A model generated the notes under the pieces. That model was not told the DNA's origin and searched no databases. It was given only the letters and a program-made list of their open reading frames with translations. From a virus (lineage: Duplodnaviria; Caudoviricetes): DNA of 64,000 nucleotides. The translations under genes and the position numbers were made by a program. The stretch is taken from positions 10,891-74,890 of IMG/VR virus record IMGVR_UViG_3300020049_005939; one strand, written 5' to 3'. This document shows, one piece after another, positions 1 to 64,000 of the stretch (positions are counted from its first letter, which is position 1; each line of letters starts with the position of its first letter).

Positions 1-2
1 TG

Positions 3-176
3 GGTACTCCGACTAAGGTGAATACAACATGCCATACTAAATATTTTATTTCTATAGTAAGAGGCAAAAGAATATATGTCATTAATGGCATACCCACAAC
101 AAAAGAAGAATTCTATAAACAATTTCGCGATGAACCTATTAGAATAATGAGAAAAATATTTGATGACAAGGATTAA
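3..176 (+). CDS. 5'-truncated small ORF carrying the shared C-terminal helix
   Basis: Open frame from window start, ...TTKEEFYKQFRDEPIRIMRKIFDDKD*; read by hand, not in the ORF track. Confidence 0.65.
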   Translation, partial: GTPTKVNTTCHTKYFISIVRGKRIYVINGIPTTKEEFYKQFRDEPIRIMRKIFDDKD

Positions 177-399
177 ATACATCAAACACAAAGGATACAC
201 AGAATCTAAACACTGGTATTTCCTTAATAACACCCTCTACAAGATCTATATCAATGATAACACTTTATATTTAAAATCTATGTCAAATCAATTGACTGTT
301 ATAGAAAAAGATGTTACAATTAGTAAGGCTAAGAAATTAGCTAAAAAATATTTAATGGATAATAAAGTTAAATTTTATGATGGGATTAGATTAAAATGA
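160..399 (+). CDS. hypothetical protein
   Basis: 79-aa ORF coupled to both neighbours by overlapping stop/start. Confidence 0.55.
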   Translation: MMTRIKYIKHKGYTESKHWYFLNNTLYKIYINDNTLYLKSMSNQLTVIEKDVTISKAKKLAKKYLMDNKVKFYDGIRLK

Positions 400-704
400 C
401 TATCTTTCTTTACATCCTTGAGGGTATGTTTGCCTACACCCTAACGGCCTTAGTTATATTTGGATGGTTGACATATAAAGATCCTATGGATGAGAGGATA
501 AACTATTTATTGTCCTGGGTGTGGCCGATCACCTTTTCACTGGCTGTGCTTTTTTGGCTAGTAAAACCATTCAGTTTTGCTTTTACTAGTGTTCAAATCT
601 GGGCGCAAGAGAAACGCAAACAAAGGGACCATTTCTTATCCTTATCTCCAGAAGAACAGTCTAGATATAAACTTCAAAAGAAATTAAAGAATAACTTTAA
701 ATGA
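396..704 (+). CDS. two-TM membrane protein with shared C-terminal helix
   Basis: Two hydrophobic segments; ends YKLQKKLKNNFK. Confidence 0.65.
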   Translation: MTIFLYILEGMFAYTLTALVIFGWLTYKDPMDERINYLLSWVWPITFSLAVLFWLVKPFSFAFTSVQIWAQEKRKQRDHFLSLSPEEQSRYKLQKKLKNNFK

Positions 705-991
705 CACATCATGAATTTGTATCAGCGGATATGCATACGTTAAGAGTAGCAACTAAAAACTATCCTAATGGTGTGCCTGCTTTTTATGAAAAACAAAACC
801 TATATGAATTACATACTAAATATCTCATACACACCTCTCTTCATTGCCCAGATAGCTGGGCAGTTAAAACTCCCTCTGGTTACGTTTCATATTGGCTTAA
901 TGGAAAACAATGCATAACACCCGATGAAATTAATCCAATACTTGCAATGGAAAAAATGAAAGATGTGTTTTCGGACGTAGACGATGATTAA
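701..991 (+). CDS. small protein with shared C-terminal helix
   Basis: Ends MEKMKDVFSDVDDD. Confidence 0.65.
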   Translation: MTHHEFVSADMHTLRVATKNYPNGVPAFYEKQNLYELHTKYLIHTSLHCPDSWAVKTPSGYVSYWLNGKQCITPDEINPILAMEKMKDVFSDVDDD

Positions 992-1397
992 ACTAGAACC
1001 TAACACATTAGTTCAGTCTGCTTCAGGACATGAATGGAAATTCATTGAGTATTACGATGGTGACAAAGAGAAGTGGATGGACATGAAGACTGGACTAGTT
1101 TGGTATGATGTTGAGGATGGTATGATGAATCATCGTAAAGCTATTGAACTATTTAACACTGATGATAAACGATTGCCTACTAAAGAAGAGTGGGAAGAAG
1201 CAGAGAAGCATGAAATTAGATTTGTATTACCTAATTTTGACAATATGTGGTTCTTGTCTTCGTCGGTTCACCCCGGCTTCTCCAATGTCGCCTACGTCTT
1301 CAGTGGGCGGGATGGCGACATCGTCACCGGCCTCCGTGACGTCGCCGGCTATTCGGTTCGTTGTATTTCGAGTAAATCGAAAAGGGCGCGGCGCTAG
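984..1397 (+). CDS. Lcl/DUF1566-like (C-type lectin fold) protein, copy 1, with DGR-like variable region
   Basis: Motifs DMKTGLVW, RLPTKEEW, SSSVHP, SVRC; 3' end is GC-rich and rich in NNC codons. Confidence 0.8.
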   Translation: MIKLEPNTLVQSASGHEWKFIEYYDGDKEKWMDMKTGLVWYDVEDGMMNHRKAIELFNTDDKRLPTKEEWEEAEKHEIRFVLPNFDNMWFLSSSVHPGFSNVAYVFSGRDGDIVTGLRDVAGYSVRCISSKSKRARR

Positions 1398-1443
1398 CGT
1401 GGAATAATCATAAGATGCTTAAGAAACTTAAGGATATCTTTTA

Positions 1444-1731
1444 ATGAAAAAAATGTTTTTATTTTTCAATACAATGAATAGATATAGAATAGTTGGAAAC
1501 ATTGTTCATATATCTACCCCAAGAGAATCAAACAAAAAAGAACACCCATTATCCCGAGAATTATTTCGAGAAAGAGCATCTAAGATCTTTGTTGTTTGGA
1601 AATTTTTGTTCCCCGAATATGAATATAACGGAAAAAAAGTTTCTAGAGAAACCTTCAAAAAAGAACTAAAAAAATATACCGAGAAACAAAGATTAACACT
1701 AAAATTAATGAATTCTTTCGATGAAACTTAA
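1444..1731 (+). CDS. small protein with shared C-terminal helix
   Basis: Ends VSRETFKKELKKYTEKQRLTLKLMNSFDET. Confidence 0.65.
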   Translation: MKKMFLFFNTMNRYRIVGNIVHISTPRESNKKEHPLSRELFRERASKIFVVWKFLFPEYEYNGKKVSRETFKKELKKYTEKQRLTLKLMNSFDET

Positions 1732-2080
1732 ATACTTTAAATTAGCAAAAAAGATGTCCAAGTTTAGCACCCATTCCCAGCATCAATTGGGAGCGGTCAT
1801 AGTTCGTAAAACTCAAATAGTTGGGTTAGGTTTTAATCAAATTAAAACTCATAGCAAAAGCCCCCATCCATATAAGTCTATACACGCAGAGTTCTCTGCT
1901 ATTCTCAATAGTGGAGAATCTGATCTAAAGAATCACGATATTTACATCTATAGAGAAAAGAAAGATGGAACACTGGGAGATTCTTTCCCTTGTACAGTTT
2001 GTCTTAAAATGTTAACAGATCTTAACATAGGTAACATCTTTTACATTAAAAATAACCAATTTGAGAAGCATCGTGTATAA
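1721..2080 (+). CDS. cytidine/dCMP deaminase-family zinc protein
   Basis: HAE (SIHAEF) and PCxxC (FPCTVC) zinc motifs. Confidence 0.85.
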   Translation: MKLKYFKLAKKMSKFSTHSQHQLGAVIVRKTQIVGLGFNQIKTHSKSPHPYKSIHAEFSAILNSGESDLKNHDIYIYREKKDGTLGDSFPCTVCLKMLTDLNIGNIFYIKNNQFEKHRV

Positions 2081-2348
2081 ATCGGGGTATTGTATAGATG
2101 GGTGGCATTCTAAGCGATATTACATATTTAATGACGTAATGCTCATTGGTAGAAAAATCCAAAGATCGGCTTTAGTCGCTTCTAATGCTACTCATTGGAG
2201 TGTCATTTATGACAAGTATAATTGTTTTTTCTTAGTAAATGGAGTAACGGATAAAAAACACTTGACAAGAATTTCTATAAAAAAAGAGTTGCAAAATAGA
2301 AAACTTAAACATATACTCATAGATGTCTTTAAGGAGGACAAAGAATGA
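2061..2348 (+). CDS. small protein with shared C-terminal helix
   Basis: Ends RKLKHILIDVFKEDKE. Confidence 0.55.
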   Translation: MRSIVYKSGYCIDGWHSKRYYIFNDVMLIGRKIQRSALVASNATHWSVIYDKYNCFFLVNGVTDKKHLTRISIKKELQNRKLKHILIDVFKEDKE

Positions 2349-3418
2349 AACCAACTAAGATTTTTGATATGATGGATTTGGCAATGCGAGCAAGGGATTT
2401 GGGATTAACCTTTAACCCCCTTTTTGTGGGACCCCCGGGGTTAGGTAAGTCGGAGATTGTTCAACAATGGTGCGGTAAAGAGAAGATTCCATTTATTGAT
2501 CTACGAGCTGCTCTTTTGGAAGCTCCCGATCTAATCGGCTTCCCTGTTGTAACAATGATCGCCGGTAGACAGACCACCGTACACGCTACGCCCGACTTTT
2601 GGCCTACAGAAGGCAGAGGAGTCATCTTCCTCGACGAAGTTAATAGGGGAACTACAAGCGTTATGAACTGCTTCATGCAGCTACTAACTGATCGTAAAGT
2701 TAAACAATACACCCTTCCACAAGGATGGGTTGTTGTTGCGGCCATTAACCCTGAAAACGCGGAGTATGACGTTAATACTATGGACCCAGCTCTTCGAGAT
2801 CGATTTGAGCTATTTGAAGTATCTTATGATAAGTCTTCTTTCATGGAATTCATGAAGTCTAATGACTGGGATAAATCTGTAGTCAATTTTATCGAATCTA
2901 ATGTGTGGCAATACGTTCGACCAGAAGAGTTGAGCAATGTCCCTGGAGCTAAGTACCTATCTCCACGAACCTTCTCAAAGCTCAACACTGCGCTTAAAGC
3001 GGGTATTAACTCTAAAGAAGATGAATTGATTATCTTTGAATCAGTTCTCGGACGAAATACAGGCTCTTCTTTCTTTCATTTTCGACATAACGAGTCTCCT
3101 GTGCTATTTAAAGACTTAGTTACCGATACTAAGAATGCTCTTAAGAAACTCAAGAAGTACAGCAATCCTGAGGATCTTAAGAATGGATACATCAGTGTTA
3201 CTGTTAAGGATATTATCGAGAATGATGGAGAACCAACTTTAATCACTGACGAACTGTTGATTGATATCCTTAAGATTATTCCTGCTGACCAAGCTCCCCA
3301 ATTGGTATTGGACCTAGCCCTTAAACGCGGCGACCATAAAGGGGAAATCTTCGAACGACTTAAGAAAGATAAAGATCTTAAGAAGCTACTTTCTACTATA
3401 CTTCACCATAAAGGGTAG
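2345..3418 (+). CDS. MoxR-like AAA+ ATPase
   Basis: Walker A GPPGLGKS, Walker B IFLDEVNR, AAINP sensor, DPALRDRF arginine finger. Confidence 0.85.
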   Translation: MKPTKIFDMMDLAMRARDLGLTFNPLFVGPPGLGKSEIVQQWCGKEKIPFIDLRAALLEAPDLIGFPVVTMIAGRQTTVHATPDFWPTEGRGVIFLDEVNRGTTSVMNCFMQLLTDRKVKQYTLPQGWVVVAAINPENAEYDVNTMDPALRDRFELFEVSYDKSSFMEFMKSNDWDKSVVNFIESNVWQYVRPEELSNVPGAKYLSPRTFSKLNTALKAGINSKEDELIIFESVLGRNTGSSFFHFRHNESPVLFKDLVTDTKNALKKLKKYSNPEDLKNGYISVTVKDIIENDGEPTLITDELLIDILKIIPADQAPQLVLDLALKRGDHKGEIFERLKKDKDLKKLLSTILHHKG

Positions 3419-3446
3419 TGTATAGTAATTGTATTGGAGGTAATTA

Positions 3447-4670
3447 ATGGAAGATCTAAAGGGAAGACAACTAGCATCTGCTATCTATAAACTGCTGAGT
3501 GATGAACCTTTCTATGGGGCATTCTTACAATCGTTAACTATTTTTTATAGTGAAATGGTTCCGACTGCCGCTATCTTTTTTGATAAACATTCTAAAGAAT
3601 TTAAAATTACTATCAATGATAAATTTTTTAATTCATTAGTGTTGGACGAAAAGGCTGGGGTTCTTCACCATGAGGTTCTTCATTTTGTTCATAAACACAT
3701 GCTTCGTTTATTCACAAGCGAATGTATGAATGATAGAAATGAAATGATGTTGAGAAATGTCGCCGCTGATATGGCAATTAATCAACAGATTAAAGTCTTA
3801 CCTAAAGATTGTGTAGATTATAAAAAATGGAAACTTAAGTCGGGAGAAATTTTTCCACCCAACCAAACTTCTGAAACTTATTTAGATTTGCTTCGTAACA
3901 ACAAAGAAGCCAATAAAGATAAGTTTAAGCAAAAAGGTGAAGATGGCGAGGATGGAGAACCAGGAGAAGGGGAAGGTGTTTTCGATAAACATTTCTACGA
4001 TAGTCTTACTGACGAAGAAAAGCAAAAGTTTCTAGATGAATCTAAAAAACTGATTCAAAGAAGCATTGAGAAATTGAATCACGATTACTCAAAGGTGCCT
4101 CAATCCGTTAAAGATCTTCTACAAGACATTGATGGGATGAATACTAATATTAATTATAAACAGATTCTTAAGAATGCTATTAAGAAAACTGTGTCTTGCC
4201 AGGATAGGTCCAGCACATGGAAACGTCCAAACAAACGGTACGGAGTGTACTCCCCCGGAACAAAGCTTGGTAATCTACCGCAATTAGATTTCTATATTGA
4301 CACTTCGGGTAGTATTTCTTACAAAGAACTTAGTTCATTTTTAAATATTATGAATGAGTTTTTGAAGGTTGGTGTAAGAACTTGCGATCTGTTCTTGTGG
4401 CATACGTCTGTATATAAACATAAGAAACATAAAAAAAATAACCCATTTAAAGAAAATGAAGTTGAAGCGGGTGGGACTGACATCAGCGAAGCGATGGCTT
4501 CTATTAAGAAACGTAGACCCGACCTTGCCATTATTTTAACCGATGGATACTACGAGATGGCTAATGTGGCAATCGACTCTCAAGTAATCTTTATTATCTC
4601 CGAAGGAGGCAATATGAATCACCCATTAGCTAAAATTGGAAAGACTATTGGATTTGGTGGATTAAAATGA
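3447..4670 (+). CDS. metallopeptidase-vWA protein (DUF2201-like), partner of the AAA
   Basis: HEVLH zincin motif, acidic/Gly linker, MIDAS IDTSGS, GGTD and ILTDG. Confidence 0.85.
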   Translation: MEDLKGRQLASAIYKLLSDEPFYGAFLQSLTIFYSEMVPTAAIFFDKHSKEFKITINDKFFNSLVLDEKAGVLHHEVLHFVHKHMLRLFTSECMNDRNEMMLRNVAADMAINQQIKVLPKDCVDYKKWKLKSGEIFPPNQTSETYLDLLRNNKEANKDKFKQKGEDGEDGEPGEGEGVFDKHFYDSLTDEEKQKFLDESKKLIQRSIEKLNHDYSKVPQSVKDLLQDIDGMNTNINYKQILKNAIKKTVSCQDRSSTWKRPNKRYGVYSPGTKLGNLPQLDFYIDTSGSISYKELSSFLNIMNEFLKVGVRTCDLFLWHTSVYKHKKHKKNNPFKENEVEAGGTDISEAMASIKKRRPDLAIILTDGYYEMANVAIDSQVIFIISEGGNMNHPLAKIGKTIGFGGLK

Positions 4671-5065
4671 AAAAACTAGAGCCTAATACATTAGTTCAGT
4701 CTGTCTCTGGTCATCAATGGAAGTTCATTGAATATTACGATGGTAATAAAGAAAAGTGGATGGATGTGCAGACTGGACTAGTTTGGTATGATGTCGAAGA
4801 CAAGTCAATGGATCATTATAAAGCTATTGAACTATTTAACACTGATGATAAACGATTACCAACTAGAGAAGAGTGGGAAGAAGCAGAGAAACATGAGATT
4901 AGATTTGTATTACCTAATTTTAACGATAAGCGGTTCTGGTCTTCGTCGGTTCACCCCGACTACTCCTATTACGCCTACTACTTCGTTGGGCGCGGTGGAG
5001 GCTTCGGCCACGGTGTTCGCGGCTTGGTCTACGACGGTTCGGGCCGTTGTGTGGGAAAACTATGA
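4667..5065 (+). CDS. Lcl/DUF1566-like protein, copy 2, with DGR-like variable region
   Basis: N-terminal ~85 aa nearly identical to copy 1; WSSSVHP followed by a divergent GC-rich tail. Confidence 0.8.
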   Translation: MKKLEPNTLVQSVSGHQWKFIEYYDGNKEKWMDVQTGLVWYDVEDKSMDHYKAIELFNTDDKRLPTREEWEEAEKHEIRFVLPNFNDKRFWSSSVHPDYSYYAYYFVGRGGGFGHGVRGLVYDGSGRCVGKL

Positions 5066-5247
5066 AAAACACTATACTAGAATATAACACTGGTGAATAT
5101 CTAGGTCAACTTGGTGAGAATCGATTTCTCTTTACAAAAGGTTCCACTAACCATATACTATTTACAATGAAGTCAGAAAAAGAAATCCTTTTTGATTTAG
5201 CTAAAAAACAATTAGAGGAAGTGTTTAATGATGAAGAAACTGATTAA
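5062..5247 (+). CDS. small protein with shared C-terminal helix
   Basis: ATGA overlap with copy 2 suggests a start at 5062; ends LAKKQLEEVFNDEETD. Confidence 0.6.
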   Translation: MKNTILEYNTGEYLGQLGENRFLFTKGSTNHILFTMKSEKEILFDLAKKQLEEVFNDEETD

Positions 5248-5764
5248 GTATGGAATAGTATTTAAAGTATTTACCGCTATCTGTCTATTTCCAAACACTT
5301 CTTATCCTAGAGAGAAGAGTAACGAACTAAGTGTTGCATATGGATTGGGGGTATTTAACTCGGCTAAATCTTCGATTGCTGAAACTAAAACAGCTAATTT
5401 GGCTTATCGTTATTTTCTAGTCCCTGGAATTTACCTACAAAGTCGAGCAGGGTTTTGGGGTGATGGATCTAGAAATGAAAATAGACGCAGTAGTAGCTAC
5501 GGATCATTAGGTCCAGGTATTGAGGTAGATCTTAAGCCGATTGAGCTTAGGAGTGGGTGGGGGGTAGCGTACATTAGTACTCCCGACAGTTTTTTAGGTG
5601 CCCGCATCCCTCAATTTAATGGCGATTTATACGTTGGAGTAAGGGATAAGAACTCTAATGGTATTGGGATGTCATATGGTCATATTTCCAATGCGGGAAT
5701 TAAACCAGGGGTAGTTAATAAAGGTAGAGATTTCTTAGTTTTAGAAATATCTAAAAAGTGGTAA
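5228..5764 (+). CDS. pagL: outer-membrane beta-barrel, PagL-like lipid A 3-O-deacylase
   Basis: N-terminal signal-like segment, alternating beta-strands, HISNAGI...N.G motif, terminal Trp. Confidence 0.7.
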   Translation: MMKKLIKYGIVFKVFTAICLFPNTSYPREKSNELSVAYGLGVFNSAKSSIAETKTANLAYRYFLVPGIYLQSRAGFWGDGSRNENRRSSSYGSLGPGIEVDLKPIELRSGWGVAYISTPDSFLGARIPQFNGDLYVGVRDKNSNGIGMSYGHISNAGIKPGVVNKGRDFLVLEISKKW

Positions 5765-6160
5765 ATGAAACGTAAATACTACAAAGAAGACTTTATAGAA
5801 TTAAAATTACCTAACTTAAATTCTTTAAGGGGTTCAACTAAAAAACAAATGGGACCTATGGAAAAACTCCAAGATTGGTTTATTAAAGAAGTTGGATTAG
5901 AAACTGCTAGAGGTTCTTGGTTAAAGCTTCATCTCCGATTAGAAGAAGAAAAAAAGATTGACAAACTTACTTACAAGTATTGTAAATCTAAATACCCTTG
6001 GGTAACTAGACAAGGTGCAAATTCAGCAGTGGCCATGTATAATCTACAACTTGCTCCCGCTAGTTTTTTATCAAACCCTAAATGGACCCGGAAGGGTTAC
6101 GCTTATCTTAAAAAAGAACCAATTGATAAACTGAAAGAGGCATTTCCATATGAAGTATAA
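5765..6160 (+). CDS. hypothetical protein
   Basis: 131-aa ORF; KLKEAF near the C-terminus is a weak match to the shared helix. Confidence 0.55.
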   Translation: MKRKYYKEDFIELKLPNLNSLRGSTKKQMGPMEKLQDWFIKEVGLETARGSWLKLHLRLEEEKKIDKLTYKYCKSKYPWVTRQGANSAVAMYNLQLAPASFLSNPKWTRKGYAYLKKEPIDKLKEAFPYEV

Positions 6161-6389
6161 AGTAGTCTCCTTTAACGGCGAGCGTTGCTTACCCATTAAA
6201 AGTAAACCTCATTTAGAAGATGCCCTAAAATTACAGGAAGATTACGGGTTATTTCATTTAACTCTTGACGAAGTTGCTGAAACATGGGAAACTTATTCAG
6301 AAGACTACTACTGCGCTAGTTGGTTAGTCGATAATAAAGAATCAGTCGAAGAAGCCTTCGGCGTTCAATTGGAGGAAATTAAAGAATGA
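6150..6389 (+). CDS. hypothetical acidic protein
   Basis: 79-aa coupled ORF. Confidence 0.55.
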   Translation: MKYKVVSFNGERCLPIKSKPHLEDALKLQEDYGLFHLTLDEVAETWETYSEDYYCASWLVDNKESVEEAFGVQLEEIKE

Positions 6390-6505
6390 AATTGTTTCTA
6401 TATTTAATTATTGTTACCAGTCTATGTGGGTGTGTTACACTAACCACACAAGATAAAGTTAATCCAAATCCACCTTTCTTTAAAGAAGGAAAGTATCAGC
6501 GATGA
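6386..6505 (+). CDS. small putative lipoprotein (39 aa)
   Basis: MKLFLYLIIVTSLCGCVTLTT...; lipobox LCGC; ATGA overlaps at both ends; not in the ORF track. Confidence 0.55.
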   Translation: MKLFLYLIIVTSLCGCVTLTTQDKVNPNPPFFKEGKYQR

Positions 6506-7527
6506 GATCCCTAGCTTTTGATGATGTCTTAATTCTACCAAAATTTTCATCTATTCAATCTAGAGCTGATGTTAGCTTAGTTAACACTTTACATGATCTT
6601 AACTTGGGTGTACCGATTATTTCGAGTAACATGGATACTATCACTGAAGTCAATATGGCTAAAGCTCTCAATAAAGTTGGAGCAGCGGGAGCTTTGCATC
6701 GCTTTACAAGCATCGAGAATAATGTAGAGATGTTTAAAGCGTCCGAATGTAATCCAATTGTGTCCATTGGAGTGGGAGACAAAGAATTTGAACGAGCTAA
6801 AGCTCTGATAGAAGCCGGAGCAACTAAAGTTCTTATCGATGTTGCTCACGGAGCATCCATCCAGACTGTCCAGCAGTACGACAGACTGCGCGTTGCTTAC
6901 CCTAGTCTATTCATCATTGTTGGCAACTTCGCAACGTATGAGTCATTTACAGCGTTTATGAGTCATTCCACAAGCGGGTTTCCACCAGACGCACTGAAGC
7001 TCGGGCTAGGCGGCGGAGGACTTTGTAGCACAAGAGTTGTCACCGGATGCGGGTTGCCAACATTGGCTACACTTCTTGACTTTAGAGCAAAGACAAAGAT
7101 TAAATTGATTGCCGATGGCGGCATCAAGAACTCTGGTGACATAGCTAAGGCTTTAGCCGCTGGCGCTGATTATGTAATGCTTGGTAGCCTACTAGCTGGG
7201 ACGTATGAAACCCCCGGAGAATTGCTGTCCCGACAAGAAGAGGGCAGTGGGTCATCTGAGTCTTATAAGATTTACAGAGGGTCCGCATCTAAAGAGTCAT
7301 ACGAAGCTCAGGGTAAGACTGCCACACATAGGGCACCCGAAGGTGAAAGCACTAAAGTTGCATACAAAGGACTTGTAGGTAACGTAATCCAGAACCTAGA
7401 AGGTGGGCTAAGGTCTGCTTTGTCTTATGTAGGAGCTACTAATCTAACGGAGTTTAAAGAAAAAGCACAGCTAGTAGAAATATCCACTTCGGCTCATTTA
7501 GAATCTAAACCGCACACAAAAGGATAA
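6502..7527 (+). CDS. IMP dehydrogenase/GMP reductase family enzyme without CBS domains
   Basis: FDDVLILPK, SSNMDTIT, IDVAHG, catalytic loop GGGGLCSTR, IADGGIK, YRGSAS. Confidence 0.9.
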   Translation: MRSLAFDDVLILPKFSSIQSRADVSLVNTLHDLNLGVPIISSNMDTITEVNMAKALNKVGAAGALHRFTSIENNVEMFKASECNPIVSIGVGDKEFERAKALIEAGATKVLIDVAHGASIQTVQQYDRLRVAYPSLFIIVGNFATYESFTAFMSHSTSGFPPDALKLGLGGGGLCSTRVVTGCGLPTLATLLDFRAKTKIKLIADGGIKNSGDIAKALAAGADYVMLGSLLAGTYETPGELLSRQEEGSGSSESYKIYRGSASKESYEAQGKTATHRAPEGESTKVAYKGLVGNVIQNLEGGLRSALSYVGATNLTEFKEKAQLVEISTSAHLESKPHTKG

Positions 7528-7528
7528 C

Positions 7529-8506
7529 ATGAGTAAATTCGTTGTTAAGAAGGTTACTAATATGTACATGACTCAGGAAGGCTTAGAGCTTCCTGAAAGT
7601 GATTTCTCACATATGACCCCGGACGGTCATTTTATTCAGTATGATTATATTGAAGACGAAAACTCGACCGATGTGATTGTTGAACCCGGCATTTGGAGTA
7701 TTAAGAAAAGTTCAATGGGTATGTATCTTAACAAGACTTCTTATGTTAAGGATAACATTCTCGAAGAGTTTGTAAATACTAAACAGATTGAAGAAGCGGT
7801 GGATTGCTTTATTGAAAATATTCATATTTATCCTGAACTTGGATATGAAGTGGCGCGAAGGGCGTTACTATTATACGGCCCTCCCGGTGTAGGTAAGAGT
7901 ACAGCAATTACTAAAATTATCAGTAAATACGATAGGGACGGTAAAACTGCGGTTTTGACGTGGCCGACTGACGTTCTTGATGCTTACGAAGTAAAAGAAT
8001 TTATTAAACGATTTAAGTACAAAGATGTAGAGAAACTCTTTCTTATTGCTGAGGACTTAGGTGGAGTAGAAGCATCACAAGTTAAACTGAAAAGTTCTTC
8101 GTCTATGTTATCTCTTCTAGACAATCAAGAAAAGACATTTACCCTACCTATTTTCATTATCGCCACAACTAATCACCCTGAGATTTTTCATGGTAATATC
8201 GCAAACCGTAAAGGCCGGTTTGACGACCGAATGGAAGTAACTTCCCCAGACGGAGAAACCAGAAAAAAACTGTTAACCTTCTTCAGTAAGGGACAAGCCC
8301 CCGAAGACGCTCTTAATTTGATGGCTAGCGACAAGTGTAAAAAGTTTCCTCCTGCTCACATTAAAGAAGTGTACGTTCGTCATAGACTTCGTAAAAAATC
8401 AATGAAAGATGTTATTTTAGAGCTTATTAAAGAAGACGTTGAGTTTGAAAAAGAATTTGCTAAGACTAAATCTGTTGGAATGGGATTAAGTTCTTTCGAT
8501 GATTAA
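7529..8506 (+). CDS. AAA+ ATPase (BCS1/FtsH-like AAA module)
   Basis: YGPPGVGKS, LIAEDL, ATTNHPE, RKGRFD. Confidence 0.8.
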   Translation: MSKFVVKKVTNMYMTQEGLELPESDFSHMTPDGHFIQYDYIEDENSTDVIVEPGIWSIKKSSMGMYLNKTSYVKDNILEEFVNTKQIEEAVDCFIENIHIYPELGYEVARRALLLYGPPGVGKSTAITKIISKYDRDGKTAVLTWPTDVLDAYEVKEFIKRFKYKDVEKLFLIAEDLGGVEASQVKLKSSSSMLSLLDNQEKTFTLPIFIIATTNHPEIFHGNIANRKGRFDDRMEVTSPDGETRKKLLTFFSKGQAPEDALNLMASDKCKKFPPAHIKEVYVRHRLRKKSMKDVILELIKEDVEFEKEFAKTKSVGMGLSSFDD

Positions 8507-9127
8507 ACCGCAACATTCTTGGAGAATGAATAAATATAACAATGGAATATCTGGGGTCAATAGGATGTCGTATCCTATTAATAGCAACGGTTACGCAATA
8601 AGAAGAGAAATGGTATATCTTAATAAATATCAATTAAACGAAGAAAAAGACGACGATATAGAAAGAATTATTGCCGACATAGAAAACGACTTTGGTGATT
8701 TAGATGAATAAAAGAAAATCACGGATAAACCTAGAAGACGCTTACATAGAAACCTTGGATGCTTTTGTTAATCTAAGAGAAGATAAAGTCATATCATTTG
8801 AACGATTTACCAAAGACCGAATGAAACCATCAAATAAAAAAAGCATAAAAGATATCGTTAGGGAATTTAGAGAACGACTTAAAAATGACAAAAATTTATA
8901 GTCTCGATAAGCTCCAAAAAGCCCGTCTTATGCGTAAAGACCTAGAGAAGCTAGTGCATGTGCTACAGCTTAACCTAAGCGGCCTAAGTCAATATAAGAA
9001 GTATAAAGATATTGGATTGCTTTTAGATAATATTCTTGACACAAAGACCCTCCTTGAGATACATTTAAATAGTATTAACCGATTCATTGATAGCAAAGGA
9101 CTAGTTAATGACCAATTTAAAGACTAG
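8499..9127 (+). CDS. three short hypothetical proteins (8499-8711, 8704-8901, 8885-9127)
   Basis: Translationally coupled ORFs with no recognised motif. Confidence 0.5.
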
Positions 9128-9419
9128 TAAATATTACAAGAGGAAAGCCGATAGAGCACTTGCGGACAGCAATAGGCTCCTAAAAAGAGTAGCAATGGAT
9201 ATCTTGGTCGATTTAACTGATGAAATTAATAAAGCTTCTGAGAATGGTTGCAAACGAACAACCATTAAACTTCCTCTTAATCTAGGTAACAATATGAAGC
9301 TTTTGGAACTTGAAAGAGGAATTTTAGTTTCTATACTTAACCAACCCCTTCATAAACGTGGGTTTAGTACCGAAACTGATGAATGCTTAAAATTTTTTAC
9401 AATTAGTTGGGATAATTAA
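9108..9419 (+). CDS. small protein ending ISW (paralog family member)
   Basis: EINKASENG...HKRGF...FTISWDN. Confidence 0.55.
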   Translation: MTNLKTSKYYKRKADRALADSNRLLKRVAMDILVDLTDEINKASENGCKRTTIKLPLNLGNNMKLLELERGILVSILNQPLHKRGFSTETDECLKFFTISWDN

Positions 9420-9907
9420 TGAGTAATAAATGTAAAGTTAAAAGCTGTAAAAAAACTTCTCGTAGATTGGGCAGGTGTTACCAACACATGTCTTTGCCTA
9501 TGAAAAAAGTTTTACTAGCTAAAGAAACCGCTAATTCTTATTTGTACGAGAAAACCGTTAACGGATTTCTTATGAGGGCATATAGAAATATGACTTCAAG
9601 AGTAAAAGGTATTCAAAAAAATAAAGCACATCTTTATGTGGGTAAACCAATTCTTTCTAAAGAAGATTTTTATAATTGGTCTAGAAATAACCCAGATTTT
9701 CTTAGATTGTATAAACTGTGGACTTCGGCCAATTACGATAGACGGTTAACTCCTTCAGTTAATAGAGTAGATTCGAAAAAAGGTTACACCTTAAATAACA
9801 TGGAATGGATTACTAATTCGCAAAATTCAGCCTTGTCTTCGGTAACAAGAAAACTTAAGGATAAAGAACGTCAACAAATCTATAAAGTATTAGGAGTTGG
9901 AAAATGA
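9419..9907 (+). CDS. HNH-like endonuclease
   Basis: PSVNRVDSKKGYTLNNMEWIT resembles the SIDRIDxxKGYxxxNxxW motif. Confidence 0.65.
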   Translation: MSNKCKVKSCKKTSRRLGRCYQHMSLPMKKVLLAKETANSYLYEKTVNGFLMRAYRNMTSRVKGIQKNKAHLYVGKPILSKEDFYNWSRNNPDFLRLYKLWTSANYDRRLTPSVNRVDSKKGYTLNNMEWITNSQNSALSSVTRKLKDKERQQIYKVLGVGK

Positions 9908-10650
9908 AAAAAAATAAATTAGAAAAGATTCTTATTGTTAGTGATACCCATCGACCTTACCATAATAAAAAAGCGTGGGCTTTGATGCTAAGGGCAGCAA
10001 AAGAATTCAAACCTGATACGGTTGTGATTATGGGAGACTACGCAGATTTTTTTGACGTGTCTTCCCACTCTAAAAGTCCTGAACGTCGGTTTCAATTAGC
10101 TGAAGAGATTGCCGATGTGAAGGTCGGCCTACAAGAATTGAAAGATCTGGGAGCAAGTAGACAAATTTTTATTGAAGGTAACCACGAAAATAGACTAGTT
10201 CGGTACCTAGCCGATAAAGCTCCCGAACTGTTTAAACTAATTAACATACCTGATATTTTAGAACTTAAGAAGTTTGACTTTGAATATGTTCCTTATAAAG
10301 AATACACCACTATTGGTAAGATGAATTTTACCCACGATCTAGGACAAGCAGGCAGAACGGCTCACCTAAAGGCTTTGGATAGCTTCCAAGACAATATTAT
10401 CATTGGACATGTTCATCGTATGCATTACTCTGTTGAAGGCGATGCTAAGGGCGTTAAGCATCTCGGAGCTTCATTTGGTTGGCTTGGTGATGAAAATGAA
10501 GTTGATTATATGCATAAGGCAAAGATTAAACGCGAATGGTGTTTAGGATTTGGTATTGCATACCATAATAAAACTACTGGCAATGTTTATGCTGTTCCAG
10601 TTCCTATTATTGAAAATACTTGTCTTATTGAGGGTAAATTAATTAAATGA
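9904..10650 (+). CDS. calcineurin-like metallophosphoesterase
   Basis: SDTH, GDYAD, GNHE, THD, GHVH. Confidence 0.85.
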   Translation: MKKNKLEKILIVSDTHRPYHNKKAWALMLRAAKEFKPDTVVIMGDYADFFDVSSHSKSPERRFQLAEEIADVKVGLQELKDLGASRQIFIEGNHENRLVRYLADKAPELFKLINIPDILELKKFDFEYVPYKEYTTIGKMNFTHDLGQAGRTAHLKALDSFQDNIIIGHVHRMHYSVEGDAKGVKHLGASFGWLGDENEVDYMHKAKIKREWCLGFGIAYHNKTTGNVYAVPVPIIENTCLIEGKLIK

Positions 10651-11268
10651 TTAAGTTCATTTACACAGAAGGGTCAAAATTTTATATTGTCGGCGAAATC
10701 TGTGTAAGAAAATTATTATATGAAACTGAAGAAATATATGATGACGAACGACTTAGAAATCTTATGGTTCACAATCACTATTTCAACAATACAGTTTACG
10801 CCATTGAATGTAATCCAGATAAAGAGCATAGATACTTTATTCCTGGGGATCTGACCGGTAGCGTTGCTTCAATTGTATCAGAAGAATTATTCCGGCATCA
10901 TTGGAAAGAATATAGACTAAAACAGAAAATGAAGGACATATTCAATGAGTAACCAAAACTATTACACCGTTTATTCCCATGCCGTATCCTCTAACGATAT
11001 CACCATTGGAACTTCAAGTACAACACCAAATACAAATTTATCAGTGGAGGACCATTTACGACGCGAGTTAAAATCAACGTCCTTAAATTTTAAAGATTTT
11101 AGAATGAGATATGTAACAAATGATTACCCATCGGCTTATAATAGTTTTTATGAATATAAATTTGTAAATGAACATACTGAATATAGATATAAAACAACTT
11201 ACGATTTAATATCCTTTATTAAAGAAGAACAAATGAAAGAACTTATGAAAGAGACATTTAATGAGTGA
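10647..11268 (+). CDS. two small proteins with shared C-terminal helix (10647-10952, 10945-11268)
   Basis: End YRLKQKMKDIFNE and EQMKELMKETFNE. Confidence 0.7.
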
Positions 11269-11566
11269 GCAAGGCGGAACAAAATTTGATCAGGATAAGT
11301 CCCAATGGCACTTACTACCATTCGATGCTTTAGAAGATGTAATTAAAATTTTAGAACTAGGACAAGTAAAATACGGTAAATTTAATTGGAAAAAAGGATT
11401 TACACGTAGTAGACTAGTCGATGCTACATTTAGACACTTGACAAGTTACGTAAGTGGTGATAGGATTGATAAAGAATCGGGATGCTCGCATTTAGCACAT
11501 GCGGTATGTAACCTACTTTTCATGATTTCATTAGAAAAAACAAATAAGTTAGAGGAAGATATATGA
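11261..11566 (+). CDS. dATP/dGTP diphosphohydrolase domain protein (DUF5664-like)
   Basis: GTKFDQDK..W.LLP, KYG..NW.KG, SG..HLAHA.CN. Confidence 0.85.
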   Translation: MSEQGGTKFDQDKSQWHLLPFDALEDVIKILELGQVKYGKFNWKKGFTRSRLVDATFRHLTSYVSGDRIDKESGCSHLAHAVCNLLFMISLEKTNKLEEDI

Positions 11567-12058
11567 ATCTTAGTAAAATACAAGAAATATCCTTAGAAAA
11601 TGTTGGACCAGAGGTTAGCAGGGAATTAAATAGAATTGAACAACTAGTATCAAGTAGAGCATACGAAGGACATTTTAATGTCGAAGCGTCTACACACGCG
11701 GACCTTCTTGATCGAATTAAAACTCACCTAGAATTTGACGGGTTTAAAATACAAACACTTAGATTTGAACTTAATGGATTAACACATATCCTAATCGACT
11801 GGAGTAAATAATATGAACGCAAGAGAAGCAAATAAATTAATGAAACTAACTAGAGAAAACGCAGTTCAAAAAGAACTAAATGGCATCTTTGCTGAAATTA
11901 AAGAGGCTTTAGATGTTGGACTAGACAATATTAATAAAGACATTAAATATGGAGAGGATACAACATCTCTTCTTAGAGAACTTAATTACTTAGTTACTAA
12001 TAACATTACTTCATATCCTTTGGCCACAAGCGTTAATATTTCATGGAGAAACGTATGA
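11563..12058 (+). CDS. two small proteins ending I[DS]W (11563-11811, 11813-12058)
   Basis: End ILIDWSK and VNISWRNV. Confidence 0.55.
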
Positions 12059-12498
12059 TTTTAAAAGTTGTTAAATTAAACAGTGAAGCTGTTACGCCAA
12101 CTAGAAACTATCATGACGACGCTGGGCTTGATCTACATGCCCTTCATGACACCTTTATTCCTTTAGGAAAAACGGTATTAGTTAAAACTGGGATTGCTAT
12201 TAATATTCCAATTGGTCATGTCGGTAAGATCGAAGATCGCTCTAGCATGGCCCTTAAAGGTATTCGAACTGGAGCTGGGGTCATTGACCCAGGTTACACG
12301 GGAGAAATTGGGGTTGTACTACATAATTTGAACAACCAGCAAGACCACAATATCGGTCGATTAGGTTTTACGGTTAAGGTCGGCGATAAAATTGCACAAC
12401 TACTTCTACTTGAAACTAGAACATTTGAATTAGTTGTTCAAGATACTTTGGATACAACTCCTAGATCAAATTCAGGATTTGGCAGTTCAGGTCGTTAA
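12055..12498 (+). CDS. dut: trimeric dUTPase
   Basis: DAGLDL, RSS, GVIDPGYTGEI, KIAQL, RSNSGFGSSG; ATGA-overlap start at 12055. Confidence 0.92.
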   Translation: MILKVVKLNSEAVTPTRNYHDDAGLDLHALHDTFIPLGKTVLVKTGIAINIPIGHVGKIEDRSSMALKGIRTGAGVIDPGYTGEIGVVLHNLNNQQDHNIGRLGFTVKVGDKIAQLLLLETRTFELVVQDTLDTTPRSNSGFGSSGR

Positions 12499-12520
12499 TA
12501 AATAGAAACGAGTTTACTCC

Positions 12521-12682
12521 TTGGGTAAAAAACAAAAACAGAATAAAATTGAAGCCGCTATTAAAGGTAAATGTCCTAAGTGTTATGATGGTAAATTAAT
12601 TACTATTGAGCTACCTGGGCGAAGTTTAAGAAAATGCGATAACTGTAATTATCGAGAAAAAGCAGTGCTACATCGTGATTAG
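12521..12682 (+). CDS. small C4 zinc-ribbon protein
   Basis: TTG start; KCPKC...KCDNC; read by hand. Confidence 0.5.
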   Translation: MGKKQKQNKIEAAIKGKCPKCYDGKLITIELPGRSLRKCDNCNYREKAVLHRD

Positions 12683-13019
12683 TAAACGAGCCTTTGTTAT
12701 TGCAACACTAAGACGCGCTAGTTATAGGTGGCCCGCTAGAACCGAGGCAATGAGACTTGCTAGGGTTGAGCGCGGGCTATACAAATGCGCTATGTGTACA
12801 AAAGTTCACACTAGATCTAATATTCAATTAGACCACATATTACCTGTCATATCTCTAAAAGGGTTTAAGACGTGGGATGAGTACATTGATCGACTCCTAT
12901 GCGATCCTGAAGGCTTTCAGGTACTTTGTAGGCCCTGCCACGACGCGAAAACTAAAGGTGAAAATAGTTTAAGAAAACAATTGACAAAATCAACTAGAAA
13001 GGTTAAGCTTAAAAAATGA
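12675..13019 (+). CDS. HNH endonuclease
   Basis: CAMC, LDHILPV, QVLCRPCH. Confidence 0.85.
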   Translation: MISKRAFVIATLRRASYRWPARTEAMRLARVERGLYKCAMCTKVHTRSNIQLDHILPVISLKGFKTWDEYIDRLLCDPEGFQVLCRPCHDAKTKGENSLRKQLTKSTRKVKLKK

Positions 13020-13141
13020 ACGATATTAGTTTAAAAACAATGATTAAGTTATCAGTAGTATTTTATTTAACACATGGTGCAATTACCTTTGCTGGACTTG
13101 TTTTAATTGGCCTATTAAGTTCTTTGAAAGGATAATTCGTA

Positions 13142-13900
13142 ATGAATATTAAAAATTTTATTTTATCAGTTTCAGTGGGAGTAGCGTTGACTACTCTCCT
13201 TTTCTCTTTAAGGGATGTTCAAGTCCTCCAATCCCCATCTCTTAAAGATGATGTCATTCGGGTAGCTCTTCCCCCTTCTACCCAACCATCAGCTATTCCC
13301 ACTGACCCCCTATCTGGAGCTAAAGTTATTAAAAAGCTTCAACTAAACACCGATCGAGTGGTAAATTTATCTGGTCCTATTATGGACTCGCACGTTGCTG
13401 TTGAGATTTCTAGCAAATCTTCTTCAGAAGAACCTCTGTATGTTTTAATTAATTCACCTGGAGGCTCTATTTTAGCGGGAGAACAGATTTTATCCGCAAT
13501 CGAATCGTCTAAGTCTCCAGTCTACACGGTTTGTATTGGAGTATGTGCTTCTATGGCAGCGATTATCTCTCAGTATGGTAAAGAACGATATGGAGTAGAC
13601 CGAAGTGTTCTTATGTTCCACGACGCTGCTGGTGGGGTTCAAGGTTATCTTCCACATATGACCTCTCTAATTGAGATGCTTAATAAGAAAATTGATAAAA
13701 TGGACTCTTTTATAGCTAGACGAGCAGGATTGTCTTTAGATGCCTTTAAAGCTGAACAATCAAAAAATATCTGGATTGATTCGGAAGATGCTGTCCGTCG
13801 TAATTTTCTAGACTCATTAGTTAGTCTTAATCAAGATATCATTAAACAAGAAGCTACCCCAACGGAGAATAGAACTAAACAATTCTATTTGAATAATTAA
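13142..13900 (+). CDS. clpP: ClpP-like protease with N-terminal membrane anchor/signal
   Basis: INSPGGS, CASMAA (Ser), MFHDAAGG (His); hydrophobic residues 5-22. Confidence 0.8.
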   Translation: MNIKNFILSVSVGVALTTLLFSLRDVQVLQSPSLKDDVIRVALPPSTQPSAIPTDPLSGAKVIKKLQLNTDRVVNLSGPIMDSHVAVEISSKSSSEEPLYVLINSPGGSILAGEQILSAIESSKSPVYTVCIGVCASMAAIISQYGKERYGVDRSVLMFHDAAGGVQGYLPHMTSLIEMLNKKIDKMDSFIARRAGLSLDAFKAEQSKNIWIDSEDAVRRNFLDSLVSLNQDIIKQEATPTENRTKQFYLNN

Positions 13901-13901
13901 T

Positions 13902-14177
13902 ATGGATCTTACCCAAGTTCTTCTTTTAGTAATCGCTGGTCTAGGAACCTGGTTGTTCTTTGAACGCAGGAACAATGGGGAACTTGGGTCCACTATTAAT
14001 AAATTAAATACTCTAGATAAACTTAAAGATTTAACACACGCTACTGAAAAGACCGAAGAACAACTTAAAGCTGAAGAAGCTGATAGACAAGAAATTATCA
14101 ATAAGCTAAATAAATTAGCAGAGAAGGCTTCAATTGAAGACATTAAAAAATTCTTTAATACTCCTGATAAGTCTTAA
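13902..14177 (+). CDS. N-terminally anchored coiled-coil membrane protein (possible spanin component)
   Basis: Single N-terminal TM followed by a charged helix. Confidence 0.4.
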   Translation: MDLTQVLLLVIAGLGTWLFFERRNNGELGSTINKLNTLDKLKDLTHATEKTEEQLKAEEADRQEIINKLNKLAEKASIEDIKKFFNTPDKS

Positions 14178-14538
14178 TCTTGTAGCAGGATCATCCTTTG
14201 CTGAAGAGAAAGTCGATTACCTTGAAAAAGGTACCCCGATGCCCTACTCTGGGTTTGTTTTCCCAGTCTCTAAGGCTCAGGATTGCCGCCTAGCTCTAAT
14301 CGAGAAAGAGCAATACGAAGCTATTAAGGCTTCTTACGACCGAAGCATTAAGCTTTACAAGACGACTGAACGAATCAGTGATGACAAGATGCTTGCTCTC
14401 AGTCAAGAAAACTTTAACTTGAGTACTCAATTATCAGAAACAAAAAGTTCTAGCCAATACTCCAACATTCTGTGGTTTGGCTTAGGAGTTCTCGCTACTG
14501 GATTATCCATATATGGGGCGAAACAAATTATTAAATAA
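14134..14538 (+). CDS. signal peptide + coiled coil + C-terminal TM protein (possible spanin component)
   Basis: Signal ending SSFA|EE; C-terminal LWFGLGVLATGLSIY; overlaps the previous gene. Confidence 0.4.
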   Translation: MKTLKNSLILLISLNLVAGSSFAEEKVDYLEKGTPMPYSGFVFPVSKAQDCRLALIEKEQYEAIKASYDRSIKLYKTTERISDDKMLALSQENFNLSTQLSETKSSSQYSNILWFGLGVLATGLSIYGAKQIIK

Positions 14539-15196
14539 AGCTTCCGAAGAAGATCTTCTAAAGTTATTAGAAGAAGGAGCATCGGAACTAGTCATCGAAA
14601 ATACTACAGACATTGTAGATTTTCTAGGTGAATTTAAATTAGAACCAGGTAATAGCCGGATTTACATACCGACTCTTTATAAACTCTATCTGTCCTGGTC
14701 AGATATTAAACTTGGTATAGTTGATTTTAAACTTCAACTAAGCAAGTTTTTGAGAGTAACTAATTATTACTTTCATGTGAATAAAAATGCTCTTACTTTT
14801 AAACGAGAAATACACAAGTTTTTATTTAAAACAAAGCAGTATAAGCTCGGATATAGACAGGCTTCTAAATTTAAAGCTTTTCTAAAAAGTAAAGAGATCG
14901 AAGGTGACGATCAATGGATGAGTGAAGTATGTCTTTACCATCTATTTGATAAATGGACCTTTGAACAAAATAAAAGTAATTTAATGAATAAGATAAGTTT
15001 TGCTGTATTGTGCAAGATTTATCTTCAATATAAAAAAATTGAAGGCATATACTATTTTCGTATTAGCGAAAAGGTTAATAAATATATGTCTAAAGAACAA
15101 CAACTAGAGATGATGCAACGTGACAAACAAAAAAAAGACAAGAAGATCAGACAAAAAGTATCCCGCCTTAGCAAAAGGTTTCAATCTAAAGCTTAG
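14513..15196 (+). CDS. hypothetical protein, possibly tandem winged-helix DNA-binding domains
   Basis: Two similar segments, LYKLYLSW and LYHLFDKW. Confidence 0.35.
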   Translation: MGRNKLLNKASEEDLLKLLEEGASELVIENTTDIVDFLGEFKLEPGNSRIYIPTLYKLYLSWSDIKLGIVDFKLQLSKFLRVTNYYFHVNKNALTFKREIHKFLFKTKQYKLGYRQASKFKAFLKSKEIEGDDQWMSEVCLYHLFDKWTFEQNKSNLMNKISFAVLCKIYLQYKKIEGIYYFRISEKVNKYMSKEQQLEMMQRDKQKKDKKIRQKVSRLSKRFQSKA

Positions 15197-15524
15197 ACAA
15201 GATCTAATTGATTACGATTATATCGATAAGCTTAATGATAAAGAGAAGAAATTCTTAAATCAGTTTACTGAAGAATACACTAATGCTTCTTTTAAGAAGG
15301 GTAAGCGTCCTTTAAATAAGAAGATTCAAACTGAGAAAGACTGTTACGATAGAAACAATGCTAGGAATAGATGCATCCTAACGCGAGCAAAGGCAGCGGG
15401 GGCAGTCATTAATGAACTTGATGACATGGCTAAGGTAGTCAAAAGAAAGACACATAACCCGGAGAATGAGTTAATAAATAAGATTGATAAGTCTAGGGAG
15501 CCGGAGGAAGGCGATCATTCTTAG
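15120..15524 (+). CDS. hypothetical basic protein
   Basis: Last + strand gene; overlaps the convergent holin. Confidence 0.55.
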   Translation: MTNKKKTRRSDKKYPALAKGFNLKLRQDLIDYDYIDKLNDKEKKFLNQFTEEYTNASFKKGKRPLNKKIQTEKDCYDRNNARNRCILTRAKAAGAVINELDDMAKVVKRKTHNPENELINKIDKSREPEEGDHS

Positions 15525-15888
15525 AGCCAAGTTGCTTCATGACTTCTTTGAAGATATCCATCCCTAATATTTCATTAGCGTTCTCGATAAGAGATTTAAA
15601 CTCAACCATACCAATTACGCCGCTAACTAAAGAGACAATAGAAATTGCGTTGCCAACTAGATTAATTTGGACTAAATATCCGGTTATAACAACTGTCTGA
15701 TATACAAACATTTTAGTTATAGTTCGACCTAAAGCAGCGGATGTTATCTTTTCTTTACGCTTATGAGCTGCCATTATCCCAGAAAGCATGTCAGCTACAA
15801 CTAAGATGCCTACAGTTATTAATATTGCTTTAATCGGTGCTAAAGCCGCTAAAGCTGATAAAGCAAGAGCAATCATCCATTGTTTCAT
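15493..15888 (-). CDS. holin (phage holin family 4-like)
   Basis: Three hydrophobic segments, DMLSGIMAA...ITS...K, EFKSLIEN; likely start MKQW at 15888. Confidence 0.75.
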   Translation of the reverse strand: MKQWMIALALSALAALAPIKAILITVGILVVADMLSGIMAAHKRKEKITSAALGRTITKMFVYQTVVITGYLVQINLVGNAISIVSLVSGVIGMVEFKSLIENANEILGMDIFKEVMKQLGSKNDRLPPAP

Positions 15889-15889
15889 A

Positions 15890-17710
15890 TTATTTCTCTT
15901 CCTTACCAAAGATGGCCTCGCGAGCCTTTGGGTTCTGTGATATACTAAAAATAGCAGCGTTTACTTTGCCCTGATCGCCAACTTGTAGCGCATCGGACAG
16001 CATTCTACTTAGGTTCTCCATACCAGAAACAGTACCTAATTCAGTACCAATTTCGGATAGTTTTTGCTTTGGAGCATTTGTTAAAGTTCTAACTTTGTTT
16101 TCTCCAGATTTAACTACTAATCCAACTTTGTTGGCAATACTGTAAGGAACACCTTTACTTACTAATGTTCCAAGTCCAATTTCTTTAACTGGGTTAAGAC
16201 CGGATTGTCTGTTTACACCAGCAATGTACTGAGCAATTGCAGCTTGGTCACTAGATTTTTGAAACCCTTTACCTAATTCCTTTACGTCGCCAAAGTTTTC
16301 AGCTACAATAGGATTAGTTTCTGATAAACCTGAAATGTTTTCTTTTAATTGGTTTAATAGATGTCGTTTTTTAGCTGAATTGTATCCAGATAGTCCAGCT
16401 TCTTCGATAGGACTTTGAATGGATTGTTGAAGTTTAAGGTCTGGGTTTTTTAAACGACCAAAACGAACACCACTAATCTCGGGGTCAATACCTTTACCAA
16501 TTAATGTCTCTGGAACCATCTTACGAAATTCGTCAAATTGTTCAAAAGCTTGTTTAATTTTAGGATCAGTCTTAAGAGTGGAAACAATACCCTGTCTAAA
16601 GTCCGTTAATAGTTTACGGGTCTTATTAGCTGAAGTACTATTGTCACCTCTTAGTGAACCAAGCATTTCGTCAGTTTTATCTCTAACGCTTAATAGTTCT
16701 TCAGGAGTAAGTTGTTTAGCTTTAACTTTACTTAGCAAGTTGGCAGCGTCCGGGTCGCCAAGAAAGGCGGGATTTTTCATTAAGTTATCATCAAGAGCAG
16801 ATGACATAGACTCAAGTTCAGGACCAATGTCAAACATTCGATTAGCGTCCTGGGCTTCTTTAACCGCATTACCAACCCGTTGACCAAGCATGTCGTCAGT
16901 TTGGGTAATCTTATCCATCAAAGACTGTGTGGCTTCAGTGGGTCTATTCAAGAACCCTTCCCCACGTCCCACATCTTTAGCAATGTTTGTTCCGGCTTTA
17001 CCTTCTTCGTAAGAAGCTTTTAGCTGTCTTAAAAAGGGTGCATCTTCTACAATACCGCTACCCATTTTACCCAGGTTCTCTACTCCCCTTTTAGCAGATC
17101 CTAGTCCAGAAGCAACACCGGAAATGGCAGCGCCCCCAGCACCAGCAATAGCAGCTCCTTGAGCCATGTCAGGAAGCATTCCCATGCCTTCTTGTTCAGA
17201 GCTTCCAGCTCCTTCAATAGCGCCAATGGGAGCCATTTCTAGAGCACTTGCGGCCATACGACCACCAATGCCTGATTCTAAAGCAGCACCCATCGCAGGG
17301 CTAAAGCGAGCGGCTAATCCAGCAGCAGCTTCTCCAGAACCAACCCCAGGCATAGCAACAGCAGGTAGCACGCTTCCAGCAACTAATCCTGTAGTGTAGG
17401 ATGCTGGGTTAGCTTTTTCAGCTTTTTTATACTTTTCTCGTTCAATATCACGATAAGTAGAATAAAGTTTAGCCAAATCCTGCATTTCATTTTCAGTGGT
17501 TCCAACGTCGTAAAGAGCTTTAGCTCCACCTGTTAGCTCGTCGGCAAACCCCGCCGATGCTCCCTGAGCAGCGCCCATCATGGCAGATTCAGCCATAGGC
17601 ATACCACTGTCAGCTTCAGCTTGACGTTCAGTGTAACCTTTAGTTTGATCAAACTTAGGCTTATCTAAAACTTGAAATGGTTTATTCGGATCAAACTTGG
17701 GTTTGTCCAT
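15890..17710 (-). CDS. internal virion/ejection protein
   Basis: KFDP repeats, Ala/Gly-rich helical sequence, last gene of the tail module. Confidence 0.6.
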   Translation of the reverse strand: MDKPKFDPNKPFQVLDKPKFDQTKGYTERQAEADSGMPMAESAMMGAAQGASAGFADELTGGAKALYDVGTTENEMQDLAKLYSTYRDIEREKYKKAEKANPASYTTGLVAGSVLPAVAMPGVGSGEAAAGLAARFSPAMGAALESGIGGRMAASALEMAPIGAIEGAGSSEQEGMGMLPDMAQGAAIAGAGGAAISGVASGLGSAKRGVENLGKMGSGIVEDAPFLRQLKASYEEGKAGTNIAKDVGRGEGFLNRPTEATQSLMDKITQTDDMLGQRVGNAVKEAQDANRMFDIGPELESMSSALDDNLMKNPAFLGDPDAANLLSKVKAKQLTPEELLSVRDKTDEMLGSLRGDNSTSANKTRKLLTDFRQGIVSTLKTDPKIKQAFEQFDEFRKMVPETLIGKGIDPEISGVRFGRLKNPDLKLQQSIQSPIEEAGLSGYNSAKKRHLLNQLKENISGLSETNPIVAENFGDVKELGKGFQKSSDQAAIAQYIAGVNRQSGLNPVKEIGLGTLVSKGVPYSIANKVGLVVKSGENKVRTLTNAPKQKLSEIGTELGTVSGMENLSRMLSDALQVGDQGKVNAAIFSISQNPKAREAIFGKEEK

Positions 17711-19026
17711 TATTCGTATTCTCCGGTAGCTTCGTTTAGAGTGTAAACATGGCCACCTTGTGTGACAGTTTTAGGTTTATTTAAAGATTGGGGTGATTTA
17801 GGTTCTTGAGAAGGAGATGACATATCTCTAAATTCTTCAACATCCTTACCAGATTTTTGAAGATTATTTAATTTAACATTCTTCATGCTTTGCACTTCTT
17901 TTACGAAGGCTTTAGCTTTAGATACGAAATTGTCATATGTGTCGGTTGATCTAGGTAAGTTTGCTTCTAAACGAGCAATCTCTTTCATGCCTGCCCCTGC
18001 ACCAGTAATTAATTTTCTATACGCATCTTGCATTCGACCTATTGTTGATCTAAATGCGACTTGTTCCGATGGAGTTAACATGTCTGGTATGCGACCATCG
18101 ACCGGACCAACCCATTCGGATTTATCTCCAAGAGATTCTAAAACATTTTGCATTTTAGTAGCAGACTCATCAAATTGTGAAATTTCTTCCACTTGTTTAG
18201 GATTAAGTTGAGCTTGCTTTTGGTGAACTTCATCTTGTCTGTCACGCTTGGCATCCATACGTTGCATAAGGGCTAATGCAAGATTTTGTTGTTTCGCTAG
18301 GCGATCATCTTGACGAATTTGTTGCTGAACAGCAGCAGGTAAAAGCTTTTCACCTATAGCAGCAGTGAAGTCACCTTTAACATTAACTCCGGTTCTAGCT
18401 AAATAATTTTTATACGCTTTTGAAATAGCACTATTAGGATCAAACTTTTGTTGCTCAATTTGTTTTTCAAAATCAGTAACAATACTCTGAGCTTGTTTAA
18501 TATTATTATCAAATTGTCGAAGAGCTGGTTCGCTAGGATTTGCCATCGCGATACCCGCACCAACAATAGAAGCAGATGCTCCTAATTGATTAGCAAGAGT
18601 AGCAATGTTTTTAGCTTTTTGAGCTTCGATTAAATGATCAACACTTCCCCTGTCGTCTTGACCCACATCAATACTGATAGGTTTAGATTCTTGTGGTTTA
18701 AGAAGTTTCATGATACGCTCCATCGAGGTATCTTGAACTTCTCTATTAGAAGGAGGTGCTACTGGAGCTTGGGGAGGGGGTAAAACTTGTTCATCCAAAG
18801 GCTGTAAAGAAGGTTGTGGAGAAGGTGCCCTAGCTTGGAGAACAGGTTCTTGAGGGACTTCAATAGGAAACCCTTGACTTACCGAAGATTGATTCATGTA
18901 AGGAGCTAAAGGATTAGCTTCTTCTACAGGTTGATTAACAACAGCATTTGGATCAAAGGCTTGTTGTATTTCAATTGGTAATTCATCTTCTTCAAATCTA
19001 TTGAGAAATCTATTGTAGTCGGCCAT
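17710..19026 (-). CDS. internal virion/ejection protein
   Basis: Pro/Gln-rich N-terminus, helical C-terminus, podovirus synteny. Confidence 0.55.
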   Translation of the reverse strand: MADYNRFLNRFEEDELPIEIQQAFDPNAVVNQPVEEANPLAPYMNQSSVSQGFPIEVPQEPVLQARAPSPQPSLQPLDEQVLPPPQAPVAPPSNREVQDTSMERIMKLLKPQESKPISIDVGQDDRGSVDHLIEAQKAKNIATLANQLGASASIVGAGIAMANPSEPALRQFDNNIKQAQSIVTDFEKQIEQQKFDPNSAISKAYKNYLARTGVNVKGDFTAAIGEKLLPAAVQQQIRQDDRLAKQQNLALALMQRMDAKRDRQDEVHQKQAQLNPKQVEEISQFDESATKMQNVLESLGDKSEWVGPVDGRIPDMLTPSEQVAFRSTIGRMQDAYRKLITGAGAGMKEIARLEANLPRSTDTYDNFVSKAKAFVKEVQSMKNVKLNNLQKSGKDVEEFRDMSSPSQEPKSPQSLNKPKTVTQGGHVYTLNEATGEYE

Positions 19027-19028
19027 AA

Positions 19029-20126
19029 TTATCCGCCGCCGTATGCTTTACGGTCTAGTTCGTTTTGTCGTTCTTGCCACGCTTGTTGATCTGCGGCTCT
19101 TTGGGCAGCGGCAGCGTTAGATGCTTCTCCCGCTGTTTTAGTAGCACTAGCTGCGTTCTGTTGTCCAACAAACCCAGCCCCAGCGCCAGCAGCAGATCCA
19201 ACTCCTGATCCAATGTTAGACCACATCTGACCAGTTTGAGCAGCTCTTTGTTGTGCAACATTAGCGGATTGATTTAATGCCCCAGCTAATGCCCCACCGC
19301 GTGCTAATTGGCTTTCCCAGTTCATTTGCTGACCTTGCATTTGTCTAGCTTTTTCGGAATTTTGAGCTTGGGTATTACGATTCATAATATCTTGAAGATT
19401 AGTTAAATTAAATTGTTGAGCTTGATTTTTAGCTCCAACATTTCTTGACTGAACTCCAAGTTGATTTTGTACATCAAACTTTCTAAATTCGTCAGCAGCG
19501 CCTTCGCGAGCCTTGTTAATATCAAATTCTTGTCCTCGGATTTGACTACCAAGAGTACCAGAAGCTTGTAAAGCCTGTAAAGCTCTTTGTGAAGCTTGTG
19601 CTCCGATTGTGTCGGATTGTTCCGAAGCTTGTTGAGCGCCAGCTTGTGCATTAGACAACTGTGCAGCTAGGTCAGCCCCAGATCCACCAATACCACGGGC
19701 TTGCATGTTTTGTTGAATTTGAGCAGATTTAGCTTGCATGTCTTGCTGCACTCTAGATCTAATTTGATTTAGTGCTGCGCGATCTTCGGGACCTAGACCA
19801 GTCACTCCGCGTTTACTAATAAGATCCAAAGCTTTCATCTGAGCTTCTCGTAAAGCTGGATCTTCTTTAATCTGTGATACTCTAGATACACCAGCATCGA
19901 TATTTTGTTCTAATTCTGGTGTAAGAATACCCGCTTGTCTATATTCATTAAGAATAATTTGTTTAGACAAATCAGGAGGAGCACCGACTGCTTCAATGCT
20001 TTTTAATGCTTTATCATTAGCAGCTTGTGCTTTCTTCCTGTCGGAAGCAGAAGACATGTTGCCAATAATTCCACCTAAAATTGGTGCTACAACTGCTGCG
20101 CCGATCAGCGCCCCGCCTAATGGCAT
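19029..20126 (-). CDS. ejection (DNA pilot) protein
   Basis: Gly/Ala hydrophobic N-terminus, Gln/Ala-rich coiled body, follows the GNAT-like gene. Confidence 0.6.
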   Translation of the reverse strand: MPLGGALIGAAVVAPILGGIIGNMSSASDRKKAQAANDKALKSIEAVGAPPDLSKQIILNEYRQAGILTPELEQNIDAGVSRVSQIKEDPALREAQMKALDLISKRGVTGLGPEDRAALNQIRSRVQQDMQAKSAQIQQNMQARGIGGSGADLAAQLSNAQAGAQQASEQSDTIGAQASQRALQALQASGTLGSQIRGQEFDINKAREGAADEFRKFDVQNQLGVQSRNVGAKNQAQQFNLTNLQDIMNRNTQAQNSEKARQMQGQQMNWESQLARGGALAGALNQSANVAQQRAAQTGQMWSNIGSGVGSAAGAGAGFVGQQNAASATKTAGEASNAAAAQRAADQQAWQERQNELDRKAYGGG

Positions 20127-20127
20127 A

Positions 20128-20517
20128 TTATACTAACCTTCCTAAATGATAATACTTCTCTGGAGCAGGGTTTAGTCCGACTTCCATGAATAAGTCTCGA
20201 AGAGAATCTCTTGGAGTAGAAGTGAGAATAATCTCAGCCCCTAATTGTTTTGCTTCTTTATCTAAAAAATCAATAAGTTCTTTTAAACTTTCTTTTCTAC
20301 TAACTTTATCCGAGTCAGGGTTGACCATAAGACCTTCAATCCAATACATCTTACTGTCGCCCATTTGAAACAAACAACCGAAAGCTTCGGGTTGCCCATT
20401 CTTTTCATTAACAAAACTTAAACTAGTTAACCAGCTAACTGGAGTAACGGGTAGCTCCCATTTCACTGCCCACGAAGCCAACATTGAGTGGTCTTGAGTT
20501 AAGAATGGTCTAATCAT
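20128..20517 (-). CDS. GNAT-fold virion assembly protein (T7 gp13 position)
   Basis: MIRPF start, W.EGLMVNP...LIDFL..EAK.LG; lies between ejection genes. Confidence 0.65.
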   Translation of the reverse strand: MIRPFLTQDHSMLASWAVKWELPVTPVSWLTSLSFVNEKNGQPEAFGCLFQMGDSKMYWIEGLMVNPDSDKVSRKESLKELIDFLDKEAKQLGAEIILTSTPRDSLRDLFMEVGLNPAPEKYYHLGRLV

Positions 20518-21890
20518 TATAACCCATCTCCATAGCCACGTTGAGCACCACGGTTGTAATGTGCAGCGATATCTCCAGCTCCAAACCTATTAAACTGATC
20601 CATATTAAACCCTAATGTACCAGATTTATACGCTTGGTAAGAATCTAGAGGGTTAGTAAATTCTTGAGTTCCGCCACCCAATCTAGCTAAAGCATTTAAT
20701 TGTGCTCTTTGTAATTGATTAGAAAGTCCGCCCCGGTTAATATTTTGAGCTTCAGATGCGCTAAATCCACCTAAAACACTTTGTCCTAAAGCATTTAAAT
20801 CGATAGCATTAATTTTATCTTTAGCTTGTTTAAACTCTAGGTTAGCGTAACGAGCATCTTCCATTCTTTTTTGAATTTCTTGATACCCAGGATTATTAGG
20901 ACCAATTCCGCGTTTTTTTAATCCCTCTAGTTGGTCCCAGTAATTACGGGCGTTATTTTCAGAGTCGGTAATTTTTTGATCGATACCAGAAGTCCCCATT
21001 TTTTTAAATCCAGAGACTAAATTGTAATTACCTCTTAAAGTTGAAATTTGGTTTGGATCTATTAAACCGGACTGAGCGGCAGCATTGATTGCGCCCAATA
21101 CATCCCCACCTTTAACTTGAGCATCAATGTTAGCCCAAGCGTTTGCTCTAGCGTCTTCTTGCTGCTTAGCTGTTTGCATTCTAGTGTTAATGTATTGGTT
21201 TAATGGGTTTTCAATACCACTAATACCGCCAACTACTTCTTTTCTAAACTGTTCACCAGTGTCAGCGTAGTGACCGCCTAAGGCGCTTGCTTGCTGTTCA
21301 GCAGCTCCGACCTTAGCATCAAGTCCAATGGTTTGTCTTCGAGCTTGTGCTAATTGATTACTTTTATCTTGATTTAAAAGCGTGGAGTCAAAACTTTTAA
21401 GTCCTTGATTGTAACCTTGGTTTCCACCAACATACCTGCTCAATAAATTTTGACGACCACCAGAGCTAGTGGTTTGTTGTCCAAGATTTTCAGCTTCTTG
21501 AGCGGTACCCCGAAGTTGGTTCACGTTAGCAACAGCACCAAGATTTAAAGGTCCTTTATAACCACCTCTAAATACACCAAACTTTTGCTCAGCATCACCC
21601 ATTTCTTGTTCATTTAGAAGATTTCCACTTCCAATACGACTCAAGACGTTCTGAGAAATCTGTTTATTAGCATCGGTGGCTACGTTACTTTTAGTGGCCT
21701 GCTCATTAAACTGGGTTCCAGCTTGTTGAGTTTGTTGCTTATTTTGTTGAGCTTGACCAGAAATGTTACCACCAATAGTGGACGCAAGTCTATTCTGTTT
21801 ATTAGCGTCTAAAATACGTTGAACATTAGTAAATCCGGTGCCTTGTTTGGACTTAGGATTGACTTGATTTGGTTGGATTATATCGGCCAT
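20517..21890 (-). CDS. internal virion/ejection protein
   Basis: Gln/Asn/Gly-rich; has its own late promoter motif upstream. Confidence 0.55.
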   Translation of the reverse strand: MADIIQPNQVNPKSKQGTGFTNVQRILDANKQNRLASTIGGNISGQAQQNKQQTQQAGTQFNEQATKSNVATDANKQISQNVLSRIGSGNLLNEQEMGDAEQKFGVFRGGYKGPLNLGAVANVNQLRGTAQEAENLGQQTTSSGGRQNLLSRYVGGNQGYNQGLKSFDSTLLNQDKSNQLAQARRQTIGLDAKVGAAEQQASALGGHYADTGEQFRKEVVGGISGIENPLNQYINTRMQTAKQQEDARANAWANIDAQVKGGDVLGAINAAAQSGLIDPNQISTLRGNYNLVSGFKKMGTSGIDQKITDSENNARNYWDQLEGLKKRGIGPNNPGYQEIQKRMEDARYANLEFKQAKDKINAIDLNALGQSVLGGFSASEAQNINRGGLSNQLQRAQLNALARLGGGTQEFTNPLDSYQAYKSGTLGFNMDQFNRFGAGDIAAHYNRGAQRGYGDGL

Positions 21891-21912
21891 TAAAAATCCC
21901 TATTATATACTT

Positions 21913-21923
21913 ATAGTTGTTAA
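21913..21923 (-). promoter_or_regulatory. late promoter motif TTAACAACTAT
   Basis: One of 7 intergenic copies upstream of virion/lysis genes. Confidence 0.65.
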
Positions 21924-21924
21924 A

Positions 21925-22338
21925 CTAACCCCAAGCTATTACTTTTATTCTATAATTCGTATTAGCTGTTAAACCCTTTATATTGTTGATTAAAACGTCA
22001 TTATTGTTCTTATCGAAGCTAATACCGATACCACCAGGGGGGTAGGTCGTAGAGTTATCTAAGTTGTCAACTCTAATTACACTAAGCCCTTCCAGGGTAG
22101 TTTGGGTCGAATCTAAAGAAATTGAAGGCGAACCTTGGGGGGCACCATTGGCATCAACTCTAACATCAAAAGTTTTAACCGTAGCTGAAAAGTTATCCTT
22201 AAGTGTTAATTTTTTGTTAAGAGCATCAAAAAGACTTTCAATAGCAGAATTAATAGAAAACGATAGTTTTTCAACTAAAGGTTGAAAAGTAGAATCGTAA
22301 TCCTGCTTCATTAGTCTTTTAAAGCTACCAAGTTTCAT
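21925..22338 (-). CDS. tail-associated structural protein
   Basis: Directly after the nozzle; helical N-terminus and beta-rich C-terminus ending IIAWG. Confidence 0.5.
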   Translation of the reverse strand: MKLGSFKRLMKQDYDSTFQPLVEKLSFSINSAIESLFDALNKKLTLKDNFSATVKTFDVRVDANGAPQGSPSISLDSTQTTLEGLSVIRVDNLDNSTTYPPGGIGISFDKNNNDVLINNIKGLTANTNYRIKVIAWG

Positions 22339-25300
22339 TATCTGTAAGCCCTTGTCGAGATAGCCACATTACCCGTTACAGTAGCACCATACACTTCGTA
22401 TTTTTCTCTTGCAACTGAATGTCTCATTCCAAATAATAAATACCTACAACGGATCATATTTCTAGGAACTAAAGTTCTAAACGGTGCGCCATTTGACCCG
22501 CCACCGAAGAAATGTTCACCAAAATTTTGATGACCAAATATACCATTACCATCCCCTAAGAAATCAACAGACGCTTCGCTTGGGATTAAATCGCTGCTAT
22601 ATGTTGCTGTAGCTCTAGTGAAGGCTTTATTTGCAAACATAATAGTACTTTCGTATAATTGCTTATCGGAAAGAGCATCCTGCATTGTAATAGGGGAATA
22701 CTGGAATTCAGATTGAATAGCTTTATATATGGTAAATGCGCCTTGAATGTATTCTAATGTTAGATTTAATGTAATAGTTTTAGAAAATTTGTTAACACCA
22801 AATACAACCGCTTCTTGAATAGTGTCGTTTACATTAAGCATGTAATTCGAAAATCCAACCCCAAGATCAGCGTTTAATAGATTAATTAAATCATTAAAAT
22901 TGGAACGCATGTCGGAGAATGCCACTGACGTTGGTGATATAGCGGTGTATGTTGCGGCTAGAGTTGCTCCAGGTTGAGCTAGTCTTCCAGAGTCTAGAGA
23001 TATTTTTGTGATAAGAAGATCTAAGTTTGTATTTAGACTACCACCGGGAACCATTTTTAATATCGAGAAGTAGTTCGAATCAGATAGCAATCCATCAGTA
23101 TCGAGCTTCTTTAACAACATATTAAATTCGTAAATAGATAAGAATTGCTCTTGAACAATCGAATCACCTATTTCAATATTATCAACATCAGAAAGAATGA
23201 AGGTGTTACCTAGTAATGAATTCTGTCCTAGGGTTGAGTCGTATTGTCTATCAGCGTAGTCTAATCTTGTGAATGATTTACGTTCAATCTCTGCGTTATT
23301 GATATCGCCAGCTCCTAAGTAGAGCCGATCATTAGGGGGATTTATAATCCCACAAGTGTTACTCTTTGTGATAGTCGTCCAAGAATTAGTTAGATTGTTG
23401 TACCTATAAGCAATAGTCGCTCTGACATCATCAGTTTTACTTACAGTCCAAACTATATAAGAGTTATCAGACTGATATCCGATACCCCATGTGGATGTTC
23501 TAAAATTTGTGTAGTTAGAAGAACCTAGTTTTAGAATTTCAGTATCGATCACCCTTGAGATGGCCCCGCCCACACCAGCTTCGCTGAGTTTAATAATTCC
23601 CTGCGTGGTCCATCCGTACAACTCGTTGTTACAGACATCAACACTATCATCAGCAATAAGGATACAAGAATTATCGAATAAGCTCAATACCCAAGGAGAA
23701 GTTTCTCCCGAAATACGATACAGTCCATCAGTTTTAAATACGAATAAACTATCTCTAAGTGGGAATATTCTTAAAATAGGTTGATCTTCTGAGCCAACGT
23801 CTAGATAATTTAATAAAGGGACTGCTTCTGGTTGCTGGAATTTAGAATAGTAAATTCTATTTTGTTTCTGTTCATTCTCAGAAGTGGAAGCATTGGTTGT
23901 GTTAATCAAAGCACCAGCAGTACCGGAGACAGTGATAGGACTTCCGATTCTAAGTGTGGTAGGACTTAAAACCGTAACAGTCCACACTCCATCAATATTG
24001 GGAGTTGAATTGGAACCATCTATAATAATTTTATTACCAGAGACTAATCCATGTGCAGTTGATGTAGTGATGACCATTGTGGCCGCCGAACCTGTGGAAA
24101 TTGTGCTAATGACTACTTCTGGTGAAACGTCAGGATTGAAAGAAGATCCAGTGTTACTATTATTAGCGACCACATAAAAAGGATCAATACCTAAAACTCT
24201 TGCTTCAAAGAGAGCCTGACCAGGCACGCTTGTACTTGACGATAGATAAAATGCGTATGTTAGATCTGAAGGATTTCTATTAACCATCCGAACGAAGCTT
24301 CGCATAGTCTCATCTACGGCTCTAGCTGGAGAAGCTAGATCTGATAAAAGAACGTCTAAAGCTCCGACTGTGATTGTAGACACTGTAAATCCAGCATCCG
24401 ATACAACTTCCGTTACTGAAGTAGATGGTCCATAACCTACGTTATATAAACTGAAAGTTGCTCCAGTTCCTAGAGTACTAAAATGAGCAGAAGGAATGGC
24501 CGCTTTAACTAAGGTTGCTACGGCTGAAGCAGTCTCTCCGCCACCTATATTAATTTGAATACCAATTTTATTAGCTAAAGCTGGATCAGTAGAGGCTGAT
24601 TTTTTAAACCAAACATAATATTGATTTCGATCAAAAGCTGAATTTAATGTAAAATAATCACTGGTTCCAGCGGATACATACGCAGATCCAGCAACAACTG
24701 TAATATCAGTTTGTTGAGCACTTACTTTTTCCCCTGCTCCCGGTGTAACAGTTGAGAATGTGAATGGAGTAGTTTGATCGGAAATATTAGCGCAATCACC
24801 GAAGTCATTATTAGTTATAGTGACATCAGCAGTAGTTGGAGTACCAGTCGTAGCTGTAAAATCTTCGGACACTGCCCCAATATATGCAGCGGTCTTGGAG
24901 GCTACCTGAGCAGCGGTATCAGCAGCTAACACGTAGACTTGAATACCAGTTCTTCCAGATACAGCGGGGTCAGTATTACCACCTTCAACATTGTACCAAA
25001 CGTAATACTTATTTAAATCGTTTGCACTATTCAAGAAGAAATAATCCCCAGCACCACTAGCAGTAAGACTCGATGCTACCGTGGTAGTTACTCGACTTAC
25101 CTCTTGAACTCCAACAACAAATTTGTAGGTATTAGAAACAGTGCTATTGGCTATTGTAATAGTTGGAACAATACTCAAATTAAAATCAGCGATTAACTTA
25201 GACACACCCAACAGGTTGAGTTGTCTTCTGTGTCTAGTGGTTGTGTTGGCGTAGAAAATAACACTTTTGAATCTATTAATGTCCTTAGCCAAAGGAGGAA

Positions 25301-27104
25301 CGTCGTTGGCGCTTAGGATACCGTCACCGCTTTGGGGATTAGTATAAAGATTTGCGCCAGCGAATTCAGAAGGAGTCTGATCTTGGATGAGAACATGACC
25401 AGAATCTATATCCGATTGAGTGGGGTAAGCTTCATAAACCAATTGAAGTTCATCGCTAGGAACTATATCACTAAATGATGCTGCTCCAGTAGCAACCGCA
25501 ACTGGTGACCTATAGATTTGGTAGAAGTAATTAAGAGTTACTCCCTGAGGAATAGTGATATCTAAGTCCACAGTTGCGCTAGTCGTGGTTTCAATTGGTT
25601 GAATATATGCAACCGAATCAGCTTCAGTTAAATAAATAACTTTATTTATCAAAGCATCGGCAGCTACTGTTATAGCGCCGTTTCCGGCAGTCGTTGTGAA
25701 TGTTAGGGTTGTGGCAGTAAGGCCGGTTACAACTCGTATTCCATTTACTGTCCCAGAGACAGGGGTAAATCCCGATAGATCGATAGATTGACCAGTTCTT
25801 AGATAAACCCTAGGGTCACCGGACGAGAAGGTAATGGTAGCAACACCAGCAGCGACGCTACAAGCGGCAGCATCGATGTTTAAGAAAGTAGTACCTGGGT
25901 CATCAGCAATAAGAGTTTCCGTAGTTAAATTCTTTAATTCGGTCAAAATGCTGTCAAAATAATCTTGAAGAGCAACTAATTCAGCATCGGTAGAGGGGAT
26001 AGATGGAACTGCTGGTTGAGTAATAGCTCTAAACGCTCCGTATTGGATTAATCCTGAACCTGGGTTAACCGTAGCTCCGTAATTAGCTCCAGTAAAGCTA
26101 AAGCTTAAAGAGGTGTTGTCGGAGGTTAGGACGGTTTGAGCACCGTTAAAAGCATTCCCTGGGGCTGTAAAACCATCGATATAGATCTTAGTAGTTGCTG
26201 GAACAATTAATGAAGGGTTCCCTGATTCAAATGTGATGGTAACTACGTTAGATGTTAACGAATAGTTACCTCCCGCTCCAGTCAAATCGAGCACAGCGGA
26301 ACCCGAATCGTTGGCAATCAGAATATCTTTATCTATTTTCTCAGCTAGAGAAATCAAATTAGTTCTAATCTGAGCATCGGAAGAATCGATGGGTAAAAAC
26401 AACGAGGAAATGTAATTTCCATCATTAATCAAACTGCCAGTTCTTTGTGAAAGAATATCAAGTTTAGATAATAGATTATTAAAGTCTCGAATTAAAAGAC
26501 CCTGGAGTGGGTTATATATCTCAAGGCGTTGACTTGGAGTTCCTTGAATAAGAATATCATTATTGTCTTTAGTGTTCCAGAGAACTCTATAAGCAACTGC
26601 TCCATCTTGAGTGAGAAAGGATGATTTGCTACCAAGTTCAACATGTAGCTGACCAGTTAAGTCTAGAGCTTTAATCCCGCCAGCTTGGGTGATAAATCCA
26701 TCAGCAGTAGATAATTGATCGGCAGTCTTAGCTGATATTTTCTTAACACCATCTGAAGTGGTGAAATAAAGATTACCATTAGCTTCAATGTGTTTGATTC
26801 TAATGCCAGCTTCGGGTTCAGTGTAAGAACCAGCGAAAGTGCTCCACACCCCAGAGCCGTTGTCAAATATTAGTTTATCTTGGTAATGAGCAAGAATTCT
26901 CGCTCTATATGCTATGAGCTGCTTGGCTCTATCTGAAGACGATCCAAACGTATCGCCATAGACTTTAAATCCCCGTCTAGGCTCAATCACGTTGTCACGT
27001 CTGATTACAATATTAGCAGCTTTTCCTAGAGAACCATCTGGTAATTCTAGGTTGTTAGGAGAGGTAGTTAACCCTGCTGCTTTTAAATTGACAATACTTG
27101 GCAT
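22338..27104 (-). CDS. tail nozzle/DNA stabilisation protein with inserted repeated domains
   Basis: Follows the adaptor; N-terminus GL..SPN...P.GSL..A.N.VI..D.VIEPRRG; beta-rich; 1588 aa. Confidence 0.7.
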   Translation of the reverse strand: MPSIVNLKAAGLTTSPNNLELPDGSLGKAANIVIRRDNVIEPRRGFKVYGDTFGSSSDRAKQLIAYRARILAHYQDKLIFDNGSGVWSTFAGSYTEPEAGIRIKHIEANGNLYFTTSDGVKKISAKTADQLSTADGFITQAGGIKALDLTGQLHVELGSKSSFLTQDGAVAYRVLWNTKDNNDILIQGTPSQRLEIYNPLQGLLIRDFNNLLSKLDILSQRTGSLINDGNYISSLFLPIDSSDAQIRTNLISLAEKIDKDILIANDSGSAVLDLTGAGGNYSLTSNVVTITFESGNPSLIVPATTKIYIDGFTAPGNAFNGAQTVLTSDNTSLSFSFTGANYGATVNPGSGLIQYGAFRAITQPAVPSIPSTDAELVALQDYFDSILTELKNLTTETLIADDPGTTFLNIDAAACSVAAGVATITFSSGDPRVYLRTGQSIDLSGFTPVSGTVNGIRVVTGLTATTLTFTTTAGNGAITVAADALINKVIYLTEADSVAYIQPIETTTSATVDLDITIPQGVTLNYFYQIYRSPVAVATGAASFSDIVPSDELQLVYEAYPTQSDIDSGHVLIQDQTPSEFAGANLYTNPQSGDGILSANDVPPLAKDINRFKSVIFYANTTTRHRRQLNLLGVSKLIADFNLSIVPTITIANSTVSNTYKFVVGVQEVSRVTTTVASSLTASGAGDYFFLNSANDLNKYYVWYNVEGGNTDPAVSGRTGIQVYVLAADTAAQVASKTAAYIGAVSEDFTATTGTPTTADVTITNNDFGDCANISDQTTPFTFSTVTPGAGEKVSAQQTDITVVAGSAYVSAGTSDYFTLNSAFDRNQYYVWFKKSASTDPALANKIGIQINIGGGETASAVATLVKAAIPSAHFSTLGTGATFSLYNVGYGPSTSVTEVVSDAGFTVSTITVGALDVLLSDLASPARAVDETMRSFVRMVNRNPSDLTYAFYLSSSTSVPGQALFEARVLGIDPFYVVANNSNTGSSFNPDVSPEVVISTISTGSAATMVITTSTAHGLVSGNKIIIDGSNSTPNIDGVWTVTVLSPTTLRIGSPITVSGTAGALINTTNASTSENEQKQNRIYYSKFQQPEAVPLLNYLDVGSEDQPILRIFPLRDSLFVFKTDGLYRISGETSPWVLSLFDNSCILIADDSVDVCNNELYGWTTQGIIKLSEAGVGGAISRVIDTEILKLGSSNYTNFRTSTWGIGYQSDNSYIVWTVSKTDDVRATIAYRYNNLTNSWTTITKSNTCGIINPPNDRLYLGAGDINNAEIERKSFTRLDYADRQYDSTLGQNSLLGNTFILSDVDNIEIGDSIVQEQFLSIYEFNMLLKKLDTDGLLSDSNYFSILKMVPGGSLNTNLDLLITKISLDSGRLAQPGATLAATYTAISPTSVAFSDMRSNFNDLINLLNADLGVGFSNYMLNVNDTIQEAVVFGVNKFSKTITLNLTLEYIQGAFTIYKAIQSEFQYSPITMQDALSDKQLYESTIMFANKAFTRATATYSSDLIPSEASVDFLGDGNGIFGHQNFGEHFFGGGSNGAPFRTLVPRNMIRCRYLLFGMRHSVAREKYEVYGATVTGNVAISTRAYR

Positions 27105-27107
27105 ATA

Positions 27108-28334
27108 TTATAACCTGCGTCTGCCGCGCATACCGCCGTAACGAAGTACAGATTTTCTAGCTAGAACCTTCTGCCCACTTCCTTCGACGCGATTATCTAA
27201 TATAATACCTTGTCGTTGCTCCATTTCTTGAATTTTTTGATTACTAATACTAAGACCCGCTTGATCGCCTATAGAAGCTAATATACGGGCAGAAGTTCGT
27301 TCTGCCAATACGTTATGCAAATCGGTAGGAATTTGAGGGATAATACACTCCCCAGCTAAACAGATGTAATCTCCTACAACTAAATCAGTAGGAACATCAC
27401 TAGAATTAAATGAAATAATAGAAGCTGAGATTCCGCCAGCAGGAATGGTAATATCCATTGCTCTAGTTCTATGGCCGGGTTTAGTCTGTAAGAAATCTAT
27501 GACCGATCCATTTACAATGTTGGATGGGATACTAGCGAACTCAATTCCTTGGTCTGGATCTATAATTAACGACAAAGCATCGCTAGACACAAGCGTCAAG
27601 CTCAATGGTATGTACTTTATTGTTACAGTGTCAACGCTAGGAGAGCCGTTATCGGCTAACACAATCCCATTGTTACTGATAGCAGTCTTAAGGTTGGTTG
27701 CGGTGATAACTGAAGTAGCTCCAATTTCAAATTGATTTCCAGTCGGCGCTCCTGCAACAGCTTCAAAATCAATACCCTGTATAGTCAACTTGTCTCCAGG
27801 AAGGATGATAGCGTTGTCAACAGTAATATTTTTTGTAAAGTAGTTTATAGTTGCAGATCTAGTTTCTTCTACTAATAGATTAGGTCTTAAGAAGTAACTA
27901 AAAATCATGCTACCATTTGTTGCTGGAACACCGCTACCGGGAGTCAAGACTACATCATTTCCCTCTAGATAAAATCGCTTATAGGGTAGGTTTGAACCTG
28001 ACACCCCTTGAAAGTAAGCTTTATCTTCAGGAAAAATACGAACCATTTCAAATATATTTTGACCATCAAACCAAAATACATCCCTTAATTTCAATCCGAT
28101 TGCTCTCTCTGGGATAGGATAGCGAATTCGGTTTGGAGTCATGGGAACTGAAAGAGTAGTAACAAAGTATTCCTCATGATACAACATGACACTAGGAACT
28201 TGCGAAATTGTAAGTTCTTCGTTTAAGAAATCAATGATATCTTGAGCCGAAAACGTGTTTTGGCTAATAGGAAGAGAAATCTTCCGTTTAACAGCACTGA
28301 TCAAGTCTGATGTTGTATACCAAGGAACAATCAT
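27108..28334 (-). CDS. head-tail adaptor protein
   Basis: TTSDLISAVKRK...IIDFLNEE N-terminus; IP..LH..LA C-terminal motif. Confidence 0.7.
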   Translation of the reverse strand: MIVPWYTTSDLISAVKRKISLPISQNTFSAQDIIDFLNEELTISQVPSVMLYHEEYFVTTLSVPMTPNRIRYPIPERAIGLKLRDVFWFDGQNIFEMVRIFPEDKAYFQGVSGSNLPYKRFYLEGNDVVLTPGSGVPATNGSMIFSYFLRPNLLVEETRSATINYFTKNITVDNAIILPGDKLTIQGIDFEAVAGAPTGNQFEIGATSVITATNLKTAISNNGIVLADNGSPSVDTVTIKYIPLSLTLVSSDALSLIIDPDQGIEFASIPSNIVNGSVIDFLQTKPGHRTRAMDITIPAGGISASIISFNSSDVPTDLVVGDYICLAGECIIPQIPTDLHNVLAERTSARILASIGDQAGLSISNQKIQEMEQRQGIILDNRVEGSGQKVLARKSVLRYGGMRGRRRL

Positions 28335-28337
28335 TTA

Positions 28338-28742
28338 TTACGCCTTTTCGGACATTTTTTTCTTCATTGCCATCAATTTTTGAAGTTTTCGTTCAAGTTC
28401 TTCTGATGACATTTCTTCGTCTTCGGAGTCTTCTTCAGCTTCTTCACGATCCCAGCCGCCAGCCATCAAATCGTCGCCAACTTGATTACCATCTTCAGCA
28501 TCTTCGACCATTTCATCTTGTTCTTTAGAACTGATGATTTCTTTAGCTTTTTCTAAACCTTCTTCAAGTCCTTCTTTAGAGTCAGAAGCAACTGATACTT
28601 TTTTCATACCGTGAAGATTGTCAGTCATAGCATCTTCAGCCATTTTTTTCATATGACCTAGAACGCCTAGTTTTGCTTTTTTCTCAGCATCAGACATCTC
28701 TTTGCCTTTTTTCTTCGCCATCATTTCTTTCATTTTATCCAT
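28338..28742 (-). CDS. acidic low-complexity virion-associated protein
   Basis: E/D/K/M-rich, within the structural operon. Confidence 0.5.
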   Translation of the reverse strand: MDKMKEMMAKKKGKEMSDAEKKAKLGVLGHMKKMAEDAMTDNLHGMKKVSVASDSKEGLEEGLEKAKEIISSKEQDEMVEDAEDGNQVGDDLMAGGWDREEAEEDSEDEEMSSEELERKLQKLMAMKKKMSEKA

Positions 28743-28755
28743 TTTATATTCTTTC

Positions 28756-29202
28756 TTATTTAATTAGATTGTGGATTAGTAGACCTAATATACTAATGGT
28801 TTGCACAATCATCAAACCCATTAAACCTTTTGGTAATTTTGATTCTATCATCTGAACAACATTTGATCCAGTTGAAACTTCTTTAATTTCAATCTCTTTA
28901 ACAATAACTTGTTTTTCAATTTCTTTAATTTGAATTTCTTTAACTATAACAGGAACTTCTATTCTCACTATTTGGGTTTCTTTTATAATTACAGGTTTTT
29001 CAATTTCTTTAATTTCAATCTCTTTAACAATAACTTGAGTAGGAACTTCAACAACTTTAATCTCTTGTTGAGGAATCTCAGCTTTAATTGAAAGATTTTC
29101 TCCGCCAACTAAAATAACTCGTTGAGCATCATTTTCCTCATCAAATGTGTAAGTAGGAAGTTGCCCAGGATCAAGAGATGTGTATGAAATATTTTTAGCC
29201 AT
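28756..29202 (-). CDS. protein with V/I-K-E repeats and C-terminal TM
   Basis: VIVKEIEIKEIEK-type repeats; hydrophobic C-terminus. Confidence 0.55.
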   Translation of the reverse strand: MAKNISYTSLDPGQLPTYTFDEENDAQRVILVGGENLSIKAEIPQQEIKVVEVPTQVIVKEIEIKEIEKPVIIKETQIVRIEVPVIVKEIQIKEIEKQVIVKEIEIKEVSTGSNVVQMIESKLPKGLMGLMIVQTISILGLLIHNLIK

Positions 29203-29203
29203 C

Positions 29204-32005
29204 TTATACCTGTGTTACCACTGCTCTAAAATCAATTTTGGTTTGAACGTGACCAGCAGTAGAAGCCTTACTGTAACGTACTTGTCCAGCAGAAGTAATG
29301 TCAAAAGTAACCAAGGAGTTATCACCAACGGATTGTGCGGACATTTCCCATATTGGACCAGATTTTTGGGAAGCTGTCAATCTAAAAGTTTCAGATAAAT
29401 CGGATGTGGCGTCAATAAAAACAGACACCAAGGCATCAAACGACCTTACGGTAGCATTAGCAAAAGCTAATCCGGTTACGTTAGCATTAGCCACAACATC
29501 TGTAGCACTGGTAAAAGAGGTAAGACTAATGTCCCCAGTGGCAACTGTGGAGTTATCAATGGTAATGCTTCCAGAACCATTAGTAACACTAATTCCGGTA
29601 CCCGCCGTGATAGGATTTAGTGTGTATCCCGTACCATTACCAATTAAAAGATTACCATTAGCAGCGGCGGAGCCGTCTAAGCCCGTACCACCGTTACCTA
29701 CAGGAAGTATAGCAGTAACATCAGTAGTAAGATCGATATCACTGCTAATAACATTTTTAGATCCATCGAGTTTTAGAGGAGTTGATGCGGTTAATGCTGA
29801 AAGATTAACTGTACCGGAAAGAGTTTTATTACCATTAACGGTTTGAGTTCCTTCGGTCATTACGAAAGAAGCATCTGCTCCAGCTTCGGGAGCAGTGTAT
29901 ATCCTATTGGCAGCTAAATCAGCCACTCTAATAGTAGCGATTTCTGTCCCTGCTCCTTGATTTTGGATAGTAAGATCAGCTTTTAAGTTAACATTGCCGT
30001 TAAAGGTCTTATCGCCAGCAAAAGTTTGTGAACCAGTTGAGACATCACCAGTGTCAGTAGTGGACGCTAATGCTGATAAGAATACTTTAGTAGCTCCACC
30101 GGCTAGTGTTGCTCCATTAGTAATGAACCAATAATTGGAATAAGGGTCTAGTTTAGCCGAACCTGCCGGTCCGGTGAAGGTTCCGGTAATAGTGGTGTCA
30201 ACAATTCCAGAAGGGTCTAAGTCTTGAGCAGCACTGTTTAGTGTTATACCAGCAAGAATATTACAACTGTCAATTAAAGAGTAGTTGTTAGCAGTAATTA
30301 ACCCATCAAACTGCGATCTAGAAGCTAATTGCAATCTTAGGTTGTTGCTATTACCAAAGATACCTCTAAAACGTGAGTTTTTAACATAGGTATTTAAATT
30401 ACCTACATAACCAGAAGTGGTTACATTACCAAAAACTTCACCTTCAAAGTAAAACTCAGAAGTAATCCCAATAGCACCTTGAATAACTAAATCTCCGCTA
30501 ATACGGAATTTACTTAGATAAGATTCGTGGGTAGTCATGCCGTCTGTATTAGGGTTAATACTAGTAAAAGCAATGCCAGATCGGATACCGCCTATTGTGG
30601 CAGTACCGTTGTTATTAACTGTAATAGTTCTAGGAGTTCCGCCACTACCCCAGGATGTCCCGGTTAGTGTTCCAACTGCAACCGAACCAACGCAAACTAC
30701 TATAATTCGTTTATTGTTGATCTCAATGGTGACATCTTCATCGTATGTGCCAGAAGGGACATATACGGTGTATACCTGTCTAGCATCGGTTGTATTAGTC
30801 GCAGATGGGATGCTAGTGAAGGCAGCTTGTAGGGTTGAATATGTCTCTATGACGCCATCTAGGGGCTTTACAACAGTAATGCTGTTAGGTTGCCATCTCT
30901 GATTGATCTGTGTCTGAAGAGAAGAAGAAACACCCGAAAGATAACCAAGTTCCGTATCTGTTACAGAAGAAGCGATGGGGATACCGTTAGCATCGGAGAT
31001 TAGTGCTCTAGCTGCCGTAATGGCAGCGGCATCAATCATCACTCCAGTAGCGTCGTTGATGACAACTCGATTAGCCGAACCTGAAGCTAGTTTATCTCTA
31101 GCGATAGCTGCGCCTGATTTAATGTCAGCATTTTCTATATTAGAAAGGGTGTTTAAATCAGCATCAATTGTTTTATTTGTGAGAGTTTGGGTTGCATCTT
31201 CTAGTACAATGTCATCATTGCCCGCGCCAGGAGTTAGTGTAGCAATACCAGCAGTATTAGGGGCTTTAAAAGTCCAAGAGTTTCTATCTCCAGAAGTCTT
31301 GGCATATCCAGTAATAACTGCGTTTTCTTCAATCTCTAATCCAGTATTTGAAGCACTACCAGCTCCGCCGCCATCATTGATAGTAATGAGTTGGTCTGTA
31401 ACATTAAGATTAGTTACATTGTTATTATTGACTGTACCATTAAAGTTAATTGTAGCAGATGCATTACCTAAGTTGATAATGGTCGCATTGCCAGTTCCGA
31501 TAGCAAGGGTGGCTGCGGCTGTAGTATCGATCCCACCGTCTGTATATGAAACACCTGTTACAGTTAGATCATTACCAATGGAAGCATCGTTTGTAACAGA
31601 TAAAGCAGTACCGGCGGCGGCGGCAGTAATAACACCGTTAAAAGTCTTATCTCCGCCGAAAGTTTGTGTTGTAGCGGATACACCACCTGGGTTAGTGGCA
31701 TCGGCAGGTTGAAGGGTTAATTGAGTTTGAGTGACATTACCAGAGACATTAGAGGTTATTGAATAACCAGAAGCATTTGGAGTAGAACCAAAAGTTGCTG
31801 AAGTAAACCCTGTATCAATCCATTGTGAGGAGGTATTATCCCACACATAGACATGATCAGTACTTTTAACTACTCTAAGTTCACCGTCGATACCTAGAGC
31901 AGGTAAAGCAGCTTCGTTAGCAACTGGGTCACCGAAGTAAGGGGAAGCAGCGCCCGAACCCGTGACATCTAATTGCCCTGTTATTGGATTAAATACTAAA
32001 CCCAT
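29204..32005 (-). CDS. tail fibre/spike protein
   Basis: 933 aa, Thr/Ala/Gly-rich; repeated QTFxGDKTF and QTLTNKT motifs. Confidence 0.75.
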   Translation of the reverse strand: MGLVFNPITGQLDVTGSGAASPYFGDPVANEAALPALGIDGELRVVKSTDHVYVWDNTSSQWIDTGFTSATFGSTPNASGYSITSNVSGNVTQTQLTLQPADATNPGGVSATTQTFGGDKTFNGVITAAAAGTALSVTNDASIGNDLTVTGVSYTDGGIDTTAAATLAIGTGNATIINLGNASATINFNGTVNNNNVTNLNVTDQLITINDGGGAGSASNTGLEIEENAVITGYAKTSGDRNSWTFKAPNTAGIATLTPGAGNDDIVLEDATQTLTNKTIDADLNTLSNIENADIKSGAAIARDKLASGSANRVVINDATGVMIDAAAITAARALISDANGIPIASSVTDTELGYLSGVSSSLQTQINQRWQPNSITVVKPLDGVIETYSTLQAAFTSIPSATNTTDARQVYTVYVPSGTYDEDVTIEINNKRIIVVCVGSVAVGTLTGTSWGSGGTPRTITVNNNGTATIGGIRSGIAFTSINPNTDGMTTHESYLSKFRISGDLVIQGAIGITSEFYFEGEVFGNVTTSGYVGNLNTYVKNSRFRGIFGNSNNLRLQLASRSQFDGLITANNYSLIDSCNILAGITLNSAAQDLDPSGIVDTTITGTFTGPAGSAKLDPYSNYWFITNGATLAGGATKVFLSALASTTDTGDVSTGSQTFAGDKTFNGNVNLKADLTIQNQGAGTEIATIRVADLAANRIYTAPEAGADASFVMTEGTQTVNGNKTLSGTVNLSALTASTPLKLDGSKNVISSDIDLTTDVTAILPVGNGGTGLDGSAAANGNLLIGNGTGYTLNPITAGTGISVTNGSGSITIDNSTVATGDISLTSFTSATDVVANANVTGLAFANATVRSFDALVSVFIDATSDLSETFRLTASQKSGPIWEMSAQSVGDNSLVTFDITSAGQVRYSKASTAGHVQTKIDFRAVVTQV

Positions 32006-32014
32006 TCATTCCTC

Positions 32015-32482
32015 TTAGTCTAAGCGTTCAACTGAATCTACATTGGAGCGAGCAGCATCGTCGTATTCTACTCTAAGTCTAATCAATAAATTGGCAAATT
32101 TTGTACTCACCGAACCCGAAGCGGTAGCGGCAGCGGTTAAAGTGATTTGATCTGGACCATCAATTGAGAGAATCTGCGTTAAAACTGGAACATTCACACT
32201 AAATACATACTGACCCACTTTAAGATCAACTTGTGCGTTAGTTAACCCAGTTACAACTGCCGATAGATTGGTGGTAGTAATATTCTGAGTTTTAACTATG
32301 TCTAATGAATAGAAATCGTCGATAGCTGGGGTAGTCTGTACAATATCTCTATAGACTTTATGACCAACTTTTAGAGCAGCGAAGCCTGAAGTACCGATAG
32401 TGCCATCGTTATTGTTAGCAGCTTTTTGGAGAACTTGTCCAAAATCTTTTTCACTTAACGGTTTTGAAGTTACATCTGACAT
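32015..32482 (-). CDS. structural protein
   Basis: Beta-rich module ending ITLTAAATASG, in the tail operon. Confidence 0.5.
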   Translation of the reverse strand: MSDVTSKPLSEKDFGQVLQKAANNNDGTIGTSGFAALKVGHKVYRDIVQTTPAIDDFYSLDIVKTQNITTTNLSAVVTGLTNAQVDLKVGQYVFSVNVPVLTQILSIDGPDQITLTAAATASGSVSTKFANLLIRLRVEYDDAARSNVDSVERLD

Positions 32483-32483
32483 G

Positions 32484-32663
32484 TTAGCCTTTACTCATTA
32501 ACTTTTTAAGACGTTTAAATGTCGGCAAATTTGAATAAGCCATTTTTCCAGTGTTTTCTTTGGTGTACTCATCAGCTTTTAAAGGACTAAGACCGGGAGC
32601 TTTAATACCACCACTAGCCACGCCTTTCATAAATCTGAATTGTTTTTTAGAAACAGCAGGCAT
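32484..32663 (-). CDS. small basic protein MPAVSKKQFRFM (59 aa)
   Basis: Read by hand; fills the gap exactly; MPxxSKxQxRFM start. Confidence 0.6.
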   Translation of the reverse strand: MPAVSKKQFRFMKGVASGGIKAPGLSPLKADEYTKENTGKMAYSNLPTFKRLKKLMSKG

Positions 32664-32666
32664 CTA

Positions 32667-32939
32667 TTACCCTTTAAAATAATCAAAAACTTTATCAATC
32701 AAAGATAGTTTCTTTGGTTCATAATAGTCTGTTAAATTACCTTCTTTACCTAAAATCCAACTCTCATTGCCGCTACACTTAGCTAGTTTTAATTTTACAT
32801 CTAAATCATAACAATTGTTTGTCACGATCCTTTGTCCATTTTTATAATCAGAGTGATTATAAACTTCACCAACTAAAACATTGTGAAATTTAACCCAATT
32901 TTTAAGAATAGGAGTTTTAAGTTTCATATCCATAAACAA
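32667..32939 (-). CDS. hypothetical protein
   Basis: 90-aa ORF within the operon. Confidence 0.5.
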   Translation of the reverse strand: MFMDMKLKTPILKNWVKFHNVLVGEVYNHSDYKNGQRIVTNNCYDLDVKLKLAKCSGNESWILGKEGNLTDYYEPKKLSLIDKVFDYFKG

Positions 32940-33946
32940 TCAATTGAGCTGCGGCTGTACCGATTAGGGTTGCTAAATATTTAGCCGCTGGAGCCTGAAA
33001 AAACACATTAACTACGTTTTTTGCTATAGAAGAGGATGAACTATTGTTACCGCTGTAAACAGCGACTTCGAAATTCGCATCACCACAAGGGTAAACTGGG
33101 CTAGTTGGACCAGATGCTGAATCTAATCCAACATCGGTATCACCATATAGTAAAGATGCATGTGTGAATATCGTTGTTGTGTTAGAATGCATATCAATAG
33201 CGTGAACTGTGAAAGTTTTTCCAGCAGTTACTTGATACCCAGATGAACTATTCATTTTTCTTAAAGTAGTATAACGGTTGCTGGTTGCAACCGCTCCACC
33301 CAAGATAATGAGATTAGTTAAATCAACTAGAGTAACTCCATTTACTGTTAGCGTTTCGATGTTCCCGATTGTACCGATTGGTTTTGCCATATATTACTCC
33401 TTAAACTGCTACTAATTTGCCGATGACAGTAAACGACAGCCCGCCACCGCCATCTGATTGCATAAACGGAAATAAATTTTGATCAAACACAATTGGAATT
33501 TCCCAAGAACACAGCGTAATTATGGACCCTGATGCCGTTGATGGAAGACTGTAGACATACCGCGAAGTGTATCCGCTTTGATACTTTGCACCTGTTGGAA
33601 CCGTCGCATCAGCATCCGTAAACGAGGCGGTAGCTGTGCCAAATTGGAAGTTCACTTGAATGTCTAAACCTGGGTTTGTTGCTATCACTTTAACCGCGTG
33701 AAATTTAAAACCGTTAGGAACTTGGTAAGCTGTCCCGTCCCCAGACGCGCCATCTAGTTGATGTAGCCTGTAGAACTGATTATCGGTTCCTGAGTTAATT
33801 TGCGCATGTAAAGAAATAAATTCCCCAATTGCGCCCGTAGGAATAACAGTTGTTGATTTTATGTTTAAAGTTTGCGATGTACTAGTGACTAAATCTGCGC
33901 CACCAATACTCACTACATTACTTACATTACCTGAACCATTTGCCAT
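32917..33946 (-). CDS. two related beta-rich structural proteins (32917-33390, 33401-33946)
   Basis: Share YQV..G..F...A and an F.V....K...F/Y pattern. Confidence 0.5.
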
Positions 33947-33971
33947 AATTTATTCCTTTATCCTTTAAAAT

Positions 33972-35261
33972 TTATTCTTCAATGGCTTCTAGTAAGTTAC
34001 CAGTGCCATTATCAATGAAAGTTTTTCCGTTTGCTAACCAAATATCCCTGACTACAATACCATCAGCTCCACTGTTAAGAGTAATATCATCCGTCACTTT
34101 AACATCTTTTAAGCTGCTATAATCAGCGGAGCTTGTGAATGTTACTGTTCCAGAGATGATGCTACCATGTCCTAAACCATCAATTTTTAATTGTTTAGAC
34201 ACAGTGATATTTGCTGTATGAGTTCCTCTTAGGAAGGTGATTCGATCACCGTTACTAGCGGCAGTTTGAGCACTAGCAAAAGATGAGTAACCAGCAGCAC
34301 CAGCTAAAACGTCTGCGGCAGATCCAACTGTAAATGGGTAGATTGCTGTAAATGCGCTAGTTCCAGTTCCAGCACCAATAACGAAATCAATCATTTCAAC
34401 ACTAAGCGAAGCGGGTGCTCCACCTGCAATAGAAAGAAGATCTACCGTTAAAATATCACCCGCAACTAGTGATAATGCTGCTGATAAGGATGAGCTAGAC
34501 GATGCGGGAGCACTTGAAGCTGAAGCTATTGATGCTGTAGCAGAAGCTAGTAAAGATCCTGATCTATATTGATTCACTTGGATAGTCGTGCTACCTGAAG
34601 AACCTGAATCAATTAAGCTCATGGAAACTGATGTCAAGCTTTGTGTAGCTTGAACCATGTGTGAACCTTCAATGTTTGTATAAGGAATTAGAGCGTTCTC
34701 TAAGGTCCAACGAACTAGAAGGCTATTAGTTCCGCCAGCGCCAGAACCGATCTCAACTTCAGTACCACCAGCATTTAAGGTGTAAAGCTTATTATCAGCT
34801 TTAGCATAAATTTTTAATCGACCAGCAGCAGGATTAGTACCCGGGGTAGTAATCTCTAAAACATTTAATTCGGACTCTAAACGGATGTCACCAGTTCCAT
34901 TTGGATCTAATGAAATGTTACCATTAGCGTTAGTTGATGAAATCGTATTACCATTAACATTGATATTATCAACATCAAGATCTGTATTGACTACTACAGT
35001 TCCGGTTCCATTAGGGGATAGGTTAATATCACCGTTGGTATCTAGGGAAGAAACTGTATTACCGTCAACTTTGATATTATCAATGGTGACTTCTGCTGCC
35101 ACTTGAGTTTCAGCAATTAAAGGAGAAGAAGACGAACCGTTGTGAAATCTAATTTTATTATCAGAACTAAGGACTTCTACTTCACCTAAACTGTCTGCTG
35201 CGGAAGCAGACTTAGGTTTAATCCTAATTCCTTCAAAAAATTTAGTAAAATTTAAAGCCAT
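33972..35261 (-). CDS. tail fibre-like protein
   Basis: Duplicated DNI.V.GNT.SS...NG.I.L.PNGTG motif; short beta-helix-like C-terminus. Confidence 0.65.
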   Translation of the reverse strand: MALNFTKFFEGIRIKPKSASAADSLGEVEVLSSDNKIRFHNGSSSSPLIAETQVAAEVTIDNIKVDGNTVSSLDTNGDINLSPNGTGTVVVNTDLDVDNINVNGNTISSTNANGNISLDPNGTGDIRLESELNVLEITTPGTNPAAGRLKIYAKADNKLYTLNAGGTEVEIGSGAGGTNSLLVRWTLENALIPYTNIEGSHMVQATQSLTSVSMSLIDSGSSGSTTIQVNQYRSGSLLASATASIASASSAPASSSSSLSAALSLVAGDILTVDLLSIAGGAPASLSVEMIDFVIGAGTGTSAFTAIYPFTVGSAADVLAGAAGYSSFASAQTAASNGDRITFLRGTHTANITVSKQLKIDGLGHGSIISGTVTFTSSADYSSLKDVKVTDDITLNSGADGIVVRDIWLANGKTFIDNGTGNLLEAIEE

Positions 35262-35274
35262 TTAAATACTCCGA

Positions 35275-35763
35275 TTAATTCTGTAATAGAGCCTGTGCTG
35301 AAACTGTAAGTCGTCCAACGTGGTTAGTCGTACCAATTTGAGTAGTGGTAAACTTAACCTGTCCAGTATCAGCTATGCTAAAAACAATCTCGCCATCACC
35401 AGCGAAGTTCTGTATCAATTCCCATTTACTTCCAATAGATCCATTGGGATTGTAAACAACGATAATGTTGCCACTTTCATATGCACTAGAGGTGGGGCTG
35501 TCGGCAGTGCGAAACAGGCTATAACGAATGAACGCAGCTCTCACGAAGGCTGTGGGGAAGTTTAAAGCCTGTATATCCACTGCGGTACCCGGGTTAGACG
35601 AGTCGATGTTAATAACCTGTGGCGACACGTCATAAGGACCCACAACGCCCGATAAGGCTTCGGATACAAGTGTGGCAAATTGTATGACGGCGGGTGCCCA
35701 ATTTGGGTCGGCGGCTGAATCGGGGAAATCTATGATTGTACCGCTAATGGTGAGTTGTGGCAT
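35275..35763 (-). CDS. structural protein
   Basis: First gene after a late promoter; C-terminus resembles the fibre C-terminus (F.I...GQV.[FY]T/S). Confidence 0.5.
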   Translation of the reverse strand: MPQLTISGTIIDFPDSAADPNWAPAVIQFATLVSEALSGVVGPYDVSPQVINIDSSNPGTAVDIQALNFPTAFVRAAFIRYSLFRTADSPTSSAYESGNIIVVYNPNGSIGSKWELIQNFAGDGEIVFSIADTGQVKFTTTQIGTTNHVGRLTVSAQALLQN

Positions 35764-35795
35764 TCAGTTCCTTAGATTGAACAAAACTATATATA

Positions 35796-35806
35796 ATAGT
35801 TGTTAA
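35796..35806 (-). promoter_or_regulatory. late promoter motif TTAACAACTAT
   Basis: Intergenic copy upstream of 35763. Confidence 0.65.
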
Positions 35807-35838
35807 CCACTAAGGAACTAATTGATATGATTGATTAA

Positions 35839-36807
35839 TTAATCTTTAAAGATATCTTTAAGTTTTGTCTTTAATTTATAGGCTCTATATTCTTTAATAA
35901 AATCTTCTTTTCTGAGAGACTTCGAATTATATACCCAATATAAAGTAAAGGCGCTCGTTTTATAAACTCTGAATAATTGATCGTGTCCTTCTTTACTCCA
36001 CCCACCATTGACAAAAATAGCGATATTGTCGCCAATATAAACACCTCTAGTCATTGAAGATGTCCTTTATTTTTTTAGAAAGCTTCAGTTTTAACCATTC
36101 ACTTCTAAATTCATCTTCTGAGACATAGTGATAATCAATTTGGTATTCAGGTCCATGACATTCTTTTTCAGGAAAAATCGTTATCATAAATCTAGGAATG
36201 TCATTAGATTCGTAATTTGTGTCATATTCATCAATTGGAATTTCAATAGCAGTGGAACTGCATGCGTCATTTAATATCCATAACTTATAACCAAGGTATA
36301 TTGTACTGTAAAGTTTATTTCTCATTAAATATATCTTTTAATTTCTTTTGTAGTTTGTATTTACGATATTCTTTAATGAAGATTTCTTTAGTCACTCGCC
36401 CGTCCCAACTGGGTCCAATAAAATAAGTCTTATTATAAGTGTAGTATCTAAATAAAATATGGTCCTTGGTAATGCCTACCATTGGTGATATTCCAATATT
36501 ATCCCCGTAGATAATCTTATAATACCTATCCATTAAACGCCTTCTTTAGTTTAAGAGTTAGTTGATACTTAGCCCATTCCTCGTAAAATTGTTTTTCTGT
36601 TATGCTAGTTGTTGATCCTGGTAACCAGTGTACACGCCTCGGCGCAAAGCCACCACCCGCCAAAAATTTATTAAACATATCTTTGTTCATGTAGTCCGAA
36701 TTCACAGGTTTAAAATTTGAAGAAATAGGTCTTAAAGCCCTAACTATAACATTTCCACATACGTAATACCCTATTCCGTGTGATTGTATCTTTTTAAATC
36801 CCAGCAT
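35839..36807 (-). CDS. four tandem small proteins with shared C-terminal helix (35839-36054, 36047-36325, 36315-36533, 36526-36807)
   Basis: End KLKTKLKDIFKD, KLSKKIKDIFND, KLQKKLKDIFNEK, QLTLKLKKAFNG. Confidence 0.75.
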
Positions 36808-37003
36808 TGTGCTCCAATAAAGTCCTTTTAATATATAGAAGACAAGAACTTAATTGTGTGTCCATTGAAGGATAATTAATGAGCATGTAGTCAATGTAAA
36901 TAAGATATCGTTCGTCTGCAATGTAAACTTTATTACCCAATATGTCAAGTAGCTCTGGATAGCTTAATCCTTTTAAGTAATTTACCCATTCTAGACTAGT
37001 CAC
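36794..37003 (-). CDS. hypothetical protein
   Basis: First ORF of the inserted small-gene cassette. Confidence 0.45.
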   Translation of the reverse strand: MTSLEWVNYLKGLSYPELLDILGNKVYIADERYLIYIDYMLINYPSMDTQLSSCLLYIKRTLLEHNAGI

Positions 37004-37009
37004 AATGAG

Positions 37010-37037
37010 ATTATATCATAGGTAATGCAAAATGCAA
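37010..37037 (-). promoter_or_regulatory. sigma70-type promoter
   Basis: TTGCAT-16 nt-TATAAT with TGn extension, upstream of the small-gene cassette. Confidence 0.6.
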
Positions 37038-37038
37038 A

Positions 37039-37821
37039 CTATTTGTAATACCAGTGGTACCCTCGCGCTCCTACCCGATCTCCCTTGAGTACCCTATTAA
37101 CTTCTTTGGGTTTAAATCCATCAGATTCAACATCTTTTAGGTGTTGATATTCCTTAATCTCCCCAGTAGTCATGTGTTTTCTTATGATAGGTTTAAGCCA
37201 CGATTGTTTGAATGACCCTATAAGGTTAAGAGCTTCTTTTTTGTAGGACTCAGGGTCATCCGTGGTCTTATAGAACCAACAATAGTCTTGGCCTTTAGCT
37301 GATTCTTTATTTAGACAGTCGTAGATGGATCTAACTGAGAAACCAGCGCGACGAGCATCGTGTACTCTTTCGTAAAATTTAACATCTCCACTGTAAATGG
37401 ATACTGATACTATTGGAACAGCTCTATGAGCGGACTCTTCCTTCATTCTCGTAATTCGGTGTTGTTTTTTAATCGGATCTTTCCAAGACTCTTTTACTTT
37501 ATTAGAGATATATTCTCTTGGGATTGTGGGTCTAGCTGGGATACAATTATATCCTTTCTGAGTTGTGTACGCTTCGTAAAGTTCTATAAAATAATTTTCT
37601 TTTTCAATTAAACTGGTTCCGAATGGTACTTCGTAAATTAAAGTGAAAGTAAATTTATCAGCTCCATATTTATGGATAGCTTTATGTAAAGGTCTTTGAG
37701 ATTTTTCATTAGACTCTAGTTGATGTCTTTTCCACCTATCGTAAGGATTTTGTAAAGATGTTGAACCGATGTAAATTCTAGTATTAACTGAATTTGTTAT
37801 TTTATATATGTAACCGGGCAT
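37039..37821 (-). CDS. free-standing GIY-YIG homing endonuclease
   Basis: MPGYIYKITN..N.RIYIGST, R...H, GYN; AGGAG supports ATG 37821 rather than 37869. Confidence 0.85.
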   Translation of the reverse strand: MPGYIYKITNSVNTRIYIGSTSLQNPYDRWKRHQLESNEKSQRPLHKAIHKYGADKFTFTLIYEVPFGTSLIEKENYFIELYEAYTTQKGYNCIPARPTIPREYISNKVKESWKDPIKKQHRITRMKEESAHRAVPIVSVSIYSGDVKFYERVHDARRAGFSVRSIYDCLNKESAKGQDYCWFYKTTDDPESYKKEALNLIGSFKQSWLKPIIRKHMTTGEIKEYQHLKDVESDGFKPKEVNRVLKGDRVGARGYHWYYK

Positions 37822-37840
37822 TATATTATCTCCTAGAGCT

Positions 37841-37869
37841 AGTATAACAAAAGAAAAGGCAGAAGTCAA
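37841..37869 (-). promoter_or_regulatory. sigma70-type promoter for the GIY-YIG gene
   Basis: TTGACT-17 nt-TATACT with TG extension. Confidence 0.65.
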
Positions 37870-37880
37870 TCTGCCTTTTC
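37853..37880 (-). terminator. intrinsic terminator after the major capsid gene
   Basis: 11-bp stem GAAAAGGCAGA/TCTGCCTTTTC, 6-nt loop, followed by TTTTG. Confidence 0.75.
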
Positions 37881-37909
37881 CATTTGAATAATATTAAGCT
37901 AAGCGCTTA

Positions 37910-40296
37910 TTATGAAGCGTTAACTACGTTACGGACGAGCACGTTATGGCCCGGTGCTGAGCAAAACAATGCTTGATCCGAGAAACAACGTAACTCGTAT
38001 CCAGCAGAGTTTTCAAGATCTCGGAAGAACTCGTCGCCCTGACCAGGACGTTTGAACGTCAAGTCAGTTGAACCAATTCTGTACCAATCTTCAACAGCAA
38101 CTAGGTAAGCATAACCTTCTTTAACGTGAATAGAAGGCTCAATTACGAGCGTTCCATTTTGCGAATGGAAAGTTAGCGACTTAGCGCCGTTTTGCATTGA
38201 CTTCTCGCTGTACGACTGATCGTACATACGAAGAGCGGCTTGGTCATTCAAGAGGTTCGACCATGCTCGGTTATTAACCAAACATAGAAGTTCTCCGTCT
38301 TGACCTTTTTCTACAGCGCGAGCTGCTGCGTTTGTAAGTTTGTTAAAACTTAGTGCAGCAGAAGCAGCGTCGTAGGTGTTACCTTTGAAAAGGTTATAAG
38401 CACTGGTGTCAATACCGAACAAAGTACCAGACGTAATGCTGATAATTTTATGAATTCCTGCGAATTCATTTCCGTATGCGCCTTTGTGCCAGATAACGTC
38501 TTCTGAGTCAACAGTTACGACGACGCCAGGAACGGCTGAAGCTAGGGTAAGAGTACGAAGATCCATATCAACCGATTTAATGACTGCTTCACCGCGTGAA
38601 GTCAATCCGTCGTTTGAACGAATTTCGATAGGCATGTTCTCAGAACCTGCCCAAATACCGGGTGCCCATTCGGAAGTACGAATGGTTAGAACTGCGCCTG
38701 AAACAGCAGAGATACGACCGTATCCCATTTGTCCGTAGAGCATTTCGATTTCTAATTTCTTAGCCATCGAACGCAACATGTTAGCAACCAAGAATTTGGT
38801 TGCATCCATGAATGCTTTTTCTCCACCTTGTGCAGCTCTGCTTGCCGAAGAGTAACCAAGGATAGAACGAAGAACCAAAGGATTACCTTTGATTGTCGCA
38901 TCTTTGATTACGCCTGCGACTGGAGCATTCAAGTTGAATGCATCTTCGTCGCTACCGGCAAAGGTTCGTTGCCGGAATGTTATCGCTAAAGCTTTTTATC
39001 TCTAGCTTCTTCTAGTTTCCTAGAAGGTCAGCATATCTTTTCATCCTATATATAGGAGCTGAAGTCTCGTGGCAGAATTATATTCTAGATTATTCTCTAG
39101 GTTCATCTGCTATGCGTTGCGCGTGTGAAAAATCTTTATTTTCTTCACTTCCGCTCTGATTAGCATCGAAAATATATTTAAAAGTGTATCCCTTACTGCT
39201 ATTTCTTCCATAAGCTTTTTTGCAAATGGATACAACATTAGATGGGTTTAAACCGTAATTTAAACATTCTCTAACAGTTTGTAAAATAGTTATTTCTCCA
39301 GTTTTAATATTTGTCATTTCAATTGGGCGTCCACCTAATCCTCTAGCAATTTTAATTCTTTGCTCGGTAGATCGGACTTCCCCTCTTCGACAAAGGACGG
39401 GTTTTCCTTTTTTAGCTTCACTAATCTTTTTTCTTAATTCATCGGAACAAATTCCGTTTTGTTCGCCGCCAGCTCTATGATTATATCCATTCGGATGCAT
39501 AGAGTTATTCGATTGAACAAATTGAACTTCCAATGAATTGAGTTCAGATATAGTGTCAGCAGTTGCAATTTCTTCCACGGTAAAGTTTTGTCTACCGTGT
39601 TTTTTAATAGCACTGCTAATATGCCTATTGCCACGTTTTTCATTACAATGATCTTCAAATCTATCATTAACAGAAGGTTTAGTTGTTTGACCAACATAGA
39701 CCTTACCGTCTATCAGATTTGTGATTTTGTAAATTTTACCGTAGCTCATATTTTCGTTTTAGCCTTCCAAGTTTTTACTTCAGTACTTATTGTAACATTA
39801 CTGTTACAAAGGGGCAACCTTTATTTTACCCCGTGTTCTAATCCCAAGATAACAGGCTGGTGATATAGATTTGATATTGTTACCGAAAAGCTGTTAAGGC
39901 TTTTCTTCTGCATATCGCTATGCAGTCCAGACTATATTTTCACCCAGAGTTTGGGTGGCGCGACCTCGCGGAGAAATTATATTCTAATTGTTAAAACAAC
40001 TTAGTTTCATTCTCTAGTCGTTGCGGCTGGCCAAATTTTGATTTTTAGCCTTCACCTCGAATTGTCTCATTAACTACCAGGGATGTCAATGAGAGATTTT
40101 CGTTTTTTTCGCGCTTCCTAAGCTCTAGTTACCTAGAACTTCCGGCAATCATTTCACCGGGCTGTCGATCCTTAGGAGCGAACTTGATTTTGTTAAGTAA
40201 TTTAACTCCATCTGGAATCAATTCTTTCAGCTTATCTGCATAAGCCTCTTTAAAGAGTCCATTCAGAGTTTGAATGTTATTTGAAGTACTAGACAT
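37910..40296 (-). CDS. major capsid protein, spliced join(40156-40296, 39828-39871, 37910-38966), 413 aa
   Basis: Exons join in frame: MSSTSNN...RQPG|NLYHQPVILGLEHGV|TFAGSDEDAFNLNAPVAG...; downstream of scaffold; followed by a terminator. Confidence 0.85.
38967..39827 (-). mobile_element. group I intron 2 (861 nt) carrying GIY-YIG ORF
   Basis: 5' exon ends in U; P1 GGGGU/GCCCC; P10 AACCUUU/AAAGGUU; P7 GCAUA/UAUGC; terminal G. Confidence 0.88.
39090..39749 (-). CDS. intron-encoded GIY-YIG homing endonuclease
   Basis: KIYKITN..DGKVYVGQT, GYN, NUMOD-like C-terminal repeats. Confidence 0.85.
   Translation of the reverse strand: MSYGKIYKITNLIDGKVYVGQTTKPSVNDRFEDHCNEKRGNRHISSAIKKHGRQNFTVEEIATADTISELNSLEVQFVQSNNSMHPNGYNHRAGGEQNGICSDELRKKISEAKKGKPVLCRRGEVRSTEQRIKIARGLGGRPIEMTNIKTGEITILQTVRECLNYGLNPSNVVSICKKAYGRNSSKGYTFKYIFDANQSGSEENKDFSHAQRIADEPRE
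39872..40155 (-). mobile_element. group I intron 1 (284 nt), ORF-less
   Basis: P1 CCGGU/GCCGG; P10 AAUC/GAUU; P7 GACUA/UAGUC; P9 hairpins; terminal base appears to be A. Confidence 0.8.
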
Positions 40297-40312
40297 TATT
40301 TATTTCCTTTCC

Positions 40313-40765
40313 TTATTCGGCTACAACGTATTCAACTTCAAGTGATGCATCTAAAGTATTTGCAGCAGTGAAGTCAACGGTTGAGTCGCAAGTGAGCATC
40401 ATATTGCCCAAGCTTGTTAGTCCATCAGCATCGCCAAGAAATACTGGATGACTTACGCCATCAATACGACTAGCAATACGAGCAGACACCACTTTTGCAA
40501 CAGCTTCGTTAGTTTTAACGAGGATGTTGAAGATACCTGTTGCATCAGCAGCAGCTACCGAATACGTGGCAGTTTCGCCAGAGGCTAAAGCGCCACTAGC
40601 AGTTGTGATTTGATCCGTATCCTGAGTTCTGATAAAGAGAACTGCGGGTTCGTCATTCGAAGTCGTTGACGTGCCTGCTGAACCCACTACCAAAAAAGGA
40701 ATGGATAATTTTTGGACTTTAAGTTGCCGACTGGAAACTTGTGGGTCCTTTGCATTATAATTCAT
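40313..40765 (-). CDS. head-associated protein (possible decoration/minor capsid)
   Basis: Between scaffold and capsid genes; Ala/Thr-rich. Confidence 0.4.
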   Translation of the reverse strand: MNYNAKDPQVSSRQLKVQKLSIPFLVVGSAGTSTTSNDEPAVLFIRTQDTDQITTASGALASGETATYSVAAADATGIFNILVKTNEAVAKVVSARIASRIDGVSHPVFLGDADGLTSLGNMMLTCDSTVDFTAANTLDASLEVEYVVAE

Positions 40766-40899
40766 AGTTTTTATCCTTTGAATATTTGTTTGTGGTTATA
40801 TCTAGCTTGCGCTAGACGTGTTGATTAGTGTCATTTAGGATATCTCTGCTCTGTCTTGCAGGTTACGGAGAGTCGTCACAACACATTGAAAGTCTTATA

Positions 40900-40910
40900 T
40901 AAGTTGTTAA
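40900..40910 (-). promoter_or_regulatory. late promoter motif TTAACAACTTA
   Basis: Upstream of the head/capsid transcript. Confidence 0.65.
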
Positions 40911-40940
40911 TTTATCTTAATAATTAGATAAATCAATGAC

Positions 40941-41879
40941 TTATATACCGAACATTTGTCTAATAGTTTTCTTTTCAGGAGCAGCCTCAGGCTTTTTAGG
41001 GCTAGATTGACCAACATCCTTAATTGCTGCCTTAACAGGGACAGGAGGAGCTTGCTTAGCTTTAGCTAGTTGCTTCTTACGAAGTTTACCAACTACATCC
41101 TTACCAATAATAGACTCAATAACGTCTTCAGGCATCACTGCAAACATTTCCTTAAGATCATTAGTCATTTCTTCACGAACCAAAGGAATGACATCTTCAG
41201 GAGTGACATCCAAACCATTTTGGACAGCCATACTCATGTATTCAGCAATCTTTTTAACAGTATAAGGAGTTTTAGGTAGGTCAGTTTTCTCTAAAGCATT
41301 AGTCATGAGTTGGTCATAACGCTCATATTCACGTTCTTGAAGACGTTCAAACTCTTTAGCGGACATTTCTTCTTTTTCACGCTTAGTTTGTTCTTTAAGT
41401 TCTCTAAGTTCATTCTCAAGCTTCTCTTTTTCAAGTTGTTCAGGAGATTTCCTAGAGTTTTCAATCTCTTCTTCAAGAATTTGAGCAGCGAATTTCTTAA
41501 TATCGACACCAATTGAAGGGTCGCTCAAGATTTTCTTAGGGTTTTTCTTAAGTTCATCAATAAAAGAACGGACTTCTTTTTCTAATTGACCATACTCAGC
41601 CATACGCTTCTGGGAAGCTTTAGCTAATTGAGCTTGACGAGTTAGATATTCTCTAGCTTGAGAGTTATCTTCGTCAATTTCGAATGGTAGTTCTTCGTCG
41701 TATTCTTTACCATCGACTTTTAATTTTAATTTATTGAGTTTTTTCTTAATAGCAGCTTGAACTGCTTCAGGGGCAGCAGCTTGAGGAGAGCCATCAGCAT
41801 TTAGTTGCTGAGAAGACTCAGAAGATTCACTATTTTCTAGATTTTGAGGGGCGGGAGCAGAATTATTTTGATTTTCCAT
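40941..41879 (-). CDS. capsid scaffolding protein
   Basis: Acidic coiled coil, low-complexity N-terminus, KLKVDGKEY motif, upstream of the capsid gene. Confidence 0.65.
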   Translation of the reverse strand: MENQNNSAPAPQNLENSESSESSQQLNADGSPQAAAPEAVQAAIKKKLNKLKLKVDGKEYDEELPFEIDEDNSQAREYLTRQAQLAKASQKRMAEYGQLEKEVRSFIDELKKNPKKILSDPSIGVDIKKFAAQILEEEIENSRKSPEQLEKEKLENELRELKEQTKREKEEMSAKEFERLQEREYERYDQLMTNALEKTDLPKTPYTVKKIAEYMSMAVQNGLDVTPEDVIPLVREEMTNDLKEMFAVMPEDVIESIIGKDVVGKLRKKQLAKAKQAPPVPVKAAIKDVGQSSPKKPEAAPEKKTIRQMFGI

Positions 41880-41954
41880 ATATTTTCCTTGATTCGTCCT
41901 TTAGAATAGGATAGAATAGGTTATATCGTCCTTTATTGGATAGATATTATATAA

Positions 41955-41965
41955 TAAGTTGTTAA
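41955..41965 (-). promoter_or_regulatory. late promoter motif TTAACAACTTA
   Basis: Upstream of scaffold. Confidence 0.65.
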
Positions 41966-42025
41966 TTATGTTAGAATTGATTGTAATATCGACAGTTATA
42001 TTAGCGGCAATGAGCTACTTAATTA

Positions 42026-42766
42026 TTACTGACCGCTCTTAAAGCGTTCAATAGCTTTTAAACGGGCTTCTTGCAAACCGGCTTTATTTCTTTGAGCAAA
42101 GTCTACTTCTCTACCGAGTTTATTAGTGGCACGTCTTACGTCGTCCATAGTCATACCCTTTTCACCCTTCATGGCTTGGTCTAGGACTTTATTTGCTTCA
42201 GCCATACCCTTACTGACCTTACTCTCTTCTTTCACGCCTTTAAGGGCTTTCTGGACAGCGGGAAGGGCTTTTGAAGCAGAGGAGTACGCTCGCACTGATC
42301 CTTTAGCCATACCCAATCCTTCGGCAACGGGGGCGTTTAAGGCTAGATCGGATACAAACTCTCCAGCTCCTTGTAAAGGGAATTCTTCTTGGCCTGGGGC
42401 GCGTAAAGGAGCACCCGATTCTTCAAGCATTTCATTAAATCGTCTTGAAACTTGACGACTAGAAGTTGGTTTATTAGACCAAGCGGCAGTTAATGGATTT
42501 TCTTTATTCATAGCAGCAACCGCAGCAGCTCGCATTGGGTTTCCACTAAATCTATCCATTTTATCATTAAGCATGGAGAATCTATTCTTAGGTTCTTCTT
42601 TAATTGGAGCTTGAGGGGGAGCTTCGGGAGCAGGAATTTCTTCCATAGGAGCCCCAGACCGTTGAGCAATCATGAGTTTTTCCATTTTATCAAGTTTAGC
42701 TTGATCCGAAGGACTCATTTCTTGAGATTCTCTTAATTGCTTTAATTGGTTGTAATCAATAGGCAT
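42026..42766 (-). CDS. putative internal head protein
   Basis: Low-complexity helical; ends EARLKAIERFKSGQ. Confidence 0.45.
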   Translation of the reverse strand: MPIDYNQLKQLRESQEMSPSDQAKLDKMEKLMIAQRSGAPMEEIPAPEAPPQAPIKEEPKNRFSMLNDKMDRFSGNPMRAAAVAAMNKENPLTAAWSNKPTSSRQVSRRFNEMLEESGAPLRAPGQEEFPLQGAGEFVSDLALNAPVAEGLGMAKGSVRAYSSASKALPAVQKALKGVKEESKVSKGMAEANKVLDQAMKGEKGMTMDDVRRATNKLGREVDFAQRNKAGLQEARLKAIERFKSGQ

Positions 42767-42768
42767 AG

Positions 42769-42846
42769 CTATTTTTTCTTTCGTTTAGCATAAGCATCTT
42801 TTAGAAGAGCTTTAAGAGAAGTGAATGTGTTAGAAGTTGTTGCCAT
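42769..42846 (-). CDS. 25-aa ORF resembling the major capsid N-terminus
   Basis: MATTSNTFTSLKALLKDAYAKRKKK; fills the gap between two genes; not in the ORF track. Confidence 0.5.
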   Translation of the reverse strand: MATTSNTFTSLKALLKDAYAKRKKK

Positions 42847-43141
42847 TTGGATTTCTTCTCATTCGTTCCAAAGCTTTCATTCTTGCTTGTTTTTCAAGTT
42901 CAATATCAGCAGAACCTAACTCAGTATTGGTAATTTTTTCTCGCGCAGTATCTCTAGCATCCAGCGTTGCGTCGCCAACAGCTTGAGTTGCTGATCCCCA
43001 AAGTGATCCAATTTTATCTGATGCTGCTTTTTTTGCCTTAATTACATCAAGCTTTAACTTATCAGCCGGAGTAAGTTGACCAGAAGCTTCTTGTTTTAGT
43101 AAAAAATCATAATAATCGTCTCTATTTTGCGCGTCGGCCAT
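42830..43141 (-). CDS. putative internal head protein
   Basis: Helical; ends QARMKALERMRRN. Confidence 0.45.
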   Translation of the reverse strand: MADAQNRDDYYDFLLKQEASGQLTPADKLKLDVIKAKKAASDKIGSLWGSATQAVGDATLDARDTAREKITNTELGSADIELEKQARMKALERMRRNPNGNNF

Positions 43142-43601
43142 AGCTATATCCTTTTAATCGTTCTTTCAATTTACGAAATTTTTGTATATACGGATGATTA
43201 GTAAGTTTATCAGGGGTGATGTCTCTAGGGTCAAGATTATGACCCATATTATGCATGTATGCAGCTTTATCCATGTCGCCGCCTGCGCGTTCAAGGTTTC
43301 TATCCATAAACGGATTAATTACTTTTTCTTCTAAGTCAGGGTGAGATTCTAATAATTCTTTTAATTGACCTGAGTCCATACCTCTTAAAGGTTCTAACTC
43401 GGGATCTAGGGTGTCATTAACCGATCCCCTAGTTAAAGTTTCTTGAACTGTGTTAGGCATTAGACCATATCTACCAATAGCAGAGTCCCCTGAATGTATA
43501 CCATTCTGAAGTTGCTTATGTTTAAAGTTTTTCCCACCGGAAGACTCTATCTGAGCAATCAACTGCTTAAATCGTTCTCGATCTTGTTTATTCTGATCCA
43601 T
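43122..43601 (-). CDS. lysozyme/transglycosylase-like virion protein
   Basis: IAQIESSGG (catalytic Glu), AIGRYGLMP, YMHNMG. Confidence 0.7.
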   Translation of the reverse strand: MDQNKQDRERFKQLIAQIESSGGKNFKHKQLQNGIHSGDSAIGRYGLMPNTVQETLTRGSVNDTLDPELEPLRGMDSGQLKELLESHPDLEEKVINPFMDRNLERAGGDMDKAAYMHNMGHNLDPRDITPDKLTNHPYIQKFRKLKERLKGYSYGRRAK

Positions 43602-43933
43602 TAAATACTCTTACTTGAAATATAACAATTTAATACACCTGTACTTGATGAGAATGTGTAAACTACTCTAATAAATTGGTAATGAGCGCCATTAGAATTG
43701 AGCAAATACTGACTAGCAGCTCCACCGGCAGCTTGGGTAGCTAGAACAAAGAAGTTAACACCATCATTAGATGCTTCAACTGTTAAGTTACCAACTGGAG
43801 TCCCAGTCCAAATAGCATGAACTGCATGGCCAGAAGTATTCCCAATATCAATAACTTCAGAAGTTCGCGTGGCAGACATTGCTACATCTGAAAACACTCG
43901 TTTATTTAAAACTAACATTGGTAGTAATGGCAT
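43601..43933 (-). CDS. small beta-sandwich structural protein
   Basis: GNLTVEASNDGVNF, FIRVVYT. Confidence 0.5.
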   Translation of the reverse strand: MPLLPMLVLNKRVFSDVAMSATRTSEVIDIGNTSGHAVHAIWTGTPVGNLTVEASNDGVNFFVLATQAAGGAASQYLLNSNGAHYQFIRVVYTFSSSTGVLNCYISSKSI

Positions 43934-43942
43934 TTTAATCTC

Positions 43943-44365
43943 TTATTTCTTAATTCTTTGTTTAATTTTGTAATCTCTGATCTCAGCACTTTCGCAAATT
44001 GCACCTAAAGTTTGTTCGGTACCAGGACTTACAGATCCACCTTTAATAACTTCACTAATTTTAGAACACAACTCGTTATCCAGTTGTAAAAGAACTTGAT
44101 AAAAAGTCGAATTCTCTTTTACGCCAACCGAAGGGAGTTGTTGAAGTCTTTGAGCTACTTCTGAATGTAAACTTTGGTATTGAACTGCTTCTTCTCCGAG
44201 TAACCCAATAATTCGTTCAATAACTGAATCGTAATCACCTTCAACAGTAGAGTAAACTTCACCAAAAAACTCATGATCAGAATGGAATGGAGTTCTTCCG
44301 CAGAAATTGTGTGCCCCATGCGCAAATAACTGAATTAATCGTAACTGCTTTAAAATTTCTCTCAT
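43943..44365 (-). CDS. ferritin/Dps-like protein
   Basis: HGAH...DHEFFGEVY...D..IER ferroxidase-like pattern. Confidence 0.6.
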   Translation of the reverse strand: MREILKQLRLIQLFAHGAHNFCGRTPFHSDHEFFGEVYSTVEGDYDSVIERIIGLLGEEAVQYQSLHSEVAQRLQQLPSVGVKENSTFYQVLLQLDNELCSKISEVIKGGSVSPGTEQTLGAICESAEIRDYKIKQRIKK

Positions 44366-44366
44366 G

Positions 44367-44519
44367 TTAATGTCCCAGTCTCAATGCTACACTTAAAATA
44401 ATATTAACCACCACGCTAAAACCGAAAAGCATTTTATACAGTTTAGCTTTTTTTACATGGCTATTATATTTGATAGGTCTATCTACCGAACGGCTATCCA
44501 TGAATTTAATTTTTGCCAT
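44367..44519 (-). CDS. small membrane protein (50 aa)
   Basis: Read by hand; C-terminal hydrophobic helix LFGFSVVVNIILSVAL. Confidence 0.45.
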   Translation of the reverse strand: MAKIKFMDSRSVDRPIKYNSHVKKAKLYKMLFGFSVVVNIILSVALRLGH

Positions 44520-44520
44520 A

Positions 44521-46060
44521 TTATTGCCTTATAACCTTCTCAGTTGCTTCAGCAATTAATAATTTTCTTCTAAGTTTAAAATAACTATCAAAAATACCAA
44601 TTTGATTTAAGTAAACTCGGTTTTTATATGTTTTACCAAAACTAACTATGGTGGCTTCAACCATTAGTGTCGGATCGCCATCTAATATGACCCCAAGTGT
44701 AGCTTCAGGGATACTTACATACCAATAATTATTAAGTTGTAGCACTCCCGCAGCAGTATAAAGAGGAGTTTCTATCCAATTTGGTTGATCAACTCTAAAG
44801 ATACTAAAAGAACAAGACGCGGCAGATAAAACTGAAGAGTTATTCTTCATTAAATAACCGACTAATCTAAAATCTGAAAATGTGGTAGTGTCAAACTCGC
44901 CACCAATAAATACGGTATTAATAGTAGGTTCTCCTAATGTCATTATAGTCTGGACATCATCGCCTTCGTGTAAAATTACGCTATTTTGGGTAGTTAATTT
45001 TAAAAATTGACAATCTTCATCAATTGTCATTGCTTTAATTTTAAATCCCAAGTGTTAATCCTCTGTAACTTGTTCTTAATTCTCCATCAATCGTGATACT
45101 GATTCTAATAGTGTAATGTGTTAAGTCAAGTAATGGAGATAGAACTGGAGTAATAATAAACCTTCCGTTACCATCTGCGGCTATTCCAGACTGTGTTAAA
45201 CCAACAACTGGAGTTCCAGATGAGTCGTATACAGTGTAGCTAGCCGTACCTAAGCCCGACGAGGCTGCCATATCGTCTACAGATCCCCATAGAGTACCTT
45301 GAAATTGATTAGTGGTGCTAATACTAAACACGCCATGACATTTATATACAACGGATTTTTGAATTAAAGGAACGTAAGCAATTCTATTGGCAGAATCAGC
45401 ATTAATTGTCACTCTAATTAAATAATGATCAAGTGTATTAGACAATGTTGATGCTACTGGAGTAATTTTATACTGACCATTAGCATCGGCGGTTATACCC
45501 GACTCTGACATTCCGCCAACCAAAGCTCCAGTTTTATCGTAAATAACATAACTAGCTGTTCCAAGACCAGTTGTCATGTTATTAGCATTTTTACTAATCC
45601 AAATAGTTCCTTGTAATTGATCGGAACTATTAATAGTAAAAGCACCTTTTGGTTCGTAAATAGCCGCACCTTCGGCTACGCCGGTTGAAGTGTCGCTTAA
45701 AGAAACCGTATTAGAGTCCCTATTACCAACACCATCAACGGCTCTTACTCCAACATAATAAAGTGTATCTAAAGATAAATAAGATCCGTCTGCTAACTGA
45801 AAAACAGACGCAGATGTTCCAGTCACAATTTCAGCTATATTAGCTAAAGAAAAAAGACCCGTATTGGTGTAAGCTTGAACGTAAACCTCATAACGAATAG
45901 GAGTACTAGCATCTGTGGCCACTGACCATGTAGGAAGCAGTTGACCCATTGAACCCATCCCTAACCCTGATATACCAGAGAAAGTTGGAGGTGTCAAGTC
46001 AGTAATACATGCTTGACTGGATGCTTGGTATACGTTATTGTATACTAACTGATCGGGCAT
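44521..46060 (-). CDS. two structural proteins (44521-45051; 45041-46060 with Fn3-like domain and internal repeat)
   Basis: YYVGVRAVDGVGN Fn3 motif; duplicated QLQGT.W...GLGTASY..YD..G block. Confidence 0.6.
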
Positions 46061-46061
46061 A

Positions 46062-48158
46062 TTAATATTCTCTTACTGAAGGTCTAATATCGACTCCAGG
46101 AGGGGAAGTAAAGTTATAACGAATTAAGGTTCCGACTGTGTTTGGTATGACTCCCAATGGTAACCAACTTACTCCGTTGTTAGTAGAGTATTCAAAGTTT
46201 GCAGCATTTGACACTGTGTTATGATCAATTAACAACACATTAGTTAAATCGTATGCTCTAAAATAAATAGTTGGAACAACTGATGTATATAGACTTTTCA
46301 GTCTGAATGCGCATCTAGTCGGAGATCCTGAGTCGGAATTATCTTTAGAATATTCCCAATTATCCGATATTTCATTTAATGGTGTTACTTGAAGCATTAA
46401 TTGTCGAAGCTGTGCTGGGGTTGAGGCATCAAAATTAAAAATGTCAAACAGACATTTAATTTGCATTTGAGTTCCGCTAGAAAAAGCATTTGGACTTTCG
46501 TTTAGTCTTTCTGCGGTTGGAAAACTAGTCCATCCACCAGTAGCAGAACCAAATCCTGATGTTCTATAATAAAACTGTAGTGTTCCAGTTTTTTCAAATA
46601 ACGCTTCAATTGAAGATATTGCTTCTAGCCTTGCTGAATCTAATGTAAAAACTGGTGATATTACATACGAGTAATCAAATTCCGAGTCACTTCTAAAATC
46701 CATTACAAAAACTCCGCGTTGACCCACGGTGTTCCCGATTATAAACAACCACCCGAGTTGTTCTTCTAAGTTAGTAACAGACAACGCGTTAAAATTAACT
46801 GTTTCCATACTAGTACCTTCTAGGTACATATTAGAAACTCCGCCCGCTACTTGGCTAATTTGATTATTAACAAATTGTTTTGAAATTATAATACTTGTTG
46901 CGGTTTGAAATACATACCTATCAACAGTTTGAGAATATTGAAAATTAATATTTGAAGGTGAAACTATTTGATTGGAAGTTCCCAACAAATTCACTGTCTG
47001 AAGACTCGGCCAAGTAACAGCGGCAGCAGTTAATTCTGATACTCTTCCTGTGTAAAGTTGACTAGAGGTTGAAAAACAAATACAAGGAAACCCAGAATTA
47101 GCTCCACTTTGAGGGGTAGAATATTGTTCTGAATTAGTTTGTAATAATGTACCAACTAGAGCAGGTAGGTTTCCAGTTGTAACGTAAGTCATTGTGTTGG
47201 ATGCACCAAATGCGCGTCTTACAGTATGTACACCACTTTGAACACCAGTAGTCGTAATCGATGCTCCGCCGCTTGTTGCTGAAAGTTCAAACGTGTTTGC
47301 GGTGACGTTCCTAGCAAAATAAACAGTTTGAGTTACAGCGTTTGATGCTGTTAATCCTGTTGGTAAAGCGCCAGTGGTGTATAAAGCGATCGGATCGTTG
47401 TTAGAATAACCGTGAGCAGTTGCAGTAACGACACCAGGGGCGGCAATTGTTATTGTAAATGTTTGACCGGGGGCATCGGGGGAAGTAGAATAATCAAAAG
47501 TATGAAATTGATGCGTAGCTGCAACACCATTATGAAGATAAATTTTAGTGTTTGCTGTATCTAATGATAGTCCAGCAGCAACAGTCATTACGTGTGATAC
47601 ACCTTGTGCTGCTGGATTTTGAAGAAAATAAACAGCTTTTTGGTTAGATCCAGTTGCCATTGGTATAGTTGGGAACCCTACTGGAACAAAGTCAGTAGCG
47701 GACAAGCCGTTAATCATAAATACACCGCCATTGATCAACACGCTACCAGTAGTGGCAAGAAAAATTCTTATATTTGACGGGTTTGAATCGTCTACTTTAA
47801 ATCCTCTTATTGTGTGTGTGGTGGCCGCAGTATTTGGCATGTTGAAAAGAATTCTTCCAACGTGAGCGTATGCTCCAGTTGTAAGGTTAAATGTGTACAT
47901 GACAATAGTTCCAACGCCTGCTGAAATAGCTGTCGGAATAAACATCCTTCCGTTAGTGGTAACAGTTATGGGGCCAACGGGAACTGCCGTAGTAGGAGCT
48001 GTATCCGAAAAAACATCAATAAAACGGGTTAATTGAGGGCCTAAACCGTCCTCTCCAGACAATAAAGTTTTTTGAAAAGCTCTTCCACCTAAAGAAGTTT
48101 TAGTTTGATCATAGGTACCAGTGACATCGGCTAATAAATCTATATCTATATTTTTCAT
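46062..48158 (-). CDS. large beta-rich virion appendage protein
   Basis: 698 aa; ATAHGYSNNDPI module; Thr/Gly-rich. Confidence 0.6.
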   Translation of the reverse strand: MKNIDIDLLADVTGTYDQTKTSLGGRAFQKTLLSGEDGLGPQLTRFIDVFSDTAPTTAVPVGPITVTTNGRMFIPTAISAGVGTIVMYTFNLTTGAYAHVGRILFNMPNTAATTHTIRGFKVDDSNPSNIRIFLATTGSVLINGGVFMINGLSATDFVPVGFPTIPMATGSNQKAVYFLQNPAAQGVSHVMTVAAGLSLDTANTKIYLHNGVAATHQFHTFDYSTSPDAPGQTFTITIAAPGVVTATAHGYSNNDPIALYTTGALPTGLTASNAVTQTVYFARNVTANTFELSATSGGASITTTGVQSGVHTVRRAFGASNTMTYVTTGNLPALVGTLLQTNSEQYSTPQSGANSGFPCICFSTSSQLYTGRVSELTAAAVTWPSLQTVNLLGTSNQIVSPSNINFQYSQTVDRYVFQTATSIIISKQFVNNQISQVAGGVSNMYLEGTSMETVNFNALSVTNLEEQLGWLFIIGNTVGQRGVFVMDFRSDSEFDYSYVISPVFTLDSARLEAISSIEALFEKTGTLQFYYRTSGFGSATGGWTSFPTAERLNESPNAFSSGTQMQIKCLFDIFNFDASTPAQLRQLMLQVTPLNEISDNWEYSKDNSDSGSPTRCAFRLKSLYTSVVPTIYFRAYDLTNVLLIDHNTVSNAANFEYSTNNGVSWLPLGVIPNTVGTLIRYNFTSPPGVDIRPSVREY

Positions 48159-48159
48159 A

Positions 48160-48489
48160 TTAAGTTAAATCTTCTTCTGTGGCGTCTGGCTCTCTACAAT
48201 AATTATTTAAAATTAATTCTGGAGAAATACATATAAGTTCGTATAAATTAATTTCACGATTAAACATTTTAACAAAAATATTATTAGATTCAAAATGATG
48301 AACCTGAAAACTAGATCCCCATATAGGATCTTGTTGTATTTGATGATCTAAATCAACGAAATCATTGACATAAATTCTTCTAGGTAAACCATTTGCATCT
48401 CTAATACGCACCATTTGGGATGCATCTCTATCTAAATCTGAATTAGGAGAATAAATTCCATACTCTAATCCCTCTTCCATTTTACACAA
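48160..48489 (-). CDS. hypothetical protein
   Basis: 109-aa coupled ORF. Confidence 0.45.
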   Translation of the reverse strand: MCKMEEGLEYGIYSPNSDLDRDASQMVRIRDANGLPRRIYVNDFVDLDHQIQQDPIWGSSFQVHHFESNNIFVKMFNREINLYELICISPELILNNYCREPDATEEDLT

Positions 48490-49105
48490 TACTCCAATTA
48501 GTTGAATCTAATCGATATTGCGTACCAACTAACGTGTATGTAAAAATTTTTCTAGCCGTATTTCCTGAAATAGTTGCGCTGGTGTAATCTATTTGAGTTA
48601 TTCGTTCTTGCTTTGTACCAAAGTTTGCCCACGTAATGGCTTCTTGAACATCGTGAGTAGTTAAAATTTGTTGTTTTAAATTATTAACAAAAGCTCTTTT
48701 AACACCAGCAGTTAACCCATTTTCAGAACCAATATTTAAAACACTGGACGGTGTTGCTGTGGTCCCGTCAATGGTAACCGTAATAGGGCTAATGACATTT
48801 ACATCTAACCCTTGTTTACCAGAAACATTGGTAGATGTAATTAAATTAACACCGTCACCAATTCTAATACTGTCGTCAGTTTGAGAAATATCAATGAGTA
48901 CATCACTGATAATGTTAACATCTAATCCGTTTTTAGGACCAACGGTTGTTATAGTCGCATCGATAGACCCATCGGTGATTTTAACTTCACCAATTGAAGC
49001 AGTGACAGTAGCATCGACCCTCAATCTGTCGGTTGCTTCGTCGTAAGATTGAACTATAGCTTGGTTAGCACTTAATTGGCTGTATGGAGCATTAGGACCA
49101 GGCAT
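48482..49105 (-). CDS. structural protein
   Basis: Repeated GLDVN motif; late promoter and SD immediately upstream. Confidence 0.5.
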   Translation of the reverse strand: MPGPNAPYSQLSANQAIVQSYDEATDRLRVDATVTASIGEVKITDGSIDATITTVGPKNGLDVNIISDVLIDISQTDDSIRIGDGVNLITSTNVSGKQGLDVNVISPITVTIDGTTATPSSVLNIGSENGLTAGVKRAFVNNLKQQILTTHDVQEAITWANFGTKQERITQIDYTSATISGNTARKIFTYTLVGTQYRLDSTNWSIV

Positions 49106-49118
49106 TTTTTCTCCTATT

Positions 49119-49129
49119 TAAGTTGTTAA
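49119..49129 (-). promoter_or_regulatory. late promoter motif TTAACAACTTA
   Basis: Between portal stop and next gene; directly followed by AATAGGAG. Confidence 0.6.
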
Positions 49130-49148
49130 ATTAGGATTTTATTTAATA

Positions 49149-51245
49149 TTATCTCTGTCTTACATTACCCATAGCAGATGCTTGTAGTTCAGGGTTAGCT
49201 AACATCGAAGCATCCACCTGGGGTATGTTTGGAAGTCTTTGACTTTCAACTCCCGGACCCTGCATTTGGTCTGGGTTTGCGATAATTCCATTAGGTTGAG
49301 CCATCATCTCAGCATTTTGGCTATTTTGTTGGGATTGCTGAGAAGGCGCGCCTTGTGGACCCCCTTGTGGAGCGCCAGGTTGACCCTGTGGAGCGCCTTG
49401 TTGCTGCTGTTGACCCTGTAGGGGTTGTTCACCGAGCATTCCTAGAAGCTCAGGATCGGTGTTTCTTAAGTAATCAATGTGTTGTTGAATATGGTTAAGA
49501 ACATTTTTAACAAGTTCAGGGTTTTTTCTTAGATCTGGATCAGCTATGACGCCTTTGTGTTCGATAATATGCTGTTTATGAGAGTCAATAAGGGCAGCTT
49601 GAACTGCTTCACCCTCTAACAGCTGCTCATTTTCCGATTTAATCAATAGAAGGTCAGAAGTATCTCCTTCAAACATAGCGTCTAATCTTCCTGTGTTCAA
49701 TACTTGAAGATATTGCTGAGGATTTTTAATTAGATTCATTTGTAGGAGCTGTTCGGCCATCTGAACACGTCCCGCTGTACTTCTCGCTAAGGGGTTCCCC
49801 ATGTCAACTACAACACGGTTAATGGCAGAGATCTTATCTCCGGTAAACTCTTTTAAAAGAGGTCGATTATGTTTACCGACCAACGCGATAACCTTAGGAG
49901 TCATTGCATAGTCTTTAAGAATGTTAATAACGCCAGTCCCACAGTCTTCGATAAGCTTTACATAGCTTTGTTGTAGACCAGACATGAACTGGAGGGCTTG
50001 AGACTGAACAAGAGCTAGAGCTGCGCCGGATTTCAATGAAGCTTCTGGATTTCCTCTAGCCACAGAGTTAACTCCAGAGATAGTTTCAGCGGATTGAATC
50101 AATACTTCTAGGAATTTGAATACCTCAGCAGGGGTTTGAGCCAACTGTAGAGGTTCAGGCTTAACATTACCTTCAATAATGTTCATTCCTTCGGATAATT
50201 GAGAAATAGCAATGTCTGCATTCTTAGGAACGAAGAGACTTTGAACACCAAAGGCATTTTGGTTAGTCATGATGGTACTATAAAGAGCATTAATACACTC
50301 TTGGATAGGGAACACGTCAAACATTGGGCTATAACCATAGGGAGTTCCCATGATATCGCTAGGAGCAATACGATAAATTGGAATTCCTCTATACGGAAGC
50401 TTAGTGTCGATTAAGTTTGTTCCAGAATCGACGAATAACATGTACCGACCTTCAGGCATGGCGTCAGTTCTTTTGTGATAGAACTCGAAAACAGCAACAT
50501 CATCAGTATCGTCATTAGAAAAGTTAGACAATCTATAAACAGAGCTGACGTTTTTAGGTGGAATTGCTCTAATTGCACTTTCGTGCTCGGGATACTTCGC
50601 GATTAGATCAAATCGGTTTTTAAAGCTTCTAACTAGCATCCATTCATGGTTCCAAGACTCTTTAGTGCCATCAACAACCACATCGTATGGAGATAAATTA
50701 GAGAATTCAACTTCCCCTTCTTTAATTACTTCACCAGTTTCATCATCAATGTCGTATTCGTCGCCAGCGGTGGCGTTCCACTCCATTTTAATAAACCCAG
50801 CGCCAAGAACAATCGACATTTCACAAGCAGCTTTGATAGAAGCTTCTAGTCCCTTCTCACGCATGTAATAATCAAGGATGCCGTTAGCTAAATATGTCTG
50901 AGCATACGATTTATAATCAGTATTAATGGCTCTTGCCTCCATTACAGGACGATTAGCTGTAATCATCACATAAATGTGTTGCGCTAAGTTCCTAAAATGA
51001 TTGACAGGAAAGGATACTAACTCTCCTTCTTCACCTGTGTAACCAACTGAGTGACCATATCCGGCGTCACCAGCGTAGTCACCGTGGTAAGCTCTCCACA
51101 TTCTGCTAAGTTTTTCTAGATAGTGATTAGCTTCCATAAGATTGTAGAAGCTTTTAGACTTATCTAATAAAACTGCTGCGGTTTTATTTGGGTCTTCATA
51201 TGAAGCAAAGTATTGCTTAGATTGAGCCGGGGTGCTGTACTGCAT
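49149..51245 (-). CDS. portal protein
   Basis: Directly after terminase; 698 aa; Gln/Pro-rich C-terminal tail; P22-like architecture. Confidence 0.8.
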   Translation of the reverse strand: MQYSTPAQSKQYFASYEDPNKTAAVLLDKSKSFYNLMEANHYLEKLSRMWRAYHGDYAGDAGYGHSVGYTGEEGELVSFPVNHFRNLAQHIYVMITANRPVMEARAINTDYKSYAQTYLANGILDYYMREKGLEASIKAACEMSIVLGAGFIKMEWNATAGDEYDIDDETGEVIKEGEVEFSNLSPYDVVVDGTKESWNHEWMLVRSFKNRFDLIAKYPEHESAIRAIPPKNVSSVYRLSNFSNDDTDDVAVFEFYHKRTDAMPEGRYMLFVDSGTNLIDTKLPYRGIPIYRIAPSDIMGTPYGYSPMFDVFPIQECINALYSTIMTNQNAFGVQSLFVPKNADIAISQLSEGMNIIEGNVKPEPLQLAQTPAEVFKFLEVLIQSAETISGVNSVARGNPEASLKSGAALALVQSQALQFMSGLQQSYVKLIEDCGTGVINILKDYAMTPKVIALVGKHNRPLLKEFTGDKISAINRVVVDMGNPLARSTAGRVQMAEQLLQMNLIKNPQQYLQVLNTGRLDAMFEGDTSDLLLIKSENEQLLEGEAVQAALIDSHKQHIIEHKGVIADPDLRKNPELVKNVLNHIQQHIDYLRNTDPELLGMLGEQPLQGQQQQQGAPQGQPGAPQGGPQGAPSQQSQQNSQNAEMMAQPNGIIANPDQMQGPGVESQRLPNIPQVDASMLANPELQASAMGNVRQR

Positions 51246-51246
51246 A

Positions 51247-52698
51247 TTATTTTCTTTTCCTTATATTGAAAATTTTATTATAAATTTCAACAGAATTTTC
51301 GCCTACTCGGTTAAAGGCATCTTTATTACGAACGTATAAATCTTGTTTATTGTACCCGTACATGGCTGGGTAAGGGTTTTTTTTAAACTGAACTTGTCTA
51401 ATTAGGTATTTACCCGCATCTAAAGCATCGTAATGCCCATCATCAGGGGAACGCATGAGCTTCCCGCTCTTTCTATCGCGTTTACCGTTCTTTAAATGTC
51501 GGATGAAGGTTTCACAACGAGGGTTTATAATGATTTTTTGATTTGAAAGCTTTACTCTAAAGTCGTTGAAGGCGGCATCATTGTCGTCTTTCTTAGCCGC
51601 ATCAAAAAAGAGTCGGCCATCAGACACTCTCTGTAATTCAGAGGTTACAATGTAGTTAATGTCACTTACCCTATTTGGGGTTCTTAGTTCACCTGTCAAA
51701 ACATTAGTCCAAAGGTCTGCTTCTTTTTTAAGAATGTCTGCTGCTAGATTAGGAAGCTTTAAATCGATTCCTTTTACAACAATTTCATCTTCAATAACTA
51801 CTTTATCAGATCTAAAATCGTAATATCCAAATAAAACAACGGTAAGATCCTTATATCCAAGATCCATAGAAACATACGAATCAAAATGAGGAGGTTTTGG
51901 CCAATCTTTTACAATTAGTTTCTGTAAATCTTCATTAAATTCTGGAAAGACTACACTTTCTTCATCTCTAATAACTTCACAGAGATATTCACGTCGAAAT
52001 TTAGGTGCTGTTACCCCACCCATCTCACGGATAATACGATCTACTTGTTCTTTACTTAAAAGAGGATTATCAAAGATAGTTTTTTTAGTTAAAGTTCCAT
52101 TAAGATCAGCTTCTTCAATAAATTTATTAAAATCGTGATCGGGATCGGAATGCGGGGTAGAAGCTAAAACAATTTTACCATTAGTGTGAGTAGTAGTTGG
52201 TAATAAAACTGATTTAACAACGTCTTCAAGCTTATCACAGAAACCTGCTTCATCTACCAGCACTAAGTGAGACTTCTGACCCCTTAGACGCTCGTAGTGC
52301 CCGCCATCTGATCCGGCTAATTGAATCTGACTACCATTACTGAAGTAATAAGTAAACTTACTTTCATTGTATTTTGGTTTTAAGTCATCAGGACAGTCAG
52401 CCATTACTTCATCAAAGAGTTTTTCAAAGATTGAACGAACGTGAAGCTTAGTATCAGTCATTAATTTAATAATACTGTCTGGGTGACGGATAGCTTGTTC
52501 TAAAGCTAGGATAGAAAGTAAGTAGGACTTGCCTGTCTGGCGAGCTAGGAGCCAAACTAACGTGCTATTCCCAGGAGATGAATAAAATAAATCATACATC
52601 TCTGCTTGAACTTTATGGCATTTGAATTTAAGAATTCCTCGTCGCCACAGTTCAGCAATAGCTTGTTCTTTATTTATTTTTAGTGTCTGGGTTTTCAT
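51247..52698 (-). CDS. terL: terminase large subunit
   Basis: ARQTGKS Walker A, LRG..VDEAGF Walker B, SMDLG and D..DA nuclease acidic residues. Confidence 0.92.
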   Translation of the reverse strand: MKTQTLKINKEQAIAELWRRGILKFKCHKVQAEMYDLFYSSPGNSTLVWLLARQTGKSYLLSILALEQAIRHPDSIIKLMTDTKLHVRSIFEKLFDEVMADCPDDLKPKYNESKFTYYFSNGSQIQLAGSDGGHYERLRGQKSHLVLVDEAGFCDKLEDVVKSVLLPTTTHTNGKIVLASTPHSDPDHDFNKFIEEADLNGTLTKKTIFDNPLLSKEQVDRIIREMGGVTAPKFRREYLCEVIRDEESVVFPEFNEDLQKLIVKDWPKPPHFDSYVSMDLGYKDLTVVLFGYYDFRSDKVVIEDEIVVKGIDLKLPNLAADILKKEADLWTNVLTGELRTPNRVSDINYIVTSELQRVSDGRLFFDAAKKDDNDAAFNDFRVKLSNQKIIINPRCETFIRHLKNGKRDRKSGKLMRSPDDGHYDALDAGKYLIRQVQFKKNPYPAMYGYNKQDLYVRNKDAFNRVGENSVEIYNKIFNIRKRK

Positions 52699-53098
52699 TA
52701 GTTAGAGCCAACAACTCGACATCTGATAGTTTTTGAGCTTCAACTCTAATAGTTTTAGGTTTATTTTGAAGCTGTAATAGAATTTTAGAGTAAATTTCAA
52801 CTTTCCTTGATTCTTCTAAGGTCAATTCGCGTTCAATTGAAACATCGCGCAACTTTTGTAGTTGCATTCGACAAATTGACTCTTCATCTGAAGATAAGAA
52901 CATTTCAGTTAAAGGTTCTGACTGTTCTTTAACCAATAAAGGAGAAGTTTTGGATAATAGATCTTCTAAATGTTTATTTTTTGTCTCTAAAGACACTAAT
53001 TGTTTACTAATAGACAATATAGTAGCTTGTTGTGCAGTGCAAAACTCTAAAAGAGCAGCGTAGTCAGCAAAGTCTTTACTAATTTCATTAATATTCAT
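52670..53098 (-). CDS. possible terminase small subunit
   Basis: Helical 142-aa ORF overlapping the terL start; position only. Confidence 0.35.
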   Translation of the reverse strand: MNINEISKDFADYAALLEFCTAQQATILSISKQLVSLETKNKHLEDLLSKTSPLLVKEQSEPLTEMFLSSDEESICRMQLQKLRDVSIERELTLEESRKVEIYSKILLQLQNKPKTIRVEAQKLSDVELLALTNENPDTKNK

Positions 53099-53100
53099 AA

Positions 53101-53337
53101 TTAAGAGAAAACCGATTTTAGTTTTTTCAACATTTTTTGTTCTAATCGAATAGATCTGATTAGTTTTTCAAGTTCATCAGTTTTTTTGTGATGAAAAGTT
53201 ATTGGTTCTCCTCTAAAAAGAAGAGTTAAATAAATTAATTTTTTAGTTATCTTGCTTCTAACTAAAGTTTTAGAATTAATATCTTCATCTTTAATTAAAG
53301 GAATTTTTAACCAAGGGGTTAGATCAAAAGTTCCCAT
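53101..53337 (-). CDS. small protein with shared C-terminal helix
   Basis: Ends IRLEQKMLKKLKSVFS. Confidence 0.55.
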   Translation of the reverse strand: MGTFDLTPWLKIPLIKDEDINSKTLVRSKITKKLIYLTLLFRGEPITFHHKKTDELEKLIRSIRLEQKMLKKLKSVFS

Positions 53338-53618
53338 TATTTAGCTACTCTGAAAGATTGTCCTAGCTTAATAGCTCCAATTGAACCTTTTAGAGCATCT
53401 AATTCTTCAAATCTTTTTTGAATGTCGGTATTTTGAAGATCAATTTTATCTTTAAGTTGTTTAAGTTCTTGATTTTCTTCAATTTTTAACATTCGATAGC
53501 TAAGAACGGATAGACAAACCAAAGCGGAAACATCTATAACTGATGATTCTTTAAGGAGAATTTTTAAAGCGAATGCCAATAGAATGCTCAGCGGAAGAAA
53601 TTTTACTAATTTTTCCAT
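53337..53618 (-). CDS. two-TM coiled-coil membrane protein
   Basis: Two N-terminal hydrophobic segments and a charged coiled coil. Confidence 0.5.
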   Translation of the reverse strand: MEKLVKFLPLSILLAFALKILLKESSVIDVSALVCLSVLSYRMLKIEENQELKQLKDKIDLQNTDIQKRFEELDALKGSIGAIKLGQSFRVAK

Positions 53619-53715
53619 ATTAACCTCTTTTAAAATGTAAAGCCGTTAACGTAAGCCACTTTATTTATGTATTGCCTTAAAAAAGGCTGTTGGCATTGTA
53701 AAAACCGCTATAAGA

Positions 53716-53744
53716 TAAGTTGTTAAATCGAAATTAACAACTAT
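53716..53744. promoter_or_regulatory. back-to-back late promoter motifs (53716-53726 on -, 53734-53744 on +)
   Basis: AGTTGTTAA-N7-TTAACAACT inverted repeat between the divergent terminase operon and endolysin. Confidence 0.65.
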
Positions 53745-53750
53745 AAGTAT

Positions 53751-54185
53751 ATGAAACAAGATGATAAATTTTACTACTGGGATAAAAAAGAGATTGTTTA
53801 TTTATCTAAACACTTCAGAACTAAAGAGTTTACATGTAGTTGTAAATATCCAGATTGCAAGGATCAGAAGATTTCTAAAGAATTAGTGGATAAACTTGAG
53901 TTTGTGCGCGAAGGAATCAATACAGCAATTGAAATCACTTCAGGGTACCGTTGCGCTAAGCATCAAAAAGATCTTCAGGAGAGCGGTTTACAGACTGCTA
54001 AAGGGCAATCTTCGCATGAGCTAGGAATTGCCGCAGACATAAGAGCACCATCGTTAAGAGTAGTGGAGTTACTACCATTTCTTGACCATAGTTTTGATAA
54101 TGTTGGAATTGCTGCCAGGTTTGCTCATGTTGACATGCGACCAAAAAAACCAGATGGCTCTAAACGTCGCTGGTATTATAAGTAA
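53751..54185 (+). CDS. endolysin, peptidase M15A-type
   Basis: HF...EF.C.C, ITSGYRC, SSH..G.AADI, F.HVD.R. Confidence 0.9.
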   Translation: MKQDDKFYYWDKKEIVYLSKHFRTKEFTCSCKYPDCKDQKISKELVDKLEFVREGINTAIEITSGYRCAKHQKDLQESGLQTAKGQSSHELGIAADIRAPSLRVVELLPFLDHSFDNVGIAARFAHVDMRPKKPDGSKRRWYYK

Positions 54186-54191
54186 CCCGCA

Positions 54192-54602
54192 TTAGCGCCG
54201 CGCCCTTTTCGATTTACTCGAAATACAACGAACCGAAACCCAGCCGTTGAAACGGTCAAAAACAAAGTCTCCACCGCGCCCATCGAAGATGTAGGCGTAA
54301 TAGGAGTAGTCGGGGTGAACTGACGAAGACCAGAACCACTTATTATTAAAATTAGGTAATACAAATCTAATTTCATGCTTCTCTGCTTCTTCCCATTCTT
54401 CTTTAGTAGGCAATCGTTTATCATCAGTGTTAAATAGTTCAATAGCTTTATAATGATCCATTGACTTGTCTTCGACATCATACCAAACTAGTCCAGTCTT
54501 CATATCCATCCACTTTTCTTTATTACCGTCATAGTACTCAATAAATTTCCATTGGTGACCGGAGACAGACTGAACTAATGTGTTAGGTTCTAGTTTAATC
54601 AT
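54192..54602 (-). CDS. Lcl/DUF1566-like protein, copy 3, with DGR-like variable region
   Basis: Same scaffold as copies 1 and 2; tail SVRCISSKSKRARR identical to copy 1. Confidence 0.8.
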   Translation of the reverse strand: MIKLEPNTLVQSVSGHQWKFIEYYDGNKEKWMDMKTGLVWYDVEDKSMDHYKAIELFNTDDKRLPTKEEWEEAEKHEIRFVLPNFNNKWFWSSSVHPDYSYYAYIFDGRGGDFVFDRFNGWVSVRCISSKSKRARR

Positions 54603-55174
54603 TGAACATTCTCTTTAACTTAGTTTCTAATTTCTTTTTAGATTGAATTTTCCTGTAATTAGAAATATCTACCCAATACATAGCATTGGTTGGATCTGCC
54701 CATCTAATAGATTCTTCTTTACTTAAAAAGAAACATTCTTTGCCGGGGGTTGGTTTGTTCCAATATTCATAGTATAAAGAATGATTTTGACCAAATAGAT
54801 CGTCTTTTTTATACCCGTAACAAACTACAACATTACCAACTGCATATATTTTATGTCCACAATGATAAAAGAATTTAATCATTAAAGCTATCCCTTAGCT
54901 TATTTTCTAATCTCCACTTTTTAATTAACTCAATAGCTTCTTCTCTAGAAATTCTATTGTTCTCTATAGAAGTAATCCATCTTTCGCCCAAATCGTTATC
55001 CCATCTTCTGTACGTGGCACAATCACCTGGATTTGTACTAAACAATGGGTGGAAATCGATAAACACAGTAATCATATCCTTATTATTTGGTCCGTATACC
55101 GGAACTAAAGACGACGCGGCCAGTACATACTCAACAAATCCAACTTTAATTCTTGGATAAGGAGATTTACTCAC
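54595..55174 (-). CDS. two small proteins with shared C-terminal helix (54595-54882; 54875-55174, GTG start)
   Basis: End KLETKLKRMFND and ISREEAIELIKKWRLENKLRDSFND. Confidence 0.7.
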
Positions 55175-55397
55175 TGTCTTCCCAGTCGAAAACAACCATT
55201 CCATTAAAAATGCTATCAGGATTGGCAGCCTTATAACGATAAGGTTCAGGTAACATGCCCATCTCCTCGGCTTCATGTAAAAGTGACGCAGCTATGTAGT
55301 CCATGGGTGGATAAATTACTTCATTAGTAAGCGGATCTACTGAGGATATTTGCTCAAGTCTTTTAACTAATCTATCAATCATCTCACTTTTTTTCAT
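55167..55397 (-). CDS. hypothetical protein
   Basis: MKKSEMI...GMLP...W small-phage-protein pattern. Confidence 0.5.
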   Translation of the reverse strand: MKKSEMIDRLVKRLEQISSVDPLTNEVIYPPMDYIAASLLHEAEEMGMLPEPYRYKAANPDSIFNGMVVFDWEDSE

Positions 55398-55647
55398 TGA
55401 ACGTGTCTTCCATCTTCATGTGTAATAGTTCTTTTTTACACTGTTCTTTAATATAATTATCAATTGCGCTAAGTTCATCTAACATTACTTTAGTATAGTC
55501 GCTAAACCCTACGTGCTGGTCCTTACCGTTTTCGTCAAAGAAAGTGTAATAAGTTAACCCAAACCCAGTAGATTTTTTTATTACAAAATTTAAACATTTA
55601 AGATTGTTGTCTGTTAGAAATGCTTTAAACGACTCTAAATACATCAC
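55384..55647 (-). CDS. small protein with shared C-terminal helix
   Basis: Ends ELLHMKMEDTFNEKK. Confidence 0.6.
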   Translation of the reverse strand: MMYLESFKAFLTDNNLKCLNFVIKKSTGFGLTYYTFFDENGKDQHVGFSDYTKVMLDELSAIDNYIKEQCKKELLHMKMEDTFNEKK

Positions 55648-55922
55648 TTCACCTTTTTATACAATTTTCTCATACTAAAATCAATAGGTAAAGCATTTTC
55701 TTTTTCTATTTTAAAATAATCTTCAAGTGTTAATTTTAATTCACAATTAATCTTGTCGTGAACAGTTCCAAGTCCAATAATCCTATCCCTGGTATGGTTC
55801 TTTAGATCATCGGTTTGAGCTTTGTGGTACACTTGATCCAATGCTGTTATTTGTTGTTGTAAAACTAGAGCTTTATGCACGTTATTAACTATTGATTGTT
55901 TTAAATTCACTATGTCAGTCAT
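55644..55922 (-). CDS. coiled-coil hypothetical protein
   Basis: 92-aa helical ORF. Confidence 0.5.
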   Translation of the reverse strand: MTDIVNLKQSIVNNVHKALVLQQQITALDQVYHKAQTDDLKNHTRDRIIGLGTVHDKINCELKLTLEDYFKIEKENALPIDFSMRKLYKKVK

Positions 55923-56696
55923 TGAACACCTTTTTCATCTTTAGTTTAAGTTGCTCTTTACCTAGTTCAGATACGAGTTCTTTGCTACTCATAAGGAAAG
56001 GAACCTCCCAATTGTATTCTTTTTTACCTTTTTTGAAGATAATCAACTCGGTTACTTCCGAGTATAACCCAGGATTGAAAAACTGATAAGCACCCAGGAA
56101 ATGTTTATAGGTTAACTTATTCTCTTCCATAAAGTCTTGTAGTTCTTGGTATGTAGATGCCATAGTTGGTTCCTTGGGTACTGAAAAGGTTTTGGTTGTA
56201 TGATTAGTCACTGAATACATTTTTTATTTTCAATTTTAATTGTTCTTTTTGAATATAATCAATTATAGTAAGACAATGCTCTTTTGGGGCGCAGATTAAA
56301 ATTAAAGAGTTGTTTTCTTGTCTCTTAAATGATAAACCAAAGTCTGATTCTTCGTAATTGACACTATCAAATTTATCAATTGATATATTAAAACCTTTAA
56401 TTAATATTCTAAAAGCGTCAAAATGGGTTATTATATTTGGAATAGTATAGATATGATTAAACAACATCGAATATCCTTTTCATTTTCTTTTTAAGCTCTT
56501 CTCTAATTTGTTCCTCTTTAACAATCTTTAAAGTTTCTTCACCAGAAAACAAATGTAATATTCTACGTGCATAACCTTTAACTGTCAGCTCACACTCGGA
56601 TTCTTCAAGTGAATCAACGGCAATAATACTCTCAAAAGTAAGTCCATTGTCCTCTAACCATACTCTAAGTACCGTTTTATTTTCTAGTGTATCCAT
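55915..56696 (-). CDS. three small proteins with shared C-terminal helix (55915-56220, 56204-56467, 56457-56696)
   Basis: End EQLKLKMKKVFND, EQLKLKIKNVFSD, EELKKKMKRIFDVV. Confidence 0.7.
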
Positions 56697-56901
56697 AGAA
56701 TAAATTTAATTCCTCTATCTTCTTTTTGATTTCATCAGTCATGCCATATTCTTGTGCTAAGTAATTACATATAACAATTAATGGTACACCAGTTCCTAGA
56801 GCCATCTTGTTAAGAAGATCATTAAAATCAGAATTAGGATTATGGGTTTTAATAATCTTAATTCTTTCAAAAGTATTCTTATAGTTCTCCATCTTATACA
56901 T
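56677..56901 (-). CDS. hypothetical protein
   Basis: 74-aa ORF coupled to RNR. Confidence 0.5.
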   Translation of the reverse strand: MYKMENYKNTFERIKIIKTHNPNSDFNDLLNKMALGTGVPLIVICNYLAQEYGMTDEIKKKIEELNLFYGYTRK

Positions 56902-59630
56902 TATATATCACATACTCCAGAAATACAATCATCAATATGAGCGGCTTCTGCTTTATAAAGCTCGTTAAATCTTTTTTTGGCTTCATCTAATGAATGAGCA
57001 ACTAGCGGAGGCTCATGAGTCTTACCATATTCATCGATATAACCCCTGGTCCCTTCTCTATAAAAAGTTGTTCCTTTAAGGTGGGGAAGATACTCAAGCC
57101 ACAGCTCTTCCATCTCATCCATAGAAGCATTATTAGGGATGTTAATGGTCTTAGATACTGAAGAATCGACATGTCTTTGGACAGTCTTCTGCACTTCCAA
57201 ATGATCTTTAATTGAAAGCTCATAAGAACTAATAAAATGATCAACATTCTTACCATCTTTCATAAACTGCTCAAAGATTGGATGTAATAACTTCTGCACT
57301 TTACGTTCGTCGCCCTCCCAATACCTACGGTCATAGGCGGCAGCGAAGGCAGGCTCGATCCCCGATGAGCAATTACCCGAAAGAATCGACACAGTTCCAA
57401 CCGGAGCAACTGTGAGTAATGTACAATTTCTAATTCCATGTTCTTTAACTAGAGAACGAATTTTATTTGGCATTCTTTTCATAAATCCCGATTCGATAAA
57501 TTTATCTGGTTGACAAAGAGGAAAGGGACCTTTCTCAATTGCAAGCATCACTGAAGCTTCGTATGCTGCTTTGGAAATAAATCTATAGAGTTTATCAATA
57601 AATTTATTAGCTTCTTCTGATCCATATCTAAGCCCTAGAAGCATGAGGCAATCGGCTAATCCAGTTGTTCCCAACGCGATTCGTCTAAGGTTATGGGACA
57701 CTTCCTTCATTTCTGGGAGAGGATAATGATTAACGGTGAGAACATTATCTAAAAATCTAACGGATGTTCTAATAGTTTCACCCAATAAAGCATAGTCAAT
57801 TTGATTATCATTGATAAATCGAGGAAGAACTAGATGACCTAAATCGCAAGATTCATATGTTGTAAGAGGCAATTCACCGCATTGCCCCGTAATAACTCCA
57901 TTAAAAATACCCATATGTTTTTTTGGTTCAGTAAAACAATACACTGTATCAGCAACACCAGAATCGGTAATATCCGTAACGGTTATAAATTGGCTAGCAT
58001 CCCGTTGGGGAGTTTTGTCGAAGGACATTCTTTCGCAAGATAACCCGAGATCTTTGAGTTTTTGCATTTGAACTGCTCCTAAACACACCCTATAACAATC
58101 TTTACATAAGTAATCCTTAGACCCCCCGTGTCCATCGGGCATAGATCTATATCCAGCCTTGTTTGCTACAACAACCTTACTTTGAACACCTAAAGTTGAA
58201 AGTAATTTTTGTGTGTTCAATAAAAAATCTCTATCAATGGATGCTAACTGAAGACCACCTTCCTTTAATTCGGTGCCATCCCCGTCAAATAGTCCAGAGA
58301 GCCAATCTAATTTAGACTTTAAATCATAATCCAAAGGAACAAAATTTTTAGAAAATAAATCGTGCTTATGAGAAAATCTTGCTAATTTTCCATTAGGATT
58401 ATATGATATTTTTCCTTCGTCATTTAATAATCTTGAAATACATTTGAATTTGGGTTCATAAACTTGAAACCATCTATAGCCCTCCATTCCTTCAGCAGAA
58501 TAGAACCCTTGAAGATACGCAGTTTTAAGCATTTTCCCATGCTCAATAATAGGAAAATCATGTTTAATTAATTTCATCCCAGGAAGTAGGTCCCTGGCTT
58601 CGACTATTTTTGATTCTCCCGAGTATCCCTGAGCTATATGAAATTTATGATAATCTGTACAAGTTAGGGTTCTACCGTCGCTAAATGTAATGGTAACAAT
58701 TGATTGATTTTTTCCAGTGACACGAGGGGTGACTCTACTCCATTCAACCCCATTCCAGACTTCAATTGATTGATCGATTAATTCATCGATTCTAATGTAA
58801 CCATCTCTAGTTAAAATTTCGGTTTCCCCGATAACACAAGGATTAGTCGTAACTAGTTGTTTTGTATAAGAAATATTACTTTCTGATTCTACTAATTCCC
58901 AATTTAAAAATCCAGGTTCGGCTGAATTATAAGCATTAGCTACAATAGTTTTCCAAATATCTCTAGCTTTAACCGATTTTTTATATTTACCTTTCCAACT
59001 TAACTCCCAATCTAAATCATTCTTCACCGCTTTAATAAATTCTTTAGTTCTTTTAGAGCGAACTGAAACATTAGCATGAGTTAGTTGACCTTTAACCAAT
59101 TTGGCATCCAAAAATTCAGGAAGATCAGTATGATCTAGGTCTAAAGAAAACATTAAAGCTACTCGCCTTGATCCTGCGCTCTTAATCGGAGGTGCACATC
59201 CATCAATAAGTCGCATTAATTCAACTGGGCCAGGAGCAACTCCTTTTTGACCTTTAATTTCAGATCCCTTTGGTCGAATCTCAGAGAAATCATCACCACA
59301 ACCACCCTGTGACATAGAAGTTACAATCATATCCGAGGCACTTCTACCCCACCCTTCCTTTGAATCTTTATCGGGATTAAGAACAAAGCAATTTAATAGA
59401 GATGGATTTACCCTACCTGAACTATACCAAATCCGCCCACCTGGGGCAAATAGATTTTTAGTCAAAACGTCGTAAAACTTATCTTCATATGTCTTCTGTT
59501 TAGAAGGTTCTTCAGCTAAGGTCATTTGTTTAGATAATCTTAAACAGGCTTCCTCCCATGTTTCAGTTTCGGTAAATGCGTACCGTTCTCTAAAGATCTT
59601 TTCAGAGTATCCCATCGGCTTAAATGACAT
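56901..59630 (-). CDS. nrdJ: class II (B12-dependent) ribonucleotide reductase with intein
   Basis: PGGR, NCFV, NP|CGE after intein removal, SSGIEP, C-terminal CISGVC; no NrdB/NrdF seen. Confidence 0.88.
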   Translation of the reverse strand: MSFKPMGYSEKIFRERYAFTETETWEEACLRLSKQMTLAEEPSKQKTYEDKFYDVLTKNLFAPGGRIWYSSGRVNPSLLNCFVLNPDKDSKEGWGRSASDMIVTSMSQGGCGDDFSEIRPKGSEIKGQKGVAPGPVELMRLIDGCAPPIKSAGSRRVALMFSLDLDHTDLPEFLDAKLVKGQLTHANVSVRSKRTKEFIKAVKNDLDWELSWKGKYKKSVKARDIWKTIVANAYNSAEPGFLNWELVESESNISYTKQLVTTNPCVIGETEILTRDGYIRIDELIDQSIEVWNGVEWSRVTPRVTGKNQSIVTITFSDGRTLTCTDYHKFHIAQGYSGESKIVEARDLLPGMKLIKHDFPIIEHGKMLKTAYLQGFYSAEGMEGYRWFQVYEPKFKCISRLLNDEGKISYNPNGKLARFSHKHDLFSKNFVPLDYDLKSKLDWLSGLFDGDGTELKEGGLQLASIDRDFLLNTQKLLSTLGVQSKVVVANKAGYRSMPDGHGGSKDYLCKDCYRVCLGAVQMQKLKDLGLSCERMSFDKTPQRDASQFITVTDITDSGVADTVYCFTEPKKHMGIFNGVITGQCGELPLTTYESCDLGHLVLPRFINDNQIDYALLGETIRTSVRFLDNVLTVNHYPLPEMKEVSHNLRRIALGTTGLADCLMLLGLRYGSEEANKFIDKLYRFISKAAYEASVMLAIEKGPFPLCQPDKFIESGFMKRMPNKIRSLVKEHGIRNCTLLTVAPVGTVSILSGNCSSGIEPAFAAAYDRRYWEGDERKVQKLLHPIFEQFMKDGKNVDHFISSYELSIKDHLEVQKTVQRHVDSSVSKTINIPNNASMDEMEELWLEYLPHLKGTTFYREGTRGYIDEYGKTHEPPLVAHSLDEAKKRFNELYKAEAAHIDDCISGVCDI
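57882..58838 (-). mobile_element. intein (319 aa) with LAGLIDADG endonuclease
   Basis: Starts CVIGETEILT, ends VYCF...FNGVITGQ before +1 Cys; blocks LQGFYSAEG and LSGLFDGDG. Confidence 0.9.
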
Positions 59631-59632
59631 TG

Positions 59633-59929
59633 TTATTCCTCCAGTTGTTGATTAAAAATTGTTTTTAGTTTATCTTTTAGTCTTAATTGTTTAATTTCTT
59701 TTTTTGTTACTATCATACTTGATGTAACTGGAATACTAATTATCCAATAAGTTTTAATAGCATTAAAATCACCAATTTGATATTTAAGATTGTTATCCAT
59801 TCTAAAGTCTGTACATTTTTGACACACTTCACTCGTATAGAAATAATCAGATTGTTCTGTTCGTTTCAATGCACAACAATCGTTTAAAATGTAAAATTTA
59901 TAACCTGGAATTTTAACAGTTCTATACAT
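59633..59929 (-). CDS. small protein with shared C-terminal helix
   Basis: Ends QLRLKDKLKTIFNQQLEE. Confidence 0.65.
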   Translation of the reverse strand: MYRTVKIPGYKFYILNDCCALKRTEQSDYFYTSEVCQKCTDFRMDNNLKYQIGDFNAIKTYWIISIPVTSSMIVTKKEIKQLRLKDKLKTIFNQQLEE

Positions 59930-59931
59930 TA

Positions 59932-60441
59932 TTAATTGACTTCTAATAGATCGAGTTTTCGATACTCACTATCAATATAATTATCACATTTCTTATTTAG
60001 ATAGTCAATCAATTGTTGATTTAATTCTTGTAAAGAAACAGGCCCAACTGACTCATACATGAAATGCTTAGGATCTGGATTATGAGGTTCATTAAAAGAA
60101 CAGTGAACTAACTCATGAGCCATAGTCCCATACCTATCGGCTTCTGAAGCAGTGTCCCACCATTCCTTATCGAATGAAACATGGTAACTAAGTAAAGTCT
60201 GTTCACATAAACCAACCCAGATCTTCTCTCCATACCTACCAACTTCAGCTTTAGCAAAGTTTACCTTTGTTTTTGGAGGATAAAAAATCTTATTAGACGG
60301 ACAATGCGTATTAATTAAGTTTATTGAATACTCATAGTACCGAACTAACGAAGGTTCAACATAATGAACTGGAGTAATAGCGTAGGACACGGTAGCCATT
60401 AATGTTGTTATTAGAAAAAGATGCATTTTATTTGATTTCAT
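59932..60441 (-). CDS. exported metzincin/matrixin-like metalloprotease
   Basis: Signal-like N-terminus; HELVHCSFNEPH then HFMY (Met-turn). Confidence 0.7.
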   Translation of the reverse strand: MKSNKMHLFLITTLMATVSYAITPVHYVEPSLVRYYEYSINLINTHCPSNKIFYPPKTKVNFAKAEVGRYGEKIWVGLCEQTLLSYHVSFDKEWWDTASEADRYGTMAHELVHCSFNEPHNPDPKHFMYESVGPVSLQELNQQLIDYLNKKCDNYIDSEYRKLDLLEVN

Positions 60442-60661
60442 TTAGGCTCTTTCTAATCTGCCTACGTTCGTGAGCTTTCTGTTTCATTTTAACCTGGTGG
60501 CATCCGGGGCATACCCGACCATTCCAAAGGAGTTGGTTCTCATCAACCCATCGTTTATTGATGTTATCAGTAAACTTACCCGATTGAATTCGATTTTTCA
60601 TCTGATTACAGACTTTACATTTAGTTAAATTAGATTCTTGCATAAGATTAGCTCTTGACAA
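60428..60661 (-). CDS. zinc-ribbon protein
   Basis: CKVC...CPGC. Confidence 0.5.
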   Translation of the reverse strand: MSRANLMQESNLTKCKVCNQMKNRIQSGKFTDNINKRWVDENQLLWNGRVCPGCHQVKMKQKAHERRQIRKSLNEIK

Positions 60662-61092
60662 TTCTTTCGATTTTTTCTATTTGTTTATAGTATTTACTAC
60701 ATTCATGATCTAGCTCTTCTATTAGTAATTTTAATTCTCGACAAAGAGCTTTAAAGGCTGATATGCGAGATTTTCCTTTACCTTCTATTTGAGTTAATTT
60801 ATTATTTATTTTTACATTAATAGTTTCGCTAAAAAAGTTAGTTTCTTCATCAAGATCAATCATTCAATTTACTCCAATTCTTACTTTGTACAATTTCAGT
60901 ATCATTTGGATCTAAGGCGTCTAGAGTGCATCCGGGTACCAAAGGATTTGAACTGATATGAGAAATATACAGCATATTCTTGTATTTAATAACGGTTTTA
61001 TACATATAAAATTTTTTTCTTCTAGGTCCTATAAAATGGAAAATCTTAAGAATATCGAATTCTTCAATCGTTATGCCATTTTTATCAACCAT
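60648..61092 (-). CDS. two hypothetical proteins (60648-60863; 60856-61092, YopX-like start)
   Basis: GGAGG-preceded ATG at 61092 gives MVDKNGITIEEFDIL. Confidence 0.45.
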
Positions 61093-61093
61093 C

Positions 61094-62873
61094 TTATTCC
61101 TCCGAGAAGACTTCTTTAAGTTTACATTGTAATTTGTGATTTGTAAAGAGATTTCTATAACCTTGTTTATCATAATAATAATTTTCATATCTTCTATATG
61201 TATGTCGAAAACTATAAGATTTATATAAAAAAAATGTGTTTGGCTCATAAGACAACAGTCCTTTATTTTTTATAGCAACTCGTTTTATATTAAACAGCTT
61301 ACCAATTTTACCGTATTTATATAACACATGAGAATTAGCTATAATCCGGCGTCCTACGACGTGGCCGACGGCGATCTCCTTAAAAAATTCATTTCGAAAT
61401 CTATCGTAATAATACTCAACCTTAATCATTAAACATATCCTTCATTTTCTTTTTTAATCCCTGTTTATGTAAAAATTTAACAGCTTCCTCTCTACTAACT
61501 TCATTTATTCCCATTTGATACCCCAATCCTTCGGATGAAACTTCAATCATAAATTTAGGAACCTTTGAATTATATTCATCTATAATAAATTCAATAAATT
61601 CCCCATTCGGCACAGGCCACGAGAACAATGCGGGCCTAGATCTCAAAGAACCAGATCTAATCCAATATCTGATTTGTCCTATAACAAAAACTAAATATGT
61701 TCTATTACTGTATACAGCAGTATTACTCATTAAATACCTTCTCTAAATTTCTTTTTAGTCTTAATGCCCTTAAAAACTCGATAGCTTCTTCCCTAGAGCA
61801 AATGGTACTATTAAAACGCGAAGTGACAATTTCATACGTCATACCCAATCCGGGACCAAGAACAGTCTCAGACTCAACATATAGTACCTCTACATATGGA
61901 AAATTATAATTACCGGCGTGTCTATACGACTCTGTGTCCGATTCTATCTTATAAAAGACATTCCCTACAGCCGTACTAGCGTAAGAGGGCAATACCCGTT
62001 GACTATAAAGTTCTTTAAGTATACTACTCATATTCAAATTGTTTCTTTAACTTTTTTTCAAGTTCTATTATTTTTAGGTTATTAACCGCTTCTTGTCTTG
62101 TTATAGCTGTGGCTCTAAAAAATCCATCGCCTTTTTTTGGACGCATTTGATACGTAACTACCCTATCCTTTAAAATATAAACAGTGATCTTGCCTCTTGG
62201 TAAGTTAAATCCATCACTATTAGTATTCAGTCTATCTGCTTGAATAATATATGCAACATTTTCAAACTCTAAAATAGTATGAAATTCGCAGATTACTGGT
62301 TTCATTTAAATATTCCCTTTAACTTATCTTTCAATCTAGCTTTTTTTAACCAGTCTATGGCCTGTTTTCTAGTTAAAGGATTGCTAGGGTCATATCTCCC
62401 ATTTGTATAATTATTTAAAGCGTACTCCTCAATTTCGTGCCTTGAACTAACTTCAATGTCTATAAACCCACCCGCACAGTCCGGGCTAATCCATGCTTCC
62501 AGTTCATTATTAGAATATGGTCCCCCAGAGTAGGGTATTCGATGCCAATACCTAGTCCTACCCACGCACACTAATCGCCAACTGGAATTACGGTCAACCT
62601 TCATCTAAACACCTTCTTCATTATTTCCTTTTGTCTCCACTCCTTTAGAAGTCTATGTACCACATCCCTTTCCACGGGCACCCAATCGCCGCCACTACGC
62701 CACATGACATGGAACTCTTTACGAGCATCCATAATGTCACACACAATGAGTGGATACTTCCTAACATCATAAGTCACATACTTCATTTCATCACCCTTGT
62801 AATTAAATACTATAAGTCTACCAATCCTAATAGACCTGCTAGAACCATCATTATAAAAAGGTTCCACTATCAC
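61094..62873 (-). CDS. six tandem small proteins with shared C-terminal helix (61094-61429, 61422-61730, 61723-62037, 62024-62305, 62302-62604, 62601-62873)
   Basis: End KLQCKLKEVFSEE, GLKKKMKDMFND, RLKRNLEKVFNE, ELEKKLKKQFEYE, RLKDKLKGIFK, RQKEIMKKVFR. Confidence 0.75.
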
Positions 62874-63544
62874 ACTACGTCCCGCATCTTTTTTCTAGTT
62901 CTGTCATTCAGTATACAACACCTATAGCTGCGTCGCTTACGCTCGACTCGCTGAGCGCCTTCAGCGCGAGGCGAACTCGACAAATCACGTCCTGGGGCAT
63001 CCTGAGCATTAGTTTCTATATCCACACCCCCCCGGCCACCCACCCCATCCTCCCTACACACCGAATACCGCTCTAGATACTGGATGACTTCATTGGCTTC
63101 CCGATCAGTGGCGCACCACCCTAACGTATAACCCTTGTATCTGACGTTTACAGCCCTAATCGCCACCCCTTCCCCAGGTTCGGACATCCCTTTAACAAAT
63201 CGCGTCCTGAGGGCATTTGGAGCATTTAAAATAGTATAGCCTAAGTTTCTATAATAGTCAACATAATAATCCCTAAAAAGAGGCAGACTGTCTAGGTCAT
63301 AACTAGTTTCTAGAATTGATAGAGCACCATCCCCGTAGTCCTCGATGATCTTCGGTAAGGCCGACAGGATGTTTCTAGAATAGAAAACCGCCACCTTGAA
63401 TTCGTGCACTAGATTAGTTTCTATAGCCGTAGTCAAAGACATCCCCGGCATCCCTTTTTGTGTTATAGAAAACACACCAGGGATAGCCAAGGATTGAAAC
63501 ATTTTTATGTCGAAGGAATTATGTGAAAAGTTTATAGAGGGCAT
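62870..63544 (-). CDS. first early gene; possibly degenerate GIY-YIG-like fold
   Basis: PGVFSIT...VFYSRNI...ILE...YYVDYY..LGY; GC-richer than neighbours. Confidence 0.35.
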   Translation of the reverse strand: MPSINFSHNSFDIKMFQSLAIPGVFSITQKGMPGMSLTTAIETNLVHEFKVAVFYSRNILSALPKIIEDYGDGALSILETSYDLDSLPLFRDYYVDYYRNLGYTILNAPNALRTRFVKGMSEPGEGVAIRAVNVRYKGYTLGWCATDREANEVIQYLERYSVCREDGVGGRGGVDIETNAQDAPGRDLSSSPRAEGAQRVERKRRSYRCCILNDRTRKKMRDVV

Positions 63545-63556
63545 GTTATGTATACT

Positions 63557-63585
63557 ATACTAACATGTGAGTTGTACTAATGCAA
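63557..63585 (-). promoter_or_regulatory. sigma70-type early promoter
   Basis: TTGCAT-17 nt-TAGTAT with TG extension, upstream of the right-arm early operon. Confidence 0.6.
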
Positions 63586-63708
63586 GCTAATTATTTCTAT
63601 ATAGTTACAAATTGTATTATGAGAAGCCTATTTTGGTAATGGAAATGCTAGAGTTTCTATATTAATAAGGGTTTTACGAGTGGGTGAGGTTAGCACGAGC
63701 GTGTTCCA

Positions 63709-63919
63709 CATCCAGAGTACCCTACCCCCTATATCACTCATTACCAATAACTATTATATAGCTTATTGTAATAAATACACTCTCTGCAATATGTGTGCCA
63801 GAAGCATTGGCATAGTTCTTGCACTACTGCAATAAGCGTACCCGAGTGAGTGTACGGGAGACAGTGCTAGGGATACAATGAGTTAGGTTGATGGGGTAGG
63901 GGGTAGGGTACTCTGGATG
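63709..63919. repeat. 23-bp perfect inverted repeat enclosing nested stems
   Basis: CATCCAGAGTACCCTACCCCCTA at 63709-63731 and its reverse complement at 63897-63919. Confidence 0.8.
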
Positions 63920-64000
63920 GTACGACTATAAATCAGGTAGCTTTGAAACCATCAATCAAGTTGTCGGTCGTCTTGTCAAGGCGTCTATTCAAGGCCGGTC

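Follow-up and report, generated by a model that had tools for sequence, protein, structure and literature searches.

A shared C-terminal helix on variable heads in a lineage-specific group of some 29 small proteins of a phage

Why should dozens of small genes of one phage, with different beginnings, finish in nearly the same residues? This question was raised by a 64,000-nt stretch of DNA (the window) from an uncultured phage, whose genome is estimated at 75–85 kb and whose 74.9-kb record is 87% complete. A first-pass annotation had described about 26 clustered small ORFs with a common C-terminal motif, and the census agreed: 27 ORFs of the window (66–133 aa) carried the motif L-x-x-K-[LMI]-K-x-[IV]-F, hereafter the box, 1–6 residues from the stop. 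The true start of the first one lies at L005:10812, 78 nt before the window, and a further member was found 5' of the window in the same genome (L005:10565-10822). The family amounts to about 29 members, approximately one fifth of the ORFs and 7.8 kb of the record. The window ORFs, with their assignment to the head subfamilies A and B or to singleton heads, and one orphan box, are as follows.

1–176, plus strand: subfamily A; ATG at L005:10812; ends in IRIMRKIFDDKD; weak box, 1.5 bits leave-one-out
396–704, plus: singleton head with two TM-like segments; ends in KLQKKLKNNFK; 9.4 bits
701–991, plus: singleton head; C-terminus MEKMKDVFSDVDDD; 7.3 bits
1376–1444, plus: orphan box, a 22-codon frame ending in HKMLKKLKDIF-stop; 15.8 bits
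1444–1731, plus: subfamily A; weak box RLTLKLMNSFDET
2061–2348, plus: subfamily A; weak box KLKHILIDVFKEDKE; 3' end overlaps the start of a MoxR-type AAA gene
5047–5247, plus: doubtful member, singleton head; KKQLEEVFNDEETD; 1.9 bits leave-one-out
5765–6160, plus: doubtful member, singleton head; IDKLKEAFPYEV; 5.3 bits leave-one-out
10647–10952, plus: subfamily A; top box match RLKQKMKDIFNE, 15.5 bits; AlphaFold2 model 1
10945–11268, plus: subfamily B
35839–36054, minus: subfamily A; full box KLKTKLKDIFKD, 15.5 bits; last in its cluster, downstream start overlap absent
36047–36325, minus: subfamily A
36315–36533, minus: subfamily A; minimal form of 72 aa; 16.2 bits; AlphaFold2 model 2
36526–36807, minus: subfamily A
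53101–53337, minus: weak member, singleton head; 4.4 bits; behind a late-promoter-like motif at 53716
54595–54882, minus: subfamily A
54875–55276, minus: singleton head, a single hydrophobic segment at its N-terminus; ISREEA... type helix; 8.8 bits
55384–55647, minus: subfamily B
55915–56220, minus: subfamily B
56204–56467, minus: subfamily B
56457–56696, minus: subfamily B
59633–59929, minus: subfamily A; the RNR gene has its Shine-Dalgarno (GGAGGA) within the tail NQQLEE
61094–61429, minus: subfamily A; centre replaced in a 97%-identical strain, both ends retained
61422–61730, minus: subfamily A
61723–62037, minus: subfamily A
62024–62305, minus: subfamily A
62302–62604, minus: subfamily A; 22 non-synonymous changes from the sister strain, all within codons 23–83 of 100
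62601–62873, minus: subfamily A

The comparison with shuffled small-ORF controls, proposed in the first-pass annotation, clearly separated the motif from chance. In 2,000 composition-preserving rounds of shuffling the last 22 residues of 80 small ORFs, the relaxed motif appeared 0.40 times on average (maximum 3) and the strict one 0.05 times (maximum 2), versus 22 and 15 observed. The motif was absent from the last 22 residues of all 47 large proteins, both PolB pieces included. With an HMM of the 13-residue block, every member scored at least 6.9 bits and the best of about 1,320 other six-frame ORFs 5.0 bits, every match being located 1–6 residues before the stop. When each member was left out of its own profile, 18 of the 27 stayed above 5.0 bits (17 at 6.4 or more, and 5765–6160 at 5.3), and seven to nine were weak (those with left coordinate 1, 1444, 2061, 5047, 10945, 53101 and 61723, with 55384 and 62024 borderline). 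The orphan box was the sole strong match among 1,936 short frames; it lies out of frame behind an Lcl_C-like gene (984–1397) and overlaps the ATG of the next member.

The conserved helix spans 19–25 residues with the consensus [ST]-x-E-E-h-x-x-x-h ... L-K-x-K-[LM]-K-x-[IV]-F-N-[DE], and the upstream helix start reported earlier was recovered as [ST]-x-[ED]-[ED]-[FA]. After the invariant Phe, the tail consists of K, S, ND, NE, SEE, DET, DDKD, NQQLEE or SDVDDD. The varying distance from Phe to stop (1–6 residues) makes a tag read at the free C-terminus, of the degradation or PDZ type, a poor fit (the first-pass annotation had named a degradation tag among its options), and the ssrA/ClpX and Tsp/PDZ degrons were rejected because the terminal residues are neither fixed nor at a constant distance from the carboxylate. 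A wider version, in which the helix serves either as a degradation tag, read by a ClpP-like protease of the phage together with a host unfoldase for the removal of early proteins, or as a tag for packaging into the capsid interior, could draw on the ClpP-family protease gene (13142–13900), the MoxR AAA plus vWA pair encoded by the phage and the four members placed directly behind the capsid gene in the late structural region. A capsid-targeting or cargo-loading peptide, of the kind known from T4 internal proteins and encapsulin cargo, would call for co-expression with the capsid genes; four to five members were counted in the late region, whereas the others belong to blocks that precede the first motif resembling a late promoter, most of them early-looking. 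The box was found on no capsid or scaffold protein. Together with the unequal ends, which argue against recognition of the terminus itself, this makes a tag very improbable.

The 3' ends might instead be kept as DNA, either as ribosome-binding sites with overlapping starts or as recombination junctions for cassette shuffling. The last residues do play a double role, as the first-pass annotation had cautioned: in 15 of the 27 members the tail reads AATGAnTAA/TGA/TAG with the ATG of the next gene inside, and in about five AAG-GAY supplies an AAGGA approximately 8 nt before the overlapping ATG. The last two codons and part of K-D are additionally constrained, since they contain the start codon and the ribosome-binding site of the next gene. 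The orphan box, which still precedes the ATG of a member, and the location of gene gain and loss and of one head swap at junctions are also in line with this explanation, but it accounts for positions -3 to +2 at most. The nucleotide information is highest in the second codon position (0.43/2.0/0.52 bits over the codon positions at position -4), pairwise identity by codon position in the box was 0.54/0.68/0.45, with third positions free, and dS was saturated in 58% of the paralog pairs. The codons are indeed varied, as had been claimed: Leu at -8 is drawn from both codon families (CTT 6, TTA 8, CTA 5, TTG 1), Phe is TTT in 17 cases and TTC in 10, and the choice of Lys and Leu codons in the box equals genome-wide usage. 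Furthermore, the full box is retained on 35839–36054, where no downstream gene overlaps, it is missing from other coupled genes of the phage, and the helix region of the swapped allele has 83% DNA identity versus 95–99% in the flanks. These codon statistics show that selection on the protein maintains the helix. Conservation at the DNA level only, which the first-pass annotation had held against its own proposal, is largely refuted by them for positions -9 to 0, and as an explanation of the whole helix it has hardly any probability left.

A comparable element is known from T4-like phages, whose hyperplastic regions carry PeSL shuffling motifs, intergenic DNA elements made of a promoter plus a stem-loop and conserved at the nucleotide level (PMC4122927). 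The likeness lies in clusters of early genes, small and phylogenetically variable, for which close relatives differ by the gain, loss or exchange of whole cassettes, the junctions being conserved (PMC4122927). A PeSL-type motif was rejected here, as the element is coding and conserved as a peptide, with free third positions and saturated synonymous sites.

The comparison of two strains showed where the proteins change. The family genes differed by 59 non-synonymous and 18 synonymous changes, versus 26 and 38 in neighboring genes (Fisher p 1.5e-5), and the last 13 codons were free of the 59 (p 3e-4). In 61094–61429 the head had been swapped with both ends kept. The heads change quickly between strains and the helix does not, the high dN/dS resting on few sites in one strain pair. 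The profile search of proteomes advised in the first-pass annotation did find the family, but in this phage lineage only (1.84 billion proteins searched). Pfam, PHROG, PDB and fold comparisons gave no match to the family, and Pfam scans of 10 and then of all 25 aligned members yielded isolated sub-threshold hits to unrelated families only. The hairpin x-I-Y ... Y-I-x-G at the N-terminus suggested a GIY-YIG nuclease domain, which was rejected, since Pfam had no such match in any member; the true GIY-YIG gene of the phage (37039–37869) was detected at 1.5e-10.

The heads proved to be less diverse than first described. Far from being unrelated, the N-terminal parts of 22 of the approximately 29 members fall into two families: subfamily A, whose 17 members have the same layout and the N-terminal hairpin G-x-K-[FY]-Y-[IV]-x-G-[ND], and subfamily B, with five members and a different N-terminal motif of their own. 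Around seven heads are singletons, including those of two membrane proteins; ORF 396–704 has two hydrophobic segments (residues 2–25 and 37–63), as the claim of a two-TM member had anticipated, and 54875–55276 has one. When A and B were compared by hhalign, the alignable part was limited to the last 19 columns (E 6.5e-6), and profiles deprived of the helix matched their own members only, without cross-hits. At least two head families with nothing else detectable in common therefore bear the C-terminal helix, as do singletons that include membrane proteins; the helix is probably homologous in all members. Of the original picture of a variable domain joined to a constant helix, the constant helix on variable heads stood, but most of the heads belong to one of two families.

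Structure prediction with AlphaFold2 gave a confident helix in both models (pLDDT 74–89) and, for subfamily A, an architecture of an N-terminal beta-hairpin and four strands plus the helix; in the minimal form, model 2, the four strands are followed by a helix at residues 49–69 (pLDDT 74). Lysine occupies position -5 in 21 of the 27 members and -3 in 20. Over the terminal 12 residues the hydrophobic moment is 0.19–0.65, mostly 0.4–0.6, at a constant phase (296–25 degrees), and the median direction of the upstream 12 residues is about 190 degrees away. A helix with two opposite faces may be inferred from this helical-wheel calculation, in which the upstream half is noisy. The low moment over 18 residues (median 0.17) follows from the upstream half facing the opposite way.

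The explanation favored here, with about even confidence, is that these roughly 29 small proteins, which evolve fast and are confined to one lineage, have variable heads mounted on a shared interaction helix. Tandem duplication and the replacement of heads would have given rise to the family. The helix would pack with its first half on the small beta-sheet of the head, and the last three turns would expose a hydrophobic stripe (-8, -4, -1, 0) with conserved lysines alongside and an acidic cap after it. This stripe would be the common handle for one partner, an acidic-surfaced host or phage protein or an anionic membrane surface, and the variable heads would engage diverse or fast-changing host targets.

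The same data might describe a single divergent alpha/beta family whose members do not share a partner, the helix being its slowest-evolving structural element. For subfamily A, the helix may be no more than a component of the fold: the 17 members are alike at both ends with a common strand layout, and AlphaFold2 sets the helix beside the four-stranded sheet. The identical 8-nt overlaps between units of the tandem arrays point to duplication of whole units, and no partner was found. Divergence past detection could conceal the same fold in subfamily B and the singletons, or these could be chimeras retaining the 3' end by descent. However, A and B align over the helix only, membrane proteins carry it as well, the surface lysines and the acidic cap are as conserved as the hydrophobic positions, and the beta-strands, equally structural, have diverged to about 10–20% identity. 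We consider a single family a possible but doubtful account.

If the partner of the shared interaction helix were a membrane, the last 10–12 residues would act as a targeting helix through which many different small proteins reach the cytoplasmic membrane at its inner face. The C-terminal membrane-targeting helices of MinD and FtsA are short and amphipathic, flanked by lysine or arginine, contain Leu and Phe and lie at the extreme C-terminus. The box shares this placement; L, L/M, I/V and F form a narrow hydrophobic stripe with lysines alongside, and over 12 residues the moment is about 0.5; the net charge over 18 residues has a median of +3 versus +1 in control small ORFs, and two members are themselves membrane proteins. 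MinD and FtsA differ in occurring as one protein per genome and are not known to have an acidic cap, whereas here acidic residues end the tail and the helix extends upstream with its hydrophobic face turned the other way, lowering the 18-residue moment. The heuristic, moreover, cannot discriminate among the lysine-rich helices of an AT-rich phage. Membrane targeting is considered improbable.

A protein hub is the other candidate partner. In a true adaptor system, about 29 diversifying heads would be plugged by one helix into a single hub, which could be the host RNA polymerase, replisome or protease, or a phage partner encoded in the missing 10 kb. Such a system is judged unlikely. If 54875–55276 were oriented N-in, its helix would be periplasmic, a poor fit with one hub in the cytoplasm. 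Among phages, the closest precedent for one docking tail on different heads is the set of clamp-binding C-termini of T4 gp43, gp55 and gp33 (PMC2988020); there, the motif is found in three proteins and on a flexible linker, and here in about 29 and at the end of a predicted 21-residue helix. A T4-type clamp tail on the DNA polymerase was rejected, as neither PolB piece ends in the box. No match to PF02916 (DNA_PPF) or PF00712 (DNA_pol3_beta) was obtained in the incomplete record, and the Pfam/PHROG scans of its mid-size proteins gave no clamp or clamp loader. The bacterial beta-clamp-binding consensus is Q-L-[SD]-L-F; the box, with L/M/I at -4 and mostly K at -3, agrees with it only in [D]-[IV]-F and was discarded as such a motif.

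The likeness to F-box or BC-box adaptors drawn in the first-pass annotation holds as an analogy of architecture and fails as an identity, the Pfam scans having given zero F-box or SOCS-box matches and the host being bacterial. Shine-Dalgarno use and a PagL-like gene point to a Gram-negative host, and to our knowledge Gram-negative bacteria lack SCF ligases. Among viruses of eukaryotes, the poxvirus PRANC proteins form a multigene family with variable N-termini, all of whose members dock to a single host hub, Skp1 of SCF, by means of a short helical motif conserved at the C-terminus (PMC4353913, PMC9414399). The phage family resembles it as a large viral multigene family with variable N-terminal parts and a short conserved C-terminal helix, and differs in lacking the eukaryotic virus and host, the ankyrin-repeat heads and a recognizable F-box. 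If the adaptor system were true, these proteins would be the bacterial-virus counterpart of the poxvirus ankyrin/F-box families and could exemplify a general design of variable head and common tail.

A regular expression, followed by a listing of all C-termini, recovered 27 small ORFs (66–133 aa) that share one C-terminal ending and lie in the clusters where the first-pass annotation had placed them. The ending, hereafter the box, reads [KR]-L-x-x-K-[LMI]-[KR]-x-[IV]-F followed by 1–6 mostly acidic residues; its positions are counted upstream, as negative numbers, from the invariant Phe (position 0). Two further members were found just upstream of the window, one at whole-record positions 10565–10822 and the other being the first ORF, whose true start lies at whole-record position 10812; whole-record 8735–9034 ends in LKYRMKRKFK. 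With a 13-residue HMM, every member scored at least 6.9 bits, the best other of the 1,350 six-frame ORFs searched reached 5.0, and all matches ended 1–6 residues short of the stop codon. Scores above 5.0 bits were kept by 18 of the 27 members when each was left out of the HMM; judged by the box alone, seven to nine are therefore weak. When the last 22 residues of 80 small ORFs were shuffled 2,000 times with their lysine-rich composition kept, means of 0.40 relaxed and 0.05 strict motifs were expected (maxima 3 and 2), against 22 and 15 observed. The box was present at the C-terminus of none of 47 large proteins, and the relaxed motif occurred elsewhere in them only twice among 16,662 residues. 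The observation of a shared C-terminal motif is solid.

Two proteins resembling the members were also noted. The scaffold-like C-terminus of the capsid-module protein 40941–41879, ...TIRQMFGI, was rejected as a box, since only a five-residue core matches and its HMM score is below background. The 224-aa product of 62870–63544 (−), the first gene of the leftward block, ends in ...RKKMRDVV, which is box-like with Val for the invariant Phe; this protein had no Pfam or PHROG match.

Comparison at the codon and protein levels, which bears on whether a DNA signal could explain the conservation, indicated that the box is conserved as protein and at the DNA level only at its very end. Nucleotide information peaked at codon position 2, with 0.43/2.0/0.52 bits over the three codon positions at −4 and 0.42/1.18/0.68 bits at −8. 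Leu at −8 was encoded by CTT (6), TTA (8), CTA (5) and TTG (1), and the Phe by TTT (17) or TTC (10). Codon choice for Leu and Lys in the box mirrored genome-wide usage, the AAG share of Lys being 0.29 both genome-wide and at −5, as against 0.45 at −3 (p = 0.13), and dS over the 13 box codons (NG86) was saturated in 58% of 351 pairs. The caveat about gene overlap in the first-pass annotation was correct for the tail: AATGAnTAA/TGA/TAG was present in 15 of 27 members, N-[DE]-stop holding the ATG of the next gene in an 8-nt overlap, and in about five members AAG-GAY at −3/−2 gives AAGGA ~8 nt upstream of the next ATG. The overlap junction also sets the start of the next protein (M-I-K, M-S-N or M-T-R), and such fixed starts are the mark left when whole ATG-to-ATG units duplicate in tandem. 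As had also been proposed, the full box persists in a member with no overlapping downstream gene (35839–36054), and translationally coupled genes outside the family were without it. A DNA-level explanation of the box is thus scarcely credible.

The heads, that is, the parts N-terminal of the shared helix, had been described as belonging to 26 unrelated proteins. This was overstated: alignments revealed N-terminal motifs common to the 17 members of subfamily A and to the 5 of subfamily B, and the impression of unrelatedness arose because pairwise phmmer searches of head against head link only two weak pairs. In subfamily A, the N-terminal G-x-K-[FY]-Y-[IV]-x-G-[ND]-[IV] hairpin comes with additional aromatic strand motifs and the shared helix; subfamily B (10945, 55384, 55915, 56204 and 56457) carries an N-terminal h-x-x-h-L-x-x-N-x-L-x-h-x-x-F. 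About seven members are singletons, among them 396–704 with two TM-like segments and 54875–55276 with one. Profile–profile alignment of A with B was limited to the last 19 columns (E = 6.5e-6), and profiles made without the helix matched only their own subfamily. These results indicate that the shared element is a module of 19–25 residues, with the N-cap [ST]-x-[ED]-[ED], carried on several head types. A 79-aa ORF at 160–399 (+) has an N-terminal hairpin-like motif (…YKIYINDNTLYLK), similar to that of subfamily A at 5.9 bits, and no C-terminal box; by its sequence it may be a decayed member.

The minimal member, 36315–36533, was modeled by AlphaFold2 with its paralogs as alignment (mean pLDDT 73.9, pTM 0.59), giving strands at residues 4–9, 12–17, 28–31 and 36–39 and a helix at 49–69. 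For 10647–10952 (101 aa; overall pLDDT 58), confidence was confined to the sheet at the N-terminus and the helix at the C-terminus. In a helical-wheel calculation, the moment of the terminal 12 residues was ~0.5 and its phase almost invariant; the face of the upstream 12 residues lies a median of ~190 degrees away from the terminal one, so that the 18-residue moment was low (0.17). The first half of the helix would accordingly be predicted to pack against the sheet, leaving L−8, L/M−4, I/V−1 and F0, flanked by lysines, exposed on the last three turns. That such a helix serves membrane targeting specifically is rather improbable. A predicted complex of 36315–36533 (A) with 55915–56220 (B), modeled for helix association, gave an ipSAE of 0.00, which speaks neither for nor against it.

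Comparison with a sister strain (ENA ERZ22157953; two loci, 89–97% DNA identity) revealed how differently the two parts evolve. Five family genes had accumulated 59 non-synonymous and 18 synonymous changes (dN/dS 0.26–3.0, or 0.58–3.0 if restricted to the four genes in which both kinds of change occur more than once), compared with 26 and 38 in three neighboring non-family genes (dN/dS 0.08–0.22; Fisher p = 1.5e-5). All 59 non-synonymous changes lay upstream of the last 13 codons (p = 3e-4). In 61094–61429, the central ~235 nt were replaced by an unrelated 196 nt in the sister strain, with conservation of 99.5% over the first 18 nt and of 83% over the last 83 nt. The two small genes beside it (~60856–61092 and 60648–60863, within 60644–61093, −) were present in one strain only; the sister-strain locus without them is 95–99% identical, and the difference is a clean cassette indel. 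The box is shown to be a peptide module held constant by selection and carried on heads that are variable, quick to evolve and of several types.

Furthermore, an orphan box (…HKMLKKLKDIF-stop, 15.8 bits) was found at 1376–1444 (+), out of frame directly behind the lectin-like Lcl_C gene 984–1397 and overlapping the ATG of member 1444–1731. Its sequence was identical in an independent JGI assembly, and the sister copy of the Lcl_C gene, 54192–54602, shares its DNA exactly up to the start of the orphan box, which indicates that, of a family gene overwritten by a cassette, only the last 14 codons are left. Three to four Lcl_C-like (DUF1566-type) paralogs were detected, at 984–1397 (+), 4667–5065 (+), 54192–54602 (−) and whole-record 13–261, nearly identical over their first ~95 residues and strongly different over the last ~40; their Pfam Lcl_C match (1.3e-5) was below the cut-off.

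The source record is a linear, single IMG/VR virus entry of 74,890 bp (the window covers bases 10891–74890), 87% complete according to CheckV, and belongs to a tailed phage with the following genes:
2345–3418, MoxR-type AAA protein
3447–4670, DUF2201 metallopeptidase/vWA partner of the MoxR-type AAA protein
49149–51245, P22/SU10-like portal
51247–52698, T4-type large terminase
56901–59630 (−), ribonucleotide reductase large subunit with a LAGLIDADG domain (residues 442–498), probably an intein or homing-endonuclease insertion

The other genes identified were a GMP-reductase-like enzyme, a ClpP-family protease, a dUTPase/dCTP deaminase, a family B DNA polymerase (two pieces), a DnaB-like helicase, ERF and a PD-(D/E)XK nuclease. 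The polymerase is split into two genes 8 kb apart in reversed order (whole-record 254–928 and 9031–10569); by Pfam, one holds the exonuclease and the first part of the polymerase domain and the other the later polymerase motifs. No close relative was matched by blastn in the phage collection or found by a terminase-based scan of IMG/VR, the best terminase match was a Silvanigrella phage (34% identity), and by these sequence searches no cultured phage is close. In the search for the host, this terminase match directs attention to Silvanigrella-like bacteria and their phages. The host is probably a Gram-negative bacterium, because the Shine-Dalgarno sites are of the GGAGG type and a PagL-like gene is encoded. 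A contig of 84,930 bp also carries these proteins, which would put the complete genome at ~85 kb, ~10 kb more than the record. The phage or close strains were present in several JGI and ENA assemblies and, at low share, in DNA sequencing runs from sediment, wastewater and biofilm; the runs listed were all DNA, with no RNA run among them, and contigs were short and of low depth.

Most members lie in early-looking blocks, namely the replication/nucleotide-metabolism block on the + strand and the head of the long leftward unit (54–63.5 kb). These blocks are upstream of position 53716, where TTAACAACTTA, a late-promoter-like motif, has its first exact copy. The exact copies, at 40900, 41955, 49119 and 53716 (−), number four, and a late-looking gene follows closely behind each; allowing one mismatch, 20 sites were counted against 8 expected, a number reached in 0 of 100 shuffles. 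Four members (35839–36807) sit behind the capsid gene, beside a GIY-YIG homing-endonuclease-like gene (37039–37869, −) that lies between the two, and this cluster and the GIY-YIG gene may have travelled together, forming a mobile insert within the late region.

Additionally, all members were scanned against Pfam and PHROG, and no family covered any of them. PDB sequence profiles gave nothing below E = 0.7 for the helix and subfamily A queries, the best ESM Atlas feature score (0.77) was under the useful range, and Foldseek matched neither AlphaFold2 model in PDB or BFVD at E = 0.001 or better. Fold matches from VIA (best Z 4.5; PipX 4.1) were discarded as within noise. Against 1.84 billion representatives, the subfamily A profile recovered only the proteins of this phage and of near-identical strains, two diverged members, each from a short metagenomic contig (one beside a gene for endonuclease VII), and a long repetitive protein that is probably spurious; word-indexed searches agreed on this distribution. 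The helix-only profile recovered only this phage lineage among 5.8 billion proteins. The family is undescribed.

A purely structural helix of one divergent family is a possible but doubtful explanation. It can be argued that the helix acts in its own right, because its surface lysines and acidic cap are conserved, because it is present on heads otherwise sharing nothing, and because it is strictly immobile while the heads turn over. Identical helices on 29 paralogs fit one common third party better than homodimerisation, since paralogs that homodimerise should tend towards different interfaces, which would avoid cross-pairing. A degradation or packaging tag is very improbable, and a tag read at the free terminus is unlikely since the distance from Phe to stop varies. 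We put at an even chance that variable heads are carried on a shared interaction helix with a common partner, and an adaptor/hub reading of the helix seems reasonable on its sequence.

The nearest phage precedent for a shared docking C-terminus is T4 gp43, gp55 and gp33, unrelated proteins that dock in this way on the gp45 clamp (PMC2988020). Unlike in T4, the polymerase is without the box, the motif is helical and no clamp gene was found with two clamp profiles in the 87%-complete record; a clamp-binding reading was rejected on this last ground and because the motif does not fit Q-L-[SD]-L-F. The poxvirus ankyrin/F-box family is the nearest architectural analogue, by analogy only (PMC4353913, PMC9414399). 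Cassette turnover resembles that of the T4 hyperplastic regions with PeSL motifs, although the conserved element here is a peptide (PMC4122927).

One fifth of the genes of this phage form one recognisable set, in which a constant helix under strong protein-level constraint is joined to a variable part that differs, or has been exchanged, between strains 97% identical. Of all parts of phage genomes, lineage-specific expansions of small early genes are understood least, and it is there that functions in anti-defence and host takeover are coming to light. The heads are candidate diversified host-binding modules, and the 20-residue peptide provides a concrete experimental handle that could serve to fish for a common partner. 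If the helix proves to dock in this way, phages, like poxviruses, would multiply adaptors around one hub, and the helix could be borrowed as a portable tag that takes cargo to that hub.

Follow-up and report, generated by a model that had tools for sequence, protein, structure and literature searches.

The targets of DGRs are not always encoded next to the retroelement that diversifies them. The TvpA family of Treponema denticola consists of remote (non-adjacent) targets, remote targets are known within genomes, and a plasmid-borne avd-TR-brt functions in trans (Wu et al. 2018, PMC5758913). In Bordetella phage BPP-1, the diversified lectin Mtd forms the tail-fibre tip and is encoded beside avd, TR and brt. 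DGR surveys begin from the reverse transcriptase (RT), and targets without an RT of their own therefore escape notice. Here we describe such targets in a phage.

The analysed window is a stretch of 64,000 nt of the phage contig; the coordinates of paralogs A, B and C refer to it, and those of D and T to the contig or to L002, as marked. A preliminary description of the window had listed three Lcl/DUF1566 paralogs, and these ORFs are as it gave them: A (984..1397, plus strand), a stand-alone C-type-lectin (Lcl_C-like) protein of 137 aa; B (4667..5065, plus strand; 132 aa), immediately 3' of a MoxR-AAA / VWA (DUF2201) gene pair; and C (54192..54602, minus strand; 136 aa), oriented opposite to A, B and D. 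The family count is nevertheless five, D and T having been overlooked because both lie outside the window. D occupies contig bases 1-261, truncated by the contig start (full copy at L002:10001-10438), and T is a short copy at L002:8681-8998, within about 10 kb that are absent from the contig. The mean column identity in the alignment of A, B and C is 89%. All copies are intact ORFs, with no layout of expression site and silent copies. Their neighbours are early or metabolic genes and the structural module lacks these paralogs, so that their location among early genes, outside the tail module, was described correctly, as was the lack of a signal peptide on the phage proteins; the bacterial homologue discussed below does have one.

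A model of paralog C based on an alignment of 99 sequences (pLDDT 94.2) replaced an earlier one made from 10 sequences (pLDDT 71). Its best structural match is the C-terminal domain of Lcl from Legionella pneumophila (PDB 8q4e; Z 11.7, rmsd 3.3 Å, 109 residues), and it also matches Bd2740 (Z 11.3), TvpA (PDB 2y3c; Z 9.2) and Mtd (PDB 1yu0; Z 8.5). The VR spans residues 92-126 of 136, at the C-type-lectin fold's C-terminal end. In contrast to the fold match, the scores against Pfam Lcl_C (PF07603, formerly DUF1566) are weak: A, B, C and D obtained 17.2, 20.3, 25.9 and 25.4 bits, respectively, below the gathering threshold of 34.9, and T did not match the profile. The combination of a strong fold match and sub-threshold scores identifies the proteins as distant relatives, and the family name first given to them therefore holds for the C-type-lectin / Lcl_C fold but not for membership by the Pfam criterion.

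Each paralog combines an AT-rich lectin scaffold with a tip that is GC-rich and 35-37 codons long, the switch in A, B and C occurring at the Ser-Ser-Ser codons. The VR of A (1257..1364, plus strand) runs for 36 codons from Ser-Ser-Ser to Arg-Cys, with a GC content of 0.62 and a GC3 of 0.72; that of B (4940..5050, plus strand) has 37 codons and a GC content of 0.61; that of C (54225..54329, minus strand) has 35 codons, a GC content of 0.51, equal to that of D, and the lowest GC3 of the five (0.57). In A, B and C, GC is 0.34-0.36 in the scaffolds versus 0.51-0.62 in the tips; over the family, GC3 is 0.31-0.33 versus 0.57-0.72. The variable columns among the scaffolds of A-D (91 codons) are distributed over codon positions 1/2/3 as 12/11/30, whereas in the first 19 codons of the tips the distribution is 4/7/2, and B and D differ over the entire tip at 10/12/3. 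This pattern is the opposite of ordinary divergence, and it bears out the earlier remark that the differences fall mainly at codon positions 1-2. Lys, Glu, Gln, Met and Trp, the residues that lie beyond the reach of AAY-derived codons, make up 4.5% of the tips versus 30.8% of the scaffolds (99 family members). The counts of 15, 16 and 14 codons that separate the Gly and Ser codons in A, B and C are correct as well, and the lengths thus differ as described, but the separate templates that were considered are not required: a bacterial cassette with an adjoining RT has a one-codon indel between VR and TR, and VR/TR indels of this kind have been reported (Wu et al. 2018, PMC5758913).

The tips could be linked directly to bacterial DGR cassettes. 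All five phage tips share a pattern of 39 nt, 25 of them fixed, and a search of 185,579 species genomes found it in just nine stretches, all of them within five Bdellovibrionota MAGs. Two of the nine are adenine-rich TRs with adjoining bAvd and RVT_1 genes, the cassette order in these bacteria being target, bAvd, TR and convergent RT. When up to two mismatches were allowed in 401 Bdellovibrionota genomes, only four of the same five MAGs were recovered, with extra VRs in two; one MAG, G002, has at least five differently diversified targets. The phage scaffold and the bacterial target share 27% protein identity (E = 1e-11), and the GC content of the matching MAG loci is 0.51-0.65 versus 0.37 for the phage genome. 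A terminase search of the five MAGs gave no match, so that nothing suggests a related prophage in them.

Since the cognate template was found nowhere, the adenine footprint was scored against the TR of MAG G003, which is related but non-cognate; B, D and T mismatch it at 57/96 A sites versus 38/237 other sites (odds ratio 7.7, P = 1.5e-14). Compared with one another, B, D and T vary in 27 of the 32 A-site columns versus 16 of the 79 other columns, and in a bona fide bacterial TR/VR pair, used as a control, the differences occupy 16/32 and 2/79, respectively. The phage tips are DGR-type VRs, as had been proposed, and are DNA-level homologues of real TR/VR pairs: the 25 fixed bases match, and the differences are mostly at TR adenines. 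The restriction of this DGR lineage to the Bdellovibrionota hints that the host or a gene-exchange partner of the unplaced 85-kb phage may belong there.

Downstream of the VRs the resemblance is only partly maintained. In A, a GC-rich IMH-like remnant (1384..1402, plus strand) contains the stop codon and has one mismatch versus the 3' end of the VRs of the Bdellovibrionota DGR targets; an AT-rich hairpin with a 6-bp stem (1366..1382, plus strand) lies between this remnant and the VR. C shows the same arrangement (54195..54223, minus strand), with an IMH-like GC run at 54195-54205, again with one mismatch, and the shared hairpin at 54207-54223. The nearly intact run of A and C is thus split from the VR by an AT-rich insert of about 20 nt, which is missing from known TRs. 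The hairpin is common to A, C and D and absent from the aligned bacterial VRs and TRs, and its fold is no more stable than that of shuffled sequence (z 0.05 to -1.1). The IMH-like ends of B, D and T are decayed, the 15 nt after the VR of B being an AT-drifted form of the bacterial IMH.

No TR or RT had been seen in the window, and this is true of the whole phage genome, which has a circular map of about 84.8 kb and is essentially complete; a record of 84,930 bp is circularly permuted relative to it, with about 121 bp unaccounted for. The six frames of the 74.9-kb contig contain no RVT_1 match and no bAvd match at E <= 10, and none of its ORFs of at least 246 aa matches an RT family. The approximately 10 kb absent from the contig gave no RT match and no gene longer than 248 aa, and no Avd match was recorded among its genes. 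A TR-like repeat is lacking in the genome, and VR copies are limited to the five genes. The phage replicon, including the part outside the window, consequently has no complete DGR, as RT, TR and Avd are all missing. The search in other genomes that had been advised was fruitful in part: it led to the related TR, bAvd and RT of the Bdellovibrionota MAGs, but no cognate TR emerged from IMG/VR, from JGI metagenome contigs or from GTDB genomes. With copy A as query, blastn found no match in 50,697 phage records, and IMG/VR yielded no relative in a peptide-seeded search and 0 matches in a long-pattern scan; a scan with a 16-base core gave five matches, all unrelated and due to chance. The contigs of distant homologues (L006, L008 and L009) contain no RT within the stretch analysed. 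A scan of base composition, which sought windows rich in adenine and GC and poor in thymine, was discarded as not specific.

The alleles appear to be frozen rather than continually reset. In contig L048 the D-type VR and tail differ at 3/165 nt, all synonymous, versus 31/273 in the scaffold (P = 1.5e-4), and in L049 the VR of T differs at 3/111 nt, all third positions, versus 13/165 in the scaffold; D-type and T tips thus show synonymous changes only, in relatives with 8-11% scaffold divergence. The VR of T is identical across three samples, protein A is identical on five contigs, and the same VR alleles recur in several assemblies, this comparison being one of assemblies, including low-depth Logan contigs, in which rare within-population variants would escape. 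Third-position divergence is 12% in tips versus 20% in scaffolds (a weak difference, pooled P = 0.04; the pairs are not independent), and the proximity of the two values argues against recent resetting from one template. Present-day diversification, in trans or otherwise, is not supported, and the frozen VRs, the recurring alleles, the third-position drift and the decayed or displaced IMH-like ends speak against the proposal that these targets are diversified in trans.

Several different tip alleles do exist among close relatives. The tip of C is also found on D-type and B-type scaffolds, and the B locus of a relative carries a D-type tip. At the B locus of L050 the flanks are 98.2% identical, whereas 27/273 positions of the scaffold are changed and another tip allele is present. 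Near-identical phages with unlike alleles thus also differ in scaffold, which indicates recombination: new alleles come in as whole-gene or cassette recombinants. Relatives and mosaics are present among the low-depth Logan contigs, and some of the mosaics could be chimeras that arose in assembly over identical stretches of 120-330 nt.

We consider it probable (roughly 0.6) that the tips were made by a DGR, are now orphaned, and are maintained by selection and reshuffled by recombination. Starting from the observed homology, adenine footprint, absence of RT, Avd and TR, frozen alleles and mosaics, we infer the following order of events. Mutagenic retrohoming would have written the last 35-37 codons of each lectin, using a GC-rich template of the Bdellovibrionota-cassette type, when the genes already lay in the AT-rich genome and the paralogs were separate. 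RT and template would since have gone, either through loss of a cassette that the phage itself had carried or because the writer was a DGR in the infected cell. From then on the tips would have behaved as ordinary coding sequence, under purifying selection, with slow silent-site drift to AT and loss of the homing signals, while homologous recombination between paralogs and related phages would transfer whole tip cassettes to other scaffolds and loci. Each tip presumably binds a different intracellular ligand, of host or rival, early in infection. The higher GC content of the matching MAG loci, relative to the phage, counts against this reading. Two observations sit less easily with orphaned tips, namely the variety of alleles in close relatives, which could reflect occasional re-diversification, and the nearly intact IMH-like run of A and C.

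The same two observations favour the alternative that the five genes are live remote targets, whose tips are at times rewritten in trans by a DGR of the host, a co-infecting phage or a plasmid. The match to a DGR lineage confined to genomes of the Bdellovibrionota, the precedents for trans function and remote targets (Wu et al. 2018, PMC5758913) and the GC-richness retained by the tips inside a 37% GC genome point the same way. However, such rewriting is difficult to reconcile with the silent-only changes in D-type and T tips, with third-position divergence approaching that of the scaffolds, with 16/79 differing non-adenine columns, with IMH-like ends that are decayed or offset from the VR, and with the lack of a matching template in three public collections; moreover, allele differences accompany scaffold differences, as expected from recombination. 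We therefore regard it as unlikely, though worth keeping in view. Its specific form, in which the phage infects a host cell with a Bdellovibrionota-type DGR, whose RT, Avd and template RNA serve to rewrite the five tips (cross-replicon targeting), the frozen alleles being the winners between rare rewritings, is a shade more doubtful.

Alternatively, the phage lineage may never have experienced retrohoming, and the GC-rich 3' ends may have been captured repeatedly from diversified targets of DGR-bearing bacteria or phages. The abrupt composition change at the VR boundary, the frequent recombination among these genes and the number of targets in donor-type genomes such as G002 are in line with capture, but it requires at least five independent events, all joined to the AT-rich scaffold at the same codon. 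In addition, the phage tips have features at non-adenine sites that neither the TRs nor the VRs of the bacteria show: four of the five agree in the third base of the Gly codon that follows the first variable block, and this, like the shared hairpin insert, indicates a single template or ancestor in the phage lineage; a donor sequence with these features was not found. Capture thus appears improbable. Lectin-like binding loops often evolve fast, and ordinary paralogs could in principle have diverged by positive selection at the binding surface, the DGR resemblance being coincidental. This is effectively refuted by the DNA identity to real TRs and VRs at the 25 fixed positions, the clustering of changes at TR adenines and the residue bias, and it leaves the GC-rich island within an AT-rich gene unexplained, so that its probability is very low.

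If the tips were indeed orphaned, DGR-made binding tips can outlast their retroelement, forming a small repertoire under selection that recombination then reshuffles. The target class also differs from the usual tail-fibre and surface targets of DGRs, as these are stand-alone cytoplasmic lectin-fold proteins; their position among early or metabolic genes suggests that they recognise molecules of the host or of rivals inside the cell. Rewriting in trans, if true, would mean a virus diversified by the retroelement of its host, of which we know no earlier case.

Among known systems, the Lcl C-terminal domain is closest in structure; Lcl, a secreted collagen-like adhesin, has to our knowledge no role as a DGR target. 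As in cassette variation by gene conversion among paralogs, a given tip allele recurs at more than one locus and on more than one scaffold, but there is no expression-site/silent-copy arrangement, and recombinants could partly be assembly artefacts. With Mtd the proteins share a phage-borne C-type lectin with a C-terminal VR derived from adenine mutagenesis, but they are encoded outside the structural module of a phage that lacks an RT. Like the scattered TvpA lectins, they have C-terminal VRs that differ at template adenines, and stand-alone lectin-fold targets of comparable size have precedents; unlike such remote targets, which have RT and TR in the same genome, they belong to a complete replicon with neither, are phage-borne without a signal peptide and show signs of halted diversification. 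Finally, the Bdellovibrionota targets are homologous in the lectin domain, and their cassettes (G005 contig 14, L024; G003 contig 418, L021) match the phage VR DNA at the 25 fixed positions, as far as the stop codon and IMH-like run. These bacterial proteins of about 205 aa have, in contrast, a short coiled-coil neck in addition to a Sec signal peptide, and their genes adjoin bAvd, TR and RT and differ from the TR almost only at adenines.

The viral contig (74,890 bp; GC 37.5%) carries in the window, which spans its bases 10891-74890, three ORFs encoding lectin-fold paralogs: A (984-1397, + strand), B (4667-5065, + strand) and C (54192-54602, - strand). Their alignment has a mean column identity of 89%, with 91 near-identical codons and divergence beyond. 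The composition switches at a run of Ser-Ser-Ser codons, with a GC content of 0.34-0.36 before and 0.51-0.62 after, while GC3 rises from 0.31-0.33 in the AT-rich 5' part (scaffold) to 0.57-0.72 in the GC-rich 3' part (tip). The coordinates, the near-identical 5' part and the GC-rich switch are thus as given in the preliminary description, and its codon counts for the variable segments (15, 16 and 14 in A, B and C) are correct. A blastn search of the copies against the viral contig revealed a fourth copy, D, truncated by the contig start. The intact D (145 aa) is found on L002, an 84,930-bp JGI contig that matches the viral contig at 100% identity across 10,261 bp. The phage is present in the JGI samples 3300020036, 3300020037, 3300020046, 3300020047, 3300020050 and 3300005664. 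A fifth and shorter copy, T (105 aa; L002:8681-8998), is located ~1.3 kb upstream of D, in a stretch absent from the viral contig; its N-terminal part is unlike that of the other copies, and its GC-rich tip is of the same kind.

L002 starts within a 933-aa gene that is intact in the window, and is collinear with the right end of the window; the lengths sum correctly to within 121 bp. It is therefore read as a probable circularly permuted assembly of a genome of ~84.8 kb. The search for the machinery of a diversity-generating retroelement (DGR) covered this whole genome, i.e. the viral contig and the part missing from it. In a profile search of the viral contig neither RVT_1 nor the accessory protein bAvd was found in six frames, no ORF of at least 246 aa matched the RT families, and the part missing from the contig contains no gene of more than 248 aa. 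Besides the five genes themselves, no repeats resembling a template (TR) and variable region (VR) were found in the genome. The lack of a template repeat and RT, initially noted for the window, extends to the whole ~84.8 kb.

The tips were compared with public sequences using a 39-nt pattern in which the 25 positions common to all five tips were fixed and the variable positions left open. It had no match in IMG/VR, three matches in 241 million metagenome records, and nine in 185,579 species genomes, all nine within five Bdellovibrionota MAGs labelled Bacteriovoracaceae, Oligoflexia or Bdellovibrionales. Two of the nine genomic stretches are adenine-rich, as is the metagenome record L017, which is identical to the TR of L024 (contig 14 of MAG G005); the remaining matches are diversified. 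Adjacent to the adenine-rich copies are genes for a bAvd-like protein and, in convergent orientation, an RVT_1 protein, with a target gene carrying a terminal VR upstream. These loci are bona fide DGR cassettes, located at L024:2340-5242 and at L021:283-2426 (contig 418 of MAG G003), both in the order target, bAvd, TR and an opposite-strand RT converging on the TR; bAvd, TR and RT of the former span L024:3114-5242. Between a bacterial cassette VR and its own TR, mismatches affect 16 of 32 adenines and 2 of the 79 other sites, and none lies at a third position. At least five targets are present in MAG G002, three of which lie in tandem on a single contig, and in G003 a VR is one codon longer than the adjacent TR.

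As a reference for the phage tips we used the TR of G003, which is related but non-cognate and equal in length to tips B, D and T. The tips mismatch it at 57 of 96 adenine sites vs 38 of 237 other sites (odds ratio 7.7, P = 1.5e-14), and among the tips 27 of 32 adenine-site columns are variable vs 16 of 79 others. In A and C the phage-bacterial DNA homology extends past the stop codon into a GC run resembling the homing end signal (IMH). The wider family comprises 404 clusters at E <= 0.001, mostly of 110-190 aa; residues that are unreachable from AAY-derived codons make up 4.5% of the tips vs 30.8% of the scaffolds among 99 family members. The tips are DGR-made VRs on a DGR-less phage, and the genes are orphaned targets.

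In composition the scaffolds match the phage, they have no DNA similarity to the bacterial targets, and the tips retain the composition and exact bases of a GC-rich template, which argues that the tips were written after a long residence of the gene in an AT-rich genome. Since the paralogs differ at adenine sites, the writing also postdates their separation. In the proposed scenario, a GC-rich template would have written tips onto paralogs that were already AT-adapted and already separated. Four of the five tips have common bases at non-adenine sites that are absent from the bacterial elements, and A, C and D have an AT-rich hairpin insert in common. Judged from these sequence features, the template may well have belonged to the phage lineage itself; it was not found in any collection searched.

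The evidence says that the tips are currently not rewritten, or only rarely, because identical alleles recur, tip changes are synonymous, third positions drift and the IMH-like ends are decayed (B, D, T) or displaced (A, C). The T tip is identical across three samples and protein A on five contigs. On L048, a contig from a relative, the D-type tip and tail have 3 changes in 165 nt, all synonymous, vs 31 in 273 in the scaffold (P = 1.5e-4); on L049, from another relative, the T tip has 3 changes in 111 nt, all at third positions, vs 13 in 165 in the scaffold. Third-position divergence between the paralogs is nearly as large in the tips (12%) as in the scaffolds (20%), and many third-position changes in the tips are C to T, in line with the drift expected toward phage composition. 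A T orthologue with a conserved scaffold and a different 36-codon tip is found on metagenome contig Ga0315281_10566365 (GC 0.41; L016:71-420), so the short form occurs in related phages with several tip alleles.

It appears that new tip variants would now arise through recombination between paralogs or relatives. The C tip is carried by a D-type scaffold in P0001 and by a B-type one in P0161, and L048 has its D-type tip at the B locus, immediately after the VWA gene. At the B locus of L050, another such contig, the flanks are 98.2% identical to the window, the scaffold has 27 changes in 273 nt and is partly A-like, and the tip is a different allele with a one-codon indel. One Logan contig joins B upstream DNA, a C-like gene and C downstream DNA; on L009 (17.9 kb, another sample) D upstream DNA is joined to C downstream DNA via a hybrid gene with the D scaffold and the C tip (L009:7674-8084). 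The latter junction could result from recombination of the inverted D and C copies, inverting the ~65-kb segment between them, or from a chimeric assembly. Some of the mosaic contigs may be assembly chimeras, but the mosaics come from independent samples and assemblers.

Further differences between assemblies were observed elsewhere. At window 63723-63919 (contig 74613-74809) a ~165-bp segment flanked by inverted repeats of ~15-23 bp has the opposite orientation in L002 and in a further contig, L004 (97.5-98% identity). Immediately past it the viral contig continues at L002:3381 and skips ~3.2 kb that encode a DUF559 endonuclease and a DUF7249 protein. An invertible switch combined with a deletion variant could explain these differences, as could misassembly at the contig end. 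Outside the window, a pentapeptide-repeat gene (L002:3735-4181) has a sample-dependent repeat number (148 aa in L002, 178 in L005, 144 in L009); apart from this gene, which accounts for almost all of their differences, the three contigs are near-identical.

Taken together, the best reading, to which we assign a probability of about 0.6, is that the tips are a fossil repertoire maintained by selection and reshuffled by recombination. Ordinary divergence of paralogs is effectively excluded. With D included, variable columns at codon positions 1, 2 and 3 number 12, 11 and 30 in the scaffold and 4, 7 and 2 in the first 19 tip codons, and B and D differ over the entire tip at 10, 12 and 3 such positions. 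The tips do match cassettes of Bdellovibrionota, and occasional rewriting in trans by the DGR of an infected cell is conceivable, although doubtful. Of the earlier proposal of orphan targets diversified in trans, the orphan status stands, whereas present diversification is not supported, given the frozen tips and the decayed or displaced IMH-like ends. Repeated capture of ready-made tips is less parsimonious and improbable.

The phage lectin genes lie among small early-type and metabolic genes outside the structural module, as first proposed, with neighbours including a dCMP deaminase, a MoxR AAA / VWA pair, a PagL-like gene, GMP reductase and ribonucleotide reductase. The pair, a MoxR-type AAA+ ATPase and a metallopeptidase/VWA protein (DUF2201; window 2345-4670, + strand), is immediately upstream of B, and the order VWA, lectin gene, PagL-like gene is conserved in L048 and L050. 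The 909-aa ribonucleotide reductase large subunit (window 56901-59630, - strand) has a weak Pfam match to LAGLIDADG_3, which suggests a possible intein or inserted homing endonuclease. A GIY-YIG endonuclease gene (37039-37869, - strand) adjoins a 340-aa ORF at 37910-38932.

Finally, a limited literature search yielded no description of RT-less DGR target families on phages, which does not prove their absence. Wu et al. 2018 (PMC5758913) describe remote DGR targets solely within the RT-bearing genome and do not expect them for phage-associated DGRs. The Pfam Lcl_C scores of the phage proteins are below the cut-off; the model of C (pLDDT 94.2, pTM 0.87; 99-sequence alignment) has the Lcl C-terminal domain as its best structural match (Z 11.7). 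The lectin tip of Bd2740 from Bdellovibrio scores Z 11.3, and two DGR targets of solved structure, TvpA and Mtd, score Z 9.2 and Z 8.5. Homology between the phage protein and the bacterial target of G005 covers the entire lectin domain (27% identity), but the N-terminal part of the bacterial protein consists of a typical Sec signal peptide and a short neck, both of which the phage proteins lack, in agreement with the signal peptide's absence in the preliminary description.

Follow-up and report, generated by a model that had tools for sequence, protein, structure and literature searches.

The major capsid gene of an uncultured phage of about 85 kb is probably interrupted by two mobile group I introns of the IA type, which lie 44 nt apart and would both be removed from the transcript. 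This reading is built on the anatomy of the gene, its homology, covariation within the RNA family and an insertion hot spot in related loci, from which we infer splicing, its efficiency and the route of mobility. The window, i.e., the whole stretch of 64,000 nt that was analysed, is part of the 74,890-bp IMG/VR virus record IMGVR_UViG_3300020049_005939. The parts of the capsid gene all lie on the minus strand, and are followed by a free-standing endonuclease-like ORF:

40296-40156, minus strand: exon 1 of the major capsid gene, 141 nt, 47 codons, from ATG to CAG CCC GGT
40155-39872, minus strand: intron 1, 284 nt, an ORF-less group I intron of IA type with P7.1/P7.2
39871-39828, minus strand: exon 2, a micro-exon of 44 nt, AAT CTA ... 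GGG GT, in frame
39827-38967, minus strand: intron 2, 861 nt, group I, assigned to the same family as intron 1, last base G38967
39749-39090, minus strand: ORF of intron 2, 219 aa, GIY-YIG homing endonuclease
38966-37910, minus strand: exon 3 of the major capsid gene, 1057 nt with stop, 351 codons plus stop
37039-37869, minus strand: free-standing GIY-YIG ORF, 276 aa from a TTG start, directly downstream of the capsid gene

Joined by script, the three exons give 1242 nt (141 + 44 + 1057) that translate into 413 aa with one stop codon, which is terminal; the coordinates and arithmetic of the earlier note, which had claimed a 413-aa frame running through a 44-nt exon, therefore hold. Exon 1 lies downstream of an AAGGAAA ribosome-binding motif, shows 55-78% identity to the N-termini of homologues in related loci, and its final base is the U of the 5′ splice site. 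Exon 2 codes for NLYHQPVILGLEHG plus two nucleotides (GT) of a Val codon, and the product reads ...QPG/NLYHQPVILGLEHG/VTFAGS... across the two junctions (slashes), with PKDRQPGNLYHQPVILGLEHGVTFAGSDEDAFNLN as the junction peptide and a tryptic peptide of the predicted protein beginning at QPGNLYHQPVILGLEHGVTFAGSDEDAFNLNAPVAGVIK. An ORF finder run on the gene yields only a 340-aa ORF and short fragments.

A homology search with exon 3 returned 2486 homologues, the best intron-less ones being 70-74% identical over their whole length and 408-420 aa long. The alignment with intron-less homologues that the earlier note had proposed as a check agrees with the join, as uninterrupted homologues read ...KDKQPGNLYHQPVILGMEHGVTFASSDEDAFNLN..., exactly as predicted. 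The distance from the QPG to the TFA codons is 42 or 45 nt, i.e., uninterrupted, in 56/64 related loci with both flanks visible. Exon 2 shares 13-14 of its 14 residues with the intron-less homologues, and the codon differences inspected against three relatives (L007, L009 and L042) are all synonymous, indicating that it is translated sequence. The three exons account for all homologous residues, so there are no core-less mini-introns in this capsid gene.

It had been suggested in the earlier note that capsid supply depends on double splicing, with exon skipping as a possible outcome. Joining exon 1 directly to exon 3 shifts the frame and brings a stop after 51 aa, so skipping could only waste transcript. 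Capsid supply would depend on two splicing events, whose efficiency is put in doubt by the terminal A of intron 1, described below.

The product is supported as an HK97-fold major capsid protein, the fold being taken from a predicted structure. Exon 3 matches PHROG 14242 (major head protein, E 4.6e-6), the capsid protein has no match in Pfam, and the gene is preceded by a 312-aa Glu/Lys-rich, scaffold-like ORF. An AlphaFold model was made of an intron-less homologue, P0002, from 40 aligned sequences (mean pLDDT 60.7, pTM 0.62), with low confidence in the N-terminal 124 residues, which include the intron sites. Foldseek's top PDB matches for this model have the HK97 fold and comprise encapsulins and capsid proteins of phages (VP1, SU10, A-1(L), Pa223 and the HK97 prohead; E down to 7e-6), and a sequence search of the PDB with the capsid profile gave no meaningful match. 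Between the scaffold-like and capsid genes is a 150-aa ORF (40313-40765, minus strand) without a Pfam or PHROG match; its location suggests a possible role in head decoration or as an accessory protein.

The two-intron anatomy, an HK97-fold capsid gene with group I introns on both sides of a 44-nt exon, is supported by the intron-less homologues, by sub-threshold Rfam matches, by covariation across the intron family and by the endonuclease ORF of intron 2. The guide and core elements predicted from the RNA sequence are as follows:

40146-40142, minus strand: guide GCCGG of intron 1
40114-40109 with 39963-39958, minus strand: P3 of intron 1
Within 40020-40014 and 39935-39929, minus strand: P7 of intron 1
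39822-39816, minus strand: P10 guide AAAGGUU of intron 2
39815-39811, minus strand: guide GCCCC of intron 2
39783-39778 with 39064-39059, minus strand: P3 of intron 2
Within 39116-39110 and 39036-39030, minus strand: P7 of intron 2

The P1 helices are CCGGU/GCCGG in intron 1 and GGGGU/GCCCC in intron 2, each with a U.G pair at the 5′ splice site, and P10 pairs the guide with the next exon over 4 bp in intron 1 (AAUC/GAUU) and 7 bp in intron 2 (AACCUUU/AAAGGUU). Both elements had been described in the earlier note and were found in both introns. So was covariation in P7, where GACUA/UAGUC in intron 1 is matched by GCAUA/UAUGC in intron 2; this is as stated there, and extends across 17 family members. 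An in-frame UAA follows the 5′ splice site in both cases, 8 codons into intron 1 and 2 codons into intron 2.

At the Rfam gathering threshold (50 bits) there were zero matches in the window. In E-value mode, intron 1 matches the full RF00028 model at 37 bits (E 2e-7), and intron 2 matches with its 3′ part at 18 bits (E 0.085), both below the gathering score of 50. The covariance-model check proposed in the earlier note is thus answered in part, in that RF00028 matches both introns but neither reaches the gathering score. The low scores are attributable to the ORF insertion and the P7.1/P7.2 helices; against the same model, homologous capsid-gene introns reach 50.3 bits in one relative (L017 intron B) and 92.1 bits in another (L051). 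Intron 1 has a minimum free energy z-score of -6.1, and its fold recovers P1, P2 (with a GNRA loop), P3, P4, P5, P6, P8, P9 and P9.1. The 3′ half of intron 2 is 75% identical to L007 intron C and 69% identical to L017 intron B.

Other members of the intron family were retrieved with the P5′/P4′ motif GCTAATCAGAGCGGAAG, which gave 26 IMG/VR loci. From these, 15 distinct 3′ halves were aligned with both window introns (alignment A1, 17 members), and the two introns are supported by covariation as members of one IA-type group I family. RNAalifold recovers P6, P7, P7.1, P7.2, P8, P9 and P9.1; 32 of the 46 pairs show compensatory changes, and pair counting finds 96.3% of cells paired, against 73.0% in shuffled alignments (reached in 0/500) and 31-46% in slid alignments. 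Within P7, the G52-C151 pair is invariant (17/17), pair 53/150 is CG in 10 sequences and AU in 7, and pair 54/149 is AU in 8, CG in 7 and GC in 2. P7.1 and P7.2 (helices 5 and 6; columns 57-61/96-100 and 67-70/84-87) are 100% and 95.5% paired, respectively, with compensatory changes. The 5′ strand of P3 lies far upstream and forms the group I pseudoknot with P7; it is complementary to its partner in 15/15 members checked, covaries through ten different sequences, and in every case an A-run comes after it. Intron 1 has the same arrangement, with a GCGCG/CGCGC P3. No further members of the family were found in the window.

Two other features of the intron sequences were noted. In A1, columns 7-9/225-227 (40062-40060 with 39884-39882 in intron 1) pair an AUC beside P4′ with G(A/G)U in 17/17 members by RNAalifold; the G(A/G)U adjoins the conserved UAACA tail, and the sole variation is U-A to U-G. 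The pairing is possibly a long-range contact with a role in placing the 3′ splice site. The J8/7-P7′-P9 segment of intron 1 (39905-39946, minus strand) shares 88% identity over 41 nt with regions that carry no annotation in 13 phiKZ-like Pseudomonas jumbo phages, and similar sequence occurs at high depth in wastewater contigs; these matches are presumably related group I cores.

Capsid genes of relatives carry introns as well. Their insertion sites were mapped manually, and the sites found are listed here with the loci that carry them:

After KD: L088
After QPG: intron 1 of the window only
Inside the Leu codon of GNL: L051
After NLYH: L007, L009, L014
After HQP: L017, L018, L042, L068, L088
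After VILG: L007
After EHG: L017, L018, L088, L092
Two bases past EHG, after GU: intron 2 of the window, L007
After ...ALTL: L021
After VAG: L096

Judged from these sequences, a stretch of about 40 codons in the capsid gene is a hot spot for introns, with at least ten insertion sites and up to three introns per gene; such introns are present in 8/64 related loci (about 12%). The hot-spot introns belong to at least three sequence lineages. One relative, L007 (IMGVR_UViG_3300017917_004432; 1550-3499), packs three group I introns (1550-2381, 2400-2620 and 2635-3499) into 48 coding bases, leaving micro-exons of 18 nt (QPVILG) and 14 nt (MEHG + GT); L088 has three gaps in the same capsid stretch.

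Protein databases also contain capsid homologues of only 351-385 aa (P0006, P0012, P0033, P0036, P0053, P0068, P0071, P0076, P0096 and P0120). They start with MEHG, VILG or intron-derived sequence, and are gene calls truncated by introns in relatives rather than genuinely shorter proteins. Introns of the same family were also seen in terminase-like ORFs (3′ exons ...ILIVDEFVRT...) of four viral contigs of about 90-112 kb (L084, L094, L095 and L104), suggesting that the family moves between packaging and capsid genes.

The ORF of intron 2 has an N-terminal GIY-YIG domain (Pfam PF01541, E 4.9e-8, 33.6 bits against a cut-off of 22.6) and matches PHROG 314 (homing endonuclease, E 3e-32). It is located in the P5 loop, its 3′ end reads through P4′-P6-P7, and in L007 the intron inserted at this position (after GGGGU) carries an ORF that shares 54% identity with it. 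Intron 2 looks like a homing intron, as it carries its own GIY-YIG endonuclease and occupies the same site in a distant relative. Intron 1 has no ORF, and no close copy of it was found in the collections searched. Most likely it travels by co-conversion with intron 2 or is the relic of an earlier homing event; co-conversion would be the simplest route, since it lies only 44 nt from the insertion site of intron 2.

A role for the free-standing GIY-YIG ORF (37039-37869), which follows the capsid gene, in collaborative homing of intron 1 is not supported. The C-terminal part of this ORF matches PHROG 20162, annotated as an HNH endonuclease, and homologues with 36-46% identity occupy the same place behind the capsid genes of L016, L049, L023, L024, L069 and L071. 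These capsid genes are intron-less, so the ORF is not tied to intron 1.

Intron 1 ends GGUAACAAUAUCA/AAUCUA, the slash marking the 3′ splice site, and its last base is A39872 rather than G, a feature missing from the description in the earlier note. G is near-universal as the last nucleotide of group I introns, with published exceptions. All of the other A1 members (16/16) end UAACA-N(2-14)-G, and the mapped 3′ ends of the relatives' introns are all G. In intron 1, the invariant, G-binding G-C pair of P7 is unchanged, so by established ribozyme biochemistry the terminal A should impair the second splicing step. Moving the splice sites of intron 1 by 1-3 nt gave no combination of a 5′ U and a 3′ G that kept the conserved protein. 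Use of G39857 as the 3′ end was also rejected: it is in frame, but it deletes the conserved NLYHQ, where relatives show only synonymous change, and has no P10. The A39872/A39871 junction is the sole one that restores the conserved protein and has a P10, which leads us to favour, with some reserve, A39872 as the splice site; a cryptic site and a defective allele are the less favoured alternatives. Efficiency may be reduced at this junction; the capsid product is needed in hundreds of copies per virion.

A second contig, with 100% identity over 4353 nt, has A39872 as well, and the two contigs are maybe not independent. Look-ups of the 340-aa ORF and of the endonuclease returned one contig only, identical to the window, and a look-up of the 55-aa exon 1 ORF returned no record. 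Exact intron 1 junction patterns gave unrelated coding matches in IMG/VR or nothing. In public RNA runs, 6-9% of sampled words were present, and four runs mapped on the region contained zero exon joints. Two identical contigs cross a splice site unspliced, but their source libraries were probably DNA.

Intron 1 could instead be splicing-defective through a G-to-A change of its last base, in which case the assembly would represent a variant that is non-viable or hitch-hikes, an artefact of the consensus, or a phage with very low capsid production. In favour of this, no other member of the 17-strong family has a terminal A, and the sole other contig retrieved is identical. We regard it as unlikely: exon 2 and the remainder of the gene show no damage and appear to be under selection, with the synonymous differences noted above, at least two contigs were assembled with this sequence, and accurate splicing of a natural A-ending group I intron has been published. 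This is the ND5-717 intron of sea anemones (hexacoral mitochondria), for which exon ligation was found to be accurate by RNA-seq (PMC8146996).

It is quite improbable that intron 1 ends instead at G39884, the nearest upstream G, which would place four residues (VTIS) between QPG and NLYHQ. Such a junction is in frame, contains no stop codon and follows the near-universal rule of a terminal G. Against it, there is no P10 pairing for GUAACA, and G39884/G39883 belong to the conserved G(G/A)UAACA tail, which in the family always lies 2-14 nt before the 3′ terminus. Nor is an insertion at the VTIS site present in any of about 64 homologous loci, where the spacing is 45 nt except in four, which lack one codon and have 42 nt. 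Finally, readings of the two interruptions as something other than introns (a fragmented pseudogene, inteins or programmed translational bypass) would accommodate the fragmented output of the ORF finder, but are highly improbable and were rejected on the sequence evidence, because each insertion forms a group I core supported by covariation, with P1/P10 guides that fit its own exons, the in-frame stops exclude inteins, and 284 and 861 nt are far too long for bypass.

In the favoured reading, with both introns spliced and intron 1 ending at A39872, the introns would have inserted in a very conserved stretch near the capsid N-terminus, and the late transcript would lose both by two-step, guanosine-initiated self-splicing to encode the 413-aa protein. 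The U of the 5′ exon would pair with the guide G in P1, P10 would align the next exon, and the stop codons 8 and 2 codons inside the introns would keep ribosomes off the ribozyme cores. Intron 1 resembles ND5-717 in having A as the last base of an otherwise normal group I core. However, ND5-717 is an obligatory, vertically inherited, organellar and probably protein-assisted intron, whereas intron 1 is small, belongs to a phage, and the other examined members of its family all end in G. Whether intron 1 is a natural phage ribozyme that ligates exons with a terminal A and an ordinary G-binding pocket, within the hot spot of about 40 codons, is in our judgement evenly balanced.

An IA core with P7.1/P7.2 is known from the td intron of phage T4, which carries I-TevI (GIY-YIG), and from other IA2 phage introns. 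As in td, P1 contains a U.G pair, an in-frame stop follows the 5′ splice site and a GIY-YIG ORF loops out from a peripheral helix; unlike td, the ORF lies in the P5 loop and reads through P4′-P7, and the interrupted gene is structural and does not belong to nucleotide metabolism. The view in the earlier note that phage group I introns are mostly found in nucleotide-metabolism, replication and some packaging genes is out of date, as group I introns have been described in the capsid genes of mycobacteriophage LittleE (PMC3706429) and, as cited in that paper, lactococcal phage Tuc2009. In these phages, as here, the virion gene with the highest expression contains an endonuclease-carrying intron, and capsid production requires splicing. 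They have one intron per gene, whereas here there are two with a 44-nt exon between them, and relatives of the present gene show a multi-site hot spot. The LittleE intron ORF is given as HNH (figure 10 legend) and as LAGLIDADG-like (text) in PMC3706429, compared with GIY-YIG here.

Several introns in one phage gene are also published, i.e., in orf142 of Staphylococcus phage Twort, a late gene with three group I introns and exon skipping (Landthaler & Shub 1999, as cited in PMC6669764). As far as that citation describes it, Twort orf142 likewise has closely spaced IA-type introns in one late gene, short internal exons and the possibility of skipping. It differs from the present gene, which encodes an HK97-fold capsid protein and has two introns (up to three in relatives), one of them ending in A, and in which skipping is out of frame. 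There are thus published precedents both for introns in capsid genes (Tuc2009, LittleE) and for several introns in one phage gene (Twort orf142); the features of moderate interest are the dense insertion hot spot in the capsid family and the A-ending intron.

For annotation, the capsid protein is corrected to 413 aa from the 340-aa ORF that gene callers produce, and a well-documented case is added to the small published set of capsid-gene group I introns. In the capsid family, a short conserved segment is a recurrent landing pad for several intron lineages. If splicing at A39872 is true, the choice of 3′ splice site in this intron family would rest mainly on P10 and the UAACA tail and not on the terminal G. 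With its terminal A, intron 1 is a compact and testable substrate with which to ask how far a group I ribozyme can dispense with that nucleotide.
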